From an uncultured Thiomicrospira sp. (GTDB lineage Bacteria; Pseudomonadota; Gammaproteobacteria; CAKMZV01): DNA of 32,000 nt. Shown in pieces: positions 1 through 32,000 of this stretch. The position numbers were made by a program, and so were the translations under genes. The DNA lies in assembly GCA_965195345.1 (NCBI GenBank), contig OZ239628.1, positions 803,339-835,338 on the forward strand. The letters run 5' to 3'. How positions within the stretch are numbered: the first letter of the stretch is position 1; the number at the start of each line of letters is the position of its first letter. The notes beneath the pieces are model-generated. The model saw only the letters and a program-made list of their open reading frames with translations. It was not told where the DNA came from and did not search any database.

Positions 1-1
1 G

Positions 2-3000
2 ACGATTAGCGTTGAGGTTAATCCAGTCAATGATAGACCTGTATTGATGCTATCATTAACCAGTCTTAGCTTAAATGAAGATTTTGGTACCTTTATCATA
101 AATACCACTGCAACCGACGCAGAAGATGGGACACTGTCAGTGAGCGTATCTGGACAGGCTGGCTTGGTAACCACTACTATCACCACTGGTCAAATTACTC
201 TAACTTCCATTGCCCATGCCAACGGAAGAACCACTCTAACTGTAAGCGCTAACGATAGTGAAAACCTCTTCGTAACCGACGAAGTGGTGGTGATTATCAA
301 TGCTGTTAATGATAATCCTGTATTGACGTTATCAACAACCAATCTCAGCCTTAATGAAGACTTTGGCACTTTCATAATCAACACCACTGCCACCGATATA
401 GAAGATGGCGTGTTGCCTTTTACAGTGTCTGGACAAGATGCCAGTATATTCACCGTCACTACCTCCACCAATCAGATAATGCTCACCTCCGTTGCTAATG
501 CCAACGGAATAGTTACACTAACTGTAAGTGCTAACGATAGTGAAAACCTCTCGGCAACCACCGAAGTTGTTGTTGTTGTCAATGCCATCAATGACACACC
601 CACACTTACCTTTTCAACCACTCAATTTAATCTGAATGCAAACTTTACCCCGCAAACAATAGCAACAGCAACAGACGTTGATGATATTTCCTTGCTCCTA
701 ACCTTTGCACTATCTGCAACCGATGTAGTACAAATAACGACGGTTGCTAATCAGTTTATATTAAATCCTATCATCAATGCTTTTGGCGACACAACTATCA
801 CCCTAGCAGTATCTGATGATGATGGTGCACGCTCTTCTTCTCAAATTTTCACAGTGCGCGTTAACACACCCATTGCATCGACAACGCCTACATTAGCCTT
901 ATCAACGCAGAACATCACTTTAGATGAAGACTTTGGTACTTTTATTATCAACACTACTGCAACCGATGCAGAAGATGGGACACTGTCAGTAACCGTATCT
1001 GGACAGGCTGACTTATTAACCACTAATGCTACTACTGGTCAAATTACGCTCACTTCCATTGCCAATGCTAACGGCACAACTACACTTACTGTACGTGCTA
1101 CCGATAGCGGAAACCTTTCCGTTACCACCGAAGTGGTGGTAACCATCAATGCCATCAACGATACTCCGACATTGACTCTTGCGACAACAAATATTACCAT
1201 CGTTGAAAATGCCACTGCTCGTCAAACGATTTCCATTACTGATGTGGCAGATATTGAGGGAAGCACACTTACTTTTTCAGTCATTGCCTCCACTTCTGTA
1301 TTTAGTAGTAATCCTACATCTGTAGTCTCTTTTTCAGACACAAGAATGATAACCTTCAGTAGACAAAGTACGACTGCTCAACTCTATTACACTCTACTGC
1401 CCGATACCACAGGCACTGGCTTCATTCAAATCGCTCTAACAGATGGCATAGACACACAGGTTACAACTGTTACCGTGACTGTGACAGAAGTTAGAACCTC
1501 ACCCCAAATCACTCAAGACTTTAGAACACATCGCTTCTTTGATGCGCGTGCAACACGTGTAGGCGCTGTTGGAGGTGTCTTATTTGCAGCACGAGGTGCA
1601 TTCACTGGATTGCTTGCATCAACCTCTACAGATGGTACAGGGAGTGCTATGAACCAATTAAACTTTGCTCGTTCCTTAGGGGGGAGTTTAGCCGAACTAT
1701 ACACTGAGGAAACATACAACGCTTTATTGGGTTCTGTTTTGGTTGCCAATGGCGCTACAACAGCAGGCTTTGATGATGACCGTTTTTGGCTTGGGCTTAC
1801 CAGTGTACCTAGCTTTTTTGGCGTCACTCTACCAAATCAACTTGACTCAGAAGCCCGTTATTTTTGGTTATCTGGTCAACGGGTATCGCAAGGATTAGGC
1901 GGCGGTACTCGTATAGACGTCCCAGGAGTATACATAGGCTGGGGGCCATCTGCTCCGGGTACTCAGGGTTGTGCTGATCTGATTCTTGGTGCTGAAGTAT
2001 CTGCAGCGTTCAGGCCTTGGGCAAGTGATCAATGCTTTGGAGGTGTTTTTGACGCTTTAAAAGCGTTGATGCAGTTCCCAAATGGCTTACCTACTACCTC
2101 CTCAATGATTGTTCAAGCAAGGTCTCCGATCACACTTATTCGTTTAAGTGGTTATGATCTTGATGGTTCAGATAATACATTGTCTTGGCAAGTCACCGAT
2201 GCATCTGGTGGTGGTATCGCCACTTCCACAGTCTATAGCAGTACTGGCGCACAAACCTTAGAGATTTCTTACACCCCTGTGAGCGGCTTTTCAGGCACTG
2301 CAACCCTTGTTGTAAGCTTAGATGATGGTGATAGTGCTACACAAAATAGTACTGCCCGTGTATTGGTGGTTAATAACACCCCAACTTTAACACTCTCAAC
2401 CAATGTTGTCAGCTTAGATGAAGACTTTACCAGCTTCGTCATTAACACCACTGCAACCGATGCAGAAGGGATAATCGACTTTAGTGTTAGTACAGGAAAC
2501 GGCATTGTTCTTGTAACCACCTCTGCTAATGCAATTACGCTGCAATCACTTGCGAATATAAGTGGTGCTGTAACCTTAACAGTCGTTGCGGATAGTGGTC
2601 TTTTGGCAAATACACAGACGATTAGCGTTGTGGTTAATCCAGTTAACGACACTCCCACGCTGTCTTTATCTGTGACGCAAAGGGCGCTTGCTCAAAACTT
2701 TGGCACTTTCGTCATCAACACCACTGCAACCGATGTGGAATCAGGACCATTGGGCTTTAGTGTCAGCACAGGTAATGGTATTGTCAATGTGACCACCTCT
2801 GTCAATACGATTACTCTGCAATCACTCGCTAATGTCATAGGCGATGTGACGTTAACGGTTAGCGTAAGCGATGGACTATTGACGGCGACACAGTCCATTT
2901 TTATAACCGTTAGTAGACCGTTTACGTTTGAAGTATCGACAAACACTATCGTTTTAGATGAAGATTTTAATACCTTCATTATTAACACCACTGCAACGGC

Positions 3001-5233
3001 TGCAGATGGGACTATATTACCTATTTCAGTGGTGCAGAGCAGCTCTAACCTACTTACATTCAGCACTATAACTGGGCGCATTACCCTTTCATCTATTGCG
3101 AATGCTAATGGAGTAACAACCCTTACCGTGAGTGCGGCTAATCAAAGTGGGCTAACGAACACGACAGAAGTAGCCATTACCATTAATTCCGTTAATGATA
3201 CTCCCACGCTCAGTTTATCAAGTACAAACTTAACCTTGGCATCTAATAGCACTGGTTTGATAACTGCCTTTGTCACGGATGTGGAAACAAGCAGTGCCTC
3301 ATTGATCTTTTCGGTACAACAAAATCCACCTTTGTTGCAGGTGAGTACACAAGGCAATGTCATCGTACTGAGATCGAGTGCTACTGCAGGCTCGACCACT
3401 TTAGTGATCACCGTTACTGATGGCGATGGTTCAAGCGCTTCAGCAACTGCTCGAGTTACTGTTCTATCAGGTGCTTTGAATATTGCTTTAAATGTTAAGC
3501 GCATTGATTTTTCTTGGAACACACTTCCTACAGCAAATCATTACCGCATGCTTAGCAATGTTGATTTGAATGCTGGTGGTGGTTTTGTTGATGCCAGTAG
3601 CGCAGGTTTGGTGTTTGTACCGAATAGCACGAATATTATCAATACCACAGTTTCTGCAACAGTGGATGTAGCACGCTATCTTTCTACGGCTAATGGACCA
3701 CAGTACCTGCTAGAAGCTTGTACCAGTGTGGATAATTCAGCCTGTTCTATTCATGCGCAACAAACCCTGAGCAATATTCAGTTACAGGGATTAATTGGTT
3801 ATTTTAAAGCCTCTTTTGCAGATGAGGGTGTGTTTGGTAGAGCTGTAGCAATAAGCGGTGATGGCAACACATTAGTTGTCGGTGCACCCGGAGAAAATAG
3901 CGACGCCACCGGCATCAATGGTGATCAGACGAACAATAACGCATCTGCCTCTGGTGCAGCCTATGTTTTTGTACGCAACAGTGCAGGCACATGGAGTCAA
4001 CAAGCCTATGTCAAAGCTTCTAATACAGGAGTTTTGGATCAATTTGGCACAGCTGTAGCAATAAATGATGACGGTAACACCATAGTTGTCGGTGCACTTG
4101 GGGAGGACAGTACCGCCACGGGTATCAACGGTGATCAATTAGATAATTCTGCAAGTGACTCTGGTGCAGCCTATGTTTTTGTGCGTAGTAGTACAGGTAC
4201 ATGGAGTCAACAGGCTTACATCAAGGCTTCTAATGCAGAAGCTCTTGATGATTTTGGCAGAACTGTATCGGTCACTGCTGATGGTAATACACTCGCTATT
4301 GGTGCGCCTTTAGAAGACAGTACTGCTACAGGCATTAACGGCGACGAAACAAACAATGGAGCAAGTGGCTCTGGTGCAGCCTATGTTTTTGTGCGTAGTA
4401 CTACGGGCACATGGAGTCAACAAGCTTATATCAAAGCTTCTAATGCAGAAGCTCTTGATGATTTTGGTTTTGCTGTATCGGTGAGCGATGATGGTAATAC
4501 TTTAGTTATTGGGGCATCTTTTGAAGACAGCACCGCCACGGGCATTAACGGCGATCAAACAACTAATAGTGCAAGTGCTTCTGGTGCAGCTTATGTTTTT
4601 GTGCGCAGTGCTACCGACACATGGACGCAAGAAGCCTACATCAAAGCCTCAAACACAGGTGTTAATGATCAATTTGGTTTAGCTACTTCAATTAGTGGTG
4701 ATGGTAACACACTGCTCATCAGCTCAATTGGAGAAGACAGCAATGCCACGGGTATCAACGGTGATCAAACAAACAATGCCGCAAATGGTGCTGGTGCAGC
4801 CTATGTTTTTGTGCGTAGTAGTACAGGCACATGGAGTCAACAAGCCTACATCAAGGCCTCCAATACAGGAGATCAGGATGAATTTGGTAGCGCTCTCTCA
4901 ATTAACAATGATGGTAGTATATTTGCTATCGGTGCTCCTTTTGAAGATAGTGATGTTAGTGGCATCAACGGTGATCAAATAAACAATGATGCATTTCGCG
5001 CTGGTGCAGCCTATGTTTTTGTGCGTAGTAGTACAGGCACATGGAGTCAACGAAGTTACATCAAAGCATCAAACACAGGAGTTTTAGATCGATTTGGTTC
5101 AGCTCTCTCAATAAGCGGTGATGGTAAGACACTCTCTATCGGTGCACCTTTCGAAGATAGCGATGCCACCGGCATTAATGGTGATCAGACGAATAACAAT
5201 GAGTCTGAGGCTGGTGCAGTGTATTTATATTAG
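2..5233 (+). CDS. Paralog 1 (5'-truncated by window edge): giant adhesin-like protein with cadherin-like/tandem-95-type Ig units, a C-type-lectin-like insert, an FN3-like neck and a 7-blade FG-GAP beta-propeller
   Basis: The ORF track gives 44..5233. The same frame is open back to nt 2, and nt 2-43 read TISVEVNPVNDRPVL, the tail of another Ig unit, so the real start lies upstream of the window. At least 11 Ig-like units with (N/D)DxP linkers. CTLD-like insert at 1520-2077, neck at 3488-3799, seven FG...GAP blades at 3800-5230. Ends GAVYLY, TAG at 5231-5233. Confidence 0.92.
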   Translation, partial: TISVEVNPVNDRPVLMLSLTSLSLNEDFGTFIINTTATDAEDGTLSVSVSGQAGLVTTTITTGQITLTSIAHANGRTTLTVSANDSENLFVTDEVVVIINAVNDNPVLTLSTTNLSLNEDFGTFIINTTATDIEDGVLPFTVSGQDASIFTVTTSTNQIMLTSVANANGIVTLTVSANDSENLSATTEVVVVVNAINDTPTLTFSTTQFNLNANFTPQTIATATDVDDISLLLTFALSATDVVQITTVANQFILNPIINAFGDTTITLAVSDDDGARSSSQIFTVRVNTPIASTTPTLALSTQNITLDEDFGTFIINTTATDAEDGTLSVTVSGQADLLTTNATTGQITLTSIANANGTTTLTVRATDSGNLSVTTEVVVTINAINDTPTLTLATTNITIVENATARQTISITDVADIEGSTLTFSVIASTSVFSSNPTSVVSFSDTRMITFSRQSTTAQLYYTLLPDTTGTGFIQIALTDGIDTQVTTVTVTVTEVRTSPQITQDFRTHRFFDARATRVGAVGGVLFAARGAFTGLLASTSTDGTGSAMNQLNFARSLGGSLAELYTEETYNALLGSVLVANGATTAGFDDDRFWLGLTSVPSFFGVTLPNQLDSEARYFWLSGQRVSQGLGGGTRIDVPGVYIGWGPSAPGTQGCADLILGAEVSAAFRPWASDQCFGGVFDALKALMQFPNGLPTTSSMIVQARSPITLIRLSGYDLDGSDNTLSWQVTDASGGGIATSTVYSSTGAQTLEISYTPVSGFSGTATLVVSLDDGDSATQNSTARVLVVNNTPTLTLSTNVVSLDEDFTSFVINTTATDAEGIIDFSVSTGNGIVLVTTSANAITLQSLANISGAVTLTVVADSGLLANTQTISVVVNPVNDTPTLSLSVTQRALAQNFGTFVINTTATDVESGPLGFSVSTGNGIVNVTTSVNTITLQSLANVIGDVTLTVSVSDGLLTATQSIFITVSRPFTFEVSTNTIVLDEDFNTFIINTTATAADGTILPISVVQSSSNLLTFSTITGRITLSSIANANGVTTLTVSAANQSGLTNTTEVAITINSVNDTPTLSLSSTNLTLASNSTGLITAFVTDVETSSASLIFSVQQNPPLLQVSTQGNVIVLRSSATAGSTTLVITVTDGDGSSASATARVTVLSGALNIALNVKRIDFSWNTLPTANHYRMLSNVDLNAGGGFVDASSAGLVFVPNSTNIINTTVSATVDVARYLSTANGPQYLLEACTSVDNSACSIHAQQTLSNIQLQGLIGYFKASFADEGVFGRAVAISGDGNTLVVGAPGENSDATGINGDQTNNNASASGAAYVFVRNSAGTWSQQAYVKASNTGVLDQFGTAVAINDDGNTIVVGALGEDSTATGINGDQLDNSASDSGAAYVFVRSSTGTWSQQAYIKASNAEALDDFGRTVSVTADGNTLAIGAPLEDSTATGINGDETNNGASGSGAAYVFVRSTTGTWSQQAYIKASNAEALDDFGFAVSVSDDGNTLVIGASFEDSTATGINGDQTTNSASASGAAYVFVRSATDTWTQEAYIKASNTGVNDQFGLATSISGDGNTLLISSIGEDSNATGINGDQTNNAANGAGAAYVFVRSSTGTWSQQAYIKASNTGDQDEFGSALSINNDGSIFAIGAPFEDSDVSGINGDQINNDAFRAGAAYVFVRSSTGTWSQRSYIKASNTGVLDRFGSALSISGDGKTLSIGAPFEDSDATGINGDQTNNNESEAGAVYLY
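599..886 (+). repeat. C-type Ig unit (TFSTTQF(N/S)LNANF...DVDD.SLLLTFALSATDVVQITTVAN), copy in paralog 1
   Basis: PTLTFSTTQFNLNANFTPQTIATATDVDDISLLLTFALSATDVVQITTVANQFILNPIINAFGDTTITLAVSDDDGARSSSQIFTVRVN. The same unit occurs twice in paralog 2. Confidence 0.85.
1520..2077 (+). other. C-type-lectin-like domain (CTLD) inserted in the paralog 1 stalk
   Basis: Motif order matches the CTLD fold: LGGSLAELYTEETYNAL (compare GGHLASIxSxEExxF), RFWLGLT (WIGLTD), YFWLSGQRVS (WxWSDG), YIGWG.SAP....C (YxNWxxGEPNxxxxxDC), then RPWASDQC (GxWNDxxC). There are only two Cys, in the positions expected for the C2-C3 disulfide. No canonical EPN/QPD + WND Ca/sugar triad. Confidence 0.55.
3488..5230 (+). other. 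Paralog 1 C-terminal head: FN3-like neck (3488-3799) plus seven FG-GAP blades (3800-5230)
   Basis: The neck reads LNVKRIDFSWNTLPTANHYRML...YLLEACTSVDNSACS, a Y-x-x-x-AC...C-S pattern typical of bacterial FN3-like domains. It is followed by 7 repeats of about 61 aa: FGxxVxxSxDGNTxxVGAPxEDSxATGINGDQ...SGAAYVFVRxxxGTWSQQAYIKASN. Each literally contains an FG...GAP motif and a DGN loop, as in integrin-alpha FG-GAP repeats. Confidence 0.75.
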
Positions 5234-5483
5234 AATACGTATATAGCTAAAAGAGAACTAAAATTGCTTGATTACCCATACATTATGTATTCATCAGGAA
5301 GACGGGCATACAGCTTTTCTATTTAACGTTTATTGCTTTAAATGTTATAAACTGCTTGCATGTTTCATCATACTTTAATTTATAATCAATCAAATTGTCA
5401 CAGGCAAAATGTGAGCTTCTATCACATACGCAAGCTGTAGTGAAATTGTAATTGCATAATTAAATACATTAAGGTGAATTGAT
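5234..5483 (+). promoter_or_regulatory. Spacer upstream of paralog 2 (hybrid cassette: conserved distal half, unique proximal half) with a candidate promoter and RBS
   Basis: The first about 150 nt align with the cassette found after paralogs 3-6 (acgtatatagctaaaag...cattatgtattcatcagga...aaatgttat.aactg.ttgcatg...ctttaatttataat). Candidate TTGCAT 5356-5361 / TATAAT 5381-5386, but with a 19-nt spacing (suboptimal). The proximal about 100 nt are unique. RBS AAGGTG 5471-5476. Confidence 0.4.
5398..5426. promoter_or_regulatory. Three phased TCACA / TGTGA / TCACA half-sites (12-nt register) upstream of paralog 2
   Basis: TCACA 5398-5402, TGTGA 5410-5414, TCACA 5422-5426. TGTGA-N7-TCACA resembles the CRP-type TGTGA-N6-TCACA palindrome, but the spacer is one nt too long. 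Confidence 0.25.
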
Positions 5484-8400
5484 ATGGGATATATACAGCG
5501 CTGGGCATTTCTGTTGTTGCTTGTTTTTCTGTCAGCTTGTGGTGGTGGTGATGGCGACACAATACCTCCGTCTACTAACACAACACCAACTTTAAGTCTC
5601 TCTGTCAATGCCGTAACGCTTGATGAAGATTTTGGTACCTTTATCATCAACACCACTGCCACCGACGTAGAAGATGGGACGCTGTCAGTGACCGTGTCTG
5701 GACAGGCTGGCTTGCTAACCACTAATGCTACTACTGATCAAATTACGCTCACTTCCATTGCCAATGCTAACGGAACAACTACACTCACTGTAAGTGCTAC
5801 CGATAGTGGCGCTCTTACAGTCTCCACCGAAGTGGTTGTTATTGTCAATGCCGCCAATGATACGCCCACACTTACCTTTTCAACCACTCAATTTAGTCTA
5901 AATGCAAATTTCATGCCTCAGACAATAGCAACAGCAACAGACGTTGATGATGCTTCCTTGCTCCTAACCTTTGCACTATCTGCAACCGATGTAGTACAAA
6001 TAACGACAGTTGCTAATCGGTTTATATTAAATCCTATCACTAATGCTTTTGGCGAGACAACCATCACTCTAACAGCAACTGATAGCAGCGGCAATCAGTC
6101 ATCTCAACGTTTTACAGTGCATGTTAACGCATCCATTGCATCGACAACACCTACATTAGCCTTATCAACGCAACGTATCACTTTAGATGAAGATTTTGGC
6201 ACTTTCGTCATCAACACCACTGCAAGTGATGCAGAAGATGGCGTGCTTCCCGTTGCAGTGACTGGACAAGACGCCAGTCTATTCGCCGTAACCACTTCTA
6301 CCGATCAGATAATACTTACCTCCGTTGCTAATGCCACCGGCATAGCCACGCTTACAGTAAGCATTGTTGATAGCGGAAATCTCTCCGCTACCACCGAAGT
6401 GGTTGTTGTTGTCAATGGCATCAATGATAGTCCTACATTGACACTATCAACAACGAACCTCAGCCTCAGTGAAGATTTTGGCACTTTCGTCATCAACACC
6501 ACTGCAAGTGATGCAGAAGATGGCGTGCTTCCCGTTGCAGTGACTGGACAAGACGCCAGTCTATTCGCCGTAACCACTTCTACCGATCAGATAATACTTA
6601 CCTCCGTTGCTAATGCCACCGGCATAGCCACGCTTACAGTAAGCATTGTTGATAGTGGAAATCTCTCCGCTACCACCGAAGTGGTTGTTGTTGTCAATGG
6701 CATCAATGATAGTCCTACCTTGACACTATCAACAACGAACCTCAGCCTCAGTGAAGATTTTGGCACTTTCGTCATCAACACCACTGCAAGTGATGCAGAA
6801 AATGGCAGGCTTCCCGTTGCAGTGACTGGACAAGATGCCAGTCTATTCGCCGTAACCACTTCTACCGATCAGATAATACTTACCTCCGTTGCTAATGCCA
6901 ACGGAACAGCCACACTCACTGTAAGCATTGTTGATAGTGGAAATCTCTCCGCTACCACCGAAGTGGTTGTTGTTGTCAATGGCATCAATAGTGCACCTGC
7001 ATTGACGCTATCAACAACGAACCTCAGCCTCAGTGAAGATTTTGGCACTTTCGTCATCAACACCACTGCCACCGATGTAGAAGATGGCGTGCTTCCCGTT
7101 GCAGTGACTGGACAAGATGCCAGTTTATTCGCCGTAACCACTTCTACCGATCAGATAATACTTACCTCCGTTGCTAATGCCAACGGAACAGCCACACTCA
7201 CTGTAAGCATTGTTGATAGTGGAAATATCTCCGCTACCACCGAAGTGGTTGTTGTTGTCAATGCCATCAATGATAGTCCTACATTGACACTATCAACAAC
7301 GAACCTCAGCCTCAGTGAAGATTTTGGCACTTTCGTCATCAACACCACAGCAAGTGATGCAGAAGATGGCGTGCTTCCCGTTGCAGTGACTGGACAAGAT
7401 GCCAGTCTATTCGCCGTAACCACTTCTACCGATCAGATAATACTTACCTCCGTTGCCAATGCCAACGGAACAGCCACGCTTACAGTAAGCATTGTTGGTA
7501 GCGGAAATCTCTCCGCTACCACCGAAGTGGTTGTTGTTGTCAATGCCATCAATGATAGTCCTACATTGACACTATCAACAACGAACCTCAGCCTCAGTGA
7601 AGATTTTGGCACTTTCATCATCAACACCACTGCCACCGATGCAGAAGATGGCGTGCTTCCCGTTGCAGTGACTGGACAAGATGCCAGTTTATTCGCCGTA
7701 ACCACTTCTACCGATCAGATAATACTTACCTCCGTTGCTAATGCCAACGGCATAGCCACACTTACAGTAAGCATTGTTGATAGTGGAAATCTCTCCGCTA
7801 CCACCGAAGTGGTTGTTGTTGTCAATGCCATCAATGATAGTCCTACATTGACACTATCAACAACGAACCTCAGCCTTAGTGAAGATTTTGGCACTTTCGT
7901 CATCAACACCACTGCAAGTGATGCAGAAGATGGCGTGCTTCCCGTTGCAGTGACTGGACAAGATGCCAGTCTATTCGCCGTAACCACTTCTACCGATCAG
8001 ATAATACTTACCTCCGTTGCCAATGCCAACGGAACAGCCACGCTTACAGTAAGCATTGTTGGTAGCGGAAATCTCTCCGCTACCACCGAAGTGGTTGTTG
8101 TTGTCAATGCCATCAATGATAGTCCTACATTGACACTATCAACAACGAACCTCAGCCTCAGTGAAGATTTTGGCACTTTCATCATCAACACCACTGCCAC
8201 CGATGCAGAAGATGGCGTGCTTCCCGTTGCAGTGACTGGACAAGATGCCAGTTTATTCGCCGTAACCACTTCTACCGATCAGATAATACTTACCTCCGTT
8301 GCTAATGCCAACGGCATAGCCACACTTACAGTAAGCATTGTTGATAGTGGAAATCTCTCCGCTACCACCGAAGTGGTTGTTGTTGTCAATGCCATCAATG

Positions 8401-11400
8401 ATAGTCCTACATTGACACTATCAACAACGAATCTCAGTCTCAGTGAAGATTTTGGCACTTTCGTCATCAACACCACTGCCACCGATGTAGAAGATGGCGT
8501 GCTTCCTGTTGCAGTGACTGGACAAGATGCCAGTCTATTCGCCGTAACCACTTCTACCGATCAGATAATACTTACCTCCGTTGCCAATGCCAACGGAACA
8601 GCCACACTCACTGTAAGCATTGTTGATAGTGGAAATCTCTCCGCTTCCACCGAAGTGGTTGTTGTTGTCAATGCCATCAATGATAGTCCTACATTGACAC
8701 TATCAACAACGAACCTCAGCCTCAGTGAAGATTTTGGCACTTTCGTTATCAACACCACAGCAAGTGATGCAGAAGATGGCGTGCTTCCCGTTGCAGTGAC
8801 TGGACAAGATGCCAGTTTATTCGCCGTAAGCACTTCTACCGATCAGATAATACTTACCTCCGTTGCCAATGCCAACGGAACAGCCACACTTACTGTAAGC
8901 ATTGTTGATAGCGGAAATCTCTCCGCTTCCACCGAAGTGATTGTTATTGTCAATGGCATCAATAGTTCACCTGCATTGACGCTATCAACAACGAACCTCA
9001 GTCTCAGTGAAGATTTTGGCACTTTCGTCATCAACACCACAGCAAGTGATGCAGAAGATGGCGTGCTTCCCGTTGCAGTGACTGGACAAGATGCCAGTCT
9101 ATTCGCCGTAACCACTTCTGCCAACCAGATAATACTCACCTCCGTAGCTAATGCCAATGGCAGAGCTACGCTTACAGTAAGCATTGTTGATAGTGGAAAT
9201 CTCTCCGCTTCCACCGAAGTGGTGGTGCTTGTCAACGCCGTCAATGACACGCCCACACTTACCTTTTCAACCACTCAATTTAGTCTAAATGCAAACTTTA
9301 CCCCGCAAACAATAGCAACAGCAACAGACGTTGATGATGCTTCCTTGCTCCTAACCTTTGCACTATCTGCAACCGATGTAGTACAAATAACGACTGTTGC
9401 TAATCGGTTTATATTAAATCCTATCACTAATGCTTTTGGCGAGACAACCATCACTCTAACAGCAACTGATAACAGCGGTAATCAGTCATCTCAAATTTTC
9501 ACAGTGCGCGTTAACGGATTCCCTACATTAGCCTTATCAACGCAGCGTGTCACTTTAGATGAAGACTTTGGTACTTTCGTCATCAATACCACTGCAAGTG
9601 ATGCAGAAGATGGCGTGCTTCCCGTTGCAGTGACTGGACAAGATGCCAGTCTATTCGCCGTAACCACTTCTACCAATCAGATAATGCTTACTTCCATTGC
9701 TAATGCCAACGGCATAGCCACACTCACTGTAAGCATTGTTGATAGTGGAAATCTCTCCGCTACCACCGAAGTTGTTGTTGTTGTCAATGCCATCAATGAT
9801 AATCCTACATTGACGCTATCAACAACGAACCTCAGCCTCAGTGAAGATTTTGGCACTTTCGTCATCAACACCACTGCAAGTGATGCAGAAGATGGCGTGC
9901 TTCCCGTTGGAGTGACTGGGCAAGATGCCAGTCTATTCGCCGTAACCACTTCTACCGATCAGATAATACTTACCTCCGTTGCTAATGCCAACGGCATAGC
10001 TACGCTTACAGTAAGCATTGTTGATAGTGGAAATCTCTCCGCTACCACCGAAGTGGTTGTTGTTGTCAATGCCATCAATGATAGTCCTACATTGACACTA
10101 TCAACAACGAACCTCAGTCTCAGTGAAGATTTTGGCACTTTCGTCATCAACACCACAGCAAGTGATGCAGAAGATGGCGTGCTTCCCATTGCAGTGACTG
10201 GACAAGATGCCAGTCTATTCGCCGTAACCACTACTACCAATCAGATAATACTTACCTCCGTTGCTAATGCCAACGGCAGAGCTACGCTTACAGTAAGCAT
10301 TGTTGATAGTGGAAATCTCTCCGCTACCACCGAAGTGGTTGTTGTTGTCAATGCCATCAATGATAGTCCTACATTGACACTATCAACAACGAACCTCAGT
10401 CTTAGTGAAGATTTTGGCACTTTCGTCATCAACACCACTGCAAGTGATGCAGAAGATGGCGTGCTTCCCGTTGCAGTGACTGGACAAGATGCCAGTCTAT
10501 TCGCCGTAACCACTTCTACCGATCAGATAATACTTACCTCCGTTGCCAATGCCAACGGAACAGCCACGCTTACAGTAAGCATTGTTGATAGCGGAAATCT
10601 CTCCGCTACCACCGAAGTGGTTGTTGTTATCAATGCCATCAATGATAGTCCCACATTGACACTATCAACAACGAACCTCAGCCTTAGTGAAGATTTTGGC
10701 ACTTTCGTCATCAACACCACTGCAAGTGATGCAGAAGATGGCCTGCTTCCCGTTGCAGTGACTGGACAAGATGCCAGTCTATTCGCCGTAACCACTTCTG
10801 CCGATCAGATAATACTTACCTCCGTTGCCAATGCCAACGGAACAGCCACGCTTACAGTAAGCATTGTTGGTAGCGGAAATCTCTCCGCTACCACCGAAGT
10901 GGTTGTTGTTGTCAATGCCATCAATGATAGTCCTACATTGACACTATCAACAACGAACCTCAGCCTCAGTGAAGATTTTGGCACTTTCATCATCAACACC
11001 ACTGCCACCGATGCAGAAGATGGCGTGCTTCCCGTTGCAGTGACTGGACAAGATGCCAGTCTATTCGCCGTAACCACTTCTACCAATCAGATAATACTTA
11101 CCTCCGTTGCTAATGCCACCGGCATAGCCACGCTTACAGTAAGCATTGTTGATAGCGGAAATCTCTCCGCTACCACCGAAGTGGTTGTTGTTGTCAATGC
11201 CGTTAATGACACTCCAACGCTCAGTTTATCAAGTACAAACCTAACTTTGACAGCTAATACCACCGCTTTAATCACTGCCTTTGGCGTAGATGTGGAAACA
11301 AGCAGTGCTTCATTGATCTTTTCTGTACAACAAAACCCATCTTTGTTGCAGGTGAGTACACAAGGCAATGTTATCGTACTAAGAGCGGGTGCTACTACAG

Positions 11401-13250
11401 GCTCTACCACTTTAGTGATCACCGTTACTGATGGTGATGGCTTAAGCACTTCAGCAACCGCTCAAGTTACTGTTGTATCAGGTGTTTTGAATGTTTTGAA
11501 TGTAAATTTAAATGTTAAGCGCATTAACTTTTCTTGGAACACACTTCCTGCAGCAAATCATTACCGCATGCTTAGCAATGTTGATGTGAATGCTGGTGGT
11601 GGTTTTGTTGATGCCAGTAGCGCAGGTTTGGTGTTTGTACCGAATAGTACGAATATTATCAATACTACAGTCTCTGCAACAGTGGATATAGCACGCTATC
11701 TTTCTACGGCTGATGGACCACAGTATCTGCTACAAGCTTGTAGTAGTGTTGACAATTCCGTTTGTTCTGATCTTGCGCAAGAATCTCTGAGTAATATTCA
11801 GTTAGAGGGATTGATTGGTTATTTCAAGGCTTCTAATACAGATGCAGATGATGAATTTGGTGAGGGTGTCGCAATAAGCGGTGATGGCAACACATTAGTT
11901 GTCGGTGCACCATTTGAGGACAGCACCGCCACTAGTATCAACGGCGATCAAACAAACAATAGTGCGGGTGATTCTGGTGCAGCCTATGTTTTCGTGCGCA
12001 GTAGTACGGGCAGCTGGCGTCAACAAGCATACCTTAAAGCCTCTGATGCACAAGCTAATGATCAGTTTGGTGCAGTTGTAACAATAAGCAATGACGGTAA
12101 TACTATAGTTGTTGGTGCAGAATTTAAGGATGTTGGCGCTCCTGGCGGTGTCCCCCAAGGCGACGCTGGTGCAGCCTATGTTTTCGTGCGCAGTAGTACC
12201 GGCAGCTGGCGTCAACAAGCTTTCATCAGCGCTTCTAATCTAAATGCCAATGATCGGTTTGGAAGAACTGTATCGGTTGCTGCTGATGGTAATACACTCG
12301 CTATCGGTGCACCTTTAAAAAGTGTACCTGGCACAAATCCTTTCACGGGTCAACCTGCGAGTATAGCTAATGTTGGTACAGCCTATGTTTTTGTACGCAG
12401 TAGTACGGGTACATGGAGTGAGCAAGCTTTATTGACACCACCTGCTGTAACACTTAATGCTAATTTTGGTAATGCTGTATCGATGAGTGGTGATGGTAAT
12501 ACCATGGTCGTTGGTGCAGTTGGTGACCAAAGTACTGGCATGGGTATCGACAGTGATGAATTCACCACTTTTGTTTTTGGTTCTGGTGCAGCCCATGTTT
12601 TTGTACGCAGTAGTACGGGTACATGGAGTCGGCAAGCTTATATTAAAGCCTCAAATTCAGAAAGTGTTGATCTCTTTGGTACAGCTGTATCGATGAGCGG
12701 TGATGGTAATACCATGGTCGTTGGTGCACCACAAGAAGACAGCAATGCCACGGGTATCGACGGCGATCAAGCAAATAATGGTAGTGGTGCTGATGGTATT
12801 AATTCAAATTCTGGTGCAGCCTATGTTTTTGTGCGCAGTAGTACGGGCACATGGACGCAAGATGCCTATATCAAAGCCTCAAATACAGGACTTGGTGATG
12901 AGTTTGGTTTTGCTGTTTCAATGAGAAGTGATGGTAATGCGTTCGTTGTTGGTGCACCATTTGAGGACAGCAATGCCACGGGAATCAACGGGGGGCAAGC
13001 AGATGGTGCTAATAACGCTGGTGCAGCCTATCTGTTTGTGCGCAGCAGCGCAGGCACATGGAGTCAACAAGCCTACACCAAAGCCTCAAACACAGGAGCT
13101 GATGATGCGTTTGGTTCAGTTCTCTCAATAAGCAGTGATGGTACAACGTTTGCTGTTGGCGCACCCAATGAAAACAGCAGTGCCACTGGTATCAATGGTA
13201 ATCAAACAGACGATAGTCAAGATAACGCTGGTGCAGCGTATTTGTATTAG
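5484..13250 (+). CDS. Paralog 2: 2588-aa predicted lipoprotein adhesin with 21 Ig/cadherin-like units (17 near-identical), an FN3-like neck and a 7-blade FG-GAP propeller
   Basis: ATG at 5484 is preceded by AAGGTG (5471-5476, 7-nt spacer). The N-terminus MGYIQRWAFLLLLVFLSAC is a signal peptide with lipobox LSAC (Cys codon 5538-5540). Unit order: one A-type, C-type, 11 B-type, C-type, 6 B-type, one terminal. Neck 11508-11819, blades 11820-13247. Ends GAAYLY, TAG. Confidence 0.95.
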   Translation: MGYIQRWAFLLLLVFLSACGGGDGDTIPPSTNTTPTLSLSVNAVTLDEDFGTFIINTTATDVEDGTLSVTVSGQAGLLTTNATTDQITLTSIANANGTTTLTVSATDSGALTVSTEVVVIVNAANDTPTLTFSTTQFSLNANFMPQTIATATDVDDASLLLTFALSATDVVQITTVANRFILNPITNAFGETTITLTATDSSGNQSSQRFTVHVNASIASTTPTLALSTQRITLDEDFGTFVINTTASDAEDGVLPVAVTGQDASLFAVTTSTDQIILTSVANATGIATLTVSIVDSGNLSATTEVVVVVNGINDSPTLTLSTTNLSLSEDFGTFVINTTASDAEDGVLPVAVTGQDASLFAVTTSTDQIILTSVANATGIATLTVSIVDSGNLSATTEVVVVVNGINDSPTLTLSTTNLSLSEDFGTFVINTTASDAENGRLPVAVTGQDASLFAVTTSTDQIILTSVANANGTATLTVSIVDSGNLSATTEVVVVVNGINSAPALTLSTTNLSLSEDFGTFVINTTATDVEDGVLPVAVTGQDASLFAVTTSTDQIILTSVANANGTATLTVSIVDSGNISATTEVVVVVNAINDSPTLTLSTTNLSLSEDFGTFVINTTASDAEDGVLPVAVTGQDASLFAVTTSTDQIILTSVANANGTATLTVSIVGSGNLSATTEVVVVVNAINDSPTLTLSTTNLSLSEDFGTFIINTTATDAEDGVLPVAVTGQDASLFAVTTSTDQIILTSVANANGIATLTVSIVDSGNLSATTEVVVVVNAINDSPTLTLSTTNLSLSEDFGTFVINTTASDAEDGVLPVAVTGQDASLFAVTTSTDQIILTSVANANGTATLTVSIVGSGNLSATTEVVVVVNAINDSPTLTLSTTNLSLSEDFGTFIINTTATDAEDGVLPVAVTGQDASLFAVTTSTDQIILTSVANANGIATLTVSIVDSGNLSATTEVVVVVNAINDSPTLTLSTTNLSLSEDFGTFVINTTATDVEDGVLPVAVTGQDASLFAVTTSTDQIILTSVANANGTATLTVSIVDSGNLSASTEVVVVVNAINDSPTLTLSTTNLSLSEDFGTFVINTTASDAEDGVLPVAVTGQDASLFAVSTSTDQIILTSVANANGTATLTVSIVDSGNLSASTEVIVIVNGINSSPALTLSTTNLSLSEDFGTFVINTTASDAEDGVLPVAVTGQDASLFAVTTSANQIILTSVANANGRATLTVSIVDSGNLSASTEVVVLVNAVNDTPTLTFSTTQFSLNANFTPQTIATATDVDDASLLLTFALSATDVVQITTVANRFILNPITNAFGETTITLTATDNSGNQSSQIFTVRVNGFPTLALSTQRVTLDEDFGTFVINTTASDAEDGVLPVAVTGQDASLFAVTTSTNQIMLTSIANANGIATLTVSIVDSGNLSATTEVVVVVNAINDNPTLTLSTTNLSLSEDFGTFVINTTASDAEDGVLPVGVTGQDASLFAVTTSTDQIILTSVANANGIATLTVSIVDSGNLSATTEVVVVVNAINDSPTLTLSTTNLSLSEDFGTFVINTTASDAEDGVLPIAVTGQDASLFAVTTTTNQIILTSVANANGRATLTVSIVDSGNLSATTEVVVVVNAINDSPTLTLSTTNLSLSEDFGTFVINTTASDAEDGVLPVAVTGQDASLFAVTTSTDQIILTSVANANGTATLTVSIVDSGNLSATTEVVVVINAINDSPTLTLSTTNLSLSEDFGTFVINTTASDAEDGLLPVAVTGQDASLFAVTTSADQIILTSVANANGTATLTVSIVGSGNLSATTEVVVVVNAINDSPTLTLSTTNLSLSEDFGTFIINTTATDAEDGVLPVAVTGQDASLFAVTTSTNQIILTSVANATGIATLTVSIVDSGNLSATTEVVVVVNAVNDTPTLSLSSTNLTLTANTTALITAFGVDVETSSASLIFSVQQNPSLLQVSTQGNVIVLRAGATTGSTTLVITVTDGDGLSTSATAQVTVVSGVLNVLNVNLNVKRINFSWNTLPAANHYRMLSNVDVNAGGGFVDASSAGLVFVPNSTNIINTTVSATVDIARYLSTADGPQYLLQACSSVDNSVCSDLAQESLSNIQLEGLIGYFKASNTDADDEFGEGVAISGDGNTLVVGAPFEDSTATSINGDQTNNSAGDSGAAYVFVRSSTGSWRQQAYLKASDAQANDQFGAVVTISNDGNTIVVGAEFKDVGAPGGVPQGDAGAAYVFVRSSTGSWRQQAFISASNLNANDRFGRTVSVAADGNTLAIGAPLKSVPGTNPFTGQPASIANVGTAYVFVRSSTGTWSEQALLTPPAVTLNANFGNAVSMSGDGNTMVVGAVGDQSTGMGIDSDEFTTFVFGSGAAHVFVRSSTGTWSRQAYIKASNSESVDLFGTAVSMSGDGNTMVVGAPQEDSNATGIDGDQANNGSGADGINSNSGAAYVFVRSSTGTWTQDAYIKASNTGLGDEFGFAVSMRSDGNAFVVGAPFEDSNATGINGGQADGANNAGAAYLFVRSSAGTWSQQAYTKASNTGADDAFGSVLSISSDGTTFAVGAPNENSSATGINGNQTDDSQDNAGAAYLY
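5865..6149 (+). repeat. C-type Ig unit, first copy in paralog 2 (precedes the 11-unit B array)
   Basis: Near-identical to 9252-9521. Differences seen: M/T, S/N, R/I, H/R, plus an ASIASTT extension at the junction. Confidence 0.9.
6150..9251 (+). repeat. In-frame tandem array: 11 x 282 bp (94 aa) near-identical B-type cadherin-like units in paralog 2
   Basis: The unit-initial CCT/CCC (Pro of PTLTLS) recurs at 6150, 6432 and onward, with the next unit type starting at 9252, an exact 282-nt period. The antisense shadow ORFs in the track also recur every 282 nt (6305, 6587, 6869 ... 8843). Unit consensus: PTLTLSTTNLSLSEDFGTFVINTTASDAEDGVLPVAVTGQDASLFAVTTSTDQIILTSVANANGTATLTVSIVDSGNLSATTEVVVVVNAINDS. 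Confidence 0.95.
9252..9521 (+). repeat. C-type Ig unit, second copy in paralog 2 (precedes the 6-unit B array)
   Basis: Dispersed duplicate of 5865-6149, so paralog 2 is organised as [C unit + B array] twice. Confidence 0.9.
9522..11213 (+). repeat. In-frame tandem array: 6 x 282 bp further B-type units in paralog 2
   Basis: Begins at CCT 9522 (FPTLALSTQRVTLDEDFG) and ends before CCA 11214, where the terminal Ig unit begins. 6 x 282 = 1692 nt exactly. Confidence 0.95.
11508..13247 (+). other. Paralog 2 C-terminal head: FN3-like neck (11508-11819) plus seven FG-GAP blades (11820-13247)
   Basis: Same motifs as paralog 1. Seven FG..DGN cores: FGEGVAISGDGNT, FGAVVTISNDGNT, FGRTVSVAADGNT, FGNAVSMSGDGNT, FGTAVSMSGDGNT, FGFAVSMRSDGNA, FGSVLSISSDGTT. 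Blades 2-4 carry non-canonical loops. Confidence 0.75.
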
Positions 13251-13514
13251 AAATAAGTTAAAGTAGTAACTTCAAAAGTCTAAAAGTTTTCCAAAAATAT
13301 AAGCAAATTATTTTTGCAAGAGCACATGTTATTCCATTAGCTTTTATTCTATCGTTATGATTCTTATTGCTCTGAATTATTTCAGTTATTAGAGTAATTT
13401 GTAGTCTATAATGTCACGATTATTGACTCACTACATAGTGAGTATTTACTATTGCTATCTATGTGTAAATCACATGATGTTATCTTGTACTAACTTTCAC
13501 ACTGTGAGGATAAA
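13251..13514 (+). promoter_or_regulatory. Unique AT-rich spacer upstream of paralog 3 (not homologous to the common cassette)
   Basis: Only the first few nt after the stop resemble the other spacers. TATAAT at 13407-13412 has no good -35. A perfect palindrome lies at 13426-13443. RBS GTGAGGA 13504-13510. Confidence 0.35.
13426..13443. promoter_or_regulatory. Perfect 18-bp palindrome ACTCACTA-CA-TAGTGAGT upstream of paralog 3 (possible operator)
   Basis: actcacta and tagtgagt are exact reverse complements with a 2-nt centre. It lies 13 nt downstream of TATAAT 13407-13412 and about 70 nt upstream of the ATG. Confidence 0.3.
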
Positions 13515-15986
13515 ATGTTAAAGAATTCAGAGAAAAAAATATATCACGTAAGTTGGGGGTCTCTACTACTTTTTGTCTTTTTATCTGCCTGTGGTGGTGG
13601 CGGTGGCGGTGGCGGTGATACAGCACCTCCGATTATTGCGAGCACAACACCAAATTTAAGTGTATCGACCAATGCCATAACACTCAATGAAGATTTTGGC
13701 ACTTTTATCATCAACACCACTGCTACCGATGCAGAAGATGGAACGTTGTCAGTAACCGTATCTGGACAGGCAGGCTTGATAACCACTGATATCACCACTG
13801 ATAGAATTACCTTAAATTCTGTTGCCAATGCTAATGGCGTAACTACACTTACTGTACGTGCTACCGATAGCGGAAATCTCTCCGCTTCCACCGAAGTAGT
13901 TGTCACCATCAACGCCGTCAATGATGCTCCAACGTTAAGTTTATCAACTACAAACTTAATCTTATTACCCAATAGTACTGGTAGGATAACTGCCGTTTTT
14001 TCGGATGTGGAAACAAGTAGTAACGCATTGAATTTTGCGTTCCCAGTAAATACAGCTTTGGTGCAGGCGAGTAGGGAAGGCAATGATGTCATCGTGCTGA
14101 TATCGAGTGTTGTTGCAGGCTCAACTACTTTTGTTGTTACCGTCACTGATCAAGGTAACTTAAGCGCTTCAGCAACAGCTCGAGTTACTGTTCTCTCTAA
14201 TGCTTTGGATGTCGCGTTAAATGTTAAACGCATTGATTTTTCTTGGGGCAACTTCCCTGAAGCAAATCATTACCGCATGCTCAGTAATGTCGATTTAAAC
14301 GCTGGTGGTGGTTTTATTGATGCTAGTAGTGCAAACTTGGTATTTTTGCCAAATAGTACAAATATTATCAATACTACAGTCTCTGCAATAGTGGATGTAG
14401 CACGCTATCTTCCTGCGGTTAATGATCCGCAGTATCTGCTACAAGCTTGTACCAGTGTGGATGATTCCGTTTGTTCTAATCTTGCGGAAGGAACTCTGAC
14501 CAATGCTCAGTTAGAAGGATTGATTGGTTATTTCAAAGCTTCTAATACGGGAATGGGAGATATATTTGGTGATGCTGTAGCAATAAGTGGTGATGGTAAT
14601 ACGCTTGCAGTCGGTGCTGCTTTTGAGGACAGCGACGCCAGGGGCATCAACGGGGATCAATCAGACAATGATGCAGGTAACGCTGGTGCAGTGTATGTTT
14701 TTGTACGCAACAGTGCAGGAACATGGACACAACAAGCATACATTAAAGCCTCGAACTCACAAGGAAATGATCAATTCGCTGCCAGTGTAGACCTAAGCAA
14801 TGATGGTAATACCTTATTGGTTGGTGCACGTTTTGAAGGGAGTGGCGCTACTGGTATTAACGGTGATCAATCCAACAATAATCTTGACCAATCTGGTGCA
14901 GGCTATATTTTTGTACGCAACAGTGGAGGCACATGGAACCAGCAAGCTTACGTCAAAGCCTCTAATACGGGTCGGATTGATCAATTTGGTGCAGCTATAG
15001 CAATAAGCGGTGAAAGTGGTGCTACCGCATTTGTTGGTGCGCCAAATGAGGACAGTGGTGCGACTGGCATCAACGGTAATGAATCTGATAGTGTTGGTGC
15101 TGTAACTAACTCTGGTGCAGTCTATGCTTTTGTGCGTGATAGCATTGGTGCGTGGAGTCAACAAGCCTATATCAAAGCATCTAATACAGGAGCTGAAGAT
15201 GATTTTGGTGAAGTTTTATCAGCGAGTAGAAATGGCAATACCGTCATCGTTGGTGCGCCAAATGAGGACAGCGTTGCCACGGGCATCAACGGGGATCAAT
15301 TAGACAATTCTACAGCTAACTCTGGTGCAGCCTATGTTTTCGTGCGTAGTAGTACGGATACATGGAGTCAACAAGCCTATATCAAAGCCTCTAATACAGG
15401 ATTTACTGATCGGTTTGGTGGAGCTGTATCGATAAGTGGTGATGGTAATACCATAGTCGTTGGTTCATCTTTTGAAGACAGCAACTCTACCGGTGTTAAT
15501 GGGGTTCAAACGAATAATGGCGCAAGCAACTCTGGTGCAGCCTATGTTTTTGTGCGCAGTAGTACGGGCAGATGGAGTCAACAAGCCTACCTAAAAGCCT
15601 CCAATACAGATACAAATGATCAATTTGGTATAGCTTTAGCAATAAGCGGTGATGGTAACTCCATCATTGTTGGTGCAGTTGGGGAAGGAAGCGATGCCAC
15701 AGGTATTAACGGTGTTCAAAGCAATGATCTCTCAAATAGGGGACCTCGTGGTGCAGCCTATCTCTTTGTGCGTAGTGGTACGACATGGAGTCAACAAGCC
15801 TACATCAAATCCTCGAATACAGGTATTTTGGATGAGTTTGGTAACTCTGTTTCAATAAGTAATGATGGTAAAACGTTTGCTGTTGGTGCACCCACTGAAG
15901 ATAGCACTGCCACCGGCATTAATGGCGATCAATCAAATAATGGTACTGGTATTGGTTCAAATGCTGGTGCAGTGTATTTGTATTAG
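13515..15986 (+). CDS. Paralog 3: 823-aa predicted lipoprotein, the shortest stalk (2 Ig-like units), with an FN3-like neck and a 7-blade FG-GAP propeller
   Basis: ATG at 13515 follows GTGAGGA (13504-13510). The N-terminus MLKNSEKKIYHVSWGSLLLFVFLSAC carries lipobox LSAC (Cys codon 13590-13592), followed by Gly x8. Neck 14217-14528, blades 14529-15983. Ends GAVYLY, TAG. Confidence 0.95.
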   Translation: MLKNSEKKIYHVSWGSLLLFVFLSACGGGGGGGGDTAPPIIASTTPNLSVSTNAITLNEDFGTFIINTTATDAEDGTLSVTVSGQAGLITTDITTDRITLNSVANANGVTTLTVRATDSGNLSASTEVVVTINAVNDAPTLSLSTTNLILLPNSTGRITAVFSDVETSSNALNFAFPVNTALVQASREGNDVIVLISSVVAGSTTFVVTVTDQGNLSASATARVTVLSNALDVALNVKRIDFSWGNFPEANHYRMLSNVDLNAGGGFIDASSANLVFLPNSTNIINTTVSAIVDVARYLPAVNDPQYLLQACTSVDDSVCSNLAEGTLTNAQLEGLIGYFKASNTGMGDIFGDAVAISGDGNTLAVGAAFEDSDARGINGDQSDNDAGNAGAVYVFVRNSAGTWTQQAYIKASNSQGNDQFAASVDLSNDGNTLLVGARFEGSGATGINGDQSNNNLDQSGAGYIFVRNSGGTWNQQAYVKASNTGRIDQFGAAIAISGESGATAFVGAPNEDSGATGINGNESDSVGAVTNSGAVYAFVRDSIGAWSQQAYIKASNTGAEDDFGEVLSASRNGNTVIVGAPNEDSVATGINGDQLDNSTANSGAAYVFVRSSTDTWSQQAYIKASNTGFTDRFGGAVSISGDGNTIVVGSSFEDSNSTGVNGVQTNNGASNSGAAYVFVRSSTGRWSQQAYLKASNTDTNDQFGIALAISGDGNSIIVGAVGEGSDATGINGVQSNDLSNRGPRGAAYLFVRSGTTWSQQAYIKSSNTGILDEFGNSVSISNDGKTFAVGAPTEDSTATGINGDQSNNGTGIGSNAGAVYLY
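13593..13616 (+). repeat. (GGY)8 in-frame microsatellite encoding Gly8 directly after the lipobox Cys of paralog 3
   Basis: ggt ggt ggc ggt ggc ggt ggc ggt, then gat. Confidence 0.9.
14217..15983 (+). other. Paralog 3 C-terminal head: FN3-like neck (14217-14528) plus seven FG-GAP blades (14529-15983)
   Basis: KRIDFSWGNFPEANHYRML neck. Seven blade cores: FGDAVAISGDGNT, FAASVDLSNDGNT, FGAAIAISGESGAT, FGEVLSASRNGNT, FGGAVSISGDGNT, FGIALAISGDGNS, FGNSVSISNDGKT. Confidence 0.75.
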
Positions 15987-16235
15987 AAGACGTATATAGC
16001 TAAAAGGCAATTAGAGTTGTTTGATTACTCGAGCATTATGTGTTCATCAGGAGAACAGGCGCACAACTTTCTTACTTAACGTTTCGCTGTAAATGTTATG
16101 AACTGTTTGCGAATTTTCTCATGCTTTAATTTGTAATGATTGAGATTGCTGGATTGTAGATATATTGCTTTTATCAAACACATAAACTGTTGTGATAATT
16201 GTGATTTCATAGTTAAAAATAAAATATAGGCCTAA
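15987..16235 (+). promoter_or_regulatory. Full-length conserved intergenic cassette upstream of paralog 4
   Basis: Aligns along its whole length with 19203-19449 and 23923-24170. TGTAAT 16132-16137. Proximal TTGTGA 16190-16195 with an A/T-rich hexamer 17-18 nt downstream. Confidence 0.4.
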
Positions 16236-19202
16236 ATGAAAATGAAACATTTAAAGTGCTGGGGGTTTCTATTGTCACTTGTTTTTCTATCTGCCTGCGG
16301 TGGCGGCGGCGGTGGCGGTGGCGGTGATACAGCACCTCCGATTATTGCGAGCACAACACCAAATTTAAGTGTATCGACCAATGCCGTAACACTCAATGAA
16401 GATTTTGGCACTTTTATCATCAACACCACTGCTACCGATGTAGAAGATGGAACGTTGTCAGTAACCGTATCTGGACAGGCTGGTTTGCTAACCACTGATA
16501 TTACCACTGGTCGAATTACCCTAACTTCTGTTGCCAATGCTAACGGCGTAACTACACTTACTGTACGTGCTACCGATAGCGGAAATCTCTCTGCTACCAC
16601 CGAAGTGGTTGTCACCATCAATGATGCTCCAACATTGACACTATCAACAACGAACCTCAGCCTCAGTGAAGATTTTGGCACTTTTGTCATCAACACCACA
16701 GCAAGTGATGCAGAAGATGGCGTGCTTCCCGTTGCAGTGACTGGACAAGATGCCAGTCTATTCGCCGTAACCACTTCTACCGATCAGATAATACTTACCT
16801 CCGTTGCTAATGCTAACGGCATAGCTACGCTTACAGTAAGCATTGTTGATAGTGGAAATCTCTCCGCTACCACCGAAGTGGTTGTTGTTGTCAATGCCAG
16901 TCCTACATTGACACTATCAACAACGAACCTCAGCCTCAATGAAGATTTTGGCACTTTTATCATCAACACCACTGCTACCGATGTAGAAGATGGAACGTTG
17001 TCAGTAACCGTATCTGGACAGGCTGGTTTGCTAACCACTGATATTACCACTGGTCGAATTACCCTAACTTCTGTTGCCAATGCTAACGGCGTAACCACAC
17101 TTACTGTACGTGCTACCGATAGCGGAAATCTCTCTGCTACCACCGAAGTGGTTGTCACCATCAATGATGCTCCAACGTTAAGTTTATCAACTACAAACTT
17201 AATCTTATTACCCAATAGTACTGGTAGGATAACTGCCGTTTTTGCGGATGTGGAAACAAGTAGTAACTTATTGACTTTTGTGATACAAGAAAATACAGCT
17301 TTGGTGCGGGTGAGTAGGCAAGGCAATGATGTCATCGTGCTGAGATCGAACACTGCGGCAGGCTCAACTACTTTAGTTGTTACCGTCACTGATGAAGGTG
17401 GGGCAAGCGCCTCAGAAACAGTTCGAGTTACTGTTCTCTCTAATGTTTTGAATGTCGCGTTAAATGTTAAACGCATTGATTTTTCTTGGGGCAACTTCCC
17501 TGAAGCAAATCATTACCGCATGCTCAGTAATGTCGATTTAACCGCTGGTGGTGGCTTTGTTGATGCTAGTAGTGCAAACTTGGTATTTTTGCCAAATAGT
17601 ACAAATATTATCAATACTACAGTCTCTGCAATAGTGGATGTAGCACGCTATCTTTCTGCGGTTAATGGACCAGAGTATCTGCTGCAAGCTTGTACCAGTG
17701 TGGACAACTCAGTTTGTTCTAATCTTGCGCAACAAACTCTGACCAATGCTCAGTTAGAAGGATTGATTGGTTACTTCAAAGCTTCTAATACAGGTGCTGA
17801 TGATAGGTTTGGTAGGGCTGTAGCAATAAGTGGTGATGGTAATACGCTTGCAGTCGGTGCTGCTTTTGAGGACAGCGACGCCAGGGGTATTAACGGCGGA
17901 ACAAATGATGCCCTCGCCGACTCTGGTGCAGTGTATGTTTTTGTACGCAACAGTGCAGGAACATGGGCACAACAAGCATACATTAAAGCCTCGAACTCAG
18001 GAGGAGATGATCAATTCGGTGCCAGTGTAGACCTAAGTAATGATGGTAATACCTTATTGGTTGGTGCACGTTTTGAGGACAGCGATGCGACTGGCATTAA
18101 CGGTGATGAAACAAACAATGATTCAAGAGCCTCTGGTGCAGCCTATATTTTTGTACGCAACAGTGGAGGCACATGGAGCCAACAAGCTTACGCCAAAGCC
18201 TCTAATACAGGATCTGATGATGACTTTGGTGAGGCTGTAGCAATAAGTGGTGATGGTAATACGCTAATTGTTGGTGCATCTGGTGAGGACAGCACCGCCA
18301 CGGGCATCAACGGGGATCAATTAGACAATTCTACAGCTAACTCTGGTGCAGCCTATGTTTTTGTGCGTAGTAGTACTGGTACATGGAGTCAACAAGTCTA
18401 CCTTAAAGCATCTAATGCAGAAGCCGGTGATAATTTTGGTAGAGCTTTATCGGCGAGCAGTAATGGCAATACCGTCATCGTTGCTGCGCCAAGTGAGGAC
18501 AGCGCTGCCACTGGCATCAATGGGAATCAATTAAATAATTCTACAGCTAACTCTGGTGCGGTCTATGTTTTCGTGCGTAGTAGTACTGGTACATGGAGTC
18601 AACAAGCCTATGTTAAAGCCTCTAATACAGGAACTAATGATGATTTTGGTTTTGCCTTGTCACTGAGCGATGATGGTAATACCATGGTCGTTGGTGCGCC
18701 TGCTGAAGACAGCAATTCTACCGGTGTTAATGGGGTTCAAACGAATAATGGCGTAAGTAACTCTGGTGCAGTCTATGTTTTTGTACGTAGTAGTACGGGC
18801 AGCTGGCGTCAACAAGCATATCTAAAAGCCTCCAATACAGATAATGACGATCTATTTGGTCATGCTGTAGCAATAAGCGGTGATGGTAATTCCATCATTG
18901 TTGGTGCAGTAGCTGAAGAAAGCGATGCCACAGGTATTAACGGCGATCAAACAAGCAATGCTACACGTTTTTCTGGTGCAGCCTATCTTTTTGTGCGTAG
19001 TGGTACGACATGGAGTCAACAAGCCTACATCAAAACAACGAACCCAGGCTTTTTTGATGAGTTTGGTGACGCTGTTTCAATAAGTAATGATGGTAAAACG
19101 TTTGCTGTTGGCGCACGCAATGAAGAAAGCAGTGCCACTGGTATCAATGGTGATCAAACAAACAATAGTCAAGATAACGCTGGTGCAGTGTATTTGTATT
19201 AA
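16236..19202 (+). CDS. Paralog 4: 988-aa predicted lipoprotein with 4 Ig-like units (A-B-A plus terminal), an FN3-like neck and a 7-blade FG-GAP propeller
   Basis: ATG at 16236; a second in-frame ATG at 16242 is an equally possible start. MKMKHLKCWGFLLSLVFLSAC carries lipobox LSAC (Cys codon 16296-16298), followed by Gly x9. Neck 17460-17771, blades 17772-19199. Ends GAVYLY, TAA. The head is most similar to that of paralog 3. Confidence 0.95.
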   Translation: MKMKHLKCWGFLLSLVFLSACGGGGGGGGGDTAPPIIASTTPNLSVSTNAVTLNEDFGTFIINTTATDVEDGTLSVTVSGQAGLLTTDITTGRITLTSVANANGVTTLTVRATDSGNLSATTEVVVTINDAPTLTLSTTNLSLSEDFGTFVINTTASDAEDGVLPVAVTGQDASLFAVTTSTDQIILTSVANANGIATLTVSIVDSGNLSATTEVVVVVNASPTLTLSTTNLSLNEDFGTFIINTTATDVEDGTLSVTVSGQAGLLTTDITTGRITLTSVANANGVTTLTVRATDSGNLSATTEVVVTINDAPTLSLSTTNLILLPNSTGRITAVFADVETSSNLLTFVIQENTALVRVSRQGNDVIVLRSNTAAGSTTLVVTVTDEGGASASETVRVTVLSNVLNVALNVKRIDFSWGNFPEANHYRMLSNVDLTAGGGFVDASSANLVFLPNSTNIINTTVSAIVDVARYLSAVNGPEYLLQACTSVDNSVCSNLAQQTLTNAQLEGLIGYFKASNTGADDRFGRAVAISGDGNTLAVGAAFEDSDARGINGGTNDALADSGAVYVFVRNSAGTWAQQAYIKASNSGGDDQFGASVDLSNDGNTLLVGARFEDSDATGINGDETNNDSRASGAAYIFVRNSGGTWSQQAYAKASNTGSDDDFGEAVAISGDGNTLIVGASGEDSTATGINGDQLDNSTANSGAAYVFVRSSTGTWSQQVYLKASNAEAGDNFGRALSASSNGNTVIVAAPSEDSAATGINGNQLNNSTANSGAVYVFVRSSTGTWSQQAYVKASNTGTNDDFGFALSLSDDGNTMVVGAPAEDSNSTGVNGVQTNNGVSNSGAVYVFVRSSTGSWRQQAYLKASNTDNDDLFGHAVAISGDGNSIIVGAVAEESDATGINGDQTSNATRFSGAAYLFVRSGTTWSQQAYIKTTNPGFFDEFGDAVSISNDGKTFAVGARNEESSATGINGDQTNNSQDNAGAVYLY
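16299..16325 (+). repeat. (GGY)9 in-frame microsatellite encoding Gly9 directly after the lipobox Cys of paralog 4
   Basis: ggt ggc ggc ggc ggt ggc ggt ggc ggt, then gat. Confidence 0.9.
16359..17171 (+). repeat. A-B-A unit block in paralog 4: A1 16359-16628, gene-2-type B unit 16629-16901, A2 16902-17171
   Basis: A1 (about 16395-16628) and A2 (about 16938-17171) lie 543 nt apart. By eye they differ at one base (ggcgtaacT vs ggcgtaacC) over about 237 nt. The unit between them reads like the paralog 2 B consensus (DGVLPVAVTGQDASLFAVTTSTDQIILTSVANANGIATLTVSIVDSGNLSATTEVVVVVN). Confidence 0.9.
17460..19199 (+). other. Paralog 4 C-terminal head: FN3-like neck (17460-17771) plus seven FG-GAP blades (17772-19199)
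   Basis: Same motifs. Seven cores: FGRAVAISGDGNT, FGASVDLSNDGNT, FGEAVAISGDGNT, FGRALSASSNGNT, FGFALSLSDDGNT, FGHAVAISGDGNS, FGDAVSISNDGKT. Confidence 0.75.
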
Positions 19203-19449
19203 ATACGTATATAGCTAAAAGGCAATTAGAGTTGCTTGATTAACCCACCATTATGTATTCATCAGGAGAACAGGCGCACAACTTTTTTACTTAATGTTTC
19301 GCTGTAAATGTTATGAACTGTTTGCATGTTTTCTCATGCTTTAATTTATAATGATTAGGATTGCTGGATTGTAGACATACTGCTTTTATCAAACACATAA
19401 ACTGTTGTGATAATTGTGATTTCATAGTTAAAATAAAATATAGGACTAA
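19203..19449 (+). promoter_or_regulatory. Full-length conserved intergenic cassette upstream of paralog 5, with two candidate sigma70-like promoters
   Basis: Distal candidate: TTGCAT 19322-19327, 19 nt, TATAAT 19347-19352. Proximal candidate: TTGTGA 19405-19410, 18 nt, TAAAAT 19429-19434; this would leave only about a 10-nt leader. Direct repeat TTGTGAT at 19405-19411 and 19414-19420. AGGA at 19442-19445. Confidence 0.4.
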
Positions 19450-22400
19450 ATGAAAATGAACCATTTAAAGTGCTGGGGATTTCTATTATCACTCGTTTTT
19501 TTATCTGCCTGTGGCGGTGGGGGTGGCGGCGATTCAACACCTCCGTCTACTAATACAGCACCAAGTTTAAGTCTCTCTGTCAATGCCCTAATGCTTGATG
19601 AAGATTTTGGCACTTTTGTCATCAATACCACTGCAACCGATGCAGAAGATGGGACACTGTCCGTAACTGTATCTGGACAGGCTGGTTTGCTAACCACTGA
19701 TGTCACCACTGGTCGAATTACCCTAACTTCTATTGCCAATGCTAACGGCACAACTACACTTACTGTACGTGCTACCGATAGCGGAAACCTCTCTGCTACC
19801 ACCGAAGTAGTTGTCACCATTAACGCCATCAATGATGCCCCGACATTTACTCTTGCTACAACAAACATTACTATCGTTGAAAATGCCACTGCTCGTCAAA
19901 CGATTTCCATTCCCAATGTAGTCGATGTTGACGGAAACGCACTGACCTTTTCAGTCATTGCCTCCACTTCTTTATTTAGTACTAACCCAACACCTGTTGT
20001 GTCTTTTTCAGATACAAGGGTGATAATCTCCGATACACAACCTACAGCTCAACTCTATTACAGCCTACTGCCCGACGTCACAGGCTCTGGCTTCATTCAA
20101 ATTGCTTTAACAGATGGCATAGAGACCCAACGTACGACCGTTACTGTTACTGTTACAGAAGTTAGAACTCCACCCCAAATTACCCAAGACTTTAGAACAC
20201 ATCGCTTCTTTGATGCGCGTGCAACGCGTGTAGGCGCTGTTGGAGGTGTCTTATTTGCAGCACGAGGTGCATTTACTGGATCGACTGAAACAACCTCAAC
20301 AGATGGTACGGGGAATTTTAGTAATCAATTAAACTTTGTCCGTTCCTTAGGAGGGAGTTTAGCCGAACTTTACACTGAGGAAACATACAACGCTTTATTG
20401 GGTTCTGTTTTGGTTTCCAATGGCACTGCAACAGCAGACTTTAATGATGATCGTTTTTGGCTTGGACTCACTGATACACCCAATGCTTTTGGCGCTTCTG
20501 TGTCAGATCAATCTTCCTCATTAGAGCGTTATTTTTGGTTGTCTGGTCAGCGGGTGTCACAAGGATTAGGTATTTCTCGTATAGAAGTTCCAGGAGTGTA
20601 CATAGGCTGGGGGTCATCCGCCCCAACTGCAAGCAATGAGCCCTGTGCTAATTTGATTCTTGGTGCCGAAGTATCTGCAGGGCTCAGACCTTGGGCAAGT
20701 ACTGGGTGCGATGGATCATCATCTGCTACTTTCAATGTGCTAAAAGCGTTGATGCAGTTCCCAAATGGCTTACCTACTACTTCTTCAATGATTGTTCAAG
20801 CGAGGCTCCCAATCACCCGTATTCGTTTAAGTGGTTATGATCTTGATGGTTCAGATAATACATTGTCTTGGCAAGTTACCGATGCATCTGGTGGTGGTAT
20901 CACTACTTCCACAGTCTATAGCAGTACTGGCGCACAAACCTTAGAGATTTCTTACACTCCTGTGAGCGGCTTTTCAGGCACTGCGACCCTTGTTGTAAGC
21001 TTAGATGATGGTGATAGTGCTACGCAAAATAGTACTGCCCGTGTATTGGTGGTTAATAACACACCAACTTTAATATTTTCCACCAATACTGTCAGCTTAG
21101 ATGAAGACTTTACCAGATTCGTCATTAACACCACTGCAACCGATGCAGCAGGGATAATCGACTTTAGTGTTAGCACAGGAAACGGTATTGTTTTTGTAAC
21201 CACCTCTGCTAATGCGATTACACTGCAATCACTTTCGAATATAAATGGTGCTGTAACCTTAACAGTCGTTGCGGATAGTGGTCTTTTGACAAATACACAG
21301 ACGATTAGCGTTGTGGTTAATCCAGTTAATGACACTCCCACGCTGTCTTTATCTGTGACGCAAAGGGTGCTTGCTCAAAACTTTGGCACTTTCGTCATCA
21401 ACACCACTGCAACCGATGTGGATTCAGGCCCATTGGGCTTTAGTGTCAGTACAGGTAATGGCATTGTTAATGTAACAACCTCTGTCAATACGATTACTCT
21501 GCAATCACTCGCTAATGTCATAGGCGATGTTACGTTAACGGTTAGCGTAAGCGATGGACTATTGACGACGACACAGTCCATTTTTATAACCGTTAGTAGA
21601 CCGTTTACGTTTGAAGTATCGACAAACACTATCGTTTTAGATGAAGATTTTAATACCTTCATTATTAACACCACTGCAACGGCTGCAGATGGGACTATAT
21701 TACCTATTTCAGTGGTGCAGAGCAGCTCTAACCTACTTACATTCAGCACTATAACTGGGCGCATTACCCTTTCATCTATTGCGAATGCTAATGGAGTAAC
21801 AACCCTTACCGTGAGTGCAGCTAATCAAAATGGACTAACGAACACGACAGAAGTAGCCATTACCGTTAATTCCGTTAATGATACTCCCACACTCAGTTTA
21901 TCAAGTACAGACTTAACTTTCTCACCTAATGGAACCGGTTTTATAACTGCTTTTGGTGCGGATGTGGAAACAAGCAGTGCCTCATTGATCTATTCTGTAC
22001 AACAAAACCCATCTTTGTTACAGGTGAGTACACCAGGCAATGTCATCGTACTGAGAGCGGGTGATACTACAGGCTCGACCACTTTAGTGATCACCGTTAC
22101 TGATGGCGGTGGTTCAAGCGCTTCAGCAACCGCTCGAGTTACTGTTTTATCAGGTGTTTTGAATGCTTTGAATGTAAGTTTAAATGTTAAACGCATTAAC
22201 TTTTCTTGGAACACACTTCCTACAGCAAATCATTACCGCATGCTTAGCAATGTTGATTTGAATGCTGGTGGTGGTTTTGTTGATGCCAGTAGCGCAGGCT
22301 TGGTGTTTGTACCGAATAGTACGAATATTATCAATACTACAGTCTCTGCAACAGTGGATGTAGCAGGCTATCTTTCTACGGCTGATGGACCACAGTACCT

Positions 22401-23922
22401 GCTACAAGCTTGTAGTAGTGTTGACAATTCCGCTTGTTCTAATCTTGCACAACAATCTCTGAGCAATATTCAGTTAGAGGGATTGATTGGTTATTTCAAA
22501 GCTTCTAATACAGATGCAGATGATGAATTTGGTGAGGGTGTCGCAATAAGCGGTGATGGCAACACATTAGTTGTCGGTGCACCATTTGAGGACAGCACCG
22601 CCACTGTCATCAACGGCGATGAATCAGACAATTCTAGAAGTGACTCTGGTGCAGCCTATGTTTTCGTGCGTAGTAGTACGGGCAGCTGGCGTCAACAAGC
22701 CTATATCAAAGCCTTTGATGCACAAGCCAATGGTCAGTCTAATTCAGCTGTACCAAGGAGCAATGATCAGTTTGGTGCAGCTGTAACAATAAGCAATGAC
22801 GGTAATACTATAGTTGTTGGTGCAGAATTTAAGGATGTTGCCGCTCCTGGCGGTTCCGTTCAGCCCAACACTGGTGCAGCCTATGTTTTCGTGCGCAGTA
22901 GTACCGGCAGCTGGCGTCAACAAGCTTTCATCAGCGCTTCTAATCTAAATGCCAATGATCGGTTTGGAAGAACTGTATCGGTCGCTGCTGATGGTAATAC
23001 ACTCGCTGTCGGTGCACCTTTAAAAAGCGTAAATGCTCTAACTTCTGTTGGTACAGCCTATGTTTTTGTACGCAGTAGTACAGATTCATCATGGAGTGAG
23101 CAAGCTTTATTTACACCACCTACTGTAATAATTAGTAGTAATTTTGGTTCTGCTGTATCGATGAGTGGTGATGGTAATACCATGGTCGTTGGTGCAAGTG
23201 GTGACCGAAGTAATGGCATGGGTATCAACGCTGATGAAGTCCCTACTAGTACTCCTCTTTTTAATTCTGGTGCAGCCCATGTTTTTGTACGCAGTAGTAC
23301 AGATAGTACATGGAGTCGGCAAGCTTATATTAGAGCCTCAAATCCAGGTAGTACTGATCTCTTTGGTGCAGCTGTATCGATGAGTGGTGATGGTAATACC
23401 ATGGTCGTTGGTGCACATCAAGAAGACAGCAATGCCACGGGAATCGGCGGGGGGCAAGGAGATGTTAGTAATCCTAATTCAAATTTTGGTGCAGCCTATG
23501 TTTTTGTGCGCAGTAGTACGGGCACATGGAGCCAACAAGAATATATCAAAGCCTCAAATACAGGATTTGGTGATGTGTTTGGTTTTGCTGTTTCAATGCG
23601 CAGTGATGGTAATGCGTTCGTTGTTGGTGCACCATTTGAGGACAGCAATGCCACGGGAATCAACGGGGTCCAAGGAGGTGGTGCTACTGACGCTGGTGCA
23701 GTCTATCTTTTTGTACGCAGTGGTACGACATGGCGTCAACAAGCCTACATCAAAGCCTCAAACACAGGAGCTGATGATGAGTTTGGTGACTCTGTTTCAA
23801 TAAGCAGTGATGGTAAAACGCTTGCTGTCGGTGCACCCAATGAAGATAGCAATGCCACTGGTATCAATGGTAATCAAACAGACGATAGTCAAGATGACGC
23901 TGGTGCAGTGTATTTGTATTAG
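19450..23922 (+). CDS. Paralog 5: 1490-aa predicted lipoprotein with 7 Ig-like units, a C-type-lectin-like insert, an FN3-like neck and a 7-blade FG-GAP propeller
   Basis: ATG at 19450 (alternative at 19456), with AGGA at 19442-19445. MKMNHLKCWGFLLSLVFLSAC carries lipobox LSAC (Cys codon 19510-19512), followed by Gly x6. CTLD-like 20191-20760, neck 22180-22491, blades 22492-23919. Ends GAVYLY, TAG. Confidence 0.95.
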   Translation: MKMNHLKCWGFLLSLVFLSACGGGGGGDSTPPSTNTAPSLSLSVNALMLDEDFGTFVINTTATDAEDGTLSVTVSGQAGLLTTDVTTGRITLTSIANANGTTTLTVRATDSGNLSATTEVVVTINAINDAPTFTLATTNITIVENATARQTISIPNVVDVDGNALTFSVIASTSLFSTNPTPVVSFSDTRVIISDTQPTAQLYYSLLPDVTGSGFIQIALTDGIETQRTTVTVTVTEVRTPPQITQDFRTHRFFDARATRVGAVGGVLFAARGAFTGSTETTSTDGTGNFSNQLNFVRSLGGSLAELYTEETYNALLGSVLVSNGTATADFNDDRFWLGLTDTPNAFGASVSDQSSSLERYFWLSGQRVSQGLGISRIEVPGVYIGWGSSAPTASNEPCANLILGAEVSAGLRPWASTGCDGSSSATFNVLKALMQFPNGLPTTSSMIVQARLPITRIRLSGYDLDGSDNTLSWQVTDASGGGITTSTVYSSTGAQTLEISYTPVSGFSGTATLVVSLDDGDSATQNSTARVLVVNNTPTLIFSTNTVSLDEDFTRFVINTTATDAAGIIDFSVSTGNGIVFVTTSANAITLQSLSNINGAVTLTVVADSGLLTNTQTISVVVNPVNDTPTLSLSVTQRVLAQNFGTFVINTTATDVDSGPLGFSVSTGNGIVNVTTSVNTITLQSLANVIGDVTLTVSVSDGLLTTTQSIFITVSRPFTFEVSTNTIVLDEDFNTFIINTTATAADGTILPISVVQSSSNLLTFSTITGRITLSSIANANGVTTLTVSAANQNGLTNTTEVAITVNSVNDTPTLSLSSTDLTFSPNGTGFITAFGADVETSSASLIYSVQQNPSLLQVSTPGNVIVLRAGDTTGSTTLVITVTDGGGSSASATARVTVLSGVLNALNVSLNVKRINFSWNTLPTANHYRMLSNVDLNAGGGFVDASSAGLVFVPNSTNIINTTVSATVDVAGYLSTADGPQYLLQACSSVDNSACSNLAQQSLSNIQLEGLIGYFKASNTDADDEFGEGVAISGDGNTLVVGAPFEDSTATVINGDESDNSRSDSGAAYVFVRSSTGSWRQQAYIKAFDAQANGQSNSAVPRSNDQFGAAVTISNDGNTIVVGAEFKDVAAPGGSVQPNTGAAYVFVRSSTGSWRQQAFISASNLNANDRFGRTVSVAADGNTLAVGAPLKSVNALTSVGTAYVFVRSSTDSSWSEQALFTPPTVIISSNFGSAVSMSGDGNTMVVGASGDRSNGMGINADEVPTSTPLFNSGAAHVFVRSSTDSTWSRQAYIRASNPGSTDLFGAAVSMSGDGNTMVVGAHQEDSNATGIGGGQGDVSNPNSNFGAAYVFVRSSTGTWSQQEYIKASNTGFGDVFGFAVSMRSDGNAFVVGAPFEDSNATGINGVQGGGATDAGAVYLFVRSGTTWRQQAYIKASNTGADDEFGDSVSISSDGKTLAVGAPNEDSNATGINGNQTDDSQDDAGAVYLY
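19513..19530 (+). repeat. (GGN)6 tract encoding Gly6 after the lipobox Cys of paralog 5 (identical tract at 24234-24251 in paralog 6)
   Basis: ggc ggt ggg ggt ggc ggc, then gat. Confidence 0.9.
20191..20760 (+). other. C-type-lectin-like domain (CTLD) inserted in the paralog 5 stalk
   Basis: FRTHRFFDARATRVG...LGGSLAELYTEETYNALLG...DDRFWLGLTD...ERYFWLSGQRVS...YIGWGSSAPTASNEPCANLILG...RPWASTGCDG...LKALMQF. Same motif order as in paralog 1. Confidence 0.55.
22180..23919 (+). other. Paralog 5 C-terminal head: FN3-like neck (22180-22491) plus seven FG-GAP blades (22492-23919)
   Basis: Same motifs, seven cores. Blades 1-4 closely resemble those of paralog 2, for example FKDV.APGG replacing the canonical EDSxATGING loop in blade 2. 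Confidence 0.75.
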
Positions 23923-24170
23923 AAGACGTATATAGCTAAAAGGCAATTAGAGTTGCTTGATTACCCCACCATTATGTGTTCATCAGGAGAACAGGCACAC
24001 AGCTTTTTTACTTAATGTTTCGCTGTAAATGTTATGAACTGTTTGCATGTTTTCTCATGCTTTAATTTATAATGATTAGGATTGCTGGATTGTAGACATA
24101 CTGCTTTTATCAAACACATAAACTGTTGTGATAATTGTGATTTCATAGTTAAAATAAAATATAGGACTAA
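23923..24170 (+). promoter_or_regulatory. Full-length conserved intergenic cassette upstream of paralog 6
   Basis: Near-identical copy of 19203-19449. TATAAT 24068-24073, TTGTGA 24126-24131, TAAAAT 24150-24155. Confidence 0.4.
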
Positions 24171-27100
24171 ATGAAAATGAACCATTTAAAGTGCTGGGGA
24201 TTTCTATTATCACTCGTTTTTTTATCTGCCTGTGGCGGTGGGGGTGGCGGCGATTCAACACCTCCGTCTACTAATACAGCACCAAGTTTAAGTCTCTCTG
24301 TCAATGCCCTAATGCTTGATGAAGATTTTGGCACTTTTGTCATCAATACCACTGCAACCGATGCAGAAGATGGGACACTGTCCGTAACTGTATCTGGACA
24401 GGCTGGTTTGCTAACCACTGATGTCACCACTGGTCGAATTACCCTAACTTCCATTGCCAATGCTAACGGCACAGCTACACTTACTGTACGTGCTACCGAT
24501 AGCGGAAACCTCTCTGCTACCACCGAAGTGGTTGTCACCATTAACGCCATCAATGATGCCCCGACATTTACTCTTGCTACAACAAACATTACTATCGTTG
24601 AAAATGCCACTGCTCGTCAAACGATTTCCATTCCCAATGTAGTCGATGTTGACGGAAACGCACTGACCTTTTCAGTCATTGCCTCCACTTCTTTATTTAG
24701 TACTAACCCAACACCTGTTGTGTCTTTTTCAGATACAAGGGTGATAATCTCCGATACACAACCTACAGCTCAACTCTATTACAGCCTACTGCCCGACGTC
24801 ACAGGCTCTGGCTTCATTCAAATTGCTTTAACAGATGGCATAGAGACCCAACGTACGACCGTTACTGTTACTGTTACAGAAGTTAGAACTCCACCCCAAA
24901 TTACCCAAGACTTTAGAACACATCGCTTCTTTGATGCGCGTGCAACGCGTGTAGGCGCTGTTGGAGGTGTCTTATTTGCAGCACGAGGTGCATTTACTGG
25001 ATCGACTGAAACAACCTCAACAGATGGTACGGGGAATTTTAGTAATCAATTAAACTTTGTCCGTTCCTTAGGAGGGAGTTTAGCCGAACTTTACACTGAG
25101 GAAACATACAACGCTTTATTGGGTTCTGTTTTGGTTTCCAATGGCACTGCAACAGCAGACTTTAATGATGATCGTTTTTGGCTTGGACTCACTGATACAC
25201 CCAATGCTTTTGGCGCTTCTGTGTCAGATCAATCTGCCTCAGTAGAGCGTTATTTTTGGTTGTCTGGTCAGCGGGTGTCACAAGGATTAGGTATTTCTCG
25301 TATAGAAGTTCCAGGAGTGTACATAGGCTGGGGGGCATCCGCCCCAACTGCAAGCAATCAGCCCTGTGCTAATTTGATTCTTGGTGCCGAAGTATCTGCA
25401 GGTCTCAGACCTTGGGCAAGTACTGGGTGCGATGGATCATCATCTGCTACTTTCAATGTGCTAAAAGCGTTGATGCAGTTCCCAAATGGCTTACCTACTA
25501 CTTCTTCAATGATTGTTCAAGCGAGGCTCCCAATCACACGTATTCGTTTAAGTGGTTATGATCTTGATGGTTCAGATAATACATTGTCTTGGCAAGTTAC
25601 CGATGCATCTGGTGGTGGTATCACTACTTCCACAGTCTATAGCAGTACTGGCGCACAAACCTTAGAGATTTCTTACACTCCTGTGAGCGGCTTTTCAGGA
25701 ACTGCGACCCTTGTTGTAAGCTTAGATGATGGTGATAGTGCTACGCAAAATAGTACTGCCCGTGTATTGGTGGTTAATAACACACCAACTTTAACACTCT
25801 CAACCAATGTTGTCAGCTTAGATGAAGACTTTACCAGCTTCGTCATTAACACCACTGCAACCGATGCAGCAGGGATAATCGACTTTAGTGTTAGCACAGG
25901 AAACGGTATTGTTTTTGTAACCACCTCTGCTAATGCGATTACACTGCAATCACTTTCGAATATAAATGGTGCTGTAACCTTAACAGTCGTTGCGGATAGT
26001 GGTCTTTTGACAAATACACAGACGATTAGCGTTGTGGTTAATCCAGTTAACGACACTCCCACGCTGTCTTTATCTGTGACGCAAAGGGTGCTTGCTCAAA
26101 ACTTTGGCACTTTCGTCATCAACACCACTGCAACCGATGTGGATTCAGGCCCATTGGGCTTTAGTGTCAGTACAGGTAATGGCATTGTTAATGTAACAAC
26201 CTCTGTCAATACGATTACTCTGCAATCACTCGCTAATGTCATAGGCGATGTGACGTTAACGGTTAGCGTAAGCGATGGACTATTGACGACGACACAGTCC
26301 ATTTTTATAACCGTTAGTAGACCGTTTACGTTTGAAGTATCGACAAACACTATCGTTTTAGATGAAGATTTTAATACCTTCATTATTAACACCACTGCAA
26401 CGGCTGCAGATGGGACTATATTACCTATTTCAGTGGTGCAGAGCAGTTCTAACCTACTTACATTCAGCACTATAACTGGGCGCATTACCCTTTCATCTAT
26501 TGCGAATGCTAATGGAGTAACAACTCTTACCGTGAGTGCGGCTAATCAAAATGGACTAACGAACACGACAGAAGTAGCGATTACCGTTAATTCCGTTAAT
26601 GACACTCCCACACTCAGCTTATCAACTACAAACTTAACTTTCTCACCTAATGGAACCGGTTTTATAACTGCTTTTGGTGCGGATGTGGAAACAAGCAGTG
26701 CCTCATTGATCTATTCTGTACAACAAAATCCATCTTTGTTGCAGGTGAGTACACCAGGCAATGTCATTGTACTGAGAGCGGATGATACTACAGGTTCGAC
26801 AACTTTAGTGATAACCGTTACTGATGGCGGTGGTTCAAGCGCTTCAGCAACTGCTCGAGTTACTGTTCTATCAGGTGTTTTGAATGCTTTGAGCGTAAGT
26901 TTAAATGTTAAACGCATTAACTTTTCTTGGAACACACTTCCTACAGCAAACCATTACCGTATGCTTAGCAATGTCGATTTGAACGCTGGTGGTGGTTTTG
27001 TTGATGCCAGTAGCGCAGGTTTGGTGTTTATACCGAATAGCACGAATATTATCAATACTACAGTCTCTGCAACAGTGGATGTGGCACGCTATCTTTCTAC

Positions 27101-28634
27101 GGCTGATGGACCACAGTATCTGCTGCAAGCTTGTAGTAGTGTGGACAATTTCGCTTGTTCTAATCTTGCACAACAATCTCTGAGCAATATTCAGTTAGAG
27201 GGATTGATTGGTTACTTCAAAGCTTCTAATACGGAAATGGGAGATGAATTTGGTGAGGGTGTCGCAATAAGTGGTGATGGCAACACATTAGTTGTCGGTG
27301 CACCCGGAGAAGATAGCGACGCCACCGGCATCAACGGCGATGAATCAGACAATTCTAGAAGTAACTCTGGTGCAGCCTATGTTTTCGTGCGCAGTAGTAC
27401 AGGCAGCTGGCGTCAACAAGCATACCTTAAAGCCTCTGATGCAGCAGATGATGATGGGTTTTCTTCAAGAGCTGTAACAATAAGCAATGACGGTAATACT
27501 ATAGTTGTTGGTGCACCACGCAAGGATGTTGCCGCTCCTGGCGGTAGCCCCCAGGGCAACACTGGTGCAGCCTATGTTTTCGTGCGCAGTAGTACCGGCA
27601 GCTGGCGTCAACAGGCTTTCATCAGCGCTTCTAATCTAAATGCCAATGATCAGTTTGGAACAGCTGTATCGGTTGCTGCTGATGGTAATACACTCGCTAT
27701 CGGTGCGCCTTCAAAAACTGTACGTACTATAGATTCTATGGGTCAATCTGTGAGCAGAGCTACTGCTGGTACAGCCTATGTTTTTGTACGCAGTAGTACA
27801 GATTCATCATGGAGTGAGCAAGCTATATTGACAGCACCTTTTGTAACGAGTTTTGCTTTTTTTGGTAATGCTGTATCGATGAGTGGTGATGGTAATACCA
27901 TGGTCGTCGGTGCAGACGGTGACCAAAGTACTGGCACGGGTATCGGCAGTGATGAATCCACCATTAATGATTTTGGTACCGGTGCTGCCCATGTTTTTGT
28001 ACGTAGTAGTACGGGTAGATGGAGTCGGCAAGAATATTTTAAAGCCTCAAATGCAGAAGGTACTGATCTCTTTGGTACAGCTGTATCGATGAGCGGTGAT
28101 GGTAATACCATGGTCGTTGGTGCACCAGGGGAAGACAGCAATGCCACGGGTGTCGACGGGGATCAAGCAAATAATGGTAGTGGTGTTAATTCAAATTCTG
28201 GTGCAGCCTATGTTTTTGTGCGCAGTAGTACGGGCACATGGACGCAAGAAGCCTATATCAAAGCCTCAAATACAGGAGATGGTGATGTGTTTGGTTCTGT
28301 TCTCTCAATGAGCAATGATGGTAATGCGTTCGTTGTTGGTGCACCAAATGAGGACAGCAATGCCACGGGAATCAACGGGGGGGAAGCAGGTGGTGCTAAT
28401 AACGCTGGTGCAGTCTATCTTTTTGTGCGCAGTGGTACGACATGGCGTCAACAAGCCTATACCAAAGCCTCAAACACAGGAGCTGATGATGCGTTTGGTG
28501 ACTCTGTTTCAATAAGCAGTGATGGTAAAACGTTTGCTGTTGGCGCATCTGGCGAAAATGGCAGCGCCACTGGTATCAATGGCGATCAAACAGACGATAG
28601 TCAAGATAACGCTGGTGCAGTGTATTTGTATTAG
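24171..28634 (+). CDS. Paralog 6: 1487-aa predicted lipoprotein, a tandem duplicate of paralog 5 with a diverged propeller
   Basis: Offset exactly 4721 bp from paralog 5. Identical signal peptide and lipobox (Cys codon 24231-24233). I count 16 aa differences from paralog 5 over the first 1014 aa. CTLD-like 24912-25481, neck 26901-27212, blades 27213-28631. Ends GAVYLY, TAG. Confidence 0.95.
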   Translation: MKMNHLKCWGFLLSLVFLSACGGGGGGDSTPPSTNTAPSLSLSVNALMLDEDFGTFVINTTATDAEDGTLSVTVSGQAGLLTTDVTTGRITLTSIANANGTATLTVRATDSGNLSATTEVVVTINAINDAPTFTLATTNITIVENATARQTISIPNVVDVDGNALTFSVIASTSLFSTNPTPVVSFSDTRVIISDTQPTAQLYYSLLPDVTGSGFIQIALTDGIETQRTTVTVTVTEVRTPPQITQDFRTHRFFDARATRVGAVGGVLFAARGAFTGSTETTSTDGTGNFSNQLNFVRSLGGSLAELYTEETYNALLGSVLVSNGTATADFNDDRFWLGLTDTPNAFGASVSDQSASVERYFWLSGQRVSQGLGISRIEVPGVYIGWGASAPTASNQPCANLILGAEVSAGLRPWASTGCDGSSSATFNVLKALMQFPNGLPTTSSMIVQARLPITRIRLSGYDLDGSDNTLSWQVTDASGGGITTSTVYSSTGAQTLEISYTPVSGFSGTATLVVSLDDGDSATQNSTARVLVVNNTPTLTLSTNVVSLDEDFTSFVINTTATDAAGIIDFSVSTGNGIVFVTTSANAITLQSLSNINGAVTLTVVADSGLLTNTQTISVVVNPVNDTPTLSLSVTQRVLAQNFGTFVINTTATDVDSGPLGFSVSTGNGIVNVTTSVNTITLQSLANVIGDVTLTVSVSDGLLTTTQSIFITVSRPFTFEVSTNTIVLDEDFNTFIINTTATAADGTILPISVVQSSSNLLTFSTITGRITLSSIANANGVTTLTVSAANQNGLTNTTEVAITVNSVNDTPTLSLSTTNLTFSPNGTGFITAFGADVETSSASLIYSVQQNPSLLQVSTPGNVIVLRADDTTGSTTLVITVTDGGGSSASATARVTVLSGVLNALSVSLNVKRINFSWNTLPTANHYRMLSNVDLNAGGGFVDASSAGLVFIPNSTNIINTTVSATVDVARYLSTADGPQYLLQACSSVDNFACSNLAQQSLSNIQLEGLIGYFKASNTEMGDEFGEGVAISGDGNTLVVGAPGEDSDATGINGDESDNSRSNSGAAYVFVRSSTGSWRQQAYLKASDAADDDGFSSRAVTISNDGNTIVVGAPRKDVAAPGGSPQGNTGAAYVFVRSSTGSWRQQAFISASNLNANDQFGTAVSVAADGNTLAIGAPSKTVRTIDSMGQSVSRATAGTAYVFVRSSTDSSWSEQAILTAPFVTSFAFFGNAVSMSGDGNTMVVGADGDQSTGTGIGSDESTINDFGTGAAHVFVRSSTGRWSRQEYFKASNAEGTDLFGTAVSMSGDGNTMVVGAPGEDSNATGVDGDQANNGSGVNSNSGAAYVFVRSSTGTWTQEAYIKASNTGDGDVFGSVLSMSNDGNAFVVGAPNEDSNATGINGGEAGGANNAGAVYLFVRSGTTWRQQAYTKASNTGADDAFGDSVSISSDGKTFAVGASGENGSATGINGDQTDDSQDNAGAVYLY
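24912..25481 (+). other. C-type-lectin-like domain (CTLD) inserted in the paralog 6 stalk
   Basis: Copy of the paralog 5 domain with 4 aa differences: SSSL to SASV (two changes), GSSAP to GASAP, SNEPC to SNQPC. Confidence 0.55.
26901..28631 (+). other. Paralog 6 C-terminal head: FN3-like neck (26901-27212) plus seven FG-GAP blades (27213-28631)
   Basis: Same motifs, seven cores. The FG of blade 2 is degenerate (SSRAVTISNDGNT). Blades 5-7 resemble those of paralog 2. Confidence 0.75.
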
Positions 28635-28794
28635 AATACGTATATAGCTAAAAGGCAATTAGAGTTGCTTGATTACTCCACCATTATGTATTCATCAGAA
28701 GAACAGGCGCACAACTTTTTTACTTAACGTTTATTGCTGTAAATGTTATAAACTGTTGTGGTAATTATGATTTCATAGTGAGAATATAAGGTTA
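28635..28794 (+). promoter_or_regulatory. Shortened intergenic cassette upstream of paralog 7 (internal deletion of about 84 nt)
   Basis: The sequence jumps from ...gctgtaaatgttataAACTGTT straight to gtggtaattatgatttcatag. The full cassette has two AACTGTT direct repeats (19316-19322 and 19400-19406) flanking exactly the missing segment. The deletion removes the distal TATAAT element and keeps the proximal TTGTG(A/G) element. Confidence 0.45.
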
Positions 28795-31700
28795 ATGAAA
28801 ATGAAACATTTAAAACGTTGGGGATTTCTACTACTATTTGTCTTTCTAACTGCCTGTGGGGATGACACAACACCTTTGTCTACTAATATTAACACAACAC
28901 CAAACTTAAGTCTCTCTGTCAATACCTTAACACTTGATGAAGATTTTGGCACTTTTATCATCAATACCACTGCTACTGATGCAGAAGATGGGATACTGCC
29001 AGTAACCGTATTTGGACAGGCTGGCTTGCTAACCACTGATGTCACTACTGGCCAAATTACGCTCACTTCCATTGCTAATGCTACCGGCATAGCTACGCTC
29101 ACAGTGCGTGTTGTTGATAGCGAAAACCTCCCCGTTTCCACCGAAGTGGTGGTGACCGTAAACGCCATCGATGATACGCCTGTTTTGACGTTATCAACGA
29201 CTAACCTCAGTCTCAGTGAAGATTTTGGCACTTTTATTATCAACACTACAGCAACTGATGTAGAGGATGGTGTATTATCTTTTACAGTATCTGGTCAAGA
29301 TACAAGTGTATTAACAGTCAGAACTTCCACCAATCAGATAATACTCACCTCCGTTGCTAATGCCACCGGAACAGTCACACTCACTGTAAGCGCTACCGAC
29401 AGTGAGGCTCTTACAGCTAACACCGAAGTGGTGGTGATCATCAATGACATCGATGATACTCCTGTGCTGACAATATCAACAACGAACCTCAGCCTCAGTG
29501 AAGACTTTGGCACTTTTATCATCAACACCACTGAGGGTGATATAGAAGATGGTGTATTACCTTTTACAGTATCTGGTCAAGATGCAAGTATATTAACAGT
29601 TAGCACTGCTATCAATCAGATAATACTCACCTCCGTTGCTAATGCCAACGGAACAGTCACACTCACTGTAAGTGCTACTGATAGTGAGGATCTTACAGTC
29701 TCCACCGAAGTGGTGGTGATTATTAATGCCGTCAATGATACGCCTGTATTGACGCTATCAACAACCAACCTTAGCCTCAGTGAAGACTTTGGCACTTTCA
29801 TCATCAACACCACTGCAAGTGATGCAGAAGATGGCGTGCTTCCCGTTGCAGTGACTGGACAAGATGCCAGTCTATTCGCCGTAACCACTTCTACCGATCA
29901 GATAATACTTACCTCCGTTGCCAATGCCAACGGAACAGCCACGCTCACTGTAAGCATTGTTGATAGCGGTAACCTCTCCACTTCCACTGAAGTGGTGGTT
30001 GTTGTCAACGCCATCAACGATACGCCTGTATTGACGCTATCAACATCTAACCTCAGTCTCGATGAGGATTTTGGCACTTTCATCATCAACACCACTGCAT
30101 CTGATGCAGAAGATGGTGTGTTATCTTTTACGGTATCTGGTCAAGATGCAAGTGTATTAACAGTCAGCACTTCTATCAATCAGATAATGCTCACTTCCGT
30201 TGCTAATGCTAATGGAACAATGACTCTTACAGTCAGTGCAACCGATCAAGGTGGACTAACGACAACGGCAAAAATAACTATTGTCATTAATCCTGTTGAT
30301 GACAATCCAATACTTAATTTATCAGCAACAAACTTTAACTTACTAATGGATACAGCTGCGGTGCTCACTGCCTTTGGTGTAGATGTGGATTCAAGCAGTG
30401 CCGTGTTGGTCTATTCTGCACAGCAAGAAACACCTCTGTTAAATCAGATACAAATAGCAAGCAATACCATCGCGCTGGGAGCAGGTAATACTTTAGGCTC
30501 AACCACTTTGGTAATCACCGTCACTAATGACAGAGGATTAAGTACTTCTGCAACCGCTCGAGTTACTGTTTTATCTGCTATTTCGAATACTTTTTTAAAT
30601 GTAAGTTTAAATGTTAAGCGGATTAACTTTTCTTGGAGTATGCTTCCTGCAGCCAATCATTACCGCATGCTCAGCAATGTGAATTTGGCTACAGCGCGTG
30701 GCTTTGTTGATGCCAGTAGTGCACATGCAGTGTTTGCACCGAATAGCACCAATATTATCAATACTACAGTCTCTGCGACAGTAAATGTGGCGCGTTATCT
30801 TTCTACGGCTGATAGACCAGAGTATCTGCTACAAAGTTGTACGAGTGTGGATAATTCAGCCTGTTCTACTTATGCACAAGCAGCCCTGAGCAATACTCAA
30901 ATAAAGGGATTGATTGGTACTTTCAGACCCACTTGGCCAGACTTTGGAGATCAATTTACTGAAAGTCTGACATTCAATGGCGCTGGTAATATTTTTGTTG
31001 CTGGTGCACCTTTTGAAAGCAGTGACTTTACTGGCATCAACACATTTGTTTTAGTAGGTTCAAACAATAGGGCTAGGGCCTCTGGCGCAGCCTATATTTT
31101 TGAGCTTAGTAGCACTGGCACGTGGAGTCAACGAGCTTACCTCAAAGCCTCTAATACAGGAGTTGGTGATTTCTTTGGTAGAAGTCTGGCAATAAGTGGC
31201 GACGGCAATACTTTAGCTGTTGGGGCAACTTTGGAAGACGGCACCTCCACTGGCGTAAACGGGTATCAATTTAGCGATAATGAACTTCAATCCGGTGCAG
31301 TTTATGTTTTTGTGCGTAGTAGTGCCGGTGCATGGAGCCAGCAAGCGTACATAAAAGCTTCTAATACAGAAATGTATGAACAATTTGGTAGAGCTCTAAC
31401 AGTCAGCAGTAACGGCAATACCATCTTTGTTGGTGTCCCTCGTGAGGCTACTGGATTAGACGGCGATCAAACAAGAAACGGTGCACCTCAATCTGGCGGA
31501 GTCTATGTTTTTGAGCGCAACAGTTCGAGCGTATGGAGCCAAACAGCTTTAATCAAAGCTTCTAATTTACAGGCTGGTGACAATTTTGGTGAGGCTGTAT
31601 CGGTAAGCAGTGACGGCAATGTTTTACTTGTTGGTGCCCCTTTTGAAGCCAGTCTCGCTACTGGAATTAACGGAGATCAAACAAACAATGCTGGAAATGA

Positions 31701-32000
31701 CACTGGCGCAGCTTATCTTTTTGTCCGTAGTAGCACTGGTTCGTGGAACCAACAAGCCTACATCAAAGCCTCAAATCCAGAGGAATTTGATGTTTTTGGT
31801 GCCAGAGTAGCGATAAGTGGTGATGGTAATACCCTAGCCGTTGGAGCGGATTCAGAAGATAGCAACGCCACTGGAATCAATGGCGATCAAACGAACAATG
31901 ATGCACTTCAATCCGGTGCAGTCTATGTTTATGCTCGTAGTGGTACCGATACATGGGCACAACAAGCCTACATCAAAGCCTCTAATACAGACGCATACGA
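28795..32000 (+). CDS. Paralog 7 (3'-truncated by window edge, absent from the ORF track): predicted lipoprotein with 6 Ig-like units, an FN3-like neck and at least 5 FG-GAP blades
   Basis: I translated it by hand from ATG 28795 (alternative 28801): MKMKHLKRWGFLLLFVFLTACGDDTTP..., lipobox LTAC (Cys codon 28855-28857). I met no stop codon in this frame through 31998. It has the same architecture as the other paralogs: DEDFGTFIINTTATDAEDG units, KRINFSW...ANHYRML neck at 30607-30918, blades from 30919. It is probably missing from the track because the ORF is not closed inside the window. Confidence 0.9.
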   Translation, partial: MKMKHLKRWGFLLLFVFLTACGDDTTPLSTNINTTPNLSLSVNTLTLDEDFGTFIINTTATDAEDGILPVTVFGQAGLLTTDVTTGQITLTSIANATGIATLTVRVVDSENLPVSTEVVVTVNAIDDTPVLTLSTTNLSLSEDFGTFIINTTATDVEDGVLSFTVSGQDTSVLTVRTSTNQIILTSVANATGTVTLTVSATDSEALTANTEVVVIINDIDDTPVLTISTTNLSLSEDFGTFIINTTEGDIEDGVLPFTVSGQDASILTVSTAINQIILTSVANANGTVTLTVSATDSEDLTVSTEVVVIINAVNDTPVLTLSTTNLSLSEDFGTFIINTTASDAEDGVLPVAVTGQDASLFAVTTSTDQIILTSVANANGTATLTVSIVDSGNLSTSTEVVVVVNAINDTPVLTLSTSNLSLDEDFGTFIINTTASDAEDGVLSFTVSGQDASVLTVSTSINQIMLTSVANANGTMTLTVSATDQGGLTTTAKITIVINPVDDNPILNLSATNFNLLMDTAAVLTAFGVDVDSSSAVLVYSAQQETPLLNQIQIASNTIALGAGNTLGSTTLVITVTNDRGLSTSATARVTVLSAISNTFLNVSLNVKRINFSWSMLPAANHYRMLSNVNLATARGFVDASSAHAVFAPNSTNIINTTVSATVNVARYLSTADRPEYLLQSCTSVDNSACSTYAQAALSNTQIKGLIGTFRPTWPDFGDQFTESLTFNGAGNIFVAGAPFESSDFTGINTFVLVGSNNRARASGAAYIFELSSTGTWSQRAYLKASNTGVGDFFGRSLAISGDGNTLAVGATLEDGTSTGVNGYQFSDNELQSGAVYVFVRSSAGAWSQQAYIKASNTEMYEQFGRALTVSSNGNTIFVGVPREATGLDGDQTRNGAPQSGGVYVFERNSSSVWSQTALIKASNLQAGDNFGEAVSVSSDGNVLLVGAPFEASLATGINGDQTNNAGNDTGAAYLFVRSSTGSWNQQAYIKASNPEEFDVFGARVAISGDGNTLAVGADSEDSNATGINGDQTNNDALQSGAVYVYARSGTDTWAQQAYIKASNTDAY
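29743..30024 (+). repeat. Gene-2-type B unit embedded as unit 4 of paralog 7
   Basis: About 29785-29968 matches the paralog 2 B-unit DNA almost base for base (ggcactttcatcatcaacaccactgcaagtgatgcagaagatggcgtgcttcccgttgcagtgactggacaagatgccagtctattcgccgtaaccacttctaccgatcag...). The flanking units of paralog 7 are a different, divergent type (GVLPFTVSGQDASILTVSTAINQ). Confidence 0.85.
30607..32000 (+). other. Paralog 7 C-terminal head (partial): FN3-like neck (30607-30918) plus FG-GAP blades from 30919 to the window edge
   Basis: KRINFSWSMLPAANHYRML neck. Blade 1 is degenerate (FGDQFTESLTFNGAGNIFVAGAPFESSDFTGINTFVLVGSNNRARASGAAYIFEL). Four more canonical blades follow, and a sixth begins at the window end. 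This is the most divergent head in the array. Confidence 0.7.

Follow-up and report, generated by a model that had tools for sequence, protein, structure and literature searches.

Seven open reading frames of one lipoprotein family (p1 to p7), all on the + strand, occupy 95.6% of the window, i.e. the whole 32,000-nt stretch of DNA analysed here, from an uncultured gammaproteobacterium whose genome measures about 2 Mb. We lean towards reading them as part of a tandem multigene family. Its members would be binding proteins anchored by an N-terminal lipid and exposed at the cell surface, and they would differ from one another in reach and in head specificity. Each protein consists of a lipobox, a stalk of repeated units, a neck and a propeller head, and the seven-gene, one-strand array described in a first-pass annotation was confirmed. 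Minus-strand open reading frames (157-236 aa) were rejected as genes because they lie wholly antisense to the array genes and gave no significant family match. The genes and their modules are as follows.

2-5233, + strand: p1, 1743 aa in the window, 5' end cut by the window; edge-cut unit, 4 units, divergent unit, CTLD-like insert (1484-2167), partial unit, 4 units, neck (3488-3796), propeller (3797-5230)
5484-13250, + strand: p2, 2588 aa; lipobox Cys19, 21 tandem 95-aa units (5601-11519), neck (11508-11816), propeller (11817-13247)
13515-15986, + strand: p3, 823 aa; lipobox Cys26 followed by a Gly8 run, 2 units, neck (14217-14525), propeller (14526-15983)
16236-19202, + strand: p4, 988 aa; lipobox Cys21 followed by a Gly9 run, 4 units, neck (17460-17768), propeller (17769-19199)
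19450-23922, + strand: p5, 1490 aa; lipobox Cys21, 1 unit, divergent unit, CTLD-like insert (20155-20850), partial unit, 4 units, neck (22180-22488), propeller (22489-23919)
24171-28634, + strand: p6, 1487 aa; module layout as in p5, with CTLD-like insert (24876-25571), neck (26901-27209), propeller (27210-28631)
28795->32000, + strand: p7, 3' end cut by the window (complete protein P0009, 1169 aa); lipobox LTAC with Cys21, 6 units, neck (30607-30915), propeller from 30916

N-termini were compared with a lipoprotein rule of the PROSITE PS51257 type (K/R in the N-region, a hydrophobic core, the lipobox [LVI][ASTVI][GAS]C and the Cys at residue 15-35). All six intact N-termini fit this rule, as do those of all seven sister-strain genes. 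The six carry K/R within the first 7 residues, L(S/T)AC as lipobox, the Cys at 19-26 and Gly at +2. A flexible Gly-rich tether lies downstream of the lipobox, except in p7. The array genes are accordingly classed as encoding putative lipoproteins with a type-II signal peptide, one for each complete member, as had been proposed. Because the lipid anchor is N-terminal, the propeller should be the distal end of the protein, also as first suggested.

Each of the seven members has a beta-sandwich neck of 103 aa (309 nt). In each complete member, Pfam FG-GAP_2 (PF14312) was matched in exactly 7 stretches (E 1e-48 to 1e-57; 163-190 bits for a gathering threshold of 23 bits), and 4 stretches of p7 fall inside the window. 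Blade 1 of the p7 propeller is degenerate and blade 7 is devoid of the long 2-3 loop. An AlphaFold2 model of p3 (pLDDT 87, pTM 0.76) contains two Ig-like sandwiches, a sandwich neck and a propeller of 7 blades with 4 strands each, the propeller pLDDT being mostly >90. In this model the propeller is predicted to close into a ring, at the two ends of which lie an N-terminal strand (338-340) and the C-terminal one (818-822). The common architecture of neck and seven-bladed head claimed for all members was confirmed. The FG-GAP assignment also stood, with the family being PF14312 and not the PF01839 named initially. A PDB sequence search with the propeller detected no solved structure. The integrin Ca2+ motif D-x-[DN]-x-D-G-x-x-D had 0 matches across the seven heads, and the corresponding loop reads S-x-(G/D)-D-G-N-T. 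Variability among heads, measured as entropy, is highest in loops 2-3 (1.27) and 4-1 (1.16) and lower in loops 1-2 (0.56), loops 3-4 (0.83) and strands (0.61). From general propeller topology rather than model coordinates, the 2-3 and 4-1 loops lie on one face. This face, where paralogs differ most, is the predicted ligand-binding face.

The neck-plus-propeller module occurs in thousands of proteins spread over many phyla; among their sources are isolates named Microbulbifer, Paucimonas and Noviherbaspirillum, as well as Myxococcota and Planctomycetota MAGs. Of the best 110 full-length head homologs in other taxa, about 40% have a lipobox, in many cases with a Gly run behind it. The domain set had been likened to metazoan adhesion modules, with host binding as the consequence. 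That argument is weak, since the module is widespread across phyla and the integrin Ca2+ motif is absent.

Each stalk is a series of cadherin-like beta-sandwich units of 95 aa, numbering from 2 to 21 or more. Units were counted with an HMM built from the window's own units, which gave 2 in p3, 4 in p4, 6 in p7 and 21 in p2, identical to the earlier counts. In each of p5 and p6 the same HMM gave 5 clear units and 1 partial unit; both proteins also contain a divergent segment of 100 aa and an insert of 230 aa. In p1 the HMM gave 8 clear, 1 partial and 1 edge-cut unit, and an insert of the p5/p6 type is present. The earlier figures for these members (7 in p5 and p6, at least 11 in p1) agree when divergent and partial units are included. 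NCBIfam tandem-95 (NF012211) matches all members and exceeds its 90-bit cut-off in p2 (320 bits with 18 stretches), p1 (148), p5 (112) and p7 (106). The scores of p3 (28 bits) and p4 (52 bits) reflect too few units to reach 90, the tandem-95-type unit being nonetheless present. In p2 the repeat has a 282-nt period with 17.9 copies, and its units are 93-95% identical. The motif [VIL]NxV[NDS]DxP, a cadherin-type linker (VNxVNDxP), occurs 33 times, at unit ends. Among Pfam models, Big_9 scored above its cut-off and Cadherin_4 below (E about 0.009). The top Foldseek matches of the p3 model included cadherins, protocadherins and titin, alongside extender repeats of RTX adhesins, the neck of GhpA and SGBP-B, a surface glycan-binding lipoprotein of Bacteroides; protocadherins, desmocollin and cadherin-23 were at E 1e-8 to 1e-10. 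The stalks of Ig/cadherin-like units originally described are supported. From cadherin domain size, a unit is estimated at about 4-4.5 nm. A 21-unit stalk would then reach about 90 nm, far exceeding the width of the periplasm.

The first-pass annotation placed a CTLD in p1, p5 and p6. An insert is indeed present in all three, and its C-type-lectin-like identity is marginal (E 0.05-0.15). Lectin_C (PF00059) was the top Pfam match, at only 13-15 bits (E 0.05-0.13) for a threshold of 22.6 bits. Among PDB profiles the best was 6a7s (E 0.15), a GlcNAc-specific lectin which we take to be a C-type lectin; the alignment spans the WIGL / W-x-W / GWG-x-P-x-C region of the insert. The insert has the C2-C3 cysteine pair and lacks both the C1-C4 pair and the Ca2+ motifs EPN and WND. 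An AlphaFold2 model from a 4-sequence alignment was unusable (pLDDT 31). A word-indexed homolog search with the insert gave no match, and HMMER over 1.84 billion representatives returned only the same-genome paralog P0121 and two spurious repeat proteins.

Heads are the most variable module of the family, on a fold common to all. At the DNA level, identity between p5 and p6 is 98-100% from the spacer through stalk and insert as far as the first blade, and drops to 67-91% in the propeller. In the heads of p2, p5 and p6 dN/dS is 0.83-0.95; it is 0.1-0.55 in the necks, 0.19-0.32 in the p5/p6 and p1/p5 stalks and 0.72 in the short p3/p4 stalk. A head dN/dS of about 0.9 is compatible with relaxed constraint or conversion from diverged donors, as well as with positive selection. 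The suggestion that one and the same class of head is shown at graded distances does not hold, given this divergence. The p2, p5 and p6 heads are recombination mosaics: their sites fall into patterns of 109/85/95, arranged in 134 runs for an expected 192.6 +/- 8.0 (p < 1e-4).

A sister strain, assembled independently, carries the same kind of array in the order p1-p3-p5-p6-p7. No ortholog of p2 and no separate ortholog of p4 were found there, and the p1 ortholog (2645 aa) has two CTLD-like inserts. The counterparts of p5 and p6 (r1485 and r1499) likewise have stalks that are 98-100% identical within the strain, with stalks of this type being 92-95% identical between strains. Since the p5/p6 pattern recurs despite a 6-8% stalk difference, it indicates concerted evolution of stalks within each strain, with the heads kept apart. 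Between strains, amino acid identity is 88-92% for stalks and ranges from 98% (p7) down to 68% (p3) for heads. The family evolves through unequal crossing-over and gene conversion, for which its repeated spacers, units, necks and blades serve as substrates. Neighbouring stalks are homogenised within a genome, heads remain different, as mosaics of each other, and unit numbers and whole genes (p2, p4) are gained or lost between strains.

Two alternatives bear on this evolutionary picture. The region is extremely repetitive, and repeats expanded or collapsed during assembly might have produced a false array. Such an artefact is barely credible: no frame is interrupted over lengths of up to 7.8 kb, copies differ by 5-30%, and the array recurs in the same order in the independent sister-strain assembly, which argues that it is real, although the p2 unit number could be slightly off. 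The mosaic heads, the clear gene conversion and the conserved spacers could also be attributed to programmed antigenic or phase variation, with one expressed copy and the remaining copies serving as donor cassettes. The intergenic regions are as follows.

5234-5483, + strand: conserved spacer of about 248 nt, carrying the p2 start region
15987-16235, 19203-19449 and 23923-24170, + strand: further copies of the conserved spacer of about 248 nt
28635-28794, + strand: shortened form of the conserved spacer
13251-13514, + strand: odd spacer, with no relationship to any of the others

A single conserved sequence makes up five of the six spacers. A promoter-like TTATCA-17-GATAAT lies at the same position in three of them as a consensus match only, and promoter-like sites showed no overall enrichment (41 observed for 33.8 +/- 6.7). 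Terminator-like hairpins near gene ends are weak and located within coding sequence, and no RNA family was found by an Rfam search. Programmed variation is very improbable, however, as each copy is complete and has a start codon, a signal peptide and an upstream spacer of its own. Neither silent or promoterless cassettes nor a homopolymer of at least 8 nt was found, and neither the window nor the sister-strain flanks examined showed a recombinase or invertase gene. Slipped-strand phase variation was rejected, the Gly runs being encoded by mixed GGT/GGC/GGG and not by homopolymers. The recombining repertoire proposed at first stands in the evolutionary sense (mosaic heads, concerted stalks, gene turnover) and not as programmed switching.

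In the favoured reading of surface-exposed binding proteins, the acylated Cys would sit in the outer membrane and the protein would project outwards, with the propeller at the far tip. The repertoire would vary independently in reach, through stalk length, and in head specificity. The ligand may be a host, a particle, a polymer or another cell. Literature searches on PF14312/FG-GAP_2 and tandem-95 returned nothing relevant, no ligand for any PF14312 propeller and no description of such arrays. The absence of an export or regulator gene, noted at the outset, was verified among the genes of the window. No exporter (Slam, T2SS or other) or regulator was recognised within about 3 kb upstream and 10 kb downstream of the sister-strain array either, where the flanks encode an aldehyde dehydrogenase, a porin, a patatin, LepA and LepB.

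Two other roles were weighed against surface binding of this kind. The proteins might be surface lipoproteins that capture nutrients or particles, or enzymes, and not host adhesins; a distal module on the Ig-like stalk would bind, or even cleave, a polysaccharide or other polymer, with different heads for different substrates. SGBP-B of Bacteroides ovatus is in the Foldseek list (rank 33, E 3e-8), and this protein has an N-terminal lipid, a beta-sandwich stalk and a distal binding domain. The wide distribution of the head module, including the named isolates above, and the weakly lectin-like insert point the same way. There is also no sign of host association, the nearest named LepA relatives being sulfur and methane oxidisers (66-70% identity). 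We nevertheless consider this role unlikely: SGBP-B matches the stalk and not the head, no CAZy-type or carbohydrate-binding Pfam match rose above threshold, and genes for a TonB-dependent transporter, glycoside hydrolase or lyase are not adjacent to the array in the sister-strain flanks. A still less probable role is that of periplasm-facing lipoproteins of the outer or inner membrane, structural or spacing elements of the envelope that are not displayed. The Lol route is the default for Gly+2 lipoproteins, an exporter gene was not found nearby, and a lipobox says little about lipoprotein localisation (PMC7857515). Stalks of 21 units, and of about 31 in relatives, would however measure several times the periplasm width by our estimate, and rapid head diversification with copy-number turnover is typical of outward-facing proteins.

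The arrays of distant relatives encode proteins with 0 to 31 units, every one of which bears a lipobox, and the family takes up at least 6.3% and at least 3.1% of their genomes of about 2.1 Mb. A wider view, possible but doubtful at present, is that of a combinatorial surface-receptor repertoire in a little-known uncultured lineage of Gammaproteobacteria with genomes of about 2 Mb and dozens of lipid-anchored proteins. Reach would be set by 0 to about 31 cadherin-like units and specificity by the propeller face. Gene conversion would homogenise neighbouring stalks and stop at the propeller, which is kept diverse, at a cost of 3-6% of the genome. Such a repertoire would be a bacterial counterpart to adhesion receptors that are graded in length and diversified in specificity, and would need a novel export route for very long lipoproteins. 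The lipobox, the tandem-95 units and the FG-GAP_2 propeller are already catalogued parts. Their arrangement, if correctly read, offers a natural experiment: p5 and p6 share a stalk and differ in head, p2 and p5/p6 share a head type and differ in stalk, and paired strains reveal which module was homogenised and which diversified. If the proteins are surface-exposed, the array shows the use to which a small-genome environmental bacterium puts several percent of its DNA, and raises the question of how lipoproteins of up to 2,600-4,000 residues cross the proteobacterial outer membrane.

The array proteins resemble several known systems in part. RTX/T1SS adhesins (LapA, MpIBP, Aeromonas 6xi1, the last an extender-repeat adhesin among the Foldseek matches) likewise have an anchor at the N-terminal end, a long stalk in which Ig-like extender domains of about 100 aa, probably Ca2+-stiffened, are repeated in tandem, and distal C-terminal ligand-binding modules. 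They are anchored by a plug in the T1SS pore and encoded by one giant gene, whereas the array consists of many mid-sized tandem paralogs anchored by a lipid on Cys+1, with no RTX or T1SS signal and an FG-GAP_2 propeller at the tip. Bacteroides SusE/SusF and SGBP-B (6e57) share the N-terminal lipobox, the flexible tether and the chain of beta-sandwiches that ends in a binding domain. These proteins come from another phylum, are exported by another route, have no propeller head and no multi-copy arrays, and sit in polysaccharide-utilisation loci beside SusC/D, which are absent around the array. Leptospira LigA/LigB and Mycoplasma Vlp/Vsp are also tandem-repeat lipoproteins whose paralogs recombine and change repeat number, and in which protein length affects what reaches the surface. 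Unlike the array proteins, Lig proteins have Big_2 domains and are devoid of a propeller, while Vlp/Vsp have short low-complexity repeats and switch by promoter tracts or invertible elements, none of which was found in the array. The integrin alpha-subunit, finally, carries a seven-bladed FG-GAP propeller at the end of a beta-sandwich leg. The array heads differ from it in belonging to PF14312 and not PF01839, in the missing Ca2+ motif, and in having no beta-subunit partner and no I-domain. The orientation is opposite, the integrin propeller being N-terminal and its anchor C-terminal, and the array proteins the reverse.

The window is occupied by seven tandem lipoprotein genes, p1 to p7, which together make up 95.6% of it and are laid out as follows:

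2-5233, + strand: p1, open frame running to the left window edge, 1743 aa visible
5484-13250, + strand: p2, long open frame
13515-15986, + strand: p3, long open frame
16236-19202, + strand: p4, long open frame
19450-23922, + strand: p5, long open frame
24171-28634, + strand: p6, long open frame
from 28795, + strand: p7, long open frame leaving the right window edge

Four minus-strand ORFs (157-236 aa) were discarded; they lie antisense inside p1-p7 and gave no significant protein-family match. The Rfam search of the window returned no matches. GC skew follows the modules: the Gly/Asp-rich propellers show +0.12 to +0.18, whereas the stalks, rich in Thr/Ser/Val with ACN/GTN codons, show about -0.15. 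This alternation reflects the composition of the repeats and does not mark replication.

All members were matched by Pfam FG-GAP_2 (PF14312), with exactly seven stretches per complete protein (E 1e-48 to 1e-57), and by the NCBIfam tandem-95 model (NF012211; 320 bits and 18 stretches in p2). Cadherin-like stalk units were counted with an HMM built iteratively from the window's own units. This gave 21 units in p2, 2 in p3, 4 in p4 and 6 in p7. In p5 and p6, one unit is followed by an insert of ~325 aa, one partial unit and four units; in p1, an edge-cut unit and four units precede the same kind of insert, one partial unit and four units. The counts of the first-pass annotation (2, 4, 6, 7, at least 11 and 21) were obtained once the divergent unit that opens the insert and the partial unit behind it were included, and its description of the array as a whole was confirmed. 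Stalk and propeller are separated in seven of seven members by a neck of 103 aa. The neck had no Pfam match and is widely conserved beside this propeller in other taxa, with the consensus F-x-W ... A-x-x-Y ... C ... C ... GY-x-KASN in a 65-sequence alignment.

An AlphaFold2 model of p3 built on this 65-sequence alignment (pLDDT 87, pTM 0.76) predicted two Ig-like sandwiches, a neck of sandwich type that includes two short helices, and seven blades of four strands each, for the most part with pLDDT >90. The ring has at one end the strand immediately ahead of blade 1 and at the other the C-terminal strand, which in the model can be read as a velcro-type closure. Foldseek matches of the model in the PDB fell on the stalk (cadherins, protocadherins, desmocollin, titin, Aeromonas RTX adhesin extender repeats, the GhpA neck and Bacteroides SGBP-B). 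The motif [VIL]NxV[NDS]DxP was found 33 times, at unit ends. It resembles the Ca2+-binding linker of cadherins, DxNDNxP, which makes a Ca2+-stiffened stalk plausible. The integrin Ca2+ hairpin motif was absent from all heads. The p7 propeller (window 30916-32000; residues 700-1169 of P0009, the full 1169-aa p7) is atypical, with a degenerate blade 1 (TFRPTWPDFGDQFTESLTFNGAGN) and no long 2-3 loop in blade 7.

The PROSITE-type lipoprotein rule recognised all six intact N-termini. Each has K/R among its first seven residues, a hydrophobic core of 11 residues (mean Kyte-Doolittle 2.25-2.87) and an LSAC or LTAC lipobox with the cysteine at residue 19-26, so that acylation of this cysteine is predicted. 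Position +2 is Gly. In p2-p6 a run of 3-9 Gly, written in mixed codons (GGT/GGC/GGG), leads into a Pro/Thr/Ser-rich linker; p7 has CGDD instead. No homopolymer of 8 nt or more was found in the window. The spacer between p2 and p3 (13251-13514) is unlike the other five, and the signal-peptide N-region of p3 also differs (MLKNSEKKIYHVSW...), which suggests that p3 joined the array, or persisted in it, together with an upstream region of its own.

The insert of p1, p5 and p6 had been called a C-type-lectin-like domain (CTLD). Its 230-aa core (p5 residues 236-467) matched Pfam Lectin_C at 13-15 bits (E 0.05-0.13, cut-off 22.6); this ranked first in Pfam, ahead of a single other and far weaker match, Cadherin_4 on the divergent unit. 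When four copies were combined in a profile, the best PDB match was 6a7s (E 0.15), a GlcNAc-specific C-type lectin, over the segment RYFWLSG...VYIGWG..AP...C. Read by eye, the insert has GGSLAEL, FWLGLT, W-x-S-G, GWG and the second pair of cysteines arranged as in a typical CTLD; neither the first pair nor the EPN/WND motifs for Ca2+ and sugar were present. The AlphaFold2 model on a shallow alignment reached only pLDDT 31. A CTLD is suggested, with the Lectin_C match below threshold. In a HMMER search of 1.84 billion cluster representatives, the only real match was P0121, a paralog of 1864 aa encoded on the same 1.92 Mb contig as the window; two further matches were judged spurious. The insert module is restricted to this lineage.

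Contrary to the first-pass annotation, which spoke of the same propeller head, the heads differ. At the DNA level p5 and p6 are 98-100% identical over upstream spacer, signal peptide, stalk and insert, and 95-97% through the neck, whereas from the first blade on identity drops to 67-91%, with indels. When the C-terminal 2.1 kb were compared among p2, p5 and p6, each of the two-against-one site patterns was about as frequent as the others (109, 85 and 95). The patterns were strongly clustered, forming 134 runs where 192.6 +/- 8.0 were expected (10,000 permutations), and the best match changed partner window by window. These are signatures of recombination or gene conversion, and the three heads are mosaics. 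In their blades 2-4, the canonical EDS-x-ATGINGDQ loop is replaced by unrelated, indel-rich sequence. The dN/dS ratio (Nei-Gojobori) of these heads was 0.83-0.95, and that of heads in more distantly related pairs 0.31-0.49. Necks gave 0.1-0.55; stalks gave 0.19-0.32 in the p5/p6 and p1/p5 comparisons and a higher value, 0.72, for the short stalks of p3/p4. Among eleven paralog heads, column entropy peaked in the 2-3 (1.27) and 4-1 loops (1.16), the least variable parts being the 1-2 loops (0.56) and the strands (0.61). In beta-propellers generally, 2-3 and 4-1 loops lie on one face; from this topology, rather than from model coordinates, we infer that the variable loops of these heads share a face.

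A sister strain (ENA assembly ERZ25066422 contig_40, 317 kb; LepA 99% identical to that of the window's genome) carries the same kind of array, in this order:

minus strand: porin
aldehyde dehydrogenase
seven family genes of 2244, 716, 2645, 815, 1485, 1499 and 1179 aa
79-aa ORF and patatin gene
L078 (a stretch of this strain):15620-20496, minus strand: four-gene block, ~2 kb beyond the last array gene
LepA, LepB and FxsA

By DNA pairing, p1 corresponds to 2645 (93% identity), p3 to 815, p5/p6 to 1485/1499 and p7 to 1179. In the sister array p2 has no counterpart and p4 no separate one; whole genes have been gained and lost between the strains. Since p2 is absent there, it looks recently built, from an amplified unit joined to a p5-type head. 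Its stalk (6188-11209) consists of 17.9 copies of a 282-nt unit, 93-95% identical pairwise; no more than 77-88% identity links these units to those of other genes, while the p2 head is 83-85% identical to p5-type heads. The 2645-aa p1 ortholog has two CTLD-like inserts, ~15 clear units and two partial ones, so the full p1 is probably much longer than the 1743 aa in the window. In this ortholog (stretch L080:12413-20350) the whole cassette (units, divergent unit, insert, partial unit) occurs twice, so that the cassette as such duplicates as a unit.

When the two strains are compared, amino-acid identity of the stalks is 88-92% (dS 0.12-0.17); that of the heads runs from 98% for p7, whose atypical head is the best conserved, through p1 (94%), p5 (85%) and p6 (75%) to p3 (68%). 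Genes 1485 and 1499 are likewise near-identical to each other in spacer and stalk (98-100%) and less alike in the head (70-81%), and their stalks each differ by 5-8% from those of p5/p6. Neighbours near-identical within a strain but 5-8% apart between strains indicate concerted evolution, the stalks having been homogenised in each genome after the strains split. This homogenisation stops at the propeller.

At least five more paralogs (P0003, P0004, P0005, P0007 and P0121) lie elsewhere in the window's genome, bringing the family to at least ~50 kb of 1.92 Mb (our own sum). Two complete MAG chromosomes labelled Gammaproteobacteria encode relatives at ~45% protein identity: at least 25 family ORFs in OZ255827.1 (at least 132 kb, at least 6.3% of the genome) and at least 14 in OZ255843.1 (at least 64 kb, at least 3.1%). 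These have stalks of 0 to ~31 units, occur in tandem arrays and as singletons, and all carry L(S/T)AC followed by a Gly/Ser run. Their ORFs remain open over ~40 codons upstream of the signal peptide (L001:4164-, L001:9902-, L009:8357-, L032:907- and others, on stretches of these chromosomes). This stretch is conserved (MYKLFSIFSISSLLQGHAV.RSILAFMS...RTFKAVNRRALSTIG) and included in database gene calls; it may be an N-region of unusual length or a conserved 5' leader in frame with the gene. Two kinds of neighbour lie beside these arrays:

L009:17879-20047, L072:1661-8254 and L005:15620-16489: similarly anchored lipoproteins (LLTSCGGSGGG)
L072:17331-17891, L005:15015-15575, L005:9351-9806 and L001:18218-18787: conserved small secreted protein of ~187 aa (MN.K.LSLILRICLLGLAFLITP.NAQQYYYDGQ...), recurring in both relatives, with no Pfam match

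The one neighbour lipoprotein scanned, in L009, is a subtilase (Peptidase_S8 E 5e-39) that also has a proprotein-convertase P-domain and PKD-like domains; the array proteins could conceivably have a protease partner. More widely, 7,805 of 8,000 scored candidates matched the neck-plus-propeller module at E <= 1e-10 (Myxococcota, Planctomycetota, Bacteroidota and many Proteobacteria), and a lipobox was present in ~40% of the best full-length matches. LepA puts the organism at a wide distance from cultured taxa: after the sister strain, identity to the next relatives is 77%, and to named genera, among them Sulfurivirga and Methylomagnum, it is 66-70%.

Once acylated, the proteins would be inserted in the outer membrane, Gly at +2 not being the Asp retention signal known from E. 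coli. The stalks would then project outward, and at ~4-4.5 nm per unit 21 units would reach ~90 nm, far beyond the width of the periplasm; binding would occur through the variable face of the propeller. Proteobacterial surface lipoproteins are known to use the Slam, T2SS or Bam routes (PMC7857515). As previously noted, no export gene lies in the window, where none of the three is encoded, and none was recognised in the flanks of the sister array. The minus-strand block there encodes a MotA/ExbB-like membrane protein (Pfam E 2e-5), a 522-aa FGE-sulfatase-domain protein (E 8e-42) and two unassigned membrane proteins, one of 175 aa and one of 586 aa whose middle part is acidic and rich in Q/E/N; the block could possibly form an energised envelope machine.

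The earlier interpretation was supported in part: a recombining repertoire agrees with the mosaic heads, a single class of head shown at graded distances does not, and for the proposed host binding no indication of a host was found in this analysis. The main functional alternative to host adhesion is capture of polymers or particles in the manner of the SusE/F and SGBP lipoproteins. On balance we lean slightly towards binding proteins displayed on the surface, with recombination diversifying both their reach and their specificity. The domain families concerned are already known and catalogued, and the family itself is uncharacterised. No description was found in the literature of an array that behaves in this way, with stalks graded in length and homogenised, and heads diversified, on several percent of a small genome.

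Follow-up and report, generated by a model that had tools for sequence, protein, structure and literature searches.

The long tandem array in one gene of an uncultured Thiomicrospira sp. raises the question of how so many similar units came to be encoded in a single reading frame, and what kind of protein they build. The window, which is the whole stretch of DNA that was analyzed, comprises 32,000 nucleotides (assembly GCA_965195345.1, contig OZ239628.1, positions 803,339-835,338 of the forward strand); coordinates below are window positions on the plus strand unless stated otherwise. The explanation judged probable is that cadherin-like units, called B units here, make up most of a lipid-anchored stalk, and that the array was grown and reshuffled by recombination in which paralogous genes also took part.

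The gene (P0001, 5484..13250) is an open reading frame encoding a lipoprotein of 2,588 amino acids, in which a signal peptide is followed by 21 Ig/cadherin-like units that make up a stalk, then by a neck and a seven-blade FG-GAP propeller. The translation begins with a lipoprotein signal peptide (5484..5540) that has the lipobox L-S-A-C at residues 16-19 (Cys19) and then GGG. Unit comparison identified the first stalk unit, B0 (5586..5867), as an old, diverged B-like unit. It is followed by the first C-type unit, C1 (5865..6149), which was placed by its BLAST register and is Big_9-like (Pfam Big_9, E 1.1e-7, residues 125-212). Eleven B units of 282 nt apiece (B1-B11, 6150..9251) and six more of the same length (B12-B17, 9522..11213), all located by in-register alignment and motif spacing, flank the second C-type unit, C2 (9252..9521), which is 270 nt long and was recognized by sequence comparison. 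The stalk ends in a D-type Ig-like unit (11205..11471) with a sub-threshold match to Pfam Big_9 (22.1 bits, E 2.9e-4, residues 1908-1996). The C-terminal propeller (11820..13247) matched Pfam PF14312, FG-GAP_2, in seven stretches (E 3.4e-61); it is 47-49% identical to propellers from many phyla and is presumed to be a ligand-binding head.

The original prediction of 17 in-frame units, arranged as 11, a C-type unit, and 6, was borne out by the in-register alignment to the exact coordinates. Tandem Repeats Finder reported a single array at 6188-11209 with a period of 282 and 17.9 copies, and the DFGTF motif recurred in the translation at an exact spacing of 94 amino acids ten times, then at 184, and then at 94 five times more. 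Because 282 nt is 94 codons, each in-register exchange between units keeps the reading frame, as had been proposed. Open frames on the minus strand within the array were treated as by-products of the repeat.

The predicted fold of the B units is cadherin-like. An AlphaFold2 model of a B-B didomain (pLDDT 97.4) contained two beta-sandwiches of seven to eight strands. The top Foldseek matches to this model were the cadherin-like stem of SraP (4m00, 4m03) and protocadherin tandems, and the best structural matches reached an E of 5e-9 and a TM-score of 0.61 normalised to the query. In a sequence comparison, the B unit matched the EC1-2 cadherin repeats of CDHR2 (E 9.5e-5), and the alignment brought the XEX, DXD, and DXNDN motifs into register. 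The Pfam scores of the B-B pair were below the curated cut-offs for Big_9 (19.7 vs 23.6 bits) and Cadherin_5 (14.6 vs 26.5), and Cadherin (PF00028) was not found among its matches. Homologues retrieved with the B unit were above threshold for Big_9, Cadherin_5, and Cadherin_4. The model predicts the B repeats to be individually folding domains in an elongated rod.

Three calcium-type motifs were identified in the B unit: XEX (S-E-D), DXD (D-A-E-D), and XDX (Asp74). The DXNDN position reads N-x-I-N-D-x-P, with the first Asp changed to Asn, and the DRE motif is absent, with A-N-A-N/T-G in its place. Asp27, Asp74, Asn92, and Pro95 were invariant or nearly so across 78 homologous didomains, and units 5, 7, and 16 have Gly74 instead of Asp74. 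The linkers may be stiffened by calcium, though given the missing DRE and the Gly74 units, this stiffening may be partial. The 17 B domains most likely form a long stalk that holds the propeller head off the cell. In the proposed mechanism, they would fold as cadherin-like beta-sandwiches and make up most of an extended stalk, with an expected length of about 4-4.5 nm per unit, and the stalk of this lipid-anchored surface protein would distance the C-terminal seven-blade FG-GAP propeller from the cell. The lipoprotein would then be exposed at the surface.

A stalk-plus-head design is known from other bacteria, and the array gene joins the already known Periscope-type repeat-stalk proteins. The Periscope Proteins include SasG/Aap, Rib/alpha C, Sgo_0707, Esp, CdrA, and inverse autotransporters (Whelan et al. 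2021, PMC8201768; PMC9704523), and were searched for as repeats of more than 50 residues that are at least 80% identical (PMC8201768, PMC9704523). The array has 17 units of 94 amino acids with a minimum protein identity of 81.9%. Like those proteins, this one would be a single-chain surface protein in which a tandem stalk of alike folding domains carries a functional domain distally, and the DNA similarity of its repeats permits in-frame intragenic recombination. The key observation for the Periscope class is length variation between strains (PMC8201768, PMC9704523). The array protein differs in its anchor, since it has an N-terminal lipobox and a C-terminal head whereas the described members are attached by LPXTG, a beta-barrel, or two-partner secretion; a lipid anchor on a cadherin stalk is an anchoring mode undescribed for Periscope-type proteins. 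It also differs in that its repeat is a divergent cadherin-like domain, in that the gene belongs to a set of 16 head-sharing paralogs, and in that the host is a probably marine bacterium with a 1.92-Mb genome rather than a culture-collection pathogen. The underlying principle is already known, and the locus adds a quantified case, from beyond the pathogens that served to define such proteins, in which a repeat stalk has been shaped by recombination.

Region II of MpIBP, the ice-binding adhesin of Marinomonas primoryensis, is an RTX adhesin extender (PMC5550230, PMC7493085). It resembles the array in being a long run of near-identical beta-sandwiches of about 100 residues with acidic calcium-binding linkers that projects distal ligand-binding domains, but it has about 120 units, compared with 17 units and a propeller head here. 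Unlike the RTX adhesins LapA and MpIBP, the array protein is without RTX repeats, a type I secretion signal, or an N-terminal retention module; it begins with the lipoprotein signal and ends in the last propeller blade, and its Pfam matches included no RTX family. An N-terminal lipid anchor with outward tandem repeats, as proposed for the array protein, is found in LigA/LigB of Leptospira and Vlp of Mycoplasma. The Lig repeats are Big_2 domains and those of Vlp are short and variable in number. These proteins are built of other domain families and lack a propeller head, and divergence among the Lig repeats is far greater. The best structural likeness to the B-B model was that of SraP from Staphylococcus aureus (4m00, 4m03) and of eukaryotic cadherin and protocadherin EC tandems (5dzy, 5czr), from which the B unit differs in having 94 residues instead of about 110 and in missing the DRE motif. 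In SraP, the lectin module is carried on two cadherin-like modules that together form a rigid stem.

The similarity of the B units was less extreme than originally described. They had been called near-identical in DNA, synonymous positions included, with variation at a handful of sites. Pairwise, the units differed by a mean of 19.3 per 282 nt (93.2% identity), with a range of 0-44 differences (84-100%), and 16 of the 17 were distinct at the DNA level. At the protein level 15 of 17 were distinct; pairwise identity averaged 92.0% and fell no lower than 81.9%. Seventy-nine of the 282 nucleotide sites were variable (45 parsimony-informative), as were 32 of the 94 residue positions, and the codon differences from the consensus comprised 93 synonymous and 74 non-synonymous changes. 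The sequence variants that had been listed were all found in the units.

These variants occur in shuffled combinations, as predicted, in a pattern that is mosaic rather than tree-like. In the four-gamete test, 278 of the 780 pairs of biallelic informative sites showed all four gametes, and the Hudson-Kaplan minimum was nine recombination events. The PHI statistic was 0.301, compared with 0.365 ± 0.017 under 5000 site permutations, none of which was as low, and this ruled out slow tree-like divergence. In a maximum-likelihood tree the interior B units formed an unresolved polytomy. Interior units differed from one another by a mean of 13.6 nt, while the C-adjacent units (B1, B11, and B12) differed from them by 26-35 nt; the greater likeness of interior than of edge units is an edge effect typical of unequal crossover.

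Single events were also visible. The most recent was a two-unit duplication (7350..8431), seen as a direct repeat of 518 bp without a mismatch (7350-7867 and 7914-8431, a lag of 564 bp). Units 5-6 and 7-8 form the duplicate pair: unit 8 is identical to unit 6, and unit 7 is 2 nt away from unit 5. A 260-bp exact tract in unit 16 (10801..11060) is shared with units 5 and 7 (at 7429 and 7993), which shows exchange across the C-type unit. Exact tracts in register numbered 432 at a length of 27 bp or more, 20 of them 100 bp or longer, and these are substrate for further exchange. Growth of the array would have proceeded through unequal homologous recombination, with one or more whole units gained per step, and its units would later have undergone partial homogenisation and reshuffling among themselves through unequal crossover and gene conversion.

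The dS among units was 0.158 over all and 0.109 for interior units, and the orthologue comparison with the nearest relative (about 90% DNA identity) gave dS values of 0.157 and 0.125. Since the unit values (0.11-0.16) equal those to the nearest relative (0.125-0.157), homogenisation has been moderate and mostly not recent. Orthologous paralogs are also equal or almost equal in length between the two genomes (2,645 amino acids in both; 1,490 vs 1,485), and together with the matching dS values this indicates that most of the array may have been long stable. The same data, along with a dN/dS of 0.29, favor an array that is old and essentially static, having expanded near the split from the nearest relative and kept similar mainly by purifying selection on the domain, with no current hotspot. 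Such an array is unlikely, however, because the PHI and four-gamete tests show recombination, and because the 518-bp exact duplicate and unit pairs only 2-6 nt apart record events far younger than the average. Moreover, the old unit B0, with 140-151 differences from the B units over 282 nt, has reached a saturated dS of 1.43. Against this unit, a synonymous dS of 0.1 cannot be the work of selection on the protein, and similarity maintained by protein-level selection alone was ruled out by the low dS among units relative to B0.

Recombination as the preferred explanation extends beyond the array gene itself. This gene and 15 others form a tandem family of propeller-headed lipoproteins that takes up about 75 kb, or 4% of the 1.92-Mb genome. 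Besides the 17 array units, the genome contains 53 units that score at least 90 bits. Only the array gene has a long array; its paralogs have one to three B-type units alternating with C units. The array would have arisen within one gene from this (B-C)n arrangement, still seen in the sister paralogs, and its exchange partners would also include units of the 15 paralogous genes. C2 is 98.5% identical to the C unit of paralog g775 and just 94.4% identical to C1, and in the tree B1 and B12 grouped with the post-C units of paralogs. The neighboring 988-amino acid paralog contains a B-type unit (16629..16899) that is 97-98% identical to array units and has a 9-nt deletion in the linker, and this unit is evidence for exchange between genes. 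In the last paralog of the window, the B-type unit (29743..30024) is 21 nt away from B5 over 282 nt and is nested in the B clade. Forty-three of 48 shared minor alleles were present at the same site in paralog units (about 26 expected), as were 34 of 40 singletons (about 23 expected). These data show that exchange between paralogs has taken place.

That most minor alleles are states of paralog units is also what mis-mapped polishing reads would give, and the unit count or the variant mosaic could in part be an artefact of assembly or polishing, with chimeric units or a wrong copy number produced by long-read consensus or by short reads mis-mapped from other units or paralogs during polishing. 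The public runs containing this DNA, four from one study, give no independent read across the array: the short-read unitigs here are at most 422 bp, none spans it, they contain no in-array joints, and the best run contains just 52% of the sampled 31-mers of the window. An artefact of this kind is nevertheless improbable. The genome was assembled as one contig of 1.92 Mb with an estimated completeness of 99.7%, the 282-nt period is exact and free of indels, the frame of 2,588 codons is intact, as is a 14,357-amino acid frame elsewhere, and the variants lie in contiguous tracts common to several units rather than as scattered errors. Unitig depth ratios agreed roughly with how often the 31-mers occur in the assembly (237/32 = 7.5 vs 8.9, 174/32 = 5.5 vs 6.9, and 40/4.5 = 8.9 vs 8.6), an agreement that cannot fix the number 17. 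The array marks a spot where assemblies are fragile.

The copy number of the array may still be shifting in present-day populations, in steps of 94 amino acids. Neither the protein collection nor a scan of metagenome contigs yielded a conspecific allele, and the scan gave no close match. When the C-terminal region served as a protein query, the hits were confined to paralogs from the same genome (65-81% identity) and the proteins of one relative's contig (66-78%). Units in two genomes of the same genus were at most 53% identical to array units, and the nearest relative retains only a remnant of the array gene. It is tentatively possible that the B array is a live length-switching locus for which the 16 paralogs act as a library of stalk units, with conversion moving units and variants between genes. 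If so, the same propeller head would be displayed at many changeable heights above the cell surface, and the locus would lend itself naturally to studying how stalk length tunes adhesion in a free-living bacterium.

Rfam matched no family across 4500-14500 on either strand, and a promoter and terminator scan of the spacer upstream of the array gene gave no signal above shuffled expectation. No secretion genes were found flanking the cluster; a search for a SlipAM (Slam) surface-lipoprotein exporter had no match, and the control genomes were likewise without one, which makes that search uninformative. The cluster has a Gram-negative porin gene on its upstream side, and a simple scan of the spacer downstream of the array gene identified two terminator-like hairpins.

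The gene under study, which encodes a 2,588-aa lipoprotein, occupies an open reading frame of 7,767 nt on the + strand (window 5484-13250). Tandem Repeats Finder identified a single array within it (6188-11209, period 282, 17.9 copies), and in the translation the motif DFGTF recurred ten times at a spacing of 94 residues, then after 184 residues, and then five further times. Cut in the register of this motif, the array was made up of units B1-B11 (6150-9251), a 270-nt C-type unit, C2 (9252-9521), and units B12-B17 (9522-11213), all on the + strand, an exact match to the coordinates and the 11 + C + 6 layout of the original prediction. On the 5' side of the array were an older, diverged B-like unit, B0 (5586-5867, + strand), and then the first C unit, C1. 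The G+C content of window 6001-11000 was 46-47%, compared with 39.8% for the genome, and its GC skew was strongly negative (-0.15 to -0.16). The G+C excess is not specific to the array, because the cluster of paralogous genes as a whole also exceeds the genome mean (about 40-47%).

The 17 B units comprised 16 distinct DNA sequences and 15 distinct protein sequences. Pairs of units differed at 0-44 of 282 nt (mean 19.3, or 93.2% identity), and protein identity averaged 92.0%, with a minimum of 81.9%. The units had been described as near-identical, including at synonymous positions, with variation limited to a handful of sites. Neither description held: 79 nucleotide sites and 32 of the 94 residues varied, there were 93 synonymous and 74 non-synonymous codon differences from the B-unit consensus, and the Nei-Gojobori dS was 0.158 for all B units (dN 0.046) and 0.109 for the 13 interior units (dN 0.031), with a B-unit dN/dS of 0.29. 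Between B0 and the B units, 140-151 nt differed, and dS was saturated at 1.43. These differences and dS values show that the array is far more homogeneous than the old units within its own gene.

As had been predicted, the variation among the units was mosaic and not tree-like. The four-gamete test failed for 278 of the 780 pairs of biallelic informative sites, and the Hudson-Kaplan minimum was 9 recombination events. A PHI-type statistic, the mean incompatibility among sites within about 100 bp, was 0.301, compared with 0.365 ± 0.017 in 5000 permutations of site order, none of which was as low. The three units bordering C-type units (B1, B11, and B12) differed from interior units by 26-35 nt, compared with a mean of 13.6 nt between interior units, and this greater divergence is the edge effect expected from unequal crossover. 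Unit 6 was identical to unit 8, units 5 and 7 differed at 2 nt, and an exact 518-bp repeat at 7350 and 7914 (lag 564) is the mark of a recent two-unit duplication. Exact tracts of 260 bp were also common to unit 16 and units 5 and 7, which lie on opposite sides of the C unit. In total, 432 in-register exact tracts of at least 27 bp were shared between units, 187 of them at least 50 bp and 20 at least 100 bp long. Efficient pairing in E. coli requires at least about 25 bp, and the shared tracts are ample substrate for homologous recombination. The array probably originated when single B units expanded in an ancestor with a (B-C)n layout, and it is reshuffled by unequal crossover and gene conversion.

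The window is part of a genome assembled as a single contig of 1.92 Mb with an estimated completeness of 99.7% (G000:C1:803339-835338, where C1 is the contig). Searching this genome with a B-unit profile identified 14 paralogous genes in tandem on one strand (760.7-835.6 kb), two further paralogs at 1229-1236 kb, and more distant units within a 14,357-aa protein. Only the gene under study had a long run of high-scoring B units; in its sister paralogs, C units alternated with one to three units of the B type. The 70 units of the genome that scored at least 90 bits were placed in a maximum-likelihood tree, in which 15 array units formed a shallow, unresolved cluster, B1 and B12 clustered with post-C units of paralogs, and a unit from the last paralog in the window (29743-30024) was nested inside the B cluster. 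The B unit at 16629-16899, in the neighboring 988-aa gene, was 97-98% identical to array units, and C2 was 98.5% identical to a C unit of paralog g775 versus 94.4% to C1 of its own gene. Of the minor alleles in the array, 43 of the 48 shared and 34 of the 40 singleton alleles were found at the corresponding site in other genes' units, against about 26 and about 23 expected for random alternative bases. That most minor alleles already exist in paralog units indicates that much of the array variation is family variation which was relocated and reshuffled, rather than new mutation.

The nearest relative, a 317-kb ENA contig (L052; ERZ25066422 contig_40), has this cluster too, with a DNA identity of about 90-92%. 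Orthologue dS was 0.157 for a 2,645-aa gene of equal length in both genomes and 0.125 for a 1,490/1,485-aa gene, within the range of dS among the B units; synonymous divergence at this level speaks against a recent origin for most of the array. At the matching locus in L052, the 2,645-aa gene was followed by a 768-bp spacer in the position expected for the gene under study, which was absent there beyond a frameshifted remnant, the neck end fused directly to the last propeller blade (L052:17939-18706, corresponding to window 5398-13023). The remnant has the appearance of a former paralog that lost its interior by deletion between repeated segments. At window 13515-19202 this genome has two genes, of 823 and 988 aa, to which one hybrid 815-aa gene of the relative corresponds (L052:18707-21154). 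The hybrid is 85% identical to the 823-aa gene in its 5' part and 90% identical to the 988-aa gene in its 3' part, which points to unequal crossover between tandem paralogs in one or the other lineage. The remnant and the hybrid together indicate that the cluster gains and loses whole genes through recombination between paralogs; the change seen is in whole genes, not in B-unit number.

The count of 17 B units is that of the assembly alone. DNA of the window was present in four sequencing runs from one study, and over 4500-14500 these runs yielded only unitigs of up to 422 bp, none of which spanned the array and with no joints inside it. Ratios of repeat-unitig to single-copy depth (7.5, 5.5, and 8.9) fit only roughly the mean 31-mer multiplicities of the assembly (8.9, 6.9, and 8.6). 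In favor of the assembly's quality are the exact repeat period, the unbroken reading frame, and the closure of the genome. Given the recombination substrate, continued length change in populations is plausible.

Pfam matches of paired B units to Big_9 and Cadherin_5 were sub-threshold only. The best match in a PDB sequence search was to the EC1-2 cadherin repeats of CDHR2 (5czr, E 9.5e-5), followed by protocadherins and cadherin-23, and the cadherin motifs XEX, DXD, and DXNDN aligned with S-E-D, D-A-E-D, and N-x-I-N-D-x-P; the DRE position was occupied by A-N-A-N/T-G. An exhaustive search (E ≤ 0.001) yielded 1,615 proteins, the majority of them giant proteins with many repeats; several of the 1,615 exceeded Pfam thresholds for Big_9, Cadherin_5, and Cadherin_4. 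An AlphaFold2 model from an alignment of 78 homologous didomains consisted of two beta-sandwiches (mean pLDDT 97.4), for which Foldseek ranked the SraP cadherin-like stem (4m00, 4m03) and protocadherin tandems highest. Asp27, Asp74, Asn92, and Pro95 were invariant or nearly so in this alignment. Asp74, at least 90% conserved, aligns with the XDX calcium ligand of cadherins and is replaced by Gly in units 5, 7, and 16 (7278-7559, 7842-8123, and 10650-10931), a change that has spread to three non-adjacent units.

The C-terminus contained seven FG-GAP_2 blades (E 3.4e-61), 47-49% identical to propellers of many phyla, and the N-terminus a lipobox with Cys19. A Gram-negative porin gene was found upstream of the paralog cluster, and no secretion system in its flanks. 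A SlipAM search gave no match, but control genomes were equally without one. The gene product is a lipid-anchored, probably surface-exposed protein, in which 21 Ig/cadherin-like domains, including the 17 B units, would form a stalk that projects the propeller head. Because a cadherin-type domain is about 4-4.5 nm long, the B array by itself would contribute some 70-75 nm.

The gene fits the concept of Periscope Proteins, surface proteins with repeat stalks (PMC8201768, PMC9704523), in the repeat length, the repeat identity, and the predicted folded domain of the B array. The defining trait of Periscope Proteins is strain-to-strain length variation, which is plausible here. Its N-terminal lipobox anchor, the polarity given by its C-terminal head, and its type of domain set the gene apart from them, as does its membership in a family of 16 paralogs. 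A further resemblance is to the extender regions of RTX adhesins, which are stiffened by calcium (PMC7493085, PMC5550230). It is a well-quantified example of an ordinary phenomenon. The same genome has other long coding arrays, of 1854 bp x 6.3 copies (93% matches) inside the 14,357-aa frame (G000:C1:293243-304862), 315 bp x 22 copies (90%; G000:C1:1002027-1008964), and 633 bp x 5.5 copies (97%; G000:C1:1618443-1621915). The region just downstream of the paralog cluster (L068:1868-13503 = G000:C1:837368-849003) encodes a LodA-type lysine-epsilon-oxidase with a flavoprotein partner and a protein of the LRAT family; an SpvB/RHS-repeat pair in the same region resembles a polymorphic toxin.

Follow-up and report, generated by a model that had tools for sequence, protein, structure and literature searches.

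Conserved FG-GAP_2 propellers with sequence variation on one face in a tandem lipoprotein array of an uncultured Thiomicrospira sp.

The stretch of DNA analysed here (the window, 32,000 nt from an uncultured Thiomicrospira sp.) carries seven tandem lipoprotein genes, p1 to p7, each with a C-terminal propeller of the FG-GAP_2 family (PF14312); the last gene is cut by the window end. The propellers are all encoded on the + strand, at 3791..5230 (p1), 11811..13247 (p2), 14520..15983 (p3), 17763..19199 (p4), 22483..23919 (p5), 27204..28631 (p6) and 30910..31998 (p7). The p3 and p4 propellers were identified from translation and Pfam. For p7 the interval covers five blades and the start of the sixth; this propeller is complete in the genome and is cut only by the window end. 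Matches to the Pfam FG-GAP_2 profile scored 108.6–205.7 bits (E 1.7e-31 to 7.8e-62), exceeding the curated cut-off of 23 bits; every complete gene tested showed seven stretches, and the window-cut p7 showed four. Blade anchors numbered 47 in the window, that is, seven in each of the six complete genes and five in p7. The p1 propeller is fully canonical, with seven 70-aa blades. The head of p2, which has seven anchors, is of the same type as those of p5 and p6 (83% and 81% identical to it, respectively).

The p2 gene (5484..13250, + strand, 2588 aa) illustrates the overall architecture. According to the ORF list and its translation, it encodes a lipobox signal peptide, approximately 21 Ig/cadherin-like stalk units, a neck and the C-terminal propeller, the last of these matching FG-GAP_2 with an E-value of 7.8e-62 over seven stretches. 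A lipobox (LSAC or LTAC) lies at about residues 16–27 in p2–p7, as read from the translations; it is followed by a Gly run in p2–p6 and by a single Gly and then Asp in p7. Pfam also gave Big_9 matches in the stalks of p4, p5 and p7.

An AF2 model of the p2 propeller was obtained with a pLDDT of 87 and a pTM of 0.89. DSSP analysis of this model revealed seven blades of four strands each, closed by an N-terminal strand (E28-30, GYF of LIGYFKAS) that precedes blade 1 and completes blade 7, as the protein ends after strand 3 of that blade. All Foldseek matches ranked 1–25 were integrin alpha chains (E 2.8e-16 to 1e-11, TM 0.53–0.59), the best being the alpha4, alphaV and alpha5 propellers with E-values of 1e-15 to 1e-16. 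As predicted by the model, the domain is thus an integrin-alpha-like seven-bladed propeller.

Site-by-site comparison of the 47 blades showed clearly how unevenly they vary. A preliminary description of this DNA had called the framework strands nearly invariant, and we found this to be so: the F of FG, the G of DGNT and the G of GAAY occur in 47/47 blades, and the W and the F of AYVF each in 40/40. The full FG pair is present in 44/47 blades and GA in 44–45/47, with P after GA in 26/47. Mean column entropy was 0.55 for strand 3, 0.83 for the 3-4 loop and 0.92 for the 1-2 loop, whereas it was 2.46 in the distal 2-3 loop, 2.20 in the 4-1 loop and 2.52 for the pair of residues that follows VGA. 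Columns with H ≥ 2.3 number 13, and each of them belongs to the 4-1 loop, to the residue after FG or to the distal half of the 2-3 loop, a clustering at the top end with a hypergeometric p of 2.5e-6, and top loops were more variable than bottom loops (Mann-Whitney p 7e-4). The same description had taken the loop between VGAP and GAAYVF to be highly variable as a whole; this applies to its last 8–14 residues, but the first 12 (EDSxATGINGDQ) are conserved, with a mean H of 1.26. The boundary between the two parts was set by conservation itself, and it recurs in independent family-wide data. Two places absent from that description, the residue after FG and the 4-1 loop, match the 2-3 loop in variability.

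Length variation is almost confined to the 2-3 loop, which ranges from 11 to 28 aa with a mode of 22 aa (28/47 blades); the other loops keep a fixed length, save for one insert of 11 aa and a few changes by a single residue. Indels are confined to the 2-3 and 4-1 loops and are all in frame, likewise in two congeneric homologues. The canonical variable tips are of low complexity and rich in N, D, S, T and G, as is often the case in unconstrained linkers. The same conservation profile was seen in 939 blades of 150 representative proteins from unrelated bacteria, and the pattern is therefore a family trait, not special to the present locus.

The strands of a four-stranded blade run alternately up and down, which necessarily places connections 2-3 and 4-1 together at one end and leaves 1-2 and 3-4 for the opposite end. 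Because the former two share one end, both variable loops fall, by this strand topology, on a single face, the FG/GAP end. By the same topology, the stalk junction and the C-terminus are on the opposite face. In integrins, the 4-1 and 2-3 loops make up the upper face, which contacts ligand and beta-subunit, and the specificity residues reside in blades 2–4. The idea that the variable loops share one face had been put forward in the preliminary description, with scatter over both faces and the core as its counter-indication; the variable positions are instead gathered at one end of the blade. Nearly all differences between blades and copies thus appear to lie in outward-face loops, as would be expected of a binding domain.

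The p2/p5/p6 head type departs from the canonical blade (all coordinates below are on the + strand). In p2, the 2-3 loop of blade 2 (EFKDVGAPGGVPQGDA, 12120..12167) is short and non-canonical and does not carry the EDSxATGING motif. In the AF2 model, the 2-3 loop of blade 3 (KSVPGTNPFTGQPASIANV, 12318..12374) forms a predicted additional beta-hairpin at the top face (DSSP E197-200 and E207-210, pLDDT 83–93). The 4-1 loop before blade 4 (LLTPPAVTLNAN, 12429..12464) is also non-canonical and replaces IKASNTGxxDx. It is followed by a blade 4 2-3 loop (DQSTGMGIDSDEFTTFVFGS, 12525..12584) with a degenerate motif and then a hydrophobic variable tip, and by a blade 5 2-3 loop (12729..12812) of 28 aa, the longest in the window, whose p6 counterpart is 3 aa (9 nt) shorter. 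In p5, the 4-1 loop before blade 2 (22729..22794) has gained 11 aa by a 33-nt tandem duplication, the copies of which are 25/33 identical; the blade 3 2-3 loop, KSVNALTSV (23023..23049), equals the p2/p6 loop minus 30 nt, in frame, and the blade 4 2-3 loop (23203..23268) is 22 aa long (+2 aa). In p6, the 2-3 loops of blades 3 and 4 are KTVRTIDSMGQSVSRATA (27714..27767) and the stretch translated from 27921..27980. Together these changes give the head a coherent remodelled patch on blades 2–4 with hydrophobic and aromatic residues.

The blade 3 and blade 4 loop positions given earlier for this head were right within 1 nt. The blade 3 loops had been described as unrelated; those of p2 and p6, however, share 40 of about 55 aligned nt with one 3-nt indel, vs. 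27.5 ± 2.9 (maximum 36) in 1000 shuffles. Judged from this identity, the p2 and p6 loops are homologous DNA, and p5 has the same loop minus 30 nt. One peptide quoted at the time, EDSTATGINGDQTNNSAGDS, has no exact occurrence; p2 blade 1 reads ...TATSING... instead.

We determined substitution rates with a maximum-likelihood codon model, with which NG86 agrees and whose single-history assumption is violated by recombination. Framework omega was 0.16–0.53 and significantly below 1 in every sister pair. Comparison of loop and framework dN/dS had been proposed as a check, and its outcome was as anticipated in 6/7 sister pairs, in which loop dN/dS is 2- to 7-fold that of the framework; in one (p3/p4, g10-g11) the two are about equal. 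This contrast arises partly because of gene conversion. For the p2/p5/p6 trio, omega was 0.48 for framework plus bottom loops (< 1, p 0.004) and 0.36 for bottom loops alone, vs. 1.68 (p 0.046) for the variable loops and 2.28 (p 0.014) for those of blades 2–5, by likelihood-ratio tests with p values uncorrected for several tests; all top loops taken together gave 1.41 (p 0.10). In four other sister pairs, the variable loops had omega values of 1.11, 1.25, 0.58 and 1.07, none different from 1, with framework values of 0.16–0.48; loop omega is thus about 1 in four of five sister groups. Loop omega thus exceeds 1 nominally, and only in p2, p5 and p6.

These values leave some room for the view that the top-face tips are unconstrained and drift neutrally, with the framework contrast coming from folding only and the differences between paralogs being functionless. 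The four pairs near 1, the 1.41 for all top loops of the trio, the identical profile in unrelated proteins and the polar, low-complexity tips would all fit. We nevertheless consider neutral drift somewhat unlikely: the variable class of the trio reaches 1.68–2.28, bottom-face turns should be as exposed yet are strongly conserved, the modal 22-aa length is retained in 28 blades, and the patch on blades 2–4 of the p2/p5/p6 head is coherent.

The loops also have histories of their own. Their nearest neighbours are found in other paralogs or at other blade positions, with 0.92–0.98 nt identity, and the frameworks group differently; from blade to blade, the trio shows different site patterns (chi2 43.7, df 12, p 1.7e-5). 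Synonymous codon identity between non-orthologous blades peaked in strand 3, at 0.75 against an expected 0.41, and in the 3-4 turn, at 0.61 against an expected 0.31. As indicated by these sequence relationships, loop cassettes are exchanged between blades and paralogs by gene conversion. One could then regard the constant scaffold as mainly a by-product of concerted evolution, in which conversion homogenises the framework of about 110 blades, the loops escape and little selection is signalled. Strand 3 dS is indeed only 0.07–0.24, vs. up to 0.8–1.4 in other classes, framework dS is below loop dS in 5/7 pairs, and both the excess codon identity and the mosaic patterns point the same way. Yet at the protein level nearly the same framework consensus is found in distant bacteria, which cannot exchange sequence with this array by conversion; all pairs have a framework omega significantly below 1; and the loops are moved, not spared, by conversion, so that we hold this explanation to be very unlikely. 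Programmed hypervariation, by a diversity-generating retroelement or by silent cassettes feeding one expression site, would suit loop tips rich in AAY (Asn) codons and cassettes common to several blades, but is extremely improbable: no reverse transcriptase (PF00078) match was found in the 1.92-Mb single-contig, 99.7%-complete genome, where positive controls worked, there is no adenine bias (substitutions involving A, 55% in loops vs. 50% elsewhere), public read data yielded no usable indication of variation within samples, and no copy is a silent cassette, since all come with a start codon, a lipobox and a full-length frame of their own.

We suggest that the genes probably encode surface lipoproteins in which a propeller scaffold held by selection presents a fast-evolving, cell-distal face, most likely for ligand recognition. 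Each protein would run from a lipid-anchored N-terminus through a stalk with a variable number of Ig/cadherin-like units and a neck to the C-terminal head. Purifying selection would keep the framework, which comprises all four strands, the turns 1-2 (GDGNT) and 3-4 (SSTGTW) and, of the 2-3 loop, the proximal part (EDSxATGINGDQ), and the block of strand 3 and the 3-4 turn would additionally be kept constant at the DNA level by concerted evolution. The face pointing away from the cell would hold all fast-evolving positions: the 4-1 loop, the tip of the 2-3 loop and those residues that directly follow FG or VGA. Their differences may come from three sources, i.e., point substitutions at the neutral rate or above (omega ~1, nominally ~2 in p2/p5/p6), small in-frame deletions and tandem duplications, and short gene-conversion tracts carrying loop cassettes between blades or paralogs. 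Recognition could be lectin-like or protein-binding, with a different surface offered by each paralog.

A more far-reaching version, which we think quite unlikely, is that the conserved strand 3/3-4 turn and EDSxATGING blocks serve as homology anchors for short-tract conversion. Top-face loop cassettes of about 60 nt would thereby be shuffled across 16 expressed paralogs with at least 110 blades between them, and the array would amount to a combinatorial, germline-encoded repertoire of binding heads on which the surface of a host, prey or partner exerts diversifying selection. The logic would resemble that of variable lymphocyte receptors or pilin cassettes, except that all copies are expressed.

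The result is real and fairly ordinary, the profile being already family-wide in FG-GAP_2: the array is a clean yet expected case of a constant scaffold with variable loops, maintained by selection together with gene conversion. We know of no ligand for FG-GAP_2 propellers, and 50,472 cluster representatives match the model at E ≤ 0.001. The array may serve as a natural experiment, with sixteen heads on one scaffold whose differences map to one face; p2, p5 and p6, as three recent copies with differences concentrated on blades 2–5, point to loops worth swapping or mutating in a ligand search. Moreover, the array takes up about 4% of the 1.9-Mb genome, a share of several percent that this bacterium, small as its genome is, devotes to varied heads, presumably at the surface.

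Among known systems, the integrin alpha propeller (alpha4 4irz_A, alphaV 8xek_A, alpha5 9dia_A) is similar in its seven four-stranded blades, in the FG that precedes strand 1 and the GA(P) that follows strand 2, and in closure by an N-terminal strand that takes the place of strand 4 in blade 7; blades 2–4, the integrin specificity site, are also those remodelled in the p2/p5/p6 head. The TM-score is 0.55–0.59, but identity is just 14–16%. The present propellers differ from it in having no beta-subunit partner and no transmembrane segment, and their long 2-3 loops carry a conserved EDSxATGINGDQ that integrins do not have. Their 1-2 turn is a five-residue G/N-D-G-N-T, and none of the seven propellers has a Dx[DN]xDG calcium loop there; Pfam gave no PF01839 match at E ≤ 0.01, FG-GAP_2 being the sole FG-GAP model listed. 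Bacterial integrin-type FG-GAP propellers share the seven blades, the FG/GAP glycines and the closure strand, but each of their seven blades carries the calcium-binding motif (Chouhan et al. 2011, PMC3192720), vs. none of the blades here, where the FG-GAP_2 model applies.

Of PF14312 itself the present propellers are direct members, with a blade consensus nearly identical to that of the 939 blades from 150 representatives; no solved structure for this subfamily was detectable by sequence. Points of difference are the position of the propellers as heads of a tandem array of 14 lipoprotein genes with very unequal stalk lengths in a 1.92-Mb genome, and the non-canonical blades 2–4 of p2, p5 and p6. 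The VCBS/FG-GAP supercluster, which includes tachylectin-2, typically recognises carbohydrates and also mediates interactions between proteins (Pereira and Lupas 2021, PMC8023676; 2022, PMC9218822). With a median identity between their own blades of 0.66 and 0.63, respectively, p1 and p4 resemble the highly repetitive propellers treated there and exceed the 60% threshold used (PMC9218822). Most of the present ones (p2, p3, p5, p6 and p7, 0.51–0.58) fall just under it, blade number is fixed at seven, and the uniformity is kept family-wide and is not explained by recent amplification only. Finally, families of tandem surface proteins diversified by recombination, for example the Borrelia loci for host-interacting lipoproteins (PMC11389397), share with this array the tandem paralogs, the mosaic segments and the near-identical 5′ parts with diverged tips; compared with these, the exchanged units here are loop cassettes of about 60 nt set in a repeat scaffold and moving both between blade positions and between genes.

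All seven genes of the window lie on the plus strand: p1 (2-5233, open at the 5′ end), p2 (5484-13250), p3 (13515-15986), p4 (16236-19202), p5 (19450-23922), p6 (24171-28634) and p7 (28795-31998, open at the 3′ end at the window end). Their translations carry signal peptides ending in LSAC or LTAC, followed by a glycine run in p2-p6. The stalk is built of a variable number of ~94-aa Ig/cadherin-like units (Pfam Big_9, weak Cadherin_4) and leads through a conserved neck to a C-terminal block matching FG-GAP_2 (PF14312; E-values 1.7e-31 to 7.8e-62); each complete gene has seven such stretches. Using G-A-A-Y-V-F as the anchor, we counted 47 blades, i.e., seven per complete gene and five in p7. 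The proteins end with ...GA(A/V)YLY, immediately past strand 3 of the last blade, and a strand-4-like segment, LIGYFKAS, is located upstream of blade 1. The genome is a single contig of 1.92 Mb (99.7% complete), in which p1-p7 occupy places 8-14 in a tandem array of 14 genes spanning 75 kb (760,672-835,648). Beyond the array, two close copies occur near 1.23 Mb (1,229,300-1,236,556), and two further copies, at 1.62 and 1.83 Mb, are divergent. The complete p7 (832109-835648 of contig OZ239628.1) is the most divergent array member; its blade-7 2-3 loop is shortened, with about 18 residues missing, and its end reads ...NNAGEVYLY. A search of NCBIfam returned nothing except a sub-threshold stalk-repeat match of p3 residues 66-141 (window 13710-13940) to the tandem-95 repeat NF012211 (tand_rpt_95; 28 bits, cut-off 90), and a literature search found no paper on this FG-GAP_2 array.

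Column entropy over the alignment of the 47 blades showed where they vary. Mean values were lowest in strand 3 (0.55 bits), the 3-4 turn (0.83), the 1-2 turn (0.92), strand 4 (1.05), strand 2 (1.12), the proximal 2-3 loop with its EDSxATGINGDQ motif (1.26) and strand 1 (1.38), and highest in the 4-1 loop (2.20), the distal 2-3 loop (2.46) and the two residues after VGA (2.52). The 13 columns that reached 2.3 bits or more all fell in the 4-1 loop, the 2-3 loop or the residue right after FG (hypergeometric p 2.5e-6). As an observation, the variable-loop pattern is real and statistically solid. The preliminary description had called the loop between VGAP and GAAYVF highly variable; this holds only for its distal half. 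A conserved motif makes up the proximal half of this 2-3 loop, and the equally variable 4-1 loop had been overlooked. Lengths of the 2-3 loop span 11-28 aa, with a mode of 22 (28 of 47 blades). Elsewhere loop length is constant except for a few changes of one residue (the 3-4 turn has 5-7 aa) and, in p5, a 4-1 loop insert of 11 aa, where a 33-nt tandem duplication (window 22729-22794; copies identical at 25 of 33 positions) adds the 11 residues. No other 4-1 loop of the window carries a long insert; in a congeneric homologue, a 4-1 loop of a different blade is extended by an insert of 13 aa.

The p2, p5 and p6 proteins share one head type with non-canonical blades 2-4. Their blade-3 loops had been described as unrelated, which did not survive alignment at the DNA level. 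The p2 and p6 loops share 40 of ~55 aligned nucleotides and differ by one 3-nt indel; 1000 shuffles gave 27.5 ± 2.9 shared nucleotides (maximum 36). The p5 loop is the same loop, shortened by a 30-nt deletion. The quoted peptides and their coordinates were correct to within one base, apart from one canonical peptide that was inexact. A frameshift origin of these loops is ruled out, as the DNA aligns in frame with indels of 3 nt and 30 nt only. In this head type EDSxATGING is absent from blades 2 and 3 and degenerate in blade 4 (window 12120-12590, 22790-23270 and 27480-27980), and a Pro-rich segment stands in place of the KASN 4-1 loop before blade 4. Together these changes make up a single contiguous patch of remodelling on blades 2-4. 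Within the genome the head type is confined to these three genes, and the non-canonical loops of blades 2-4 have no donor elsewhere in it, so they diverged in place.

To place the loops on the fold, we modelled the p2 head with AlphaFold2 from an alignment of 14 paralogs and distant homologues. The model (pLDDT 87, pTM 0.89) has seven blades of four strands each, with the N-terminal GYF strand completing blade 7 and an extra hairpin predicted in the blade-3 loop (pLDDT 83-93). A Foldseek search of the PDB placed integrin alpha propellers on top (alpha4, alphaV, alpha5, alpha6, alphaX, alphaM; best E 2.8e-16, TM 0.53-0.59, identity 14-16%), and a sequence search with the head gave no PDB match at E ≤ 0.01, so no solved structure is detectable by sequence. 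Faces were assigned from strand topology and DSSP. A sheet of four strands running alternately up and down has its 4-1 and 2-3 connections at one end and its 1-2 and 3-4 connections at the opposite end. The variable columns sit at the first of these and so fall together on one face, the FG/GAP end. The proposal that the variable loops occupy one propeller face therefore holds, by topology. In integrins the FG/GAP end is the upper face, in contact with ligand and beta subunit. The neck junction would lie on the bottom face because the neck precedes strand 4, which runs from bottom to top, and so would the C-terminus, as it follows strand 3, running from top to bottom. With both on the bottom, the strand topology suggests that the variable face points away from the stalk.

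Substitution rates were compared by NG86 counts per structural class. Among the p2/p5/p6 pairs, omega was 3.1, 1.6 and 2.5 in the distal 2-3 loop and 2.6, 2.6 and 2.1 in the 4-1 loop, vs. 0.44-0.50 in strands and bottom turns. For p3/p4 the respective values were 0.66, 0.58 and 0.49, and synonymous divergence in the loops was far above that of the framework. Sister pairs, drawn from all 15 alignable paralogs in the genome, stood in for strains: scanned genome and metagenome contigs held no orthologue from another strain above 50% identity, and two congeners reached 45-46% whole-head identity at most. Across seven pairs, variable-class omega was 1.43, 1.08, 2.45, 1.31, 1.54, 0.72 and 1.03, with the framework at 0.20-0.51. 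A maximum-likelihood codon model (GY94-type, F3x4), with p2/p5/p6 as a star tree, gave omega 1.68 for the variable loops of all blades (LRT against omega = 1, 3.97; p 0.046, uncorrected), 2.28 for those of blades 2-5 (LRT 6.0; p 0.014, uncorrected) and 1.41 for all top loops (p 0.10). Strands with bottom turns were below 1 (0.48, p 0.004), and bottom turns alone gave 0.36 (p 0.059 against omega = 1). In the other sister pairs, variable-loop omega (1.11, 1.25, 0.58 and 1.07) never differed from 1, and framework omega (0.16-0.48) was below 1 in all. The expected excess of loop over framework dN/dS was thus clear in six of the seven sister pairs, but not in p3/p4 (array genes 10 and 11), where the two were about equal (0.58 vs. 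0.48). Taken with p-values that are uncorrected and a model that recombination complicates, these results suggest positive selection on the loops in the 2/5/6 group only.

Exchange between copies was evident in both loops and framework. In many blades the DNA of the 2-3 loop is nearest to another paralog or blade position (0.92-0.98 identity) while the framework groups elsewhere, indicating that loop cassettes move; examples are the blade-1 loop of array gene 3 with the blade-4 loop of gene 6 (0.98) and the blade-1 loop of p5 with the blade-2 loop of array gene 7 (0.94). Among p2, p5 and p6 the odd-one-out copy shifts between blades (chi2 43.7, df 12, p 1.7e-5). That the array serves as a repertoire for shuffling loop cassettes nevertheless seems to us improbable. 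The framework of the p2 propeller (window 11811-13247) and of the others is homogenised at the DNA level too, since identical amino acids in non-orthologous blades use the same codon more often than family codon usage predicts, with the greatest excess in the block of strand 3 and the 3-4 turn, GAAYVFVRSSTGTW (0.75 observed vs. 0.41 expected in strand 3; 0.61 vs. 0.31 in the turn). The equally conserved EDSxATGING motif showed a much smaller excess (0.56 vs. 0.46). This points either to short-tract homogenisation of the strand 3/3-4 turn block or to a role for that block in anchoring recombination. On a larger scale, p5 (19450-22480) and p6 (24171-27200) are near-identical over the first ~800 codons (dS 0-0.04); from codon 800 dS rises to 0.15-0.27, with dN/dS above 1 in 100-codon head windows, placing a sharp homogenisation boundary near the neck.

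Two forms of programmed variation were rejected: silent cassettes, as all copies are full genes, each with a lipobox, and a diversity-generating retroelement, as substitutions showed no adenine bias and the genome gave no reverse transcriptase in a search that hit three control genomes. The stretch was present in four public read runs, as unitigs of 110-240 nt (mostly ~130 nt) that cross-map between paralogous blades; their variant letters largely mirror paralog differences, e.g., the blade-2 variants are those of p5/p6.

At E ≤ 0.001 the FG-GAP_2 family comprises 50,472 cluster representatives (12,978 at E ≤ 1e-30). A blade profile derived from the window picked up 939 blades of nearly full length in the 150 best representatives. 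The consensus of these blades is close to identical to the window blade, and the entropy profiles agree (strand 3, 0.86; residues after VGA, 3.6; distal loop, 2.6; 4-1 loop, 2.5), so the variable-loop pattern is a family trait. Two congeneric genomes gave >100 matches each, with frames up to 12,231 aa, and the genomes of two family-level relatives gave zero; two congeneric homologues share the architecture of the window proteins, and their indels, too, lie in the 2-3 and 4-1 loops. The pattern is what a propeller binding domain would lead one to expect, and is common to the whole family. A putative diversified binding surface, as proposed in the preliminary description, is its best explanation.

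Bacterial integrin-type propellers have a calcium loop (Chouhan et al., PMC3192720), whereas the Dx[DN]xDG calcium-binding motif is absent from every blade of all window propellers. In integrins these loops lie at the end opposite FG/GAP (Chouhan et al., PMC3192720). The sole candidate site for a metal or a sugar is EDSxATGINGDQxNN, an acidic, amide-rich segment of the top face. By internal blade identity (medians 0.51-0.66), the window propellers come close to the highly repetitive propellers described by Pereira and Lupas, whose supercluster is tied mainly to carbohydrate recognition (PMC8023676, PMC9218822).

Follow-up and report, generated by a model that had tools for sequence, protein, structure and literature searches.

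How can two neighbouring genes be nearly identical over their first kilobases and then differ sharply at their 3' ends? The question is raised by paralogs 5 and 6 of a 14-gene, 75-kb tandem array in the 1.9-Mb genome of an uncultured marine gammaproteobacterium, which is assembled as a single contig and is 99.7% complete. The family makes up ~4% of this genome, and its great expansion is limited to the genus; exact-protein look-ups for copy 6 and two housekeeping neighbours gave no match. Both genes lie on the same strand of the window (the whole 32,000-nucleotide stretch of DNA that was analysed), as ORFs 19450..23922 (1490 aa) and 24171..28634 (1487 aa), and their starts are offset by exactly 4721 bp, as a preliminary description of this DNA had reported. 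That description also counted 16 amino-acid differences in the first 1014 residues and strong divergence of the heads thereafter. The recount agrees: there are exactly 16, and beyond residue 1014, 123 of the 487 alignment columns differ, ~25 of those being gap columns. The near-identity claimed for the upstream cassettes holds as well, since these (247 nt for paralog 5, 248 nt for paralog 6) differ only within the ~80 nt at their start, with no difference from ~19,283 onward.

The answer that we consider highly probable is that the duplication is old, that its 5' ~2.5 kb have been overwritten by gene conversion since the split of two strains, and that the heads are block mosaics, with constraint varying downstream of the overwritten part. 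The features on which this rests are the following (copies 5 and 6 are paralogs 5 and 6).

19203..19449, plus strand: intergenic cassette upstream of paralog 5; last ~165 nt identical to the paralog 6 cassette; at 19386-19434, sigma-70-like consensus matches at no more than shuffle frequency; a weak AGGA precedes the ATG
19450..23922, plus strand: paralog 5, 1490 aa; lipoprotein-type signal (LSAC then a Gly run), Big_9/cadherin-like stalk repeats, CTLD-like insert, neck, and C-terminal seven-blade FG-GAP_2 propeller
23923..24170, plus strand: intergenic cassette upstream of paralog 6
24171..28634, plus strand: paralog 6, 1487 aa; architecture as in paralog 5
19283..21799, plus strand: homogenised (gene-conversion) tract of copy 5; partner in copy 6 at 24004-26520; 20 nt differences in ~2.5 kb; dS 0.017; includes non-coding DNA
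21074..21117, plus strand: patch of 44 nt inside the tract; partner 25795-25838; 7 of the 20 tract differences
21800..22509, plus strand: last stalk repeats and neck of copy 5; partner 26521-27230; dS 0.150, dN 0.013, dN/dS 0.09; not homogenised in this strain, under purifying selection
22510..23919, plus strand: propeller head of copy 5; partner 27231-28631; dS 0.158, dN 0.140; block mosaic with paralogs 2 and 6
11799..13247, plus strand: propeller head of paralog 2, the third mosaic partner; 90% nt identity to copy 5 and 89% to copy 6; its stalk is only 75% identical at the 5' end

Divergence between the two copies rises in two separate steps. The synonymous change point lies at codon 784 (nt 21,799; 2-lnL support, codons 744-789; 2dlnL 67.6), where synonymous divergence rises about ninefold, and the nonsynonymous one at the start of the propeller, codon 1021 (nt 22,510; support 1015-1021; 2dlnL 232.6). 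These support intervals do not overlap, and synonymous divergence does not step up again where the propeller begins (2dlnL 3.4). Codons 1-780 have a dS of 0.017 and a dN of 0.006; in codons 781-1014 the values are 0.150 and 0.013, and in codons 1015-1490 they are 0.158 and 0.140. The single step that had been placed at the first blade is thus correct for amino acids, but the conversion boundary is 711 nt upstream of it. Equal synonymous divergence in stalk and propeller, which had been named beforehand as telling against an uneven history, is found for the 234-codon neck but not for the 5' 780 codons. Because the dS of the neck is about that of the propeller, the step at the first blade is, on these rates, a change in amino-acid constraint and not a difference in age.

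The history of the 5' part can be followed in a second strain. An independent assembly (ENA ERZ25066422 contig_40) carries the same tandem pair in a syntenic q1-q3-q5-q6-q7 array. As a baseline, ~1.2 kb of flank compared between these two strains has 98.6% nt identity, with a dS of 0.044 and a dN of 0.006 for the patatin-like gene. Among the informative sites of the quartet, those in the 5' 780 codons group 149 times by genome, twice by locus, and once in the crossed arrangement, while in blades 2-5 the grouping is by locus at 28 sites, by genome at 8, and crossed at 3. The 5' dS is 0.017 and 0.012 within the genomes, against 0.138-0.146 in all four cross-genome pairs. The 5' paralogs are therefore closer within a genome than are the orthologs between genomes, synonymous sites and upstream cassette included, which is concerted evolution. 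The tract also has discrete boundaries that differ between the strains (codon 784 here, codon ~1126 with support 990-1129 there), as expected of gene conversion, so that the site counts and dS values bear out the earlier proposal of 5' homogenisation by this route. Since 5' sites group by genome but blades by locus, the duplication is, as read from these alignments, older than the split of the two strains, and the 5' part was homogenised separately in each. Between the strains, however, the 5' dS of 0.14 is three to seven times the flanking baseline. Simple homogenisation by itself is insufficient to explain this: judging by that excess, a different stalk sequence must also have entered one strain or both from outside, either before or during its spread to the two copies.

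The sequence of events can be modelled as follows. Paralogs 5 and 6 would have arisen by duplication before the split of strains that are ~98.6% identical in their flanks. Non-reciprocal homologous recombination between the neighbours would have overwritten ~2.5 kb, reaching from the common upstream cassette as far as codon ~784 and erasing synonymous and non-coding differences in the tract, and an independent conversion in the other strain would have reached about codon 1100-1126. Downstream of the tract, the copies would retain their older divergence (dS ~0.15) under an amino-acid constraint that varies along it, with the 4-1 and 2-3 loops of the propeller changing about neutrally and carrying all but two of the indel columns. 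Short blocks would move between the heads of paralogs 2, 5 and 6, and also between these and outside donors. That copy 5 arose by a simple unequal crossover was rejected: such an origin predicts a 3' end like that of the upstream neighbour and halves of equal age, and neither is found.

The exchange between heads is visible at the codon level. In the propellers of paralogs 2, 5 and 6, a runs test gives 61 runs where 85 ± 5 are expected (p = 5e-5), and the longest concordant runs, p2-p5 and p5-p6, each have p = 1e-4. In a five-way site display, blocks without differences adjoin blocks of 10-37 differences per 30 codons, and module incongruence appears family-wide in the identity matrix and the dS table. 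The AU test on the propeller tree does not resolve the 2/5/6 trio (p = 0.23), as expected of a mosaic. These patterns support block-wise reshuffling of the heads among paralogs 2, 5 and 6 and donors absent from this genome. The head replacement suggested earlier thus survives as block-wise mosaicism with paralog 2 and unsampled donors, but not as a single swap. Between the strains, the heads differ far more than the flanking DNA and are the fastest-diverging DNA in the two-strain comparison, which points to block replacement by recombination there too.

The variable part is a complete domain. The FG-GAP_2 profile (PF14312) matches with E = 8e-57 and 6e-55, in seven stretches in each of the two proteins, and the AF2 model of the propeller (pLDDT 93, pTM 0.93) has seven blades of four strands each, with the N-terminal strand adjoining the C-terminal strand in the seventh blade. 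Repeated units above the Pfam cut-off and a closed seven-blade fold in the model place the head among the FG-GAP_2 propellers. Its best PDB matches (Foldseek) are integrin alpha propellers, e.g. 4wjk_A and 9dia_A (TM ~0.6, E ~1e-16, 16-17% identity). By general convention the 4-1 and 2-3 loops form one face in beta-propellers, and in integrin alpha subunits this face binds the ligand. In the stalk, Big_9 (PF17963) scores 31.7 and 47.5 bits against a cut-off of 23.6, which identifies Big_9 repeats; Cadherin_4 and Cadherin_5 score below their cut-offs. The insert in the stalk scores 14.7 bits against Pfam Lectin_C (cut-off 22.6; E = 0.053) and has no PDB sequence match, while its AF2 model (pLDDT 37) is too poor for a structure search. 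A CTLD identity is a lead only, as is the Atlas feature score of 0.89 that links the insert to Lectin_C clusters. A motif of the lipobox pattern [LVI][ASTVI][GAS]C, namely LFVFLSAC leading into a stretch of Gly, can be seen in all 10 paralogs where it was sought, and paralogs 5 and 6 are presumably lipid-anchored at their N-termini. We infer that the array proteins are exposed at the surface and have a binding function; most likely they are surface adhesins or receptors.

Constraint differs along the chain: dN/dS is 0.09 in the neck, 0.4-0.5 in the propeller scaffold, and ~1.0 in the 4-1 and 2-3 loops, whose ratio of nonsynonymous to synonymous changes differs from that of the remainder (Fisher p = 0.005). 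These loops hold 23 of the 25 gap columns between copies 5 and 6, and replacements are concentrated in them too. Were positive diversifying selection on point mutations in ligand-binding loops the main cause of head divergence, the location of the replacements would be explained, as would a propeller dN/dS that is 0.87-0.98 among paralogs 2, 5 and 6 but 0.24 between a1 and a5, a pair about as young, and values of 1.7-2.6 in 4-1 loops and 1.2-1.7 in blades 2-6. But dN/dS is 1.01 in the 4-1 and 2-3 loops together (P = 0.51), 1.71 in the 4-1 loops alone (P = 0.13), and 1.12 in the class of positions variable in distant homologs (P = 0.39), and it is significantly above 1 in none of the partitions tried, by loop, by conservation in distant homologs, or by blade. 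Relaxed constraint on the loops would yield identical numbers. Moreover, head dS is 2.5-5 times the flanking baseline and the differences come in blocks, which argues for imported variation rather than mutation in place. Diversifying selection on the heads, as first proposed, is thus not demonstrated, and as the main cause of their divergence we hold it to be unlikely. Selection that maintains the variety of heads may well act all the same.

Old duplication followed by conversion also has to be weighed against a recent tandem duplication of the whole unit, after which the neck and head of one copy were replaced from a third paralog. The paralog 2 propeller is indeed as near to copies 5 and 6 as those are to each other, and copy 5 shares short tracts of 98-99% identity with paralog 2. 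Yet both loci are also present in the other strain, with heads that group by locus (28 against 8 sites), so that both heads predate the split and the 5' identity is later (149:2:1). In addition, a near-identical donor of a whole head is absent among the paralogs of the genome, dS to paralog 2 being 0.11-0.14. A recent duplication with replacement is therefore very unlikely.

Assembly or polishing could also have written a single copy twice, or homogenised the 5' halves by consensus, and near-identity over 2.5 kb is beyond what short reads can bridge. Against this, the pair recurs in the independent assembly, where the 5' halves are homogenised to a version of their own that differs from this genome's at 149 fixed sites. 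In one short-read metagenome run (assembler contigs), the copy-specific unitig depths of 27-29 (copy 5) and 23-24 (copy 6) are about half those of the shared-stalk unitigs listed (41-68). Apparent joints in the short reads, considered as hybrid alleles, were traced to other paralogs (paralog 2 and b1/b2). The second assembly and these depths, which fit two copies, lend indirect support to the reality of both, and an artefact is highly improbable. Scarcely credible is programmed diversification by a diversity-generating retroelement (DGR), silent-cassette antigenic variation or repeat-slippage phase variation, for although the stalk has a CTLD-like insert, CTLDs being the usual DGR target scaffold, and many tandem paralogs have common 5' ends, the locus has the marks neither of a DGR target (no RVT_1 reverse transcriptase in the complete genome, where controls gave hits; no adenine bias, A being involved in 99 of 182 differences; variation spanning 1.4 kb of the propeller and not the CTLD-like insert) nor of silent cassettes or slippage (no truncated silent copies, all 14 array genes being full-length ORFs, with lipobox and upstream cassette in 10 of the 10 checked; mixed Gly linker codons, GGC GGT GGG GGT GGC GGC, with no homopolymer; no recombinase found in the flanks, and no Rfam match).

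Beyond the history of the pair, it is conceivable, though doubtful, that the array as a whole is a strain-variable locus for head exchange. Cassettes and 5' stalks would be kept by conversion as recombination handles, heads would be swapped block by block, and whole genes would be gained and lost several times faster than the genome diverges, with hosts, grazers or phages maintaining the repertoire through frequency-dependent selection. If so, a marine bacterium with a small genome would have a fast-changing binding repertoire, comparable to the NLR clusters of plants or the surface-antigen arrays of parasites.

In the babA/babB/babC genes of Helicobacter pylori and the opa genes of Neisseria, surface-protein families undergo concerted evolution by gene conversion. 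So do the host-interacting lipoprotein loci of Borrelia (PMC11389397). The array shares with these families homogenised 5' ends and upstream DNA, a diverse binding part, short mosaic tracts, and a copy number that differs between strains. It differs in being a head-to-tail array of 14 genes in an uncultured marine gammaproteobacterium of 1.9 Mb, and in having a complete beta-propeller as its variable part. In plant NLR families, exposed residues have repeatedly been found to show dN/dS above 1. Conversion homogenises parts of NLR clusters, while exposed residues are hypervariable (PMC3113787, PMC4619397). Tandem genes, partial homogenisation, and variable exposed residues of a binding domain built of repeats are common to both systems, but NLR proteins are unrelated and eukaryotic, and dN/dS is not significantly above 1 here. 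The likeness to integrin alpha lies in the seven-blade FG-GAP propeller and in the variable 4-1 and 2-3 loops, which correspond to its ligand-face loops; at 16-17% identity, however, the array proteins are without a beta subunit, thigh and calf domains and a transmembrane helix, and they have a probable N-terminal lipid anchor and the propeller at the C-terminal tip. By description, they also resemble CAD42, an "eukaryotic-like protein" of sponge symbionts that pairs cadherin-type repeats with FG-GAP repeats and is reported to be highly expressed in a sponge microbiome (PMC13747020). CAD42 is the one assayed protein of similar make-up, and in the published assay sponge uptake was unaffected by it (PMC13747020).

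The evolutionary process itself is well known, and the locus is a clear, quantified but ordinary example of it, to which an annotation is added. In duplicated genes, gene conversion, a change in constraint and the mosaic exchange of head blocks are usually confounded; here they can be told apart, the first as a step in dS and the second as one confined to dN, and the second strain dates all three. As the heads are the DNA that diverges fastest between the two strains, they likely determine what these uncultured bacteria attach to.

Some smaller features complete the description. In the cassettes, neither a promoter nor a terminator is supported, as consensus matches are no commoner there than in shuffled sequence, and a regulatory RNA was rejected, with no Rfam match within the window. 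The patch that reads PTLIFSTNTVSLDEDFTRF in one copy and PTLTLSTNVVSLDEDFTSF in the other (7 nt differences within the 44 nt of 21074-21117) had been described as a conversion-tract signature. The clustering stands, as does the identity of the paralog 6 alleles with paralog 1 (window 2393-2434), the paralog 5 alleles being found nowhere else in the genome, and the patch has the signature of a micro-conversion, but the direction is ambiguous; the paralog 6 state may simply be ancestral. GC-biased conversion and a foreign origin of the array were both rejected on its base composition: GC3 is 0.343 in the family and 0.334 in the genome, and codon positions 1 and 2 account for the higher GC of the array.

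The tandem pair lies on one strand, and the two genes are offset by 4721 bp, as the preliminary description had given:

19450..23922, same strand as paralog 6: paralog 5 (copy 5)
24171..28634, same strand as paralog 5: paralog 6 (copy 6)

Its count of 16 amino-acid differences in the first 1014 residues also holds, as does its patch of clustered differences, which spans 44 nt (21074-21117); beyond residue 1014, 123 of the 487 alignment columns are unlike. The step in divergence is real too, but it is not the single one placed at the first blade. Nucleotide identity is 99-100% from ~19,283 to ~21,800 and ~95-96% from there to ~22,500, after which it ranges from 53 to 96% per 100-nt bin (mostly 81-95%). 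In a likelihood change-point scan, synonymous divergence jumps at codon 784 (nt 21,799, support 744-789) and nonsynonymous divergence at codon 1021 (nt 22,510, support 1015-1021), with no second synonymous jump at the propeller start. What changes at the first point is thus the age of the divergence, and at the second the amino-acid constraint. Mis-assembly is very unlikely, since the same pair is found in a second assembly and the copy-specific unitigs are covered roughly half as deeply as the shared unitigs listed.

Divergence between copies 5 and 6 by zone (Nei-Gojobori estimates)
Codons 1-780, 5' stalk: dS 0.017, dN 0.006, dN/dS 0.34
Codons 781-1014, last stalk repeats and neck: dS 0.150, dN 0.013, dN/dS 0.09
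Codons 1015-1490, propeller: dS 0.158, dN 0.140, dN/dS 0.89

A database search with the head led to a 1485-aa protein, its head 84% identical, on a 317-kb ENA contig (ERZ25066422 contig_40), whose locus L098 carries a syntenic array of orthologs, q1-q3-q5-q6-q7. Flanking single-copy DNA is 98.6% identical between the two genomes, and the flanking patatin-like gene has a dS of 0.044 and a dN of 0.006; by these values the two genomes are from close strains. Within a genome, dS over codons 1-780 is 0.017 (p5-p6) or 0.012 (q5-q6), versus 0.138-0.146 for all four pairs across strains. Informative sites in these codons group by genome in 149 cases, by locus in 2 and crossed in 1, and those in blades 2-5 by locus in 28, by genome in 8 and crossed in 3. 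Since blades 2-5 group by locus and codons 1-780 by genome, the duplication is older than the strain split, and the 5' halves were homogenised after it, by independent events in the two strains. The process is concerted evolution by gene conversion, one of the readings first offered for the 5' identity. The related strain's tract extends across the neck and blade 1, ending around codon 1100-1126, so the propeller boundary is no fixed stop for conversion. Interstrain divergence of the 5' halves is three- to sevenfold that of the flanks, which requires that a different stalk sequence was also imported in at least one strain. The patchy 95-100% matches of the copy 5 and 6 stalks to paralog 1 and to a1, a5 and a6 (other members of the family) fit such an intake.

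For the heads, the preliminary description had proposed replacement or diversifying selection. In the propeller tree, paralogs 2, 5 and 6 group together with good support but without a resolved order of branching, and their odd-one-out sites cluster in blocks along the alignment (codon-level runs test, 61 runs versus 85 ± 5 expected, p = 5e-5). For pairs 2-5 and 5-6, concordant runs as long as the longest observed turn up in only ~1 of 10,000 permutations. When the second strain is added, blocks identical between the strains adjoin others that have 10-37 differences per 30 codons, and no close match to the central blades of q6 was found anywhere in the source genome. Between strains, the copy 5 and copy 6 heads have diverged far more than the flanks and than the paralog 7 and paralog 1 heads.

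Head divergence between strains
p5-q5: dS 0.108, dN 0.094
p6-q6: dS 0.222, dN 0.156
p7-q7: dS 0.019, dN 0.007
p1-q1: dS 0.094, dN 0.030

A local rise in dS is beyond what point mutation can produce, so the extra variation must have been imported, through block replacement by recombination. Paralog 7 (28795-31998; L098:19378-22917) has the most divergent head of the array, near-unchanged between strains, and a stalk with an interstrain dS of 0.139; only parts with close paralogs change fast, as expected under conversion. In the last blade (23752-23919 / 28464-28631), paralog 6 matches q6 at 100% and q5 almost completely. Paralog 5 departs from these three at 16 sites, and its last blade is lineage-specific, without a donor in the source genome.

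Residues 1008-1490 of paralog 5 are confidently modeled as a seven-blade propeller (AlphaFold2, pLDDT 93, pTM 0.93); among solved structures, integrin alpha propellers resemble it most (TM ~0.6). By convention the 4-1 and 2-3 loops form one face of a propeller, which in integrins binds the ligand. With strand positions taken from the model, these loops have a dN of 0.25 between copies 5 and 6 and 23 of the 25 gap columns, versus a dN of 0.05 over the strands and the other loops (1-2 and 3-4), and the two classes have unequal nonsynonymous:synonymous ratios (Fisher p = 0.005). Taken together, the 4-1 and 2-3 loops give a dN/dS of ~1.0; the 4-1 loops by themselves give 1.7, and the third of columns most variable in distant homologs gives 1.12. 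By blade, the ratio is 1.2-1.7 in blades 2-6 and 0.23-0.45 in blades 1 and 7. No class is significantly above 1, so positive selection on the heads is possible but undemonstrated, and relaxed constraint accounts for the loop values equally well. Replacement is supported by the block mosaic and the imported dS. Rejected were a retroelement diversifier (the genome has no reverse transcriptase and the differences no adenine bias), repeat slippage or a silent-cassette system, and GC-biased conversion or foreign origin. Adjacent blades of one propeller are ~75% identical in DNA, with a period of 216-219 nt (23143-23867, 27981-28528), and at such identity exchange between blades inside one gene may be possible.

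Across the family, different modules give conflicting identities: a1 and a5 have a head in common (97%), a3 and a4 a 5' end (97%) with heads of only 86%, and paralog 2 resembles copies 5 and 6 at 89-90% in the head and 75% at the 5' end. Among distant paralogs neck dS is 0.2-0.3 versus 0.5-0.7 for heads, and the necks are therefore homogenised in part throughout the family. Gene content differs as well, since the related strain lacks paralogs 4 and 2. At the paralog 2 site it has a 768-nt spacer (L098:6537-7304 versus 5234-13514), which looks like a deletion scar; its components are the intergenic cassette between paralogs 1 and 2, a short piece of propeller, and the paralog 2 3' end plus the cassette that follows it. 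Where paralog 4 is gone, the orthologs of paralogs 3 and 5 adjoin (L098:9753-10000 versus 15987-19449), joined within a conserved cassette. The cassettes seem to act as sites of gene gain and loss; a regulatory RNA within them was rejected. Sigma-70-like consensus matches in the copy 5 cassette (19386-19434) are no more frequent than in shuffled sequence, which makes the promoter label tentative. The related strain also lacks ~17 kb from paralog 7 to the patatin-like gene, just past the window's end (G000:C1:835809-853089, on the genome contig), encoding a LodA-type lysine oxidase, a tryptophan-halogenase-like protein and an SpvB-domain protein.

The locus is a tandem family of putative surface proteins in which concerted evolution of the 5' part accompanies mosaic diversification of the putative binding part. 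The same process, with homogenised parts plus mosaic diversification, is known in bacterial adhesin and lipoprotein families (PMC11389397) and in plant NLR clusters (PMC3113787, PMC4619397). The observation on copies 5 and 6 is real and now well explained, by a process already known; its interest lies in the clean separation of processes and the extreme strain-level variability of the heads.

Each protein has a lipoprotein-type signal (…FLSAC, then a Gly run), a middle of Big_9/cadherin-like repeats and seven C-terminal FG-GAP_2 repeats; lengths run from 823 to 2658 aa because the number of Big_9/cadherin-like repeats varies widely. The stalk of paralog 5 includes a CTLD-like insert, a tentative label at a Pfam Lectin_C score of 14.7 bits (cut-off 22.6) and an AlphaFold2 pLDDT of 37. 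A cadherin and FG-GAP make-up is common to this family and a class of "eukaryotic-like proteins" of sponge symbionts, of which the only one assayed showed no effect (PMC13747020). The window's seven same-strand paralogs are half of a head-to-tail array of 14 genes over 75 kb (G000:C1:760672-835648). With three members elsewhere (1.229-1.237 Mb and 1.825 Mb), all copies being intact ORFs, the family takes up ~4% of the complete 1.92-Mb genome (39.8% GC). It is hugely expanded in both other genomes of the genus (2.1 Mb each), with >100 propeller matches apiece and ORFs of up to 12,231 aa. No match was found in two other genera of the same taxonomic family, and 26 further families of the class gave a single weak one; propeller homologs elsewhere reach at most ~50% identity. 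Among the genomes searched, giant FG-GAP proteins in small genomes are a genus-specific expansion. The CTLD-like insert has a ninth copy (47% identical) at G000:C1:288556-289173, within a 14,360-aa ORF distant from the array.

Follow-up and report, generated by a model that had tools for sequence, protein, structure and literature searches.

What fold, and what role, should be assigned to the segment of about 190 residues found in the cadherin-like stalk of some giant surface lipoproteins? Seven tandem paralog genes for such proteins (p1–p7; Table 1) lie on the forward strand of the window, the whole stretch of 32,000 nucleotides analysed here, and the initial annotation had proposed that p1, p5 and p6 carry, spliced into the stalk, an insert which is not Ig-like and has the fold of a C-type-lectin-like domain (CTLD). 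Searches by blastp and tblastn with the p5 copy as query recover exactly three copies in the window, in the three paralogs so named; no further match in the window has an E-value below 0.4, and p2, p3, p4 and p7 have no counterpart. A fourth copy, about 79% identical, is found in P0001, a protein of 1864 aa encoded elsewhere on the same 1,920,693-bp contig, whose source is probably a marine gammaproteobacterium with a small genome.

The p5 protein consists, in order, of a lipoprotein signal, cadherin-like tandem-95/Big_9 repeats, the cassette containing the insert, further repeats, a neck and an FG-GAP propeller. It scores 112 bits against NF012211 (where at least 90 bits are required), matches FG-GAP_2 in 7 stretches (E 8e-57) and reaches 31.7 bits for Big_9 (cut-off 23.6 bits), and is thus a tandem-95 repeat/FG-GAP_2 surface lipoprotein. 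Homologous neck and propeller modules are encoded at 69 loci, mostly from uncultured marine Gammaproteobacteria and also from other phyla, with 28–56% identity in the best-matching segment (mostly about 35–48%). The host protein is an ordinary member of a widespread bacterial group built from an Ig-like stalk, a neck and a seven-repeat FG-GAP_2 propeller. These relatives have the same neck and propeller and a similarly modular stalk of Cadherin, Big_9, Big_7 or tandem-95 repeats, but six-frame HMM searches of the 69 loci, including up to 10 kb upstream, give no match to the insert profile or to any CTLD profile (0/69).

Table 1. Positions of the paralog genes, the insert copies and the features of p5 in the window
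Feature	Position	Strand	Remarks
p1 gene	44-5233	+	1729 aa or more, its 5' end lying beyond the window; architecture as in p5 plus extra N-terminal repeats
Insert, p1 copy	1520-2077	+	identity to the p5 copy 73.8% by blastp and 76% across aligned codons
p2 gene	5484-13250	+	no insert
p3 gene	13515-15986	+	no insert
p4 gene	16236-19202	+	no insert
p5 gene	19450-23922	+	1490 aa
p5 LSAC lipobox	19501-19512	+	lipoprotein signal MKMNHLKCWGFLLSLVFLSAC
Divergent Ig-like domain before the insert	19834-20169	+	p5 aa 129-240; only in insert-bearing paralogs
Insert, p5 copy	20191-20760	+	p5 aa 248-437; blastp/tblastn query (100%)
GGSLAELYTEETYNALL	20350-20400	+	in register with the CTLD segment from the end of alpha1 through the 'LA.I' strand to helix alpha2 (S.EE..FL motif)
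FWLGL	20455-20469	+	putative counterpart of WIGL in strand beta2; hhalign, and invariant W and G columns in two MAFFT alignments
Expanded long-loop region, beta2 to the C2 cysteine	20470-20643	+	58 aa vs 36 in E-selectin; two insertions
YFWLSGQRV	20530-20556	+	inside the long-loop region
YIGWGSSAP	20599-20625	+	putative equivalent of NW..GEPN, with APT replacing EPN; inside the long-loop region
Insert Cys152 (p5 C399)	20644-20646	+	aligned with CTLD cysteine C2; column invariant in the MAFFT alignments and hhalign
RPWASTGC	20686-20709	+	putative equivalent of the beta4 'WND..C'; W retained, ND replaced by AS
Distinct Big_9-type Ig-like domain after the insert	20791-21072	+	p5 aa 448-541; only in insert-bearing paralogs
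p5 neck	22204-22539	+	
p5 FG-GAP propeller	22540-23919	+	seven repeats
p6 gene	24171-28634	+	1487 aa; architecture as in p5
Insert, p6 copy	24912-25481	+	97.9% identity to the p5 copy, with 5 nt differing
p7 gene	28795 to past the window end	+	no insert

The insert is indeed not Ig-like, as hhalign comparisons with the Ig-like repeats, the neck and the propeller give probabilities of 0.1–0.3%, and it does lie in the stalk. It is no lone splice, however, since it forms the centre of a multi-domain cassette (p5 aa 129–823) common only to p1, p5, p6 and P0001. The Ig-like domain preceding it shares 25–33% identity with the remaining stalk repeats and closes on TVTEVRT, the xNDxP linker being absent. 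The Big_9-type domain following it is 96–100% identical among p1, p5, p6 and P0001. Nesting of the insert in a loop of an Ig domain was considered and rejected, as the preceding domain runs to its normal last strand (TVTVTVTEV), a Pro-rich linker comes after it, and the next domain begins anew. The p1 and p5 copies diverge with a dN/dS of 0.49, which identifies the insert as a selected coding domain.

The CTLD is a double-loop alpha/beta fold in which two sheets are flanked by two helices. CTLDs are described as having side-by-side termini, a WIGL motif in strand beta2, a C2–C3 disulfide bridge and, at Ca2+ site 2, the motifs E/QPD/N and WND (PMC6468738). The motifs on which the CTLD proposal was based, namely GGSLAELYTEETYNALL, FWLGL(TD), YFWLSGQRV, YIGWG..AP, (E/Q)PC or QGC, and RPWAS..C, are all present. 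GGSLAELYTEETYNALL is invariant in 4/4 copies, and its register is the same in hhalign, in MAFFT with diverse CTLDs and in the phmmer alignment to 'FCRALGGDLASINNKEEQQTIW' of the mannose-receptor CRD4; the register of this N-terminal half depends on the CTLDs chosen, as MAFFT with only ASGPR and selectins shifts it. FWLGL is likewise invariant in the four copies and is placed on the WIGL motif by hhalign, MAFFT and phmmer. Each copy contains exactly two cysteine residues, C152 and C173 (C399 and C420 in p5, the latter being the last residue of RPWASTGC), which fall in the C2 and C3 columns of every alignment, so that the single pair foreseen at these positions is confirmed and a C2–C3 disulfide, which in CTLDs joins the start of beta3 to the loop before beta5, is predicted. 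The C1–C4 disulfide, linking helix alpha1 to beta5, has no counterpart, as V or A occupies position 50 and N/F-region residues without cysteine occupy positions 181–182. This bridge is also missing from some CTLD-fold proteins.

The classical Ca2+ and sugar motifs are absent, as had been noted, with APT, APG or SPG in place of EPN/QPD and WAS in place of WND. Ca2+ site 2 of functional C-type lectins comprises E/Q-P-D/N in the long loop, an E before C2 and W-N-D in beta4. In the aligned site 2 (A/S-P-T/G, E/Q and W-A-S), four of the five ligands are missing; what is retained is the cis-Pro position, the Trp and an acidic or amide residue two positions before C2 (E or Q; Glu in p5).

Profile searches point to the same fold at low scores. 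Lectin_C (PF00059) is the sole Pfam family reported for the segment, with E 0.013–0.076 for the p5 copy, 14.2–16.7 bits for the p5 and p6 copies and E 0.2 (12.9 bits) for the P0001 copy, and with no Pfam match reported for the p1 copy; all these scores (12.9–16.7 bits) are lower than the curated gathering threshold of 22.6 bits. The match pairs insert residues 51–174 with positions 13–98 of the 107-position profile. In sequence searches of the PDB, the C-type lectin 6a7s_B (the bivalve GlcNAc lectin SPL) ranks first in three of four, with E-values of 0.12 (four-sequence profile), 0.23 (p1 copy) and 0.037 (P0001 copy), and covers the C-terminal half; the N-terminal half is matched by the mannose-receptor CRD4 (7jub_A, 1egg_A; E 0.07–0.08), colinear with the 6a7s_B match. 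No lectin is listed when the p5 copy alone is used against the PDB, and unrelated entries appear at similar E-values, namely the adaptor protein 9vyg_A (0.073), the phage J fibre 9ze4_N (0.16–0.3), the SEX4 CBM (0.36) and MYC3 (0.15).

Direct profile–profile comparison points the same way. Aligned by hhalign with 11 canonical CTLDs, the four-copy alignment reaches a probability of 63% (P 6.9e-5, score 32.8), and with 19 it reaches 79.8% (P 1.4e-5, score 35.9, 92 columns), the signal thus growing with the diversity of the profile; these P values are pairwise, for a hypothesis drawn from the same sequence, and are not database-wide E-values, and the canonical sequences were checked indirectly only. 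As that check, a search with the hybrid alignment containing them returned only PF00059 proteins, and the additional sequences obtain high scores with the first profile. Two sets of 400 column shuffles give mean scores of 11.7–11.9 (sd 2.4, maxima 25.4 and 21.9), so that the CTLD scores lie 8.6–10 sd above them; the reversed sequence scores 10.4, and six other domains of the same protein score 8–15. The similarity between insert and CTLDs can accordingly be regarded as significant at the level of pairwise profiles. MAFFT with diverse CTLDs arrives independently at the same register, where the columns for W, C and C do not vary at all and those for L, G, P and W hardly do. A small HMMER profile built from CTLDs gives the insert only 4–6 bits, barely above shuffles.

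The CTLD is therefore the only fold to which these methods point, and in the register originally proposed, but no match attains curated or conventional database-wide significance. On sequence grounds the insert quite probably has a CTLD fold. The somewhat unlikely alternative is an orphan domain of another, possibly new, alpha/beta fold, whose resemblance to CTLDs is due to chance or convergence at the limit of noise. Every database-wide E-value for the lectin match lies at 0.01–0.2, below the curated cut-off, the unrelated PDB entries named above have comparable values, and the C1–C4 disulfide is lacking, all of which would suit an orphan; against it, the CTLD is the sole family recurring across Pfam, the PDB and hhalign, two non-overlapping halves match different lectins in colinear register, the hhalign P of 1.4e-5 lies 10 sd above shuffles and improves with profile diversity, and the landmarks G, W, W, P, C, W and C occur in the right order with plausible spacing.

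The failure of structure prediction to give a confident model would also suit an orphan. AlphaFold2 gives a pLDDT of 36 on the alignment of the three paralogs, and 31 even on a hybrid alignment including 16 genuine CTLDs, a biased compatibility test run on a low-diversity alignment in which MAFFT had shifted the N-terminal half. Both low-confidence models place a helix on EETYNALLG, and a Foldseek search of the PDB with the first model yields noise (best E 0.77).

The same holds for the search for relatives. Neither the insert alone nor the four-sequence profile finds a homologue among 5.8 billion clusters, even at E ≤ 10, and exhaustive HMMER searching of 1.84 billion representative proteins returns only P0001, from the same contig, and three low-complexity repeat artefacts, so that no intermediate sequences link the insert to CTLDs. 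Scans of genomes and metagenome contigs with peptide patterns and a degenerate DNA pattern for YFWLSGQRV give chance 9-mer matches only, scans against NCBIfam and PHROGs give nothing useful, and a hybrid-profile search for bridging sequences retrieves only mammalian ASGPR, CLEC10A and selectins. In these searches, relatives of the insert are thus found in this genome alone.

Taken together, the insert is provisionally identified as a highly divergent long-form CTLD of a lineage-restricted family, serving as a non-classical ligand-binding module in the stalk (probability about 0.6). Such a domain would have kept the GG.LA strand, the S.EE..L helix, the WIGL-type beta2, the W.W strand, the W...P of the 'EPN' loop, both cysteines of the C2–C3 pair and, from 'WND', the core Trp. 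It would have lost the C1–C4 disulfide and, at Ca2+ site 2, four of five ligands, and its long loop would have grown from about 35 residues to 58. It would stand in line between two specialised Ig-like domains of a lipid-anchored, cadherin-like stalk ending in an FG-GAP beta-propeller and, as the N- and C-termini of a CTLD lie side by side, would form a lateral knob with its long-loop face outward. We infer a Ca2+-independent mode of binding, by which p1, p5, p6 and P0001 may gain an extra binding specificity beside that of the propeller tip, possibly tuned by the loops that differ between copies.

The variation among copies bears on this role. Of 60 variable columns, 27 fall in the long-loop region and 43 in residues 95–183, up to the predicted beta4–beta5 loop, and 53 fall outside what the hhalign registers pair with core elements of CTLDs; the first 26 residues and both flanking domains are almost invariant. 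A CTLD fold with an architectural role, as a kink, spacer or self-association unit that determines the geometry of the stalk or its oligomeric state, appears quite improbable. It would agree with the loss of Ca2+ and sugar ligands and with the great enlargement of the long loop, as snake-venom CTLDs dimerise by swapping long loops and the expanded snaclec loop mediates dimerisation (PMC6468738), and near-invariance of the first residues and flanking domains is expected of an inter-domain packing unit. The loops away from the termini nevertheless vary most, which fits the tuning of specificity better than a fixed structural role, and four of the paralogs in the window lack the module.

Variable loops on a CTLD could also recall the target of a diversity-generating retroelement (DGR), such as Mtd or TvpA, where the copy differences would stem from adenine-directed mutagenic retrohoming; CTLD folds typically carry DGR variable regions (PMC10743442), and the copies do differ mainly in loops. 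For this window such an origin is effectively refuted and highly improbable, as DNA copies occur only in frame within the three genes and there is no template repeat, the window holds paralog genes only and no reverse transcriptase ORF, the 96 substitutions separating p1 from p5 show nothing unusual, being mostly transitions and affecting the four bases about equally, and the module lies in the middle of the protein and not at its C-terminus.

A wider and rather doubtful proposal is that the insert founds a domain family of one bacterial lineage, either a CTLD too divergent for HMMER and AlphaFold2 or a new fold, with outward loops that differ between copies. The cassettes would be exchanged by gene conversion and the propeller tips would diverge at a dN/dS near 1, so that the paralog array might vary surface recognition with two diversifying binding heads.

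If the fold is confirmed, the insert would be a long-form bacterial CTLD without a Ca2+ site, with a single disulfide and a nearly doubled long loop, placed sideways in a stalk that is cadherin-like, anchored by a lipid and topped with an integrin-like propeller. It would also be a further prokaryotic CTLD where few have so far been characterised. The insert illustrates in practice how a domain at the limit of current detection, without homologues in billions of proteins or a confident AlphaFold model, can still receive a testable fold call from profile–profile statistics and landmark residues.

Compared with canonical long-form CTLDs (PF00059; 1egg/7jub, 6a7s, selectins and MBP-A), the insert shows the same order of GG.LA, S.EE..L, WIGL, W.W, W...P, C2, core W and C3, and likewise has a long loop between beta2 and beta3. 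It differs in the length of this loop (58 aa vs about 30–36), in an N-terminal extension of about 45 aa, in scoring below the Pfam threshold, in lacking the C1–C4 disulfide and in having no relatives detected outside one genome. The best functional analogy may be with animal CTLDs that lack E/QPD/N, have a rudimentary W-x-x in beta4 and use an expanded long loop for protein contacts (PMC6468738), which would suggest Ca2+-independent binding of, or association with, non-glycan partners. Unlike the insert, these animal domains keep both conserved disulfides and are free or placed at the tip of a membrane stalk.

Type-1-secreted bacterial RTX mega-adhesins also have ligand-binding modules set into a BIg stalk; the inserts known from them are of the PA14, vWA or peptide-binding type, no CTLD being known to us among them. 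Mid-chain CTLDs do occur in eukaryotes, as in polycystin-1 and the macrophage mannose receptor, where internal CTLDs between Ig-like repeats serve as globular binding modules in line with a long stalk. The initial annotation overstated how unusual the mid-stalk position is, as the adjacent termini of a CTLD (PMC6468738) make in-line insertion easy.

Intimin D3 and invasin D5 are similar to the insert in that a bacterial adhesin with an Ig-like (Big) stalk bears a lectin-like domain which binds a protein ligand without Ca2+ or sugar and packs onto a specialised Ig-like domain that comes before it (PMC7718877; PMC6468738). No Pfam match to Intimin_C or invasin is found, and the insert does not belong to an inverse autotransporter. 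The compact CTLD of intimin and invasin forms the C-terminal tip of a protein anchored by an N-terminal beta-barrel, whereas the insert, if a CTLD, would be of the long form and lies mid-stalk, a different design in a host which is anchored by a lipid at its lipobox and carries an FG-GAP propeller at its tip.

The window is occupied throughout by seven tandem paralogs on one strand, which encode one common protein type with a lipoprotein signal peptide (LSAC lipobox, then a Gly run), a stalk of Ig-like repeats of about 94 aa each whose number differs between paralogs, a conserved neck of about 110 aa with a single Cys pair, and seven FG-GAP_2 repeats (E 1e-48 to 1e-57) forming an integrin-alpha-like propeller. 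The stalk repeats match the NCBIfam 'tandem-95 repeat' at 112 bits (cut-off 90 bits), Pfam Big_9 over threshold and, weakly, Cadherin_4 and Cadherin_5, and they end in cadherin-type xNDxP linkers, for which the description of the stalk as cadherin-like in the initial annotation is fair. The p2 product, at 2588 aa, is a giant that contains about 20 near-identical repeats of 94 aa. Across the array, several ORFs on the minus strand (65–236 aa; e.g. 16784–17494 and 28773–29246) appear to be repeat-derived antisense artefacts, not genes. An intergenic block of about 250 bp recurs with every paralog and always contains the same hairpin-plus-T-run and set of sigma-70-like hexamers (19324–19339 / 24045–24060; 19386–19434 / 24107–24155). 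This only suggests separate transcription of each paralog, as hairpin and hexamer counts show no excess over the shuffle expectation for the region.

Paralogs (p1–p7) and insert copies in window nucleotides, and elements of the insert under the C-type-lectin-like domain (CTLD) reading in insert residues (add 247 for the p5 residue number)
Feature	Position	Strand	Remark
p1	44–5233	+	5' end outside window
p2	5484–13250	+	
p3	13515–15986	+	
p4	16236–19202	+	
p5	19450–23922	+	
p6	24171–28634	+	
p7	28795 to window end	+	
Insert of p1	1520–2077	+	
Insert of p5	20191–20760	+	aa 248–437
Insert of p6	24912–25481	+	
beta0/beta1 region	1–30		first 26 residues (FRTHRFFDARATRVGAVGGVLFAARG) invariant in 4/4 copies
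alpha1	43–53		V or A at position 50 replaces C1
GGSLAEL strand	54–60		
alpha2	62–74		TEETYNALLGSVL
FWLGL	89–93		WIGL of beta2
Long-loop region	94–151		58 aa vs 36 in E-selectin; two insertions, around 95–112 and 126–136
YFWLSG	114–119		W.W.DG strand
YIGWGSSAP	137–145		NW..GEPN equivalent; EPN reads APT, APG or SPG
E or Q	150		position of the Glu two residues N-terminal of C2
C2	152		
RPWAS	166–170		WND equivalent, reads WAS
C3	173		
beta5	about 180–190		without C4

The insert is present at exactly the three places initially proposed (100%, 97.9% and 73.8% identity to the p5 copy), with no further insert-like sequence in the window and no counterpart in p2, p3, p4 and p7; a fourth copy lies in P0001, a protein of 1864 aa encoded elsewhere on the same 1,920,693-bp contig. 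The motifs quoted earlier, the exact pair of Cys in every copy and the non-Ig character were all borne out, the last by hhalign, which finds no similarity to the Ig-like repeats, neck or propeller. A larger cassette (p5 aa 129–823), common only to the insert-bearing paralogs, has the insert at its centre; a divergent Ig-like domain (25–33% identity to other repeats) without the xNDxP linker comes before the insert and a distinct Big_9-type domain after it. This is an in-line, beads-on-a-string arrangement, and the insert is not nested within an Ig-domain loop. The mid-stalk position had been called unusual, which overstates the case, as mid-chain modules occur in polycystin-1, the mannose receptor and RTX adhesins (as inserted modules). 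Ordinary stalk repeats end in the Ca-binding linker motifs NAINDAP, NPVNDTP and NSVNDTP (e.g. p5 aa 124–131, 618–626 and 808–816), while the domain ahead of the insert terminates in TVTEVRTPPQITQD without such a motif, so the junction (20140–20190) is probably a different, Pro-rich hinge.

Lectin_C is the sole family reported by Pfam for any construct, in keeping with the proposed CTLD, but every score falls below the 22.6-bit gathering score: E 0.076 (14.2 bits) for the 273-aa construct, 0.029 (15.6 bits) for the 195-aa construct, 0.013 (16.7 bits) for the 149-aa core of p5 and 0.2 (12.9 bits) for the P0001 copy, with no Pfam match for the p1 copy. The GlcNAc-specific C-type lectin 6a7s_B tops the PDB sequence searches with the four-sequence profile (E 0.12), the p1 copy (0.23) and the P0001 copy (0.037), aligning YFW...IGWG..P..GC in register. 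Mannose-receptor CRD4 (7jub_A and 1egg_A; E 0.07–0.08) is a further match of the P0001 copy and covers the domain's other half (FARSLGGSLAELYTEETYNALL...FWLGLT vs FCRALGGDLASINNKEEQQTIW...FWLGLT), while the p5 copy alone lists no lectins among PDB sequences, only unrelated proteins at comparable E-values. These sequence matches are at the noise boundary, and their worth lies in recurrence and colinearity. The central-fibre domain of phage tail tip protein J (9ze4_N) is a weak match and the sole non-lectin one in PDB recurring for two different copies (E 0.16–0.3; p5 insert residues 58–111, 20362–20523; ...AGFNVDRFWIGRPGTP... vs ...ADFNDDRFWLGLTDTP...), probably by chance.

In profile comparisons by hhalign, the four copies scored 32.8 against 11 canonical CTLDs (probability 63%, P 6.9e-5) and 35.9 over 92 columns against 19 (79.8%, P 1.4e-5), the CTLD sequences having been checked only indirectly, by a hybrid alignment that retrieved 580 matches, of which all 120 listed are annotated PF00059, including 'Chain A, human E-selectin'. 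Column shuffles (two sets of 400) averaged 11.7–11.9 (sd 2.4; maxima 25.4 and 21.9), while the reversed sequence scored 10.4 and six further domains from this protein 8–15. MAFFT with a diverse CTLD set independently gave the same register, with W (of NW), C2 and C3 invariant and L (of LA), G (of WIGL), P (of EPN) and W (of WND) nearly so. With only ASGPR and selectins, the N-terminal half shifted so that LAELYTEE became alpha1, a register which would remove helix alpha2 and is unsupported by Pfam, phmmer and hhalign. A small HMMER profile from these CTLDs gave only 4–6 bits on the insert. The insert is rather likely to have the CTLD fold, and an unrelated orphan fold is unlikely.

Formal Lectin_C membership fails, and the C1–C4 bridge and the Ca site are missing: as noted initially, EPN/QPD and WND are absent, and by the literature definition 4 of the 5 Ca-site-2 ligands are lacking (PMC6468738).

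The insert is a real, selected domain (p1 vs p5: dS 0.33, dN 0.16, dN/dS 0.49). Across the four copies 135/195 columns are invariant, and the 60 variable ones cluster at 31–45, 76–85, 95–112, 126–132, 142–151, 159–165 and 171–183; 53 of the 60 lie outside the CTLD-core-matched segments, and 43 of the 60 lie in residues 95–183, the counterpart of the ligand-binding face in other CTLDs. A DGR target is very improbable, as neither template repeat nor RT was found within the window and the p1/p5 substitution spectrum is ordinary. The first 90 nt (20191–20280; 1520–1609) hold 2 of the 96 p1–p5 substitutions, silent sites being conserved too, which could reflect recent conversion or nucleotide-level constraint. 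Silent-site divergence between whole p1 and p5 is mosaic, with dS 0.06–0.17 in p5 aa 438–823 and 0.33–0.65 in the insert, first repeat and propeller, suggesting block-wise gene conversion among tandem paralogs. The p5 and p6 proteins are 95–100% identical over the first ~1030 aa (dS 0–0.19; stalks 19450–22203 vs 24171–26924), while their propellers (22540–23919 vs 27261–28631) share only 79% identity (dN/dS 0.93; dS 0.15, dN 0.14), the protein sequence of the tip diverging much more rapidly than that of the stalk.

No relatives of the insert were found outside the source genome in 5.8 billion clusters, an exhaustive HMMER search of 1.84 billion representatives, GTDB species genomes and JGI metagenomes. 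The host architecture is common, with neck + propeller relatives (identity over the best-matching segment 28–56%, for most about 35–48%) in 69 genomes, the majority uncultured marine Gammaproteobacteria, together with Myxococcota, Acidobacteriota and others; true Cadherin, Big_9 or Big_7 domains make up their stalks, with no lectin-like module at any of the 69 loci. Across phyla the neck and seven-blade propeller are joined to interchangeable stalk types (loci L001–L069; e.g. L007 5280–10178, L052 2–11581, L003 8477–11653): a Chromatiaceae MAG has 10 true Cadherin PF00028 domains, one ORF of >3860 aa has Big_9 and another has Big_7. One or two such loci occur on each of two uncultured gammaproteobacterial chromosomes of about 2.1 Mb. 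The insert is a lineage-restricted domain beyond placement by current homology and structure predictors.

The N- and C-termini of CTLDs lie next to each other (PMC6468738), so a CTLD placed in line would hardly alter the course of the stalk and would project laterally, its long-loop face outward; the two flanking Ig-like domains specific to the cassette may pack against it in the manner of intimin D2–D3 (PMC7718877). That the insert is a CTLD serving only in architecture or oligomerisation is considered improbable. Having lost the Ca/sugar site and gained a larger loop, the insert would have its closest functional analogues in the non-sugar CTLDs of snaclecs, NK receptors and intimin/invasin, which bind proteins or associate via the loop. 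By this analogy the insert is proposed to work like a non-classical CTLD, as a Ca-independent lateral binding knob giving extra specificity to four paralogs, and fold and binding role together are assigned a probability of roughly 0.6. It differs from intimin/invasin in being long-form and mid-stalk, in a host protein that is lipid-anchored and propeller-tipped.

Follow-up and report, generated by a model that had tools for sequence, protein, structure and literature searches.

Discordant stalk and head genealogies in a tandem array of putative integrin-like propeller lipoproteins

Known paralog arrays and the propeller locus

The closest described system is the lpl tandem lipoprotein cluster of the Staphylococcus aureus nuSa-alpha island, in which a conserved intra-ORF segment lies between variable 5' and 3' parts, the phylogenies of these parts are significantly incongruent, and deletions, duplications, conversions and apparent substitutions distinguish the strains; recombination at the conserved central region is the model put forward (Tsuru and Kobayashi 2008, PMC2568036). 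The T7SS immunity genes esaG/tsaI of Firmicutes are described as non-identical tandem paralogs in which recombination between copies alters copy number and composition by strain (PMC9484751). The locus described here resembles the latter in its strain-variable strings of tandem paralogs, but esaG/tsaI encode small immunity proteins of the cytoplasm that have no modular division into stalk and head (PMC9484751). With lpl it shares the tandem arrangement of lipoprotein paralogs, yet the likeness is one of mechanism only: the proteins appear unrelated, consisting here of tandem-95 Ig-like units and an FG-GAP propeller in chains of 820-2650 aa, and the host is a non-pathogen with a streamlined 1.9-Mb genome. 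In the open-access literature searched, no prior description of a comparable FG-GAP lipoprotein array was found.

The array comprises 14 genes in 75 kb of the genome of an uncultured Thiomicrospira sp. (a single 1.92-Mb contig, 99.7% complete). Only half of it is covered by the window, that is, the whole stretch of 32,000 nucleotides that was analysed, whose seven genes (paralogs 1-7, all on the + strand) are array members A8-A14. Streamlined bacterial genomes contain few paralogs; here about 75 kb, 3.9% of the genome, is taken by one array, and dozens more stalked, integrin-like propeller genes of the same family are found in sister species (n=2). A different two-gene locus lies elsewhere in the genome (1229300-1236556), separate from the array. 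A candidate third strain, traced via protein P0104, was rejected, its contig being the copy of this two-gene locus in the same ENA assembly that supplied the second strain described below, and not the array. Twelve of the thirteen array spacers measure 160-264 nt, and the one before A3 about 2 kb.

Each gene is built in the same way: lipobox, tandem-95 Ig-like stalk of variable length and composition, conserved terminal Ig unit (unit D) and neck, and a seven-blade FG-GAP propeller as distal head. All 14 are intact full-length open frames, each with a start codon and a lipobox signal peptide of its own. The lipobox (LSAC or LTAC in 14 of 14, around residues 17-25 and ahead of a Gly-rich linker) marks the products, by motif, as predicted bacterial lipoproteins. 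Phase variation via the glycine run after the lipobox was considered and rejected, the run being an in-frame tract of mixed (GGY)n, 1-9 codons long, and not a homopolymer. Silent-cassette antigenic variation of the pilE/pilS or vlsE type was likewise set aside, as every array copy is full-length with start and signal peptide, and none is truncated.

A Pfam scan yielded FG-GAP_2, Big_9, Cadherin_4 and otherwise only weak chance matches. FG-GAP_2 (PF14312) matches paralog 5 in seven stretches (189.6 bits vs a cut-off of 23, E 8e-57) and paralogs 1 and 3 in seven each. The NCBIfam model tandem-95 (NF012211) gives paralog 5 112.1 bits in five stretches, above the curated cut-off of 90, and the short-stalk paralog 3 28.3 bits, below it. 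In an AlphaFold2 model of aa 905-1490 of paralog 5 (pLDDT 86.2, pTM 0.84) the head is predicted to be a closed seven-blade beta-propeller of integrin-alpha type; each of the first 20 Foldseek hits is a headpiece of integrin alpha (E down to 2.8e-16), the best being alpha5, alpha4, alpha6 and alphaV (E 3e-16 to 1e-13, TM 0.5-0.65). The array heads thus share seven FG-GAP blades with integrin alpha propellers and FG-GAP_2 proteins, but their sequence identity to integrins is only 14-17%, no beta-subunit partner is known, and the head would be lipid-anchored via a long Ig-like stalk. Among bacterial FG-GAP_2 proteins the propeller alone has thousands of homologs at 40-52% identity, carried on many kinds of stalk; the head type of paralogs 2, 5 and 6 differs in that its blades 2-4 are without the family's usual EDS.ATGINGDQ loop.

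Disagreement of stalk and head genealogies

The original prediction, attached to the neck and head of paralog 5 (22180-23922, aa 911-1490), was that paralogs 5 and 6 belong with paralog 1 by stalk and with paralog 2 by head. All motifs quoted for it are present in the translations, and both groupings were confirmed. Paralog 5 (A12, 1490 aa, 19450..23922) consists of a lipobox signal, unit B (19561-19839), units G-H-E-F (19840-21885), unit D (21886-22158), a pre-neck insertion with the neck (22159-22482) and a seven-blade head (22483-23922). The architecture of paralog 6 (A13, 1487 aa, 24171..28634) is the same, with D at 26607-26879, neck at 26880-27203 and head at 27204-28634. Paralog 1 (A8, 1..5233; 2649 aa) begins 2716 nt ahead of the window, which contains the 3' 5.2 kb of the gene; its last stalk units are G(CTLD)-H-E-F-D, with D at 3203-3475, followed by the neck (3476-3790) and a head of its own type (3791-5233).

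Within the window, unit clustering finds unit E (NQNFGTFVINTTATDV[DE]SGPLGF), unit F (FEVSTNTIVLDEDFNTF) and the CTLD-like module of about 400 aa (unit G) in paralogs 1, 5 and 6 only; among all 14 genes the CTLD-H-E-F stalk is also carried by A1, A2, A3 and A7. The stalk tree joins (A8,(A12,A13)) with 96% bootstrap. Paralog 2 (A9, 2588 aa, 5484..13250) has a stalk of 20 tandem-95 units (B C A x11 C A x6), with D at 11214-11486, neck at 11487-11810 and head at 11811-13250. Because it lacks CTLD, H, E and F, the stalk side of the comparison of paralogs 5 and 6 with paralog 2 rests on architecture and on the short unit D, which by itself decides neither for nor against A8+A12+A13 (AU by segment).

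The head of paralog 2 is of the same type as those of paralogs 5 and 6, and the head tree unites (A9,A12,A13) with 100% bootstrap. The three share blade 3 (FISASNLNAND.FG..VSVAADGNT), the blade 4-5 motif VSMSGDGNTMVVGA and a 3-aa pre-neck insertion. The non-canonical blade 2 also holds for all three as KDV.APGG, but the quoted initial phenylalanine does not, since paralog 6 reads RKDV and not FKDV. Paralog 7 also has an insertion at this place, which the prediction had omitted. The other head types were as foreseen: paralogs 3 (A10, 13515-15986, short stalk B-K) and 4 (A11, 16236-19202, short stalk B-A-B-L) share a third one (clade A10,A11, 100% bootstrap), and paralogs 1 and 7 stand apart in the head tree, paralog 7 (A14, 28795..32000, continuing to 32310 beyond the window, stalk B-A-A-A-M-N) having the most divergent head of the array.

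Congruence of stalk and head trees was looked for, and the trees are decisively incongruent by AU tests, lnL and clade test; in lpl, too, the 5' and 3' phylogenies conflict significantly. For the seven genes having both parts they reject each other (AU p = 8e-11 and about 1e-56). A3 drives much of the conflict among these seven genes, being the partner of A7 in the stalk and of A2 in the head. A clade of A8, A12 and A13 is rejected by the head data (delta lnL 223, AU p = 7e-71) and by the neck data (AU p 0.009). Nucleotide identity within A9, A12 and A13 is 82-94% in every blade, vs at most 80% for other paralogs, blade 7 excepted, where A11 comes close to these three and A10 and A6 marginally so; the head of A8 is only 64-78% identical to those of A12 and A13. 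Synonymous distances (dS) follow the same pattern. Between A12 and A8 they rise from 0.22 in the stalk to 0.61 in the head; between A12 and A9 they are 0.07 (neck) and 0.11 (head), and between A12 and A13 0.023 (stalk) and 0.16 (head). A PHI-type test gave z = -14.6 from D to the end and -10.3 for the head alone.

Position of the joints and source of the heads

The switch had been expected around the terminal Ig unit and neck, and this is where it was found. The affinity of A12 to A8 and A9 changes at alignment columns 110-117, where the terminal Ig unit ends and the pre-neck insertion lies; the most likely switch point of paralog 5, from paralog-1-like to paralog-2-like sequence, is thus at about 22135-22160 (end of unit D and the 3-aa LN(A/V) insertion). 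A maximum chi-square analysis of the A12/A8/A9 triplet puts it at D/pre-neck (permutation p <= 0.001), and the neck of A12 already groups with A9; the switch lies within D or directly before the neck. Across unit D the shift is gradual, with no sharp joint. A GARD-like scan puts its best single breakpoint at the border between neck and blade 1 (delta AICc -745); as this gain mixes rate differences with topology, the topology part was computed separately and costs about 100 lnL units on each side of the breakpoint when partitions have their own branch lengths.

The neck, like the conserved segment of lpl, lies between variable parts, and no other segment is as well conserved between head classes: its nucleotide identity there is 87.9%, vs 69-79% in the blades, and 99% of pairs between head classes share in it an exact tract of at least 25 nt (median exact tract 41 nt). 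This conservation makes the suggested use of the neck as a recombination substrate plausible. There were several events and, in contrast to lpl, several breakpoints, namely at the F/D border, before the neck, at the neck/blade-1 border, at blade borders and at borders of stalk units. It was not one clean swap, for the blades are mosaic among A9, A12 and A13; the head of A13 is 87% identical to A12 and 88% to A9, the nearer one varying blade by blade. Head swapping and stalk swapping are not distinguishable here, and paralog 2 could be the derived chimera instead.

Joint travel of upstream head, spacer and downstream 5' end, as in lpl, is not general in the array: pairwise spacer identities correlate with those of the downstream 5' end (Spearman 0.55) and hardly with those of the upstream blade 7 (0.05), so the array does not generally show the linkage that unequal crossing-over at a single central site would be expected to leave. 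Single cases fit it nevertheless, as A2 and A6 follow near-identical heads and the near-identical stretch of A12 and A13 begins within the tail of the head upstream. This stretch (19147..21845, 97-100% identical to 23868-26566 on the paralog 6 side) is a recent duplication or conversion tract. Of the upstream head it takes in the final ~100 nt, and beyond this it spans spacer, signal peptide and the B-G-H-E-F units of paralog 5; the near-identity ends at the F/D border, and dS between A12 and A13 rises from its low stalk value of 0.023 within the tract to 0.13-0.16 in D, neck and head. Units E-F of A8 and A12 are 97.4% identical in nucleotides. One part of the resemblance between the stalks of paralogs 5 and 6 and that of paralog 1, in units E-F (97-99%), is due to recent within-genome gene conversion, of which the grouping of E-F units by genome is a mark: (A8b,(A12,A13)) with 97% and ((M3,M4),M1b) with 99%.

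The M genes belong to a second strain, assembled independently (ENA ERZ25066422, contig_40, 317 kb), whose array flanks are 98.4-99.0% identical to those of the first. Its contig holds the architecture of paralogs 5 and 6 twice, and M3 has the same stalk and head type as A12 together with the private indels of A12 (an 11-aa insert and a short blade-3 loop). The stalk-head chimera is therefore older than the split of the two strains, and gene conversion, as the E-F grouping shows, continued after it. Strain differences arose in this array, as in lpl, by loss, replacement and conversion: the part of the strain-M array covered here has no intact A9- or A11-like gene and a relic of a deleted gene at the A9 position, a head was replaced, and E-F units were converted within the genome. 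A14 and its strain-M ortholog are 98-100% identical in nucleotides from unit D to the end, differ in the 5' part and reach ~92% over the whole gene.

The discordance very probably reflects a mosaic array formed by recombination between paralogs at the neck and terminal Ig unit, with paralogs 5 and 6 among its products. Homologous recombination, in the form of unequal crossing-over and gene conversion, would repeatedly re-pair stalks with heads, seeded where all copies stay alike, above all in the neck and terminal Ig unit; in paralogs 5 and 6 everything from the CTLD module through unit F goes with paralog 1, and everything from the pre-neck insertion to the stop with paralog 2. The agent is presumably RecA-type recombination.

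It is conceivable, although rather unlikely, that the discordant heads were instead imported from DNA of other strains by double crossovers in the conserved neck and spacer, a route included in the model of Tsuru and Kobayashi (PMC2568036). Between flanks 98.4-99% identical, positional counterparts are much less alike in their heads than in D and neck (A10-M2 77.8% vs about 95%; A13-M4 83.9% in the head), and the M2 head has no good match among the paralogs of this genome (mostly 75-87% per 180-nt window), so it came from a pool outside this genome. However, the array itself contains donors of both kinds, A8-like for the stalk and A9-like for the head, and the grouping of E-F by genome and the 99-100% likeness of the A12 and A13 stalks need within-genome exchange. 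Import and within-genome exchange are not mutually exclusive.

False chimeric genes, created in assembly by joining reads of different paralogs across the conserved neck, are very improbable. The array is rich in tracts of 90-100% identity, and the four public runs containing array sequence (share of sampled words 0.34-0.64) give Logan short-read contigs broken here into ~100-nt pieces, none of which spans the joint from unit F to blade 1. The independent assembly of a different strain nevertheless has the same architecture twice and, in M3, the private insert and short loop of A12; the genome is one nearly complete contig, all 14 genes are open, and the affinity shift through unit D is gradual instead of sharp.

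Least credible is a history with no recombination, in which convergent or parallel selection acted on the heads of paralogs 2, 5 and 6 or stalks evolved more slowly than heads: family-wide, the divergence of heads is about three to five times that of stalks, and such real rate heterogeneity inflates the AICc gain of the breakpoint scan, but the synonymous distances of the A12 head to A9 and A8 rule out convergence or rate differences as the cause, shared indels agree with the head grouping, the topological conflict stays with own branch lengths per partition, and no reverse transcriptase gene was found in the genome. The last point rests on a search for RVT_1 (PF00078), which was not found in the 99.7%-complete genome and scored in control genomes; a diversity-generating retroelement as the source of head variability is therefore not at work.

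Recombination and surface variation

Recombination between paralogs, as preferred here, is a mechanism of a known kind (S. aureus lpl-type shuffling), found here in a family of integrin-like propellers. Flexible surface loci are commonly tied to pressure from phages or grazers and to differences in niche among strains. The array proteins are probably surface-exposed binders, and their shuffling may be kept by selection for surface diversity. A further reading, offered tentatively, is that the array is a combinatorial surface-receptor system in which the conserved terminal Ig unit and neck are kept as a recombination joint. If so, heads, single blades and stalk cassettes would be quickly re-paired, strains 99% identical elsewhere would expose different binding surfaces, set at varying distances from the cell, and the drivers would be phages, grazers or particle ligands; its marks would be M2-like heads without a paralog match, and a dN/dS near 1 that is focused on the loops in the head type of paralogs 2, 5 and 6.

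It can be said that the array is a hotspot of strain-level surface variation, with exchange of stalks and heads at a conserved joint and sharp differences between strains about 99% identical elsewhere. Whole-gene trees of this propeller family will mislead, and the array is also a natural map of the module borders that tolerate recombination, which helps to annotate giant mosaic genes and to judge their assemblies.

Architecture of the array and of its genes

The seven genes of the window (paralogs 1-7, or A8-A14), all on the same strand, are the last seven of 14 tandem paralogs (A1-A14), so that the array is not one of seven. The window covers positions 803339-835338 of a single-contig genome of 1.92 Mb, and the array, at 760780-835648 (window -42558 to 32310), takes up about 75 kb (3.9%) of this genome. 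The sole long gap in it, about 2 kb without a family ORF, is the A2/A3 interval (window -29978 to -27959). Three more distant relatives are sited elsewhere: two related lipoprotein genes at 1229300-1236556 (minus strand), the first of them 1745 aa long in a second strain (strain M, ENA assembly ERZ25066422) versus 1099-1201 aa in the present genome, and a single gene at 1824995-1828846 (plus strand). A flexible island adjoins the array downstream of paralog 7, where about 17 kb and 8 kb of DNA (window 32471-49751 and 51028-59285), extra in comparison with strain M and including ORFs of 505 and 1589 aa, lie between the array and a patatin-like gene.

Each array gene encodes a signal peptide with an LSAC or LTAC end, a glycine-rich linker, a stalk of units of about 94 aa, a terminal Ig-like unit (D), a neck of about 108 aa and a head of seven FG-GAP_2 blades (E 8e-57). 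The linker behind the lipobox cysteine (for example window 19510-19535) comprises one to nine mixed GGY codons across paralogs and strains; a role as an on/off switch was rejected because it is always in frame and alters linker length only. The stalk of paralog 5 matches NCBIfam tandem-95 (112 bits) and, weakly, Big_9 and Cadherin_4. An AlphaFold2 model of its residues 905-1490 (pLDDT 86, pTM 0.84) predicts a neck with a beta-sandwich fold and, after it, a propeller of seven blades; integrin alpha headpieces are the best PDB matches (E 3e-16).

Clustering of all stalk units at 80% identity, with clusters named by capital letters and a CTLD-like module of about 400 aa denoted G*, gave the following unit orders: A C A C B G* H E F D in A1, A C A C A C B B A G* H E F D in A2 and A3, A C A D in A4, B I C A C B B E F D in A5, B I A E F D in A6 and A I C A C B A G* H E F D in A7. 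In the window, paralog 1 reads A I C B G* H J A C B G* H E F D, paralog 2 B C, eleven A units, C, six A units and D, paralog 3 B K, paralog 4 B A B L, paralogs 5 and 6 B G* H E F D, and paralog 7 B A A A M N. The seventeen near-identical 282-nt A units of paralog 2 (window 5586-11213, runs of 11 and 6 with one C unit between them) look like a recent in-gene repeat expansion. In the short paralog 4 the usual N..ND linker residues between units are absent.

Discordant genealogies of stalks and heads

It had been predicted that paralogs 5 and 6 group by stalk with paralog 1 and by head with paralog 2. Within the window the G*-H-E-F cassette does unite paralogs 5 and 6 with paralog 1, and in the full array it is additionally present in A1, A2, A3 and A7. 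A9, A12 and A13 (paralogs 2, 5 and 6) are 82-94% identical to each other at the nucleotide level in all seven blades, and about 80% or less to every other paralog except in blade 7, where A11 reaches 84-87%. The head tree of all 14 genes joins (A9,A12,A13), (A10,A11), (A2,A3,A4) and (A1,A5), each with 100% support, and leaves A8 and A14 separate from the other clades, so that paralogs 3 and 4 form one head type and paralogs 1 and 7 each stand alone, as had been proposed. The head motifs quoted in the prediction were found, with the correction that paralog 6 has RKDV in place of FKDV; the 3-aa pre-neck insertion is present as quoted, but paralog 7 too has an insertion at that site. The head classes (A1,A5) and (A2,A3,A4) are also carried by differing stalk architectures and are therefore further cases of stalk-head re-pairing.

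Separate stalk and head phylogenies of the seven genes possessing both parts proved incongruent. The stalk tree contains (A8,(A12,A13)) at 96% and (A3,A7) at 100%, the head tree (A2,A3) at 100%, and neither data set is compatible with the tree of the other (AU p = 8e-11 and about 1e-56); with own branch lengths for each side a topology cost of about 100 lnL units remains on either side. When A8, A12 and A13 were forced into a clade among all 14 genes, the cost was 223 lnL units for the head (p 7e-71) and 17 for the neck (p 0.009), and in unit D both groupings were accepted. A PHI-type test run from D through to the stop codon gave z = -14.6, and one confined to the head -10.3. Convergence and simple rate differences are ruled out by synonymous distances: dS between A12 and A8 is 0.22 in the stalk (units G-F), 0.22 in the neck and 0.61 in the head; A12 and A9, without homologous units in this stalk part, differ by 0.07 in the neck and 0.11 in the head; and for A12 and A13 the values are 0.023, 0.16 and 0.16. 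The disagreement of stalk and head is confirmed as an observation, and its interpretation as recombination is supported.

Breakpoints and the conserved neck

The switch had been placed around the terminal Ig unit and the neck. In the triplet A12/A8/A9 informative sites side with A8 up to alignment columns 110-117 and with A9 beyond (maximum chi-square 107, permutation p <= 0.001), these columns corresponding to window 22135-22160, where unit D ends and the pre-neck insertion lies. In paralog 5 painted in 180-nt windows, units E and F resemble A8 at 96-100%, D is mixed, and from the neck onward the match is A9 at 97%. The best single breakpoint of the seven-gene set is the neck/blade-1 border (delta AICc -745), and a tract 97-100% identical between paralogs 5 and 6 (window 19147-21845) begins about 100 nt before the upstream head ends and stops at the F/D border. 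As these sites differ, a cluster of breakpoints lies between unit F and blade 1; the predicted region stands, but not a single switch point.

The neck is the most conserved segment across head classes (mean identity 87.9%), followed by unit D (83.7%) and the blades (69-79%). In genes of different head class the longest exact neck tract has a median of 41 nt and a maximum of 171 nt, and it is at least 25 nt in 99% of such pairs. In E. coli, roughly 20-30 nt of exact identity are enough for RecA-dependent exchange to start, and by its conservation the neck would be fit to act as the proposed recombination substrate.

Mosaicism extends further. Within the A9/A12/A13 heads the nearest pair is A9 and A12 in blade 2, A12 and A13 in blades 3 and 6, and A9 and A13 in blades 4 and 5, and in blade 7 A10 and A11 are nested inside this clade. 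At its N-terminal end paralog 5 most resembles A5 and A6: over the signal peptide and unit B, 130 aa in all, identity to these two is 95-98%. Within the A9/A12/A13 head type dN/dS is 0.84-0.98, versus 0.35-0.56 in other head pairs and about 0.3 in stalks; the amino-acid differences lie in loops between conserved strand motifs, and the ratio fits either diversifying selection on loops or relaxed constraint. The sole segment with dN clearly above dS, in a small sample of 92 codons, is unit D of paralogs 3 and 4 (window 14000-14280 and 16720-17000; dN 0.14, dS 0.056, ratio 2.5).

The second strain, alternative explanations and known systems

Contig_40 (317 kb) of strain M carries the end of the array, with flanks 98.4-99.0% identical to the present genome, in the order M1 (A8 type), M2 (A10 type), M3 and M4 (A12/A13 type) and M5 (A14 type). 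M3 combines a B-G*-H-E-F-D stalk with an A9-type head and shows the 11-aa insert and the short blade-3 and blade-4 loops that are private to A12; the stalk-head chimera is therefore older than the strain split, and hardly an accident of assembly. No intact A9 or A11 was found in the fetched part of the strain M array. The M1/M2 spacer of 768 nt (L013:6537-7304 in the strain M array sequence) contains the relic of a deleted gene, in which about 108 nt of neck end and blade-1 start are fused to a last-blade fragment of about 230 nt. Over 492 nt, from this fragment through the rest of the spacer, it matches the 3' end of A9 and the spacer behind it at 84% identity.

Units G*-H of paralogs 5 and 6 are sister to A8's first CTLD copy (98%), and their E-F units (window 21337-21885 in paralog 5) are closest to those after A8's second CTLD copy (A8b, in the 1654-3202 region of paralog 1). 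E-F copies group by genome and not by gene, (A8b,(A12,A13)) at 97% and ((M3,M4),M1b) at 99%, where M1b is the corresponding copy of M1, and unit F of A12 is 98.6% identical to A8b versus 88.9% to M3. This pattern indicates that, since the strains diverged, E-F has undergone gene conversion between paralogs 1 and 5/6.

Head identities between positional orthologs of the two strains fall from 99.0% (A14-M5) through 95.7% (A8-M1), 90.9% (A12-M3) and 83.9% (A13-M4, with M4 blades 3-4 of the canonical kind) to 77.8% (A10-M2), the last with D and neck still at about 95%. Paralog 3 (window 13515-15986) and M2 (L013:7305-9752) are 93-98% identical in stalk, D and neck, and the M2 head is without a good match among the present genome's paralogs, mostly 75-87% per 180-nt window. 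Heads imported from other strains therefore probably contribute, although import is unable to explain the homogenisation within the genome. That assembly chimerism created the pairing in paralogs 5 and 6 is unlikely, since strain M has the same pairing and affinity shifts gradually through D. No reverse transcriptase was found in the genome, which excludes a diversity-generating retroelement. As for the re-pairing by recombination, five head classes share one stalk cassette, two stalk types occur with each of the head classes h1 and h2, and either heads or stalks may have moved.

As a member of Pfam FG-GAP_2 the propeller has widespread relatives at 40-52% identity; the neck is common to only a few proteins. 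Two sister species of the same genus have dozens of such propeller genes, partly arrayed (G001:C1, about 1.29-1.37 Mb), the longest open frames reaching about 14,800 aa. No published description of the present array was found in the open-access literature. Among described systems the nearest is the lpl lipoprotein cluster of Staphylococcus aureus, in which recombination within a conserved central region reassorts the variable 5' and 3' parts of the tandem paralogs (PMC2568036). Three defining features of lpl are present in the array, but the conserved unit across two adjacent genes is not general in it and the proteins are unrelated, so that the array works like the lpl system without being a member of that family. 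It can be said that a known kind of evolutionary mechanism is seen here with unusually clear module borders.
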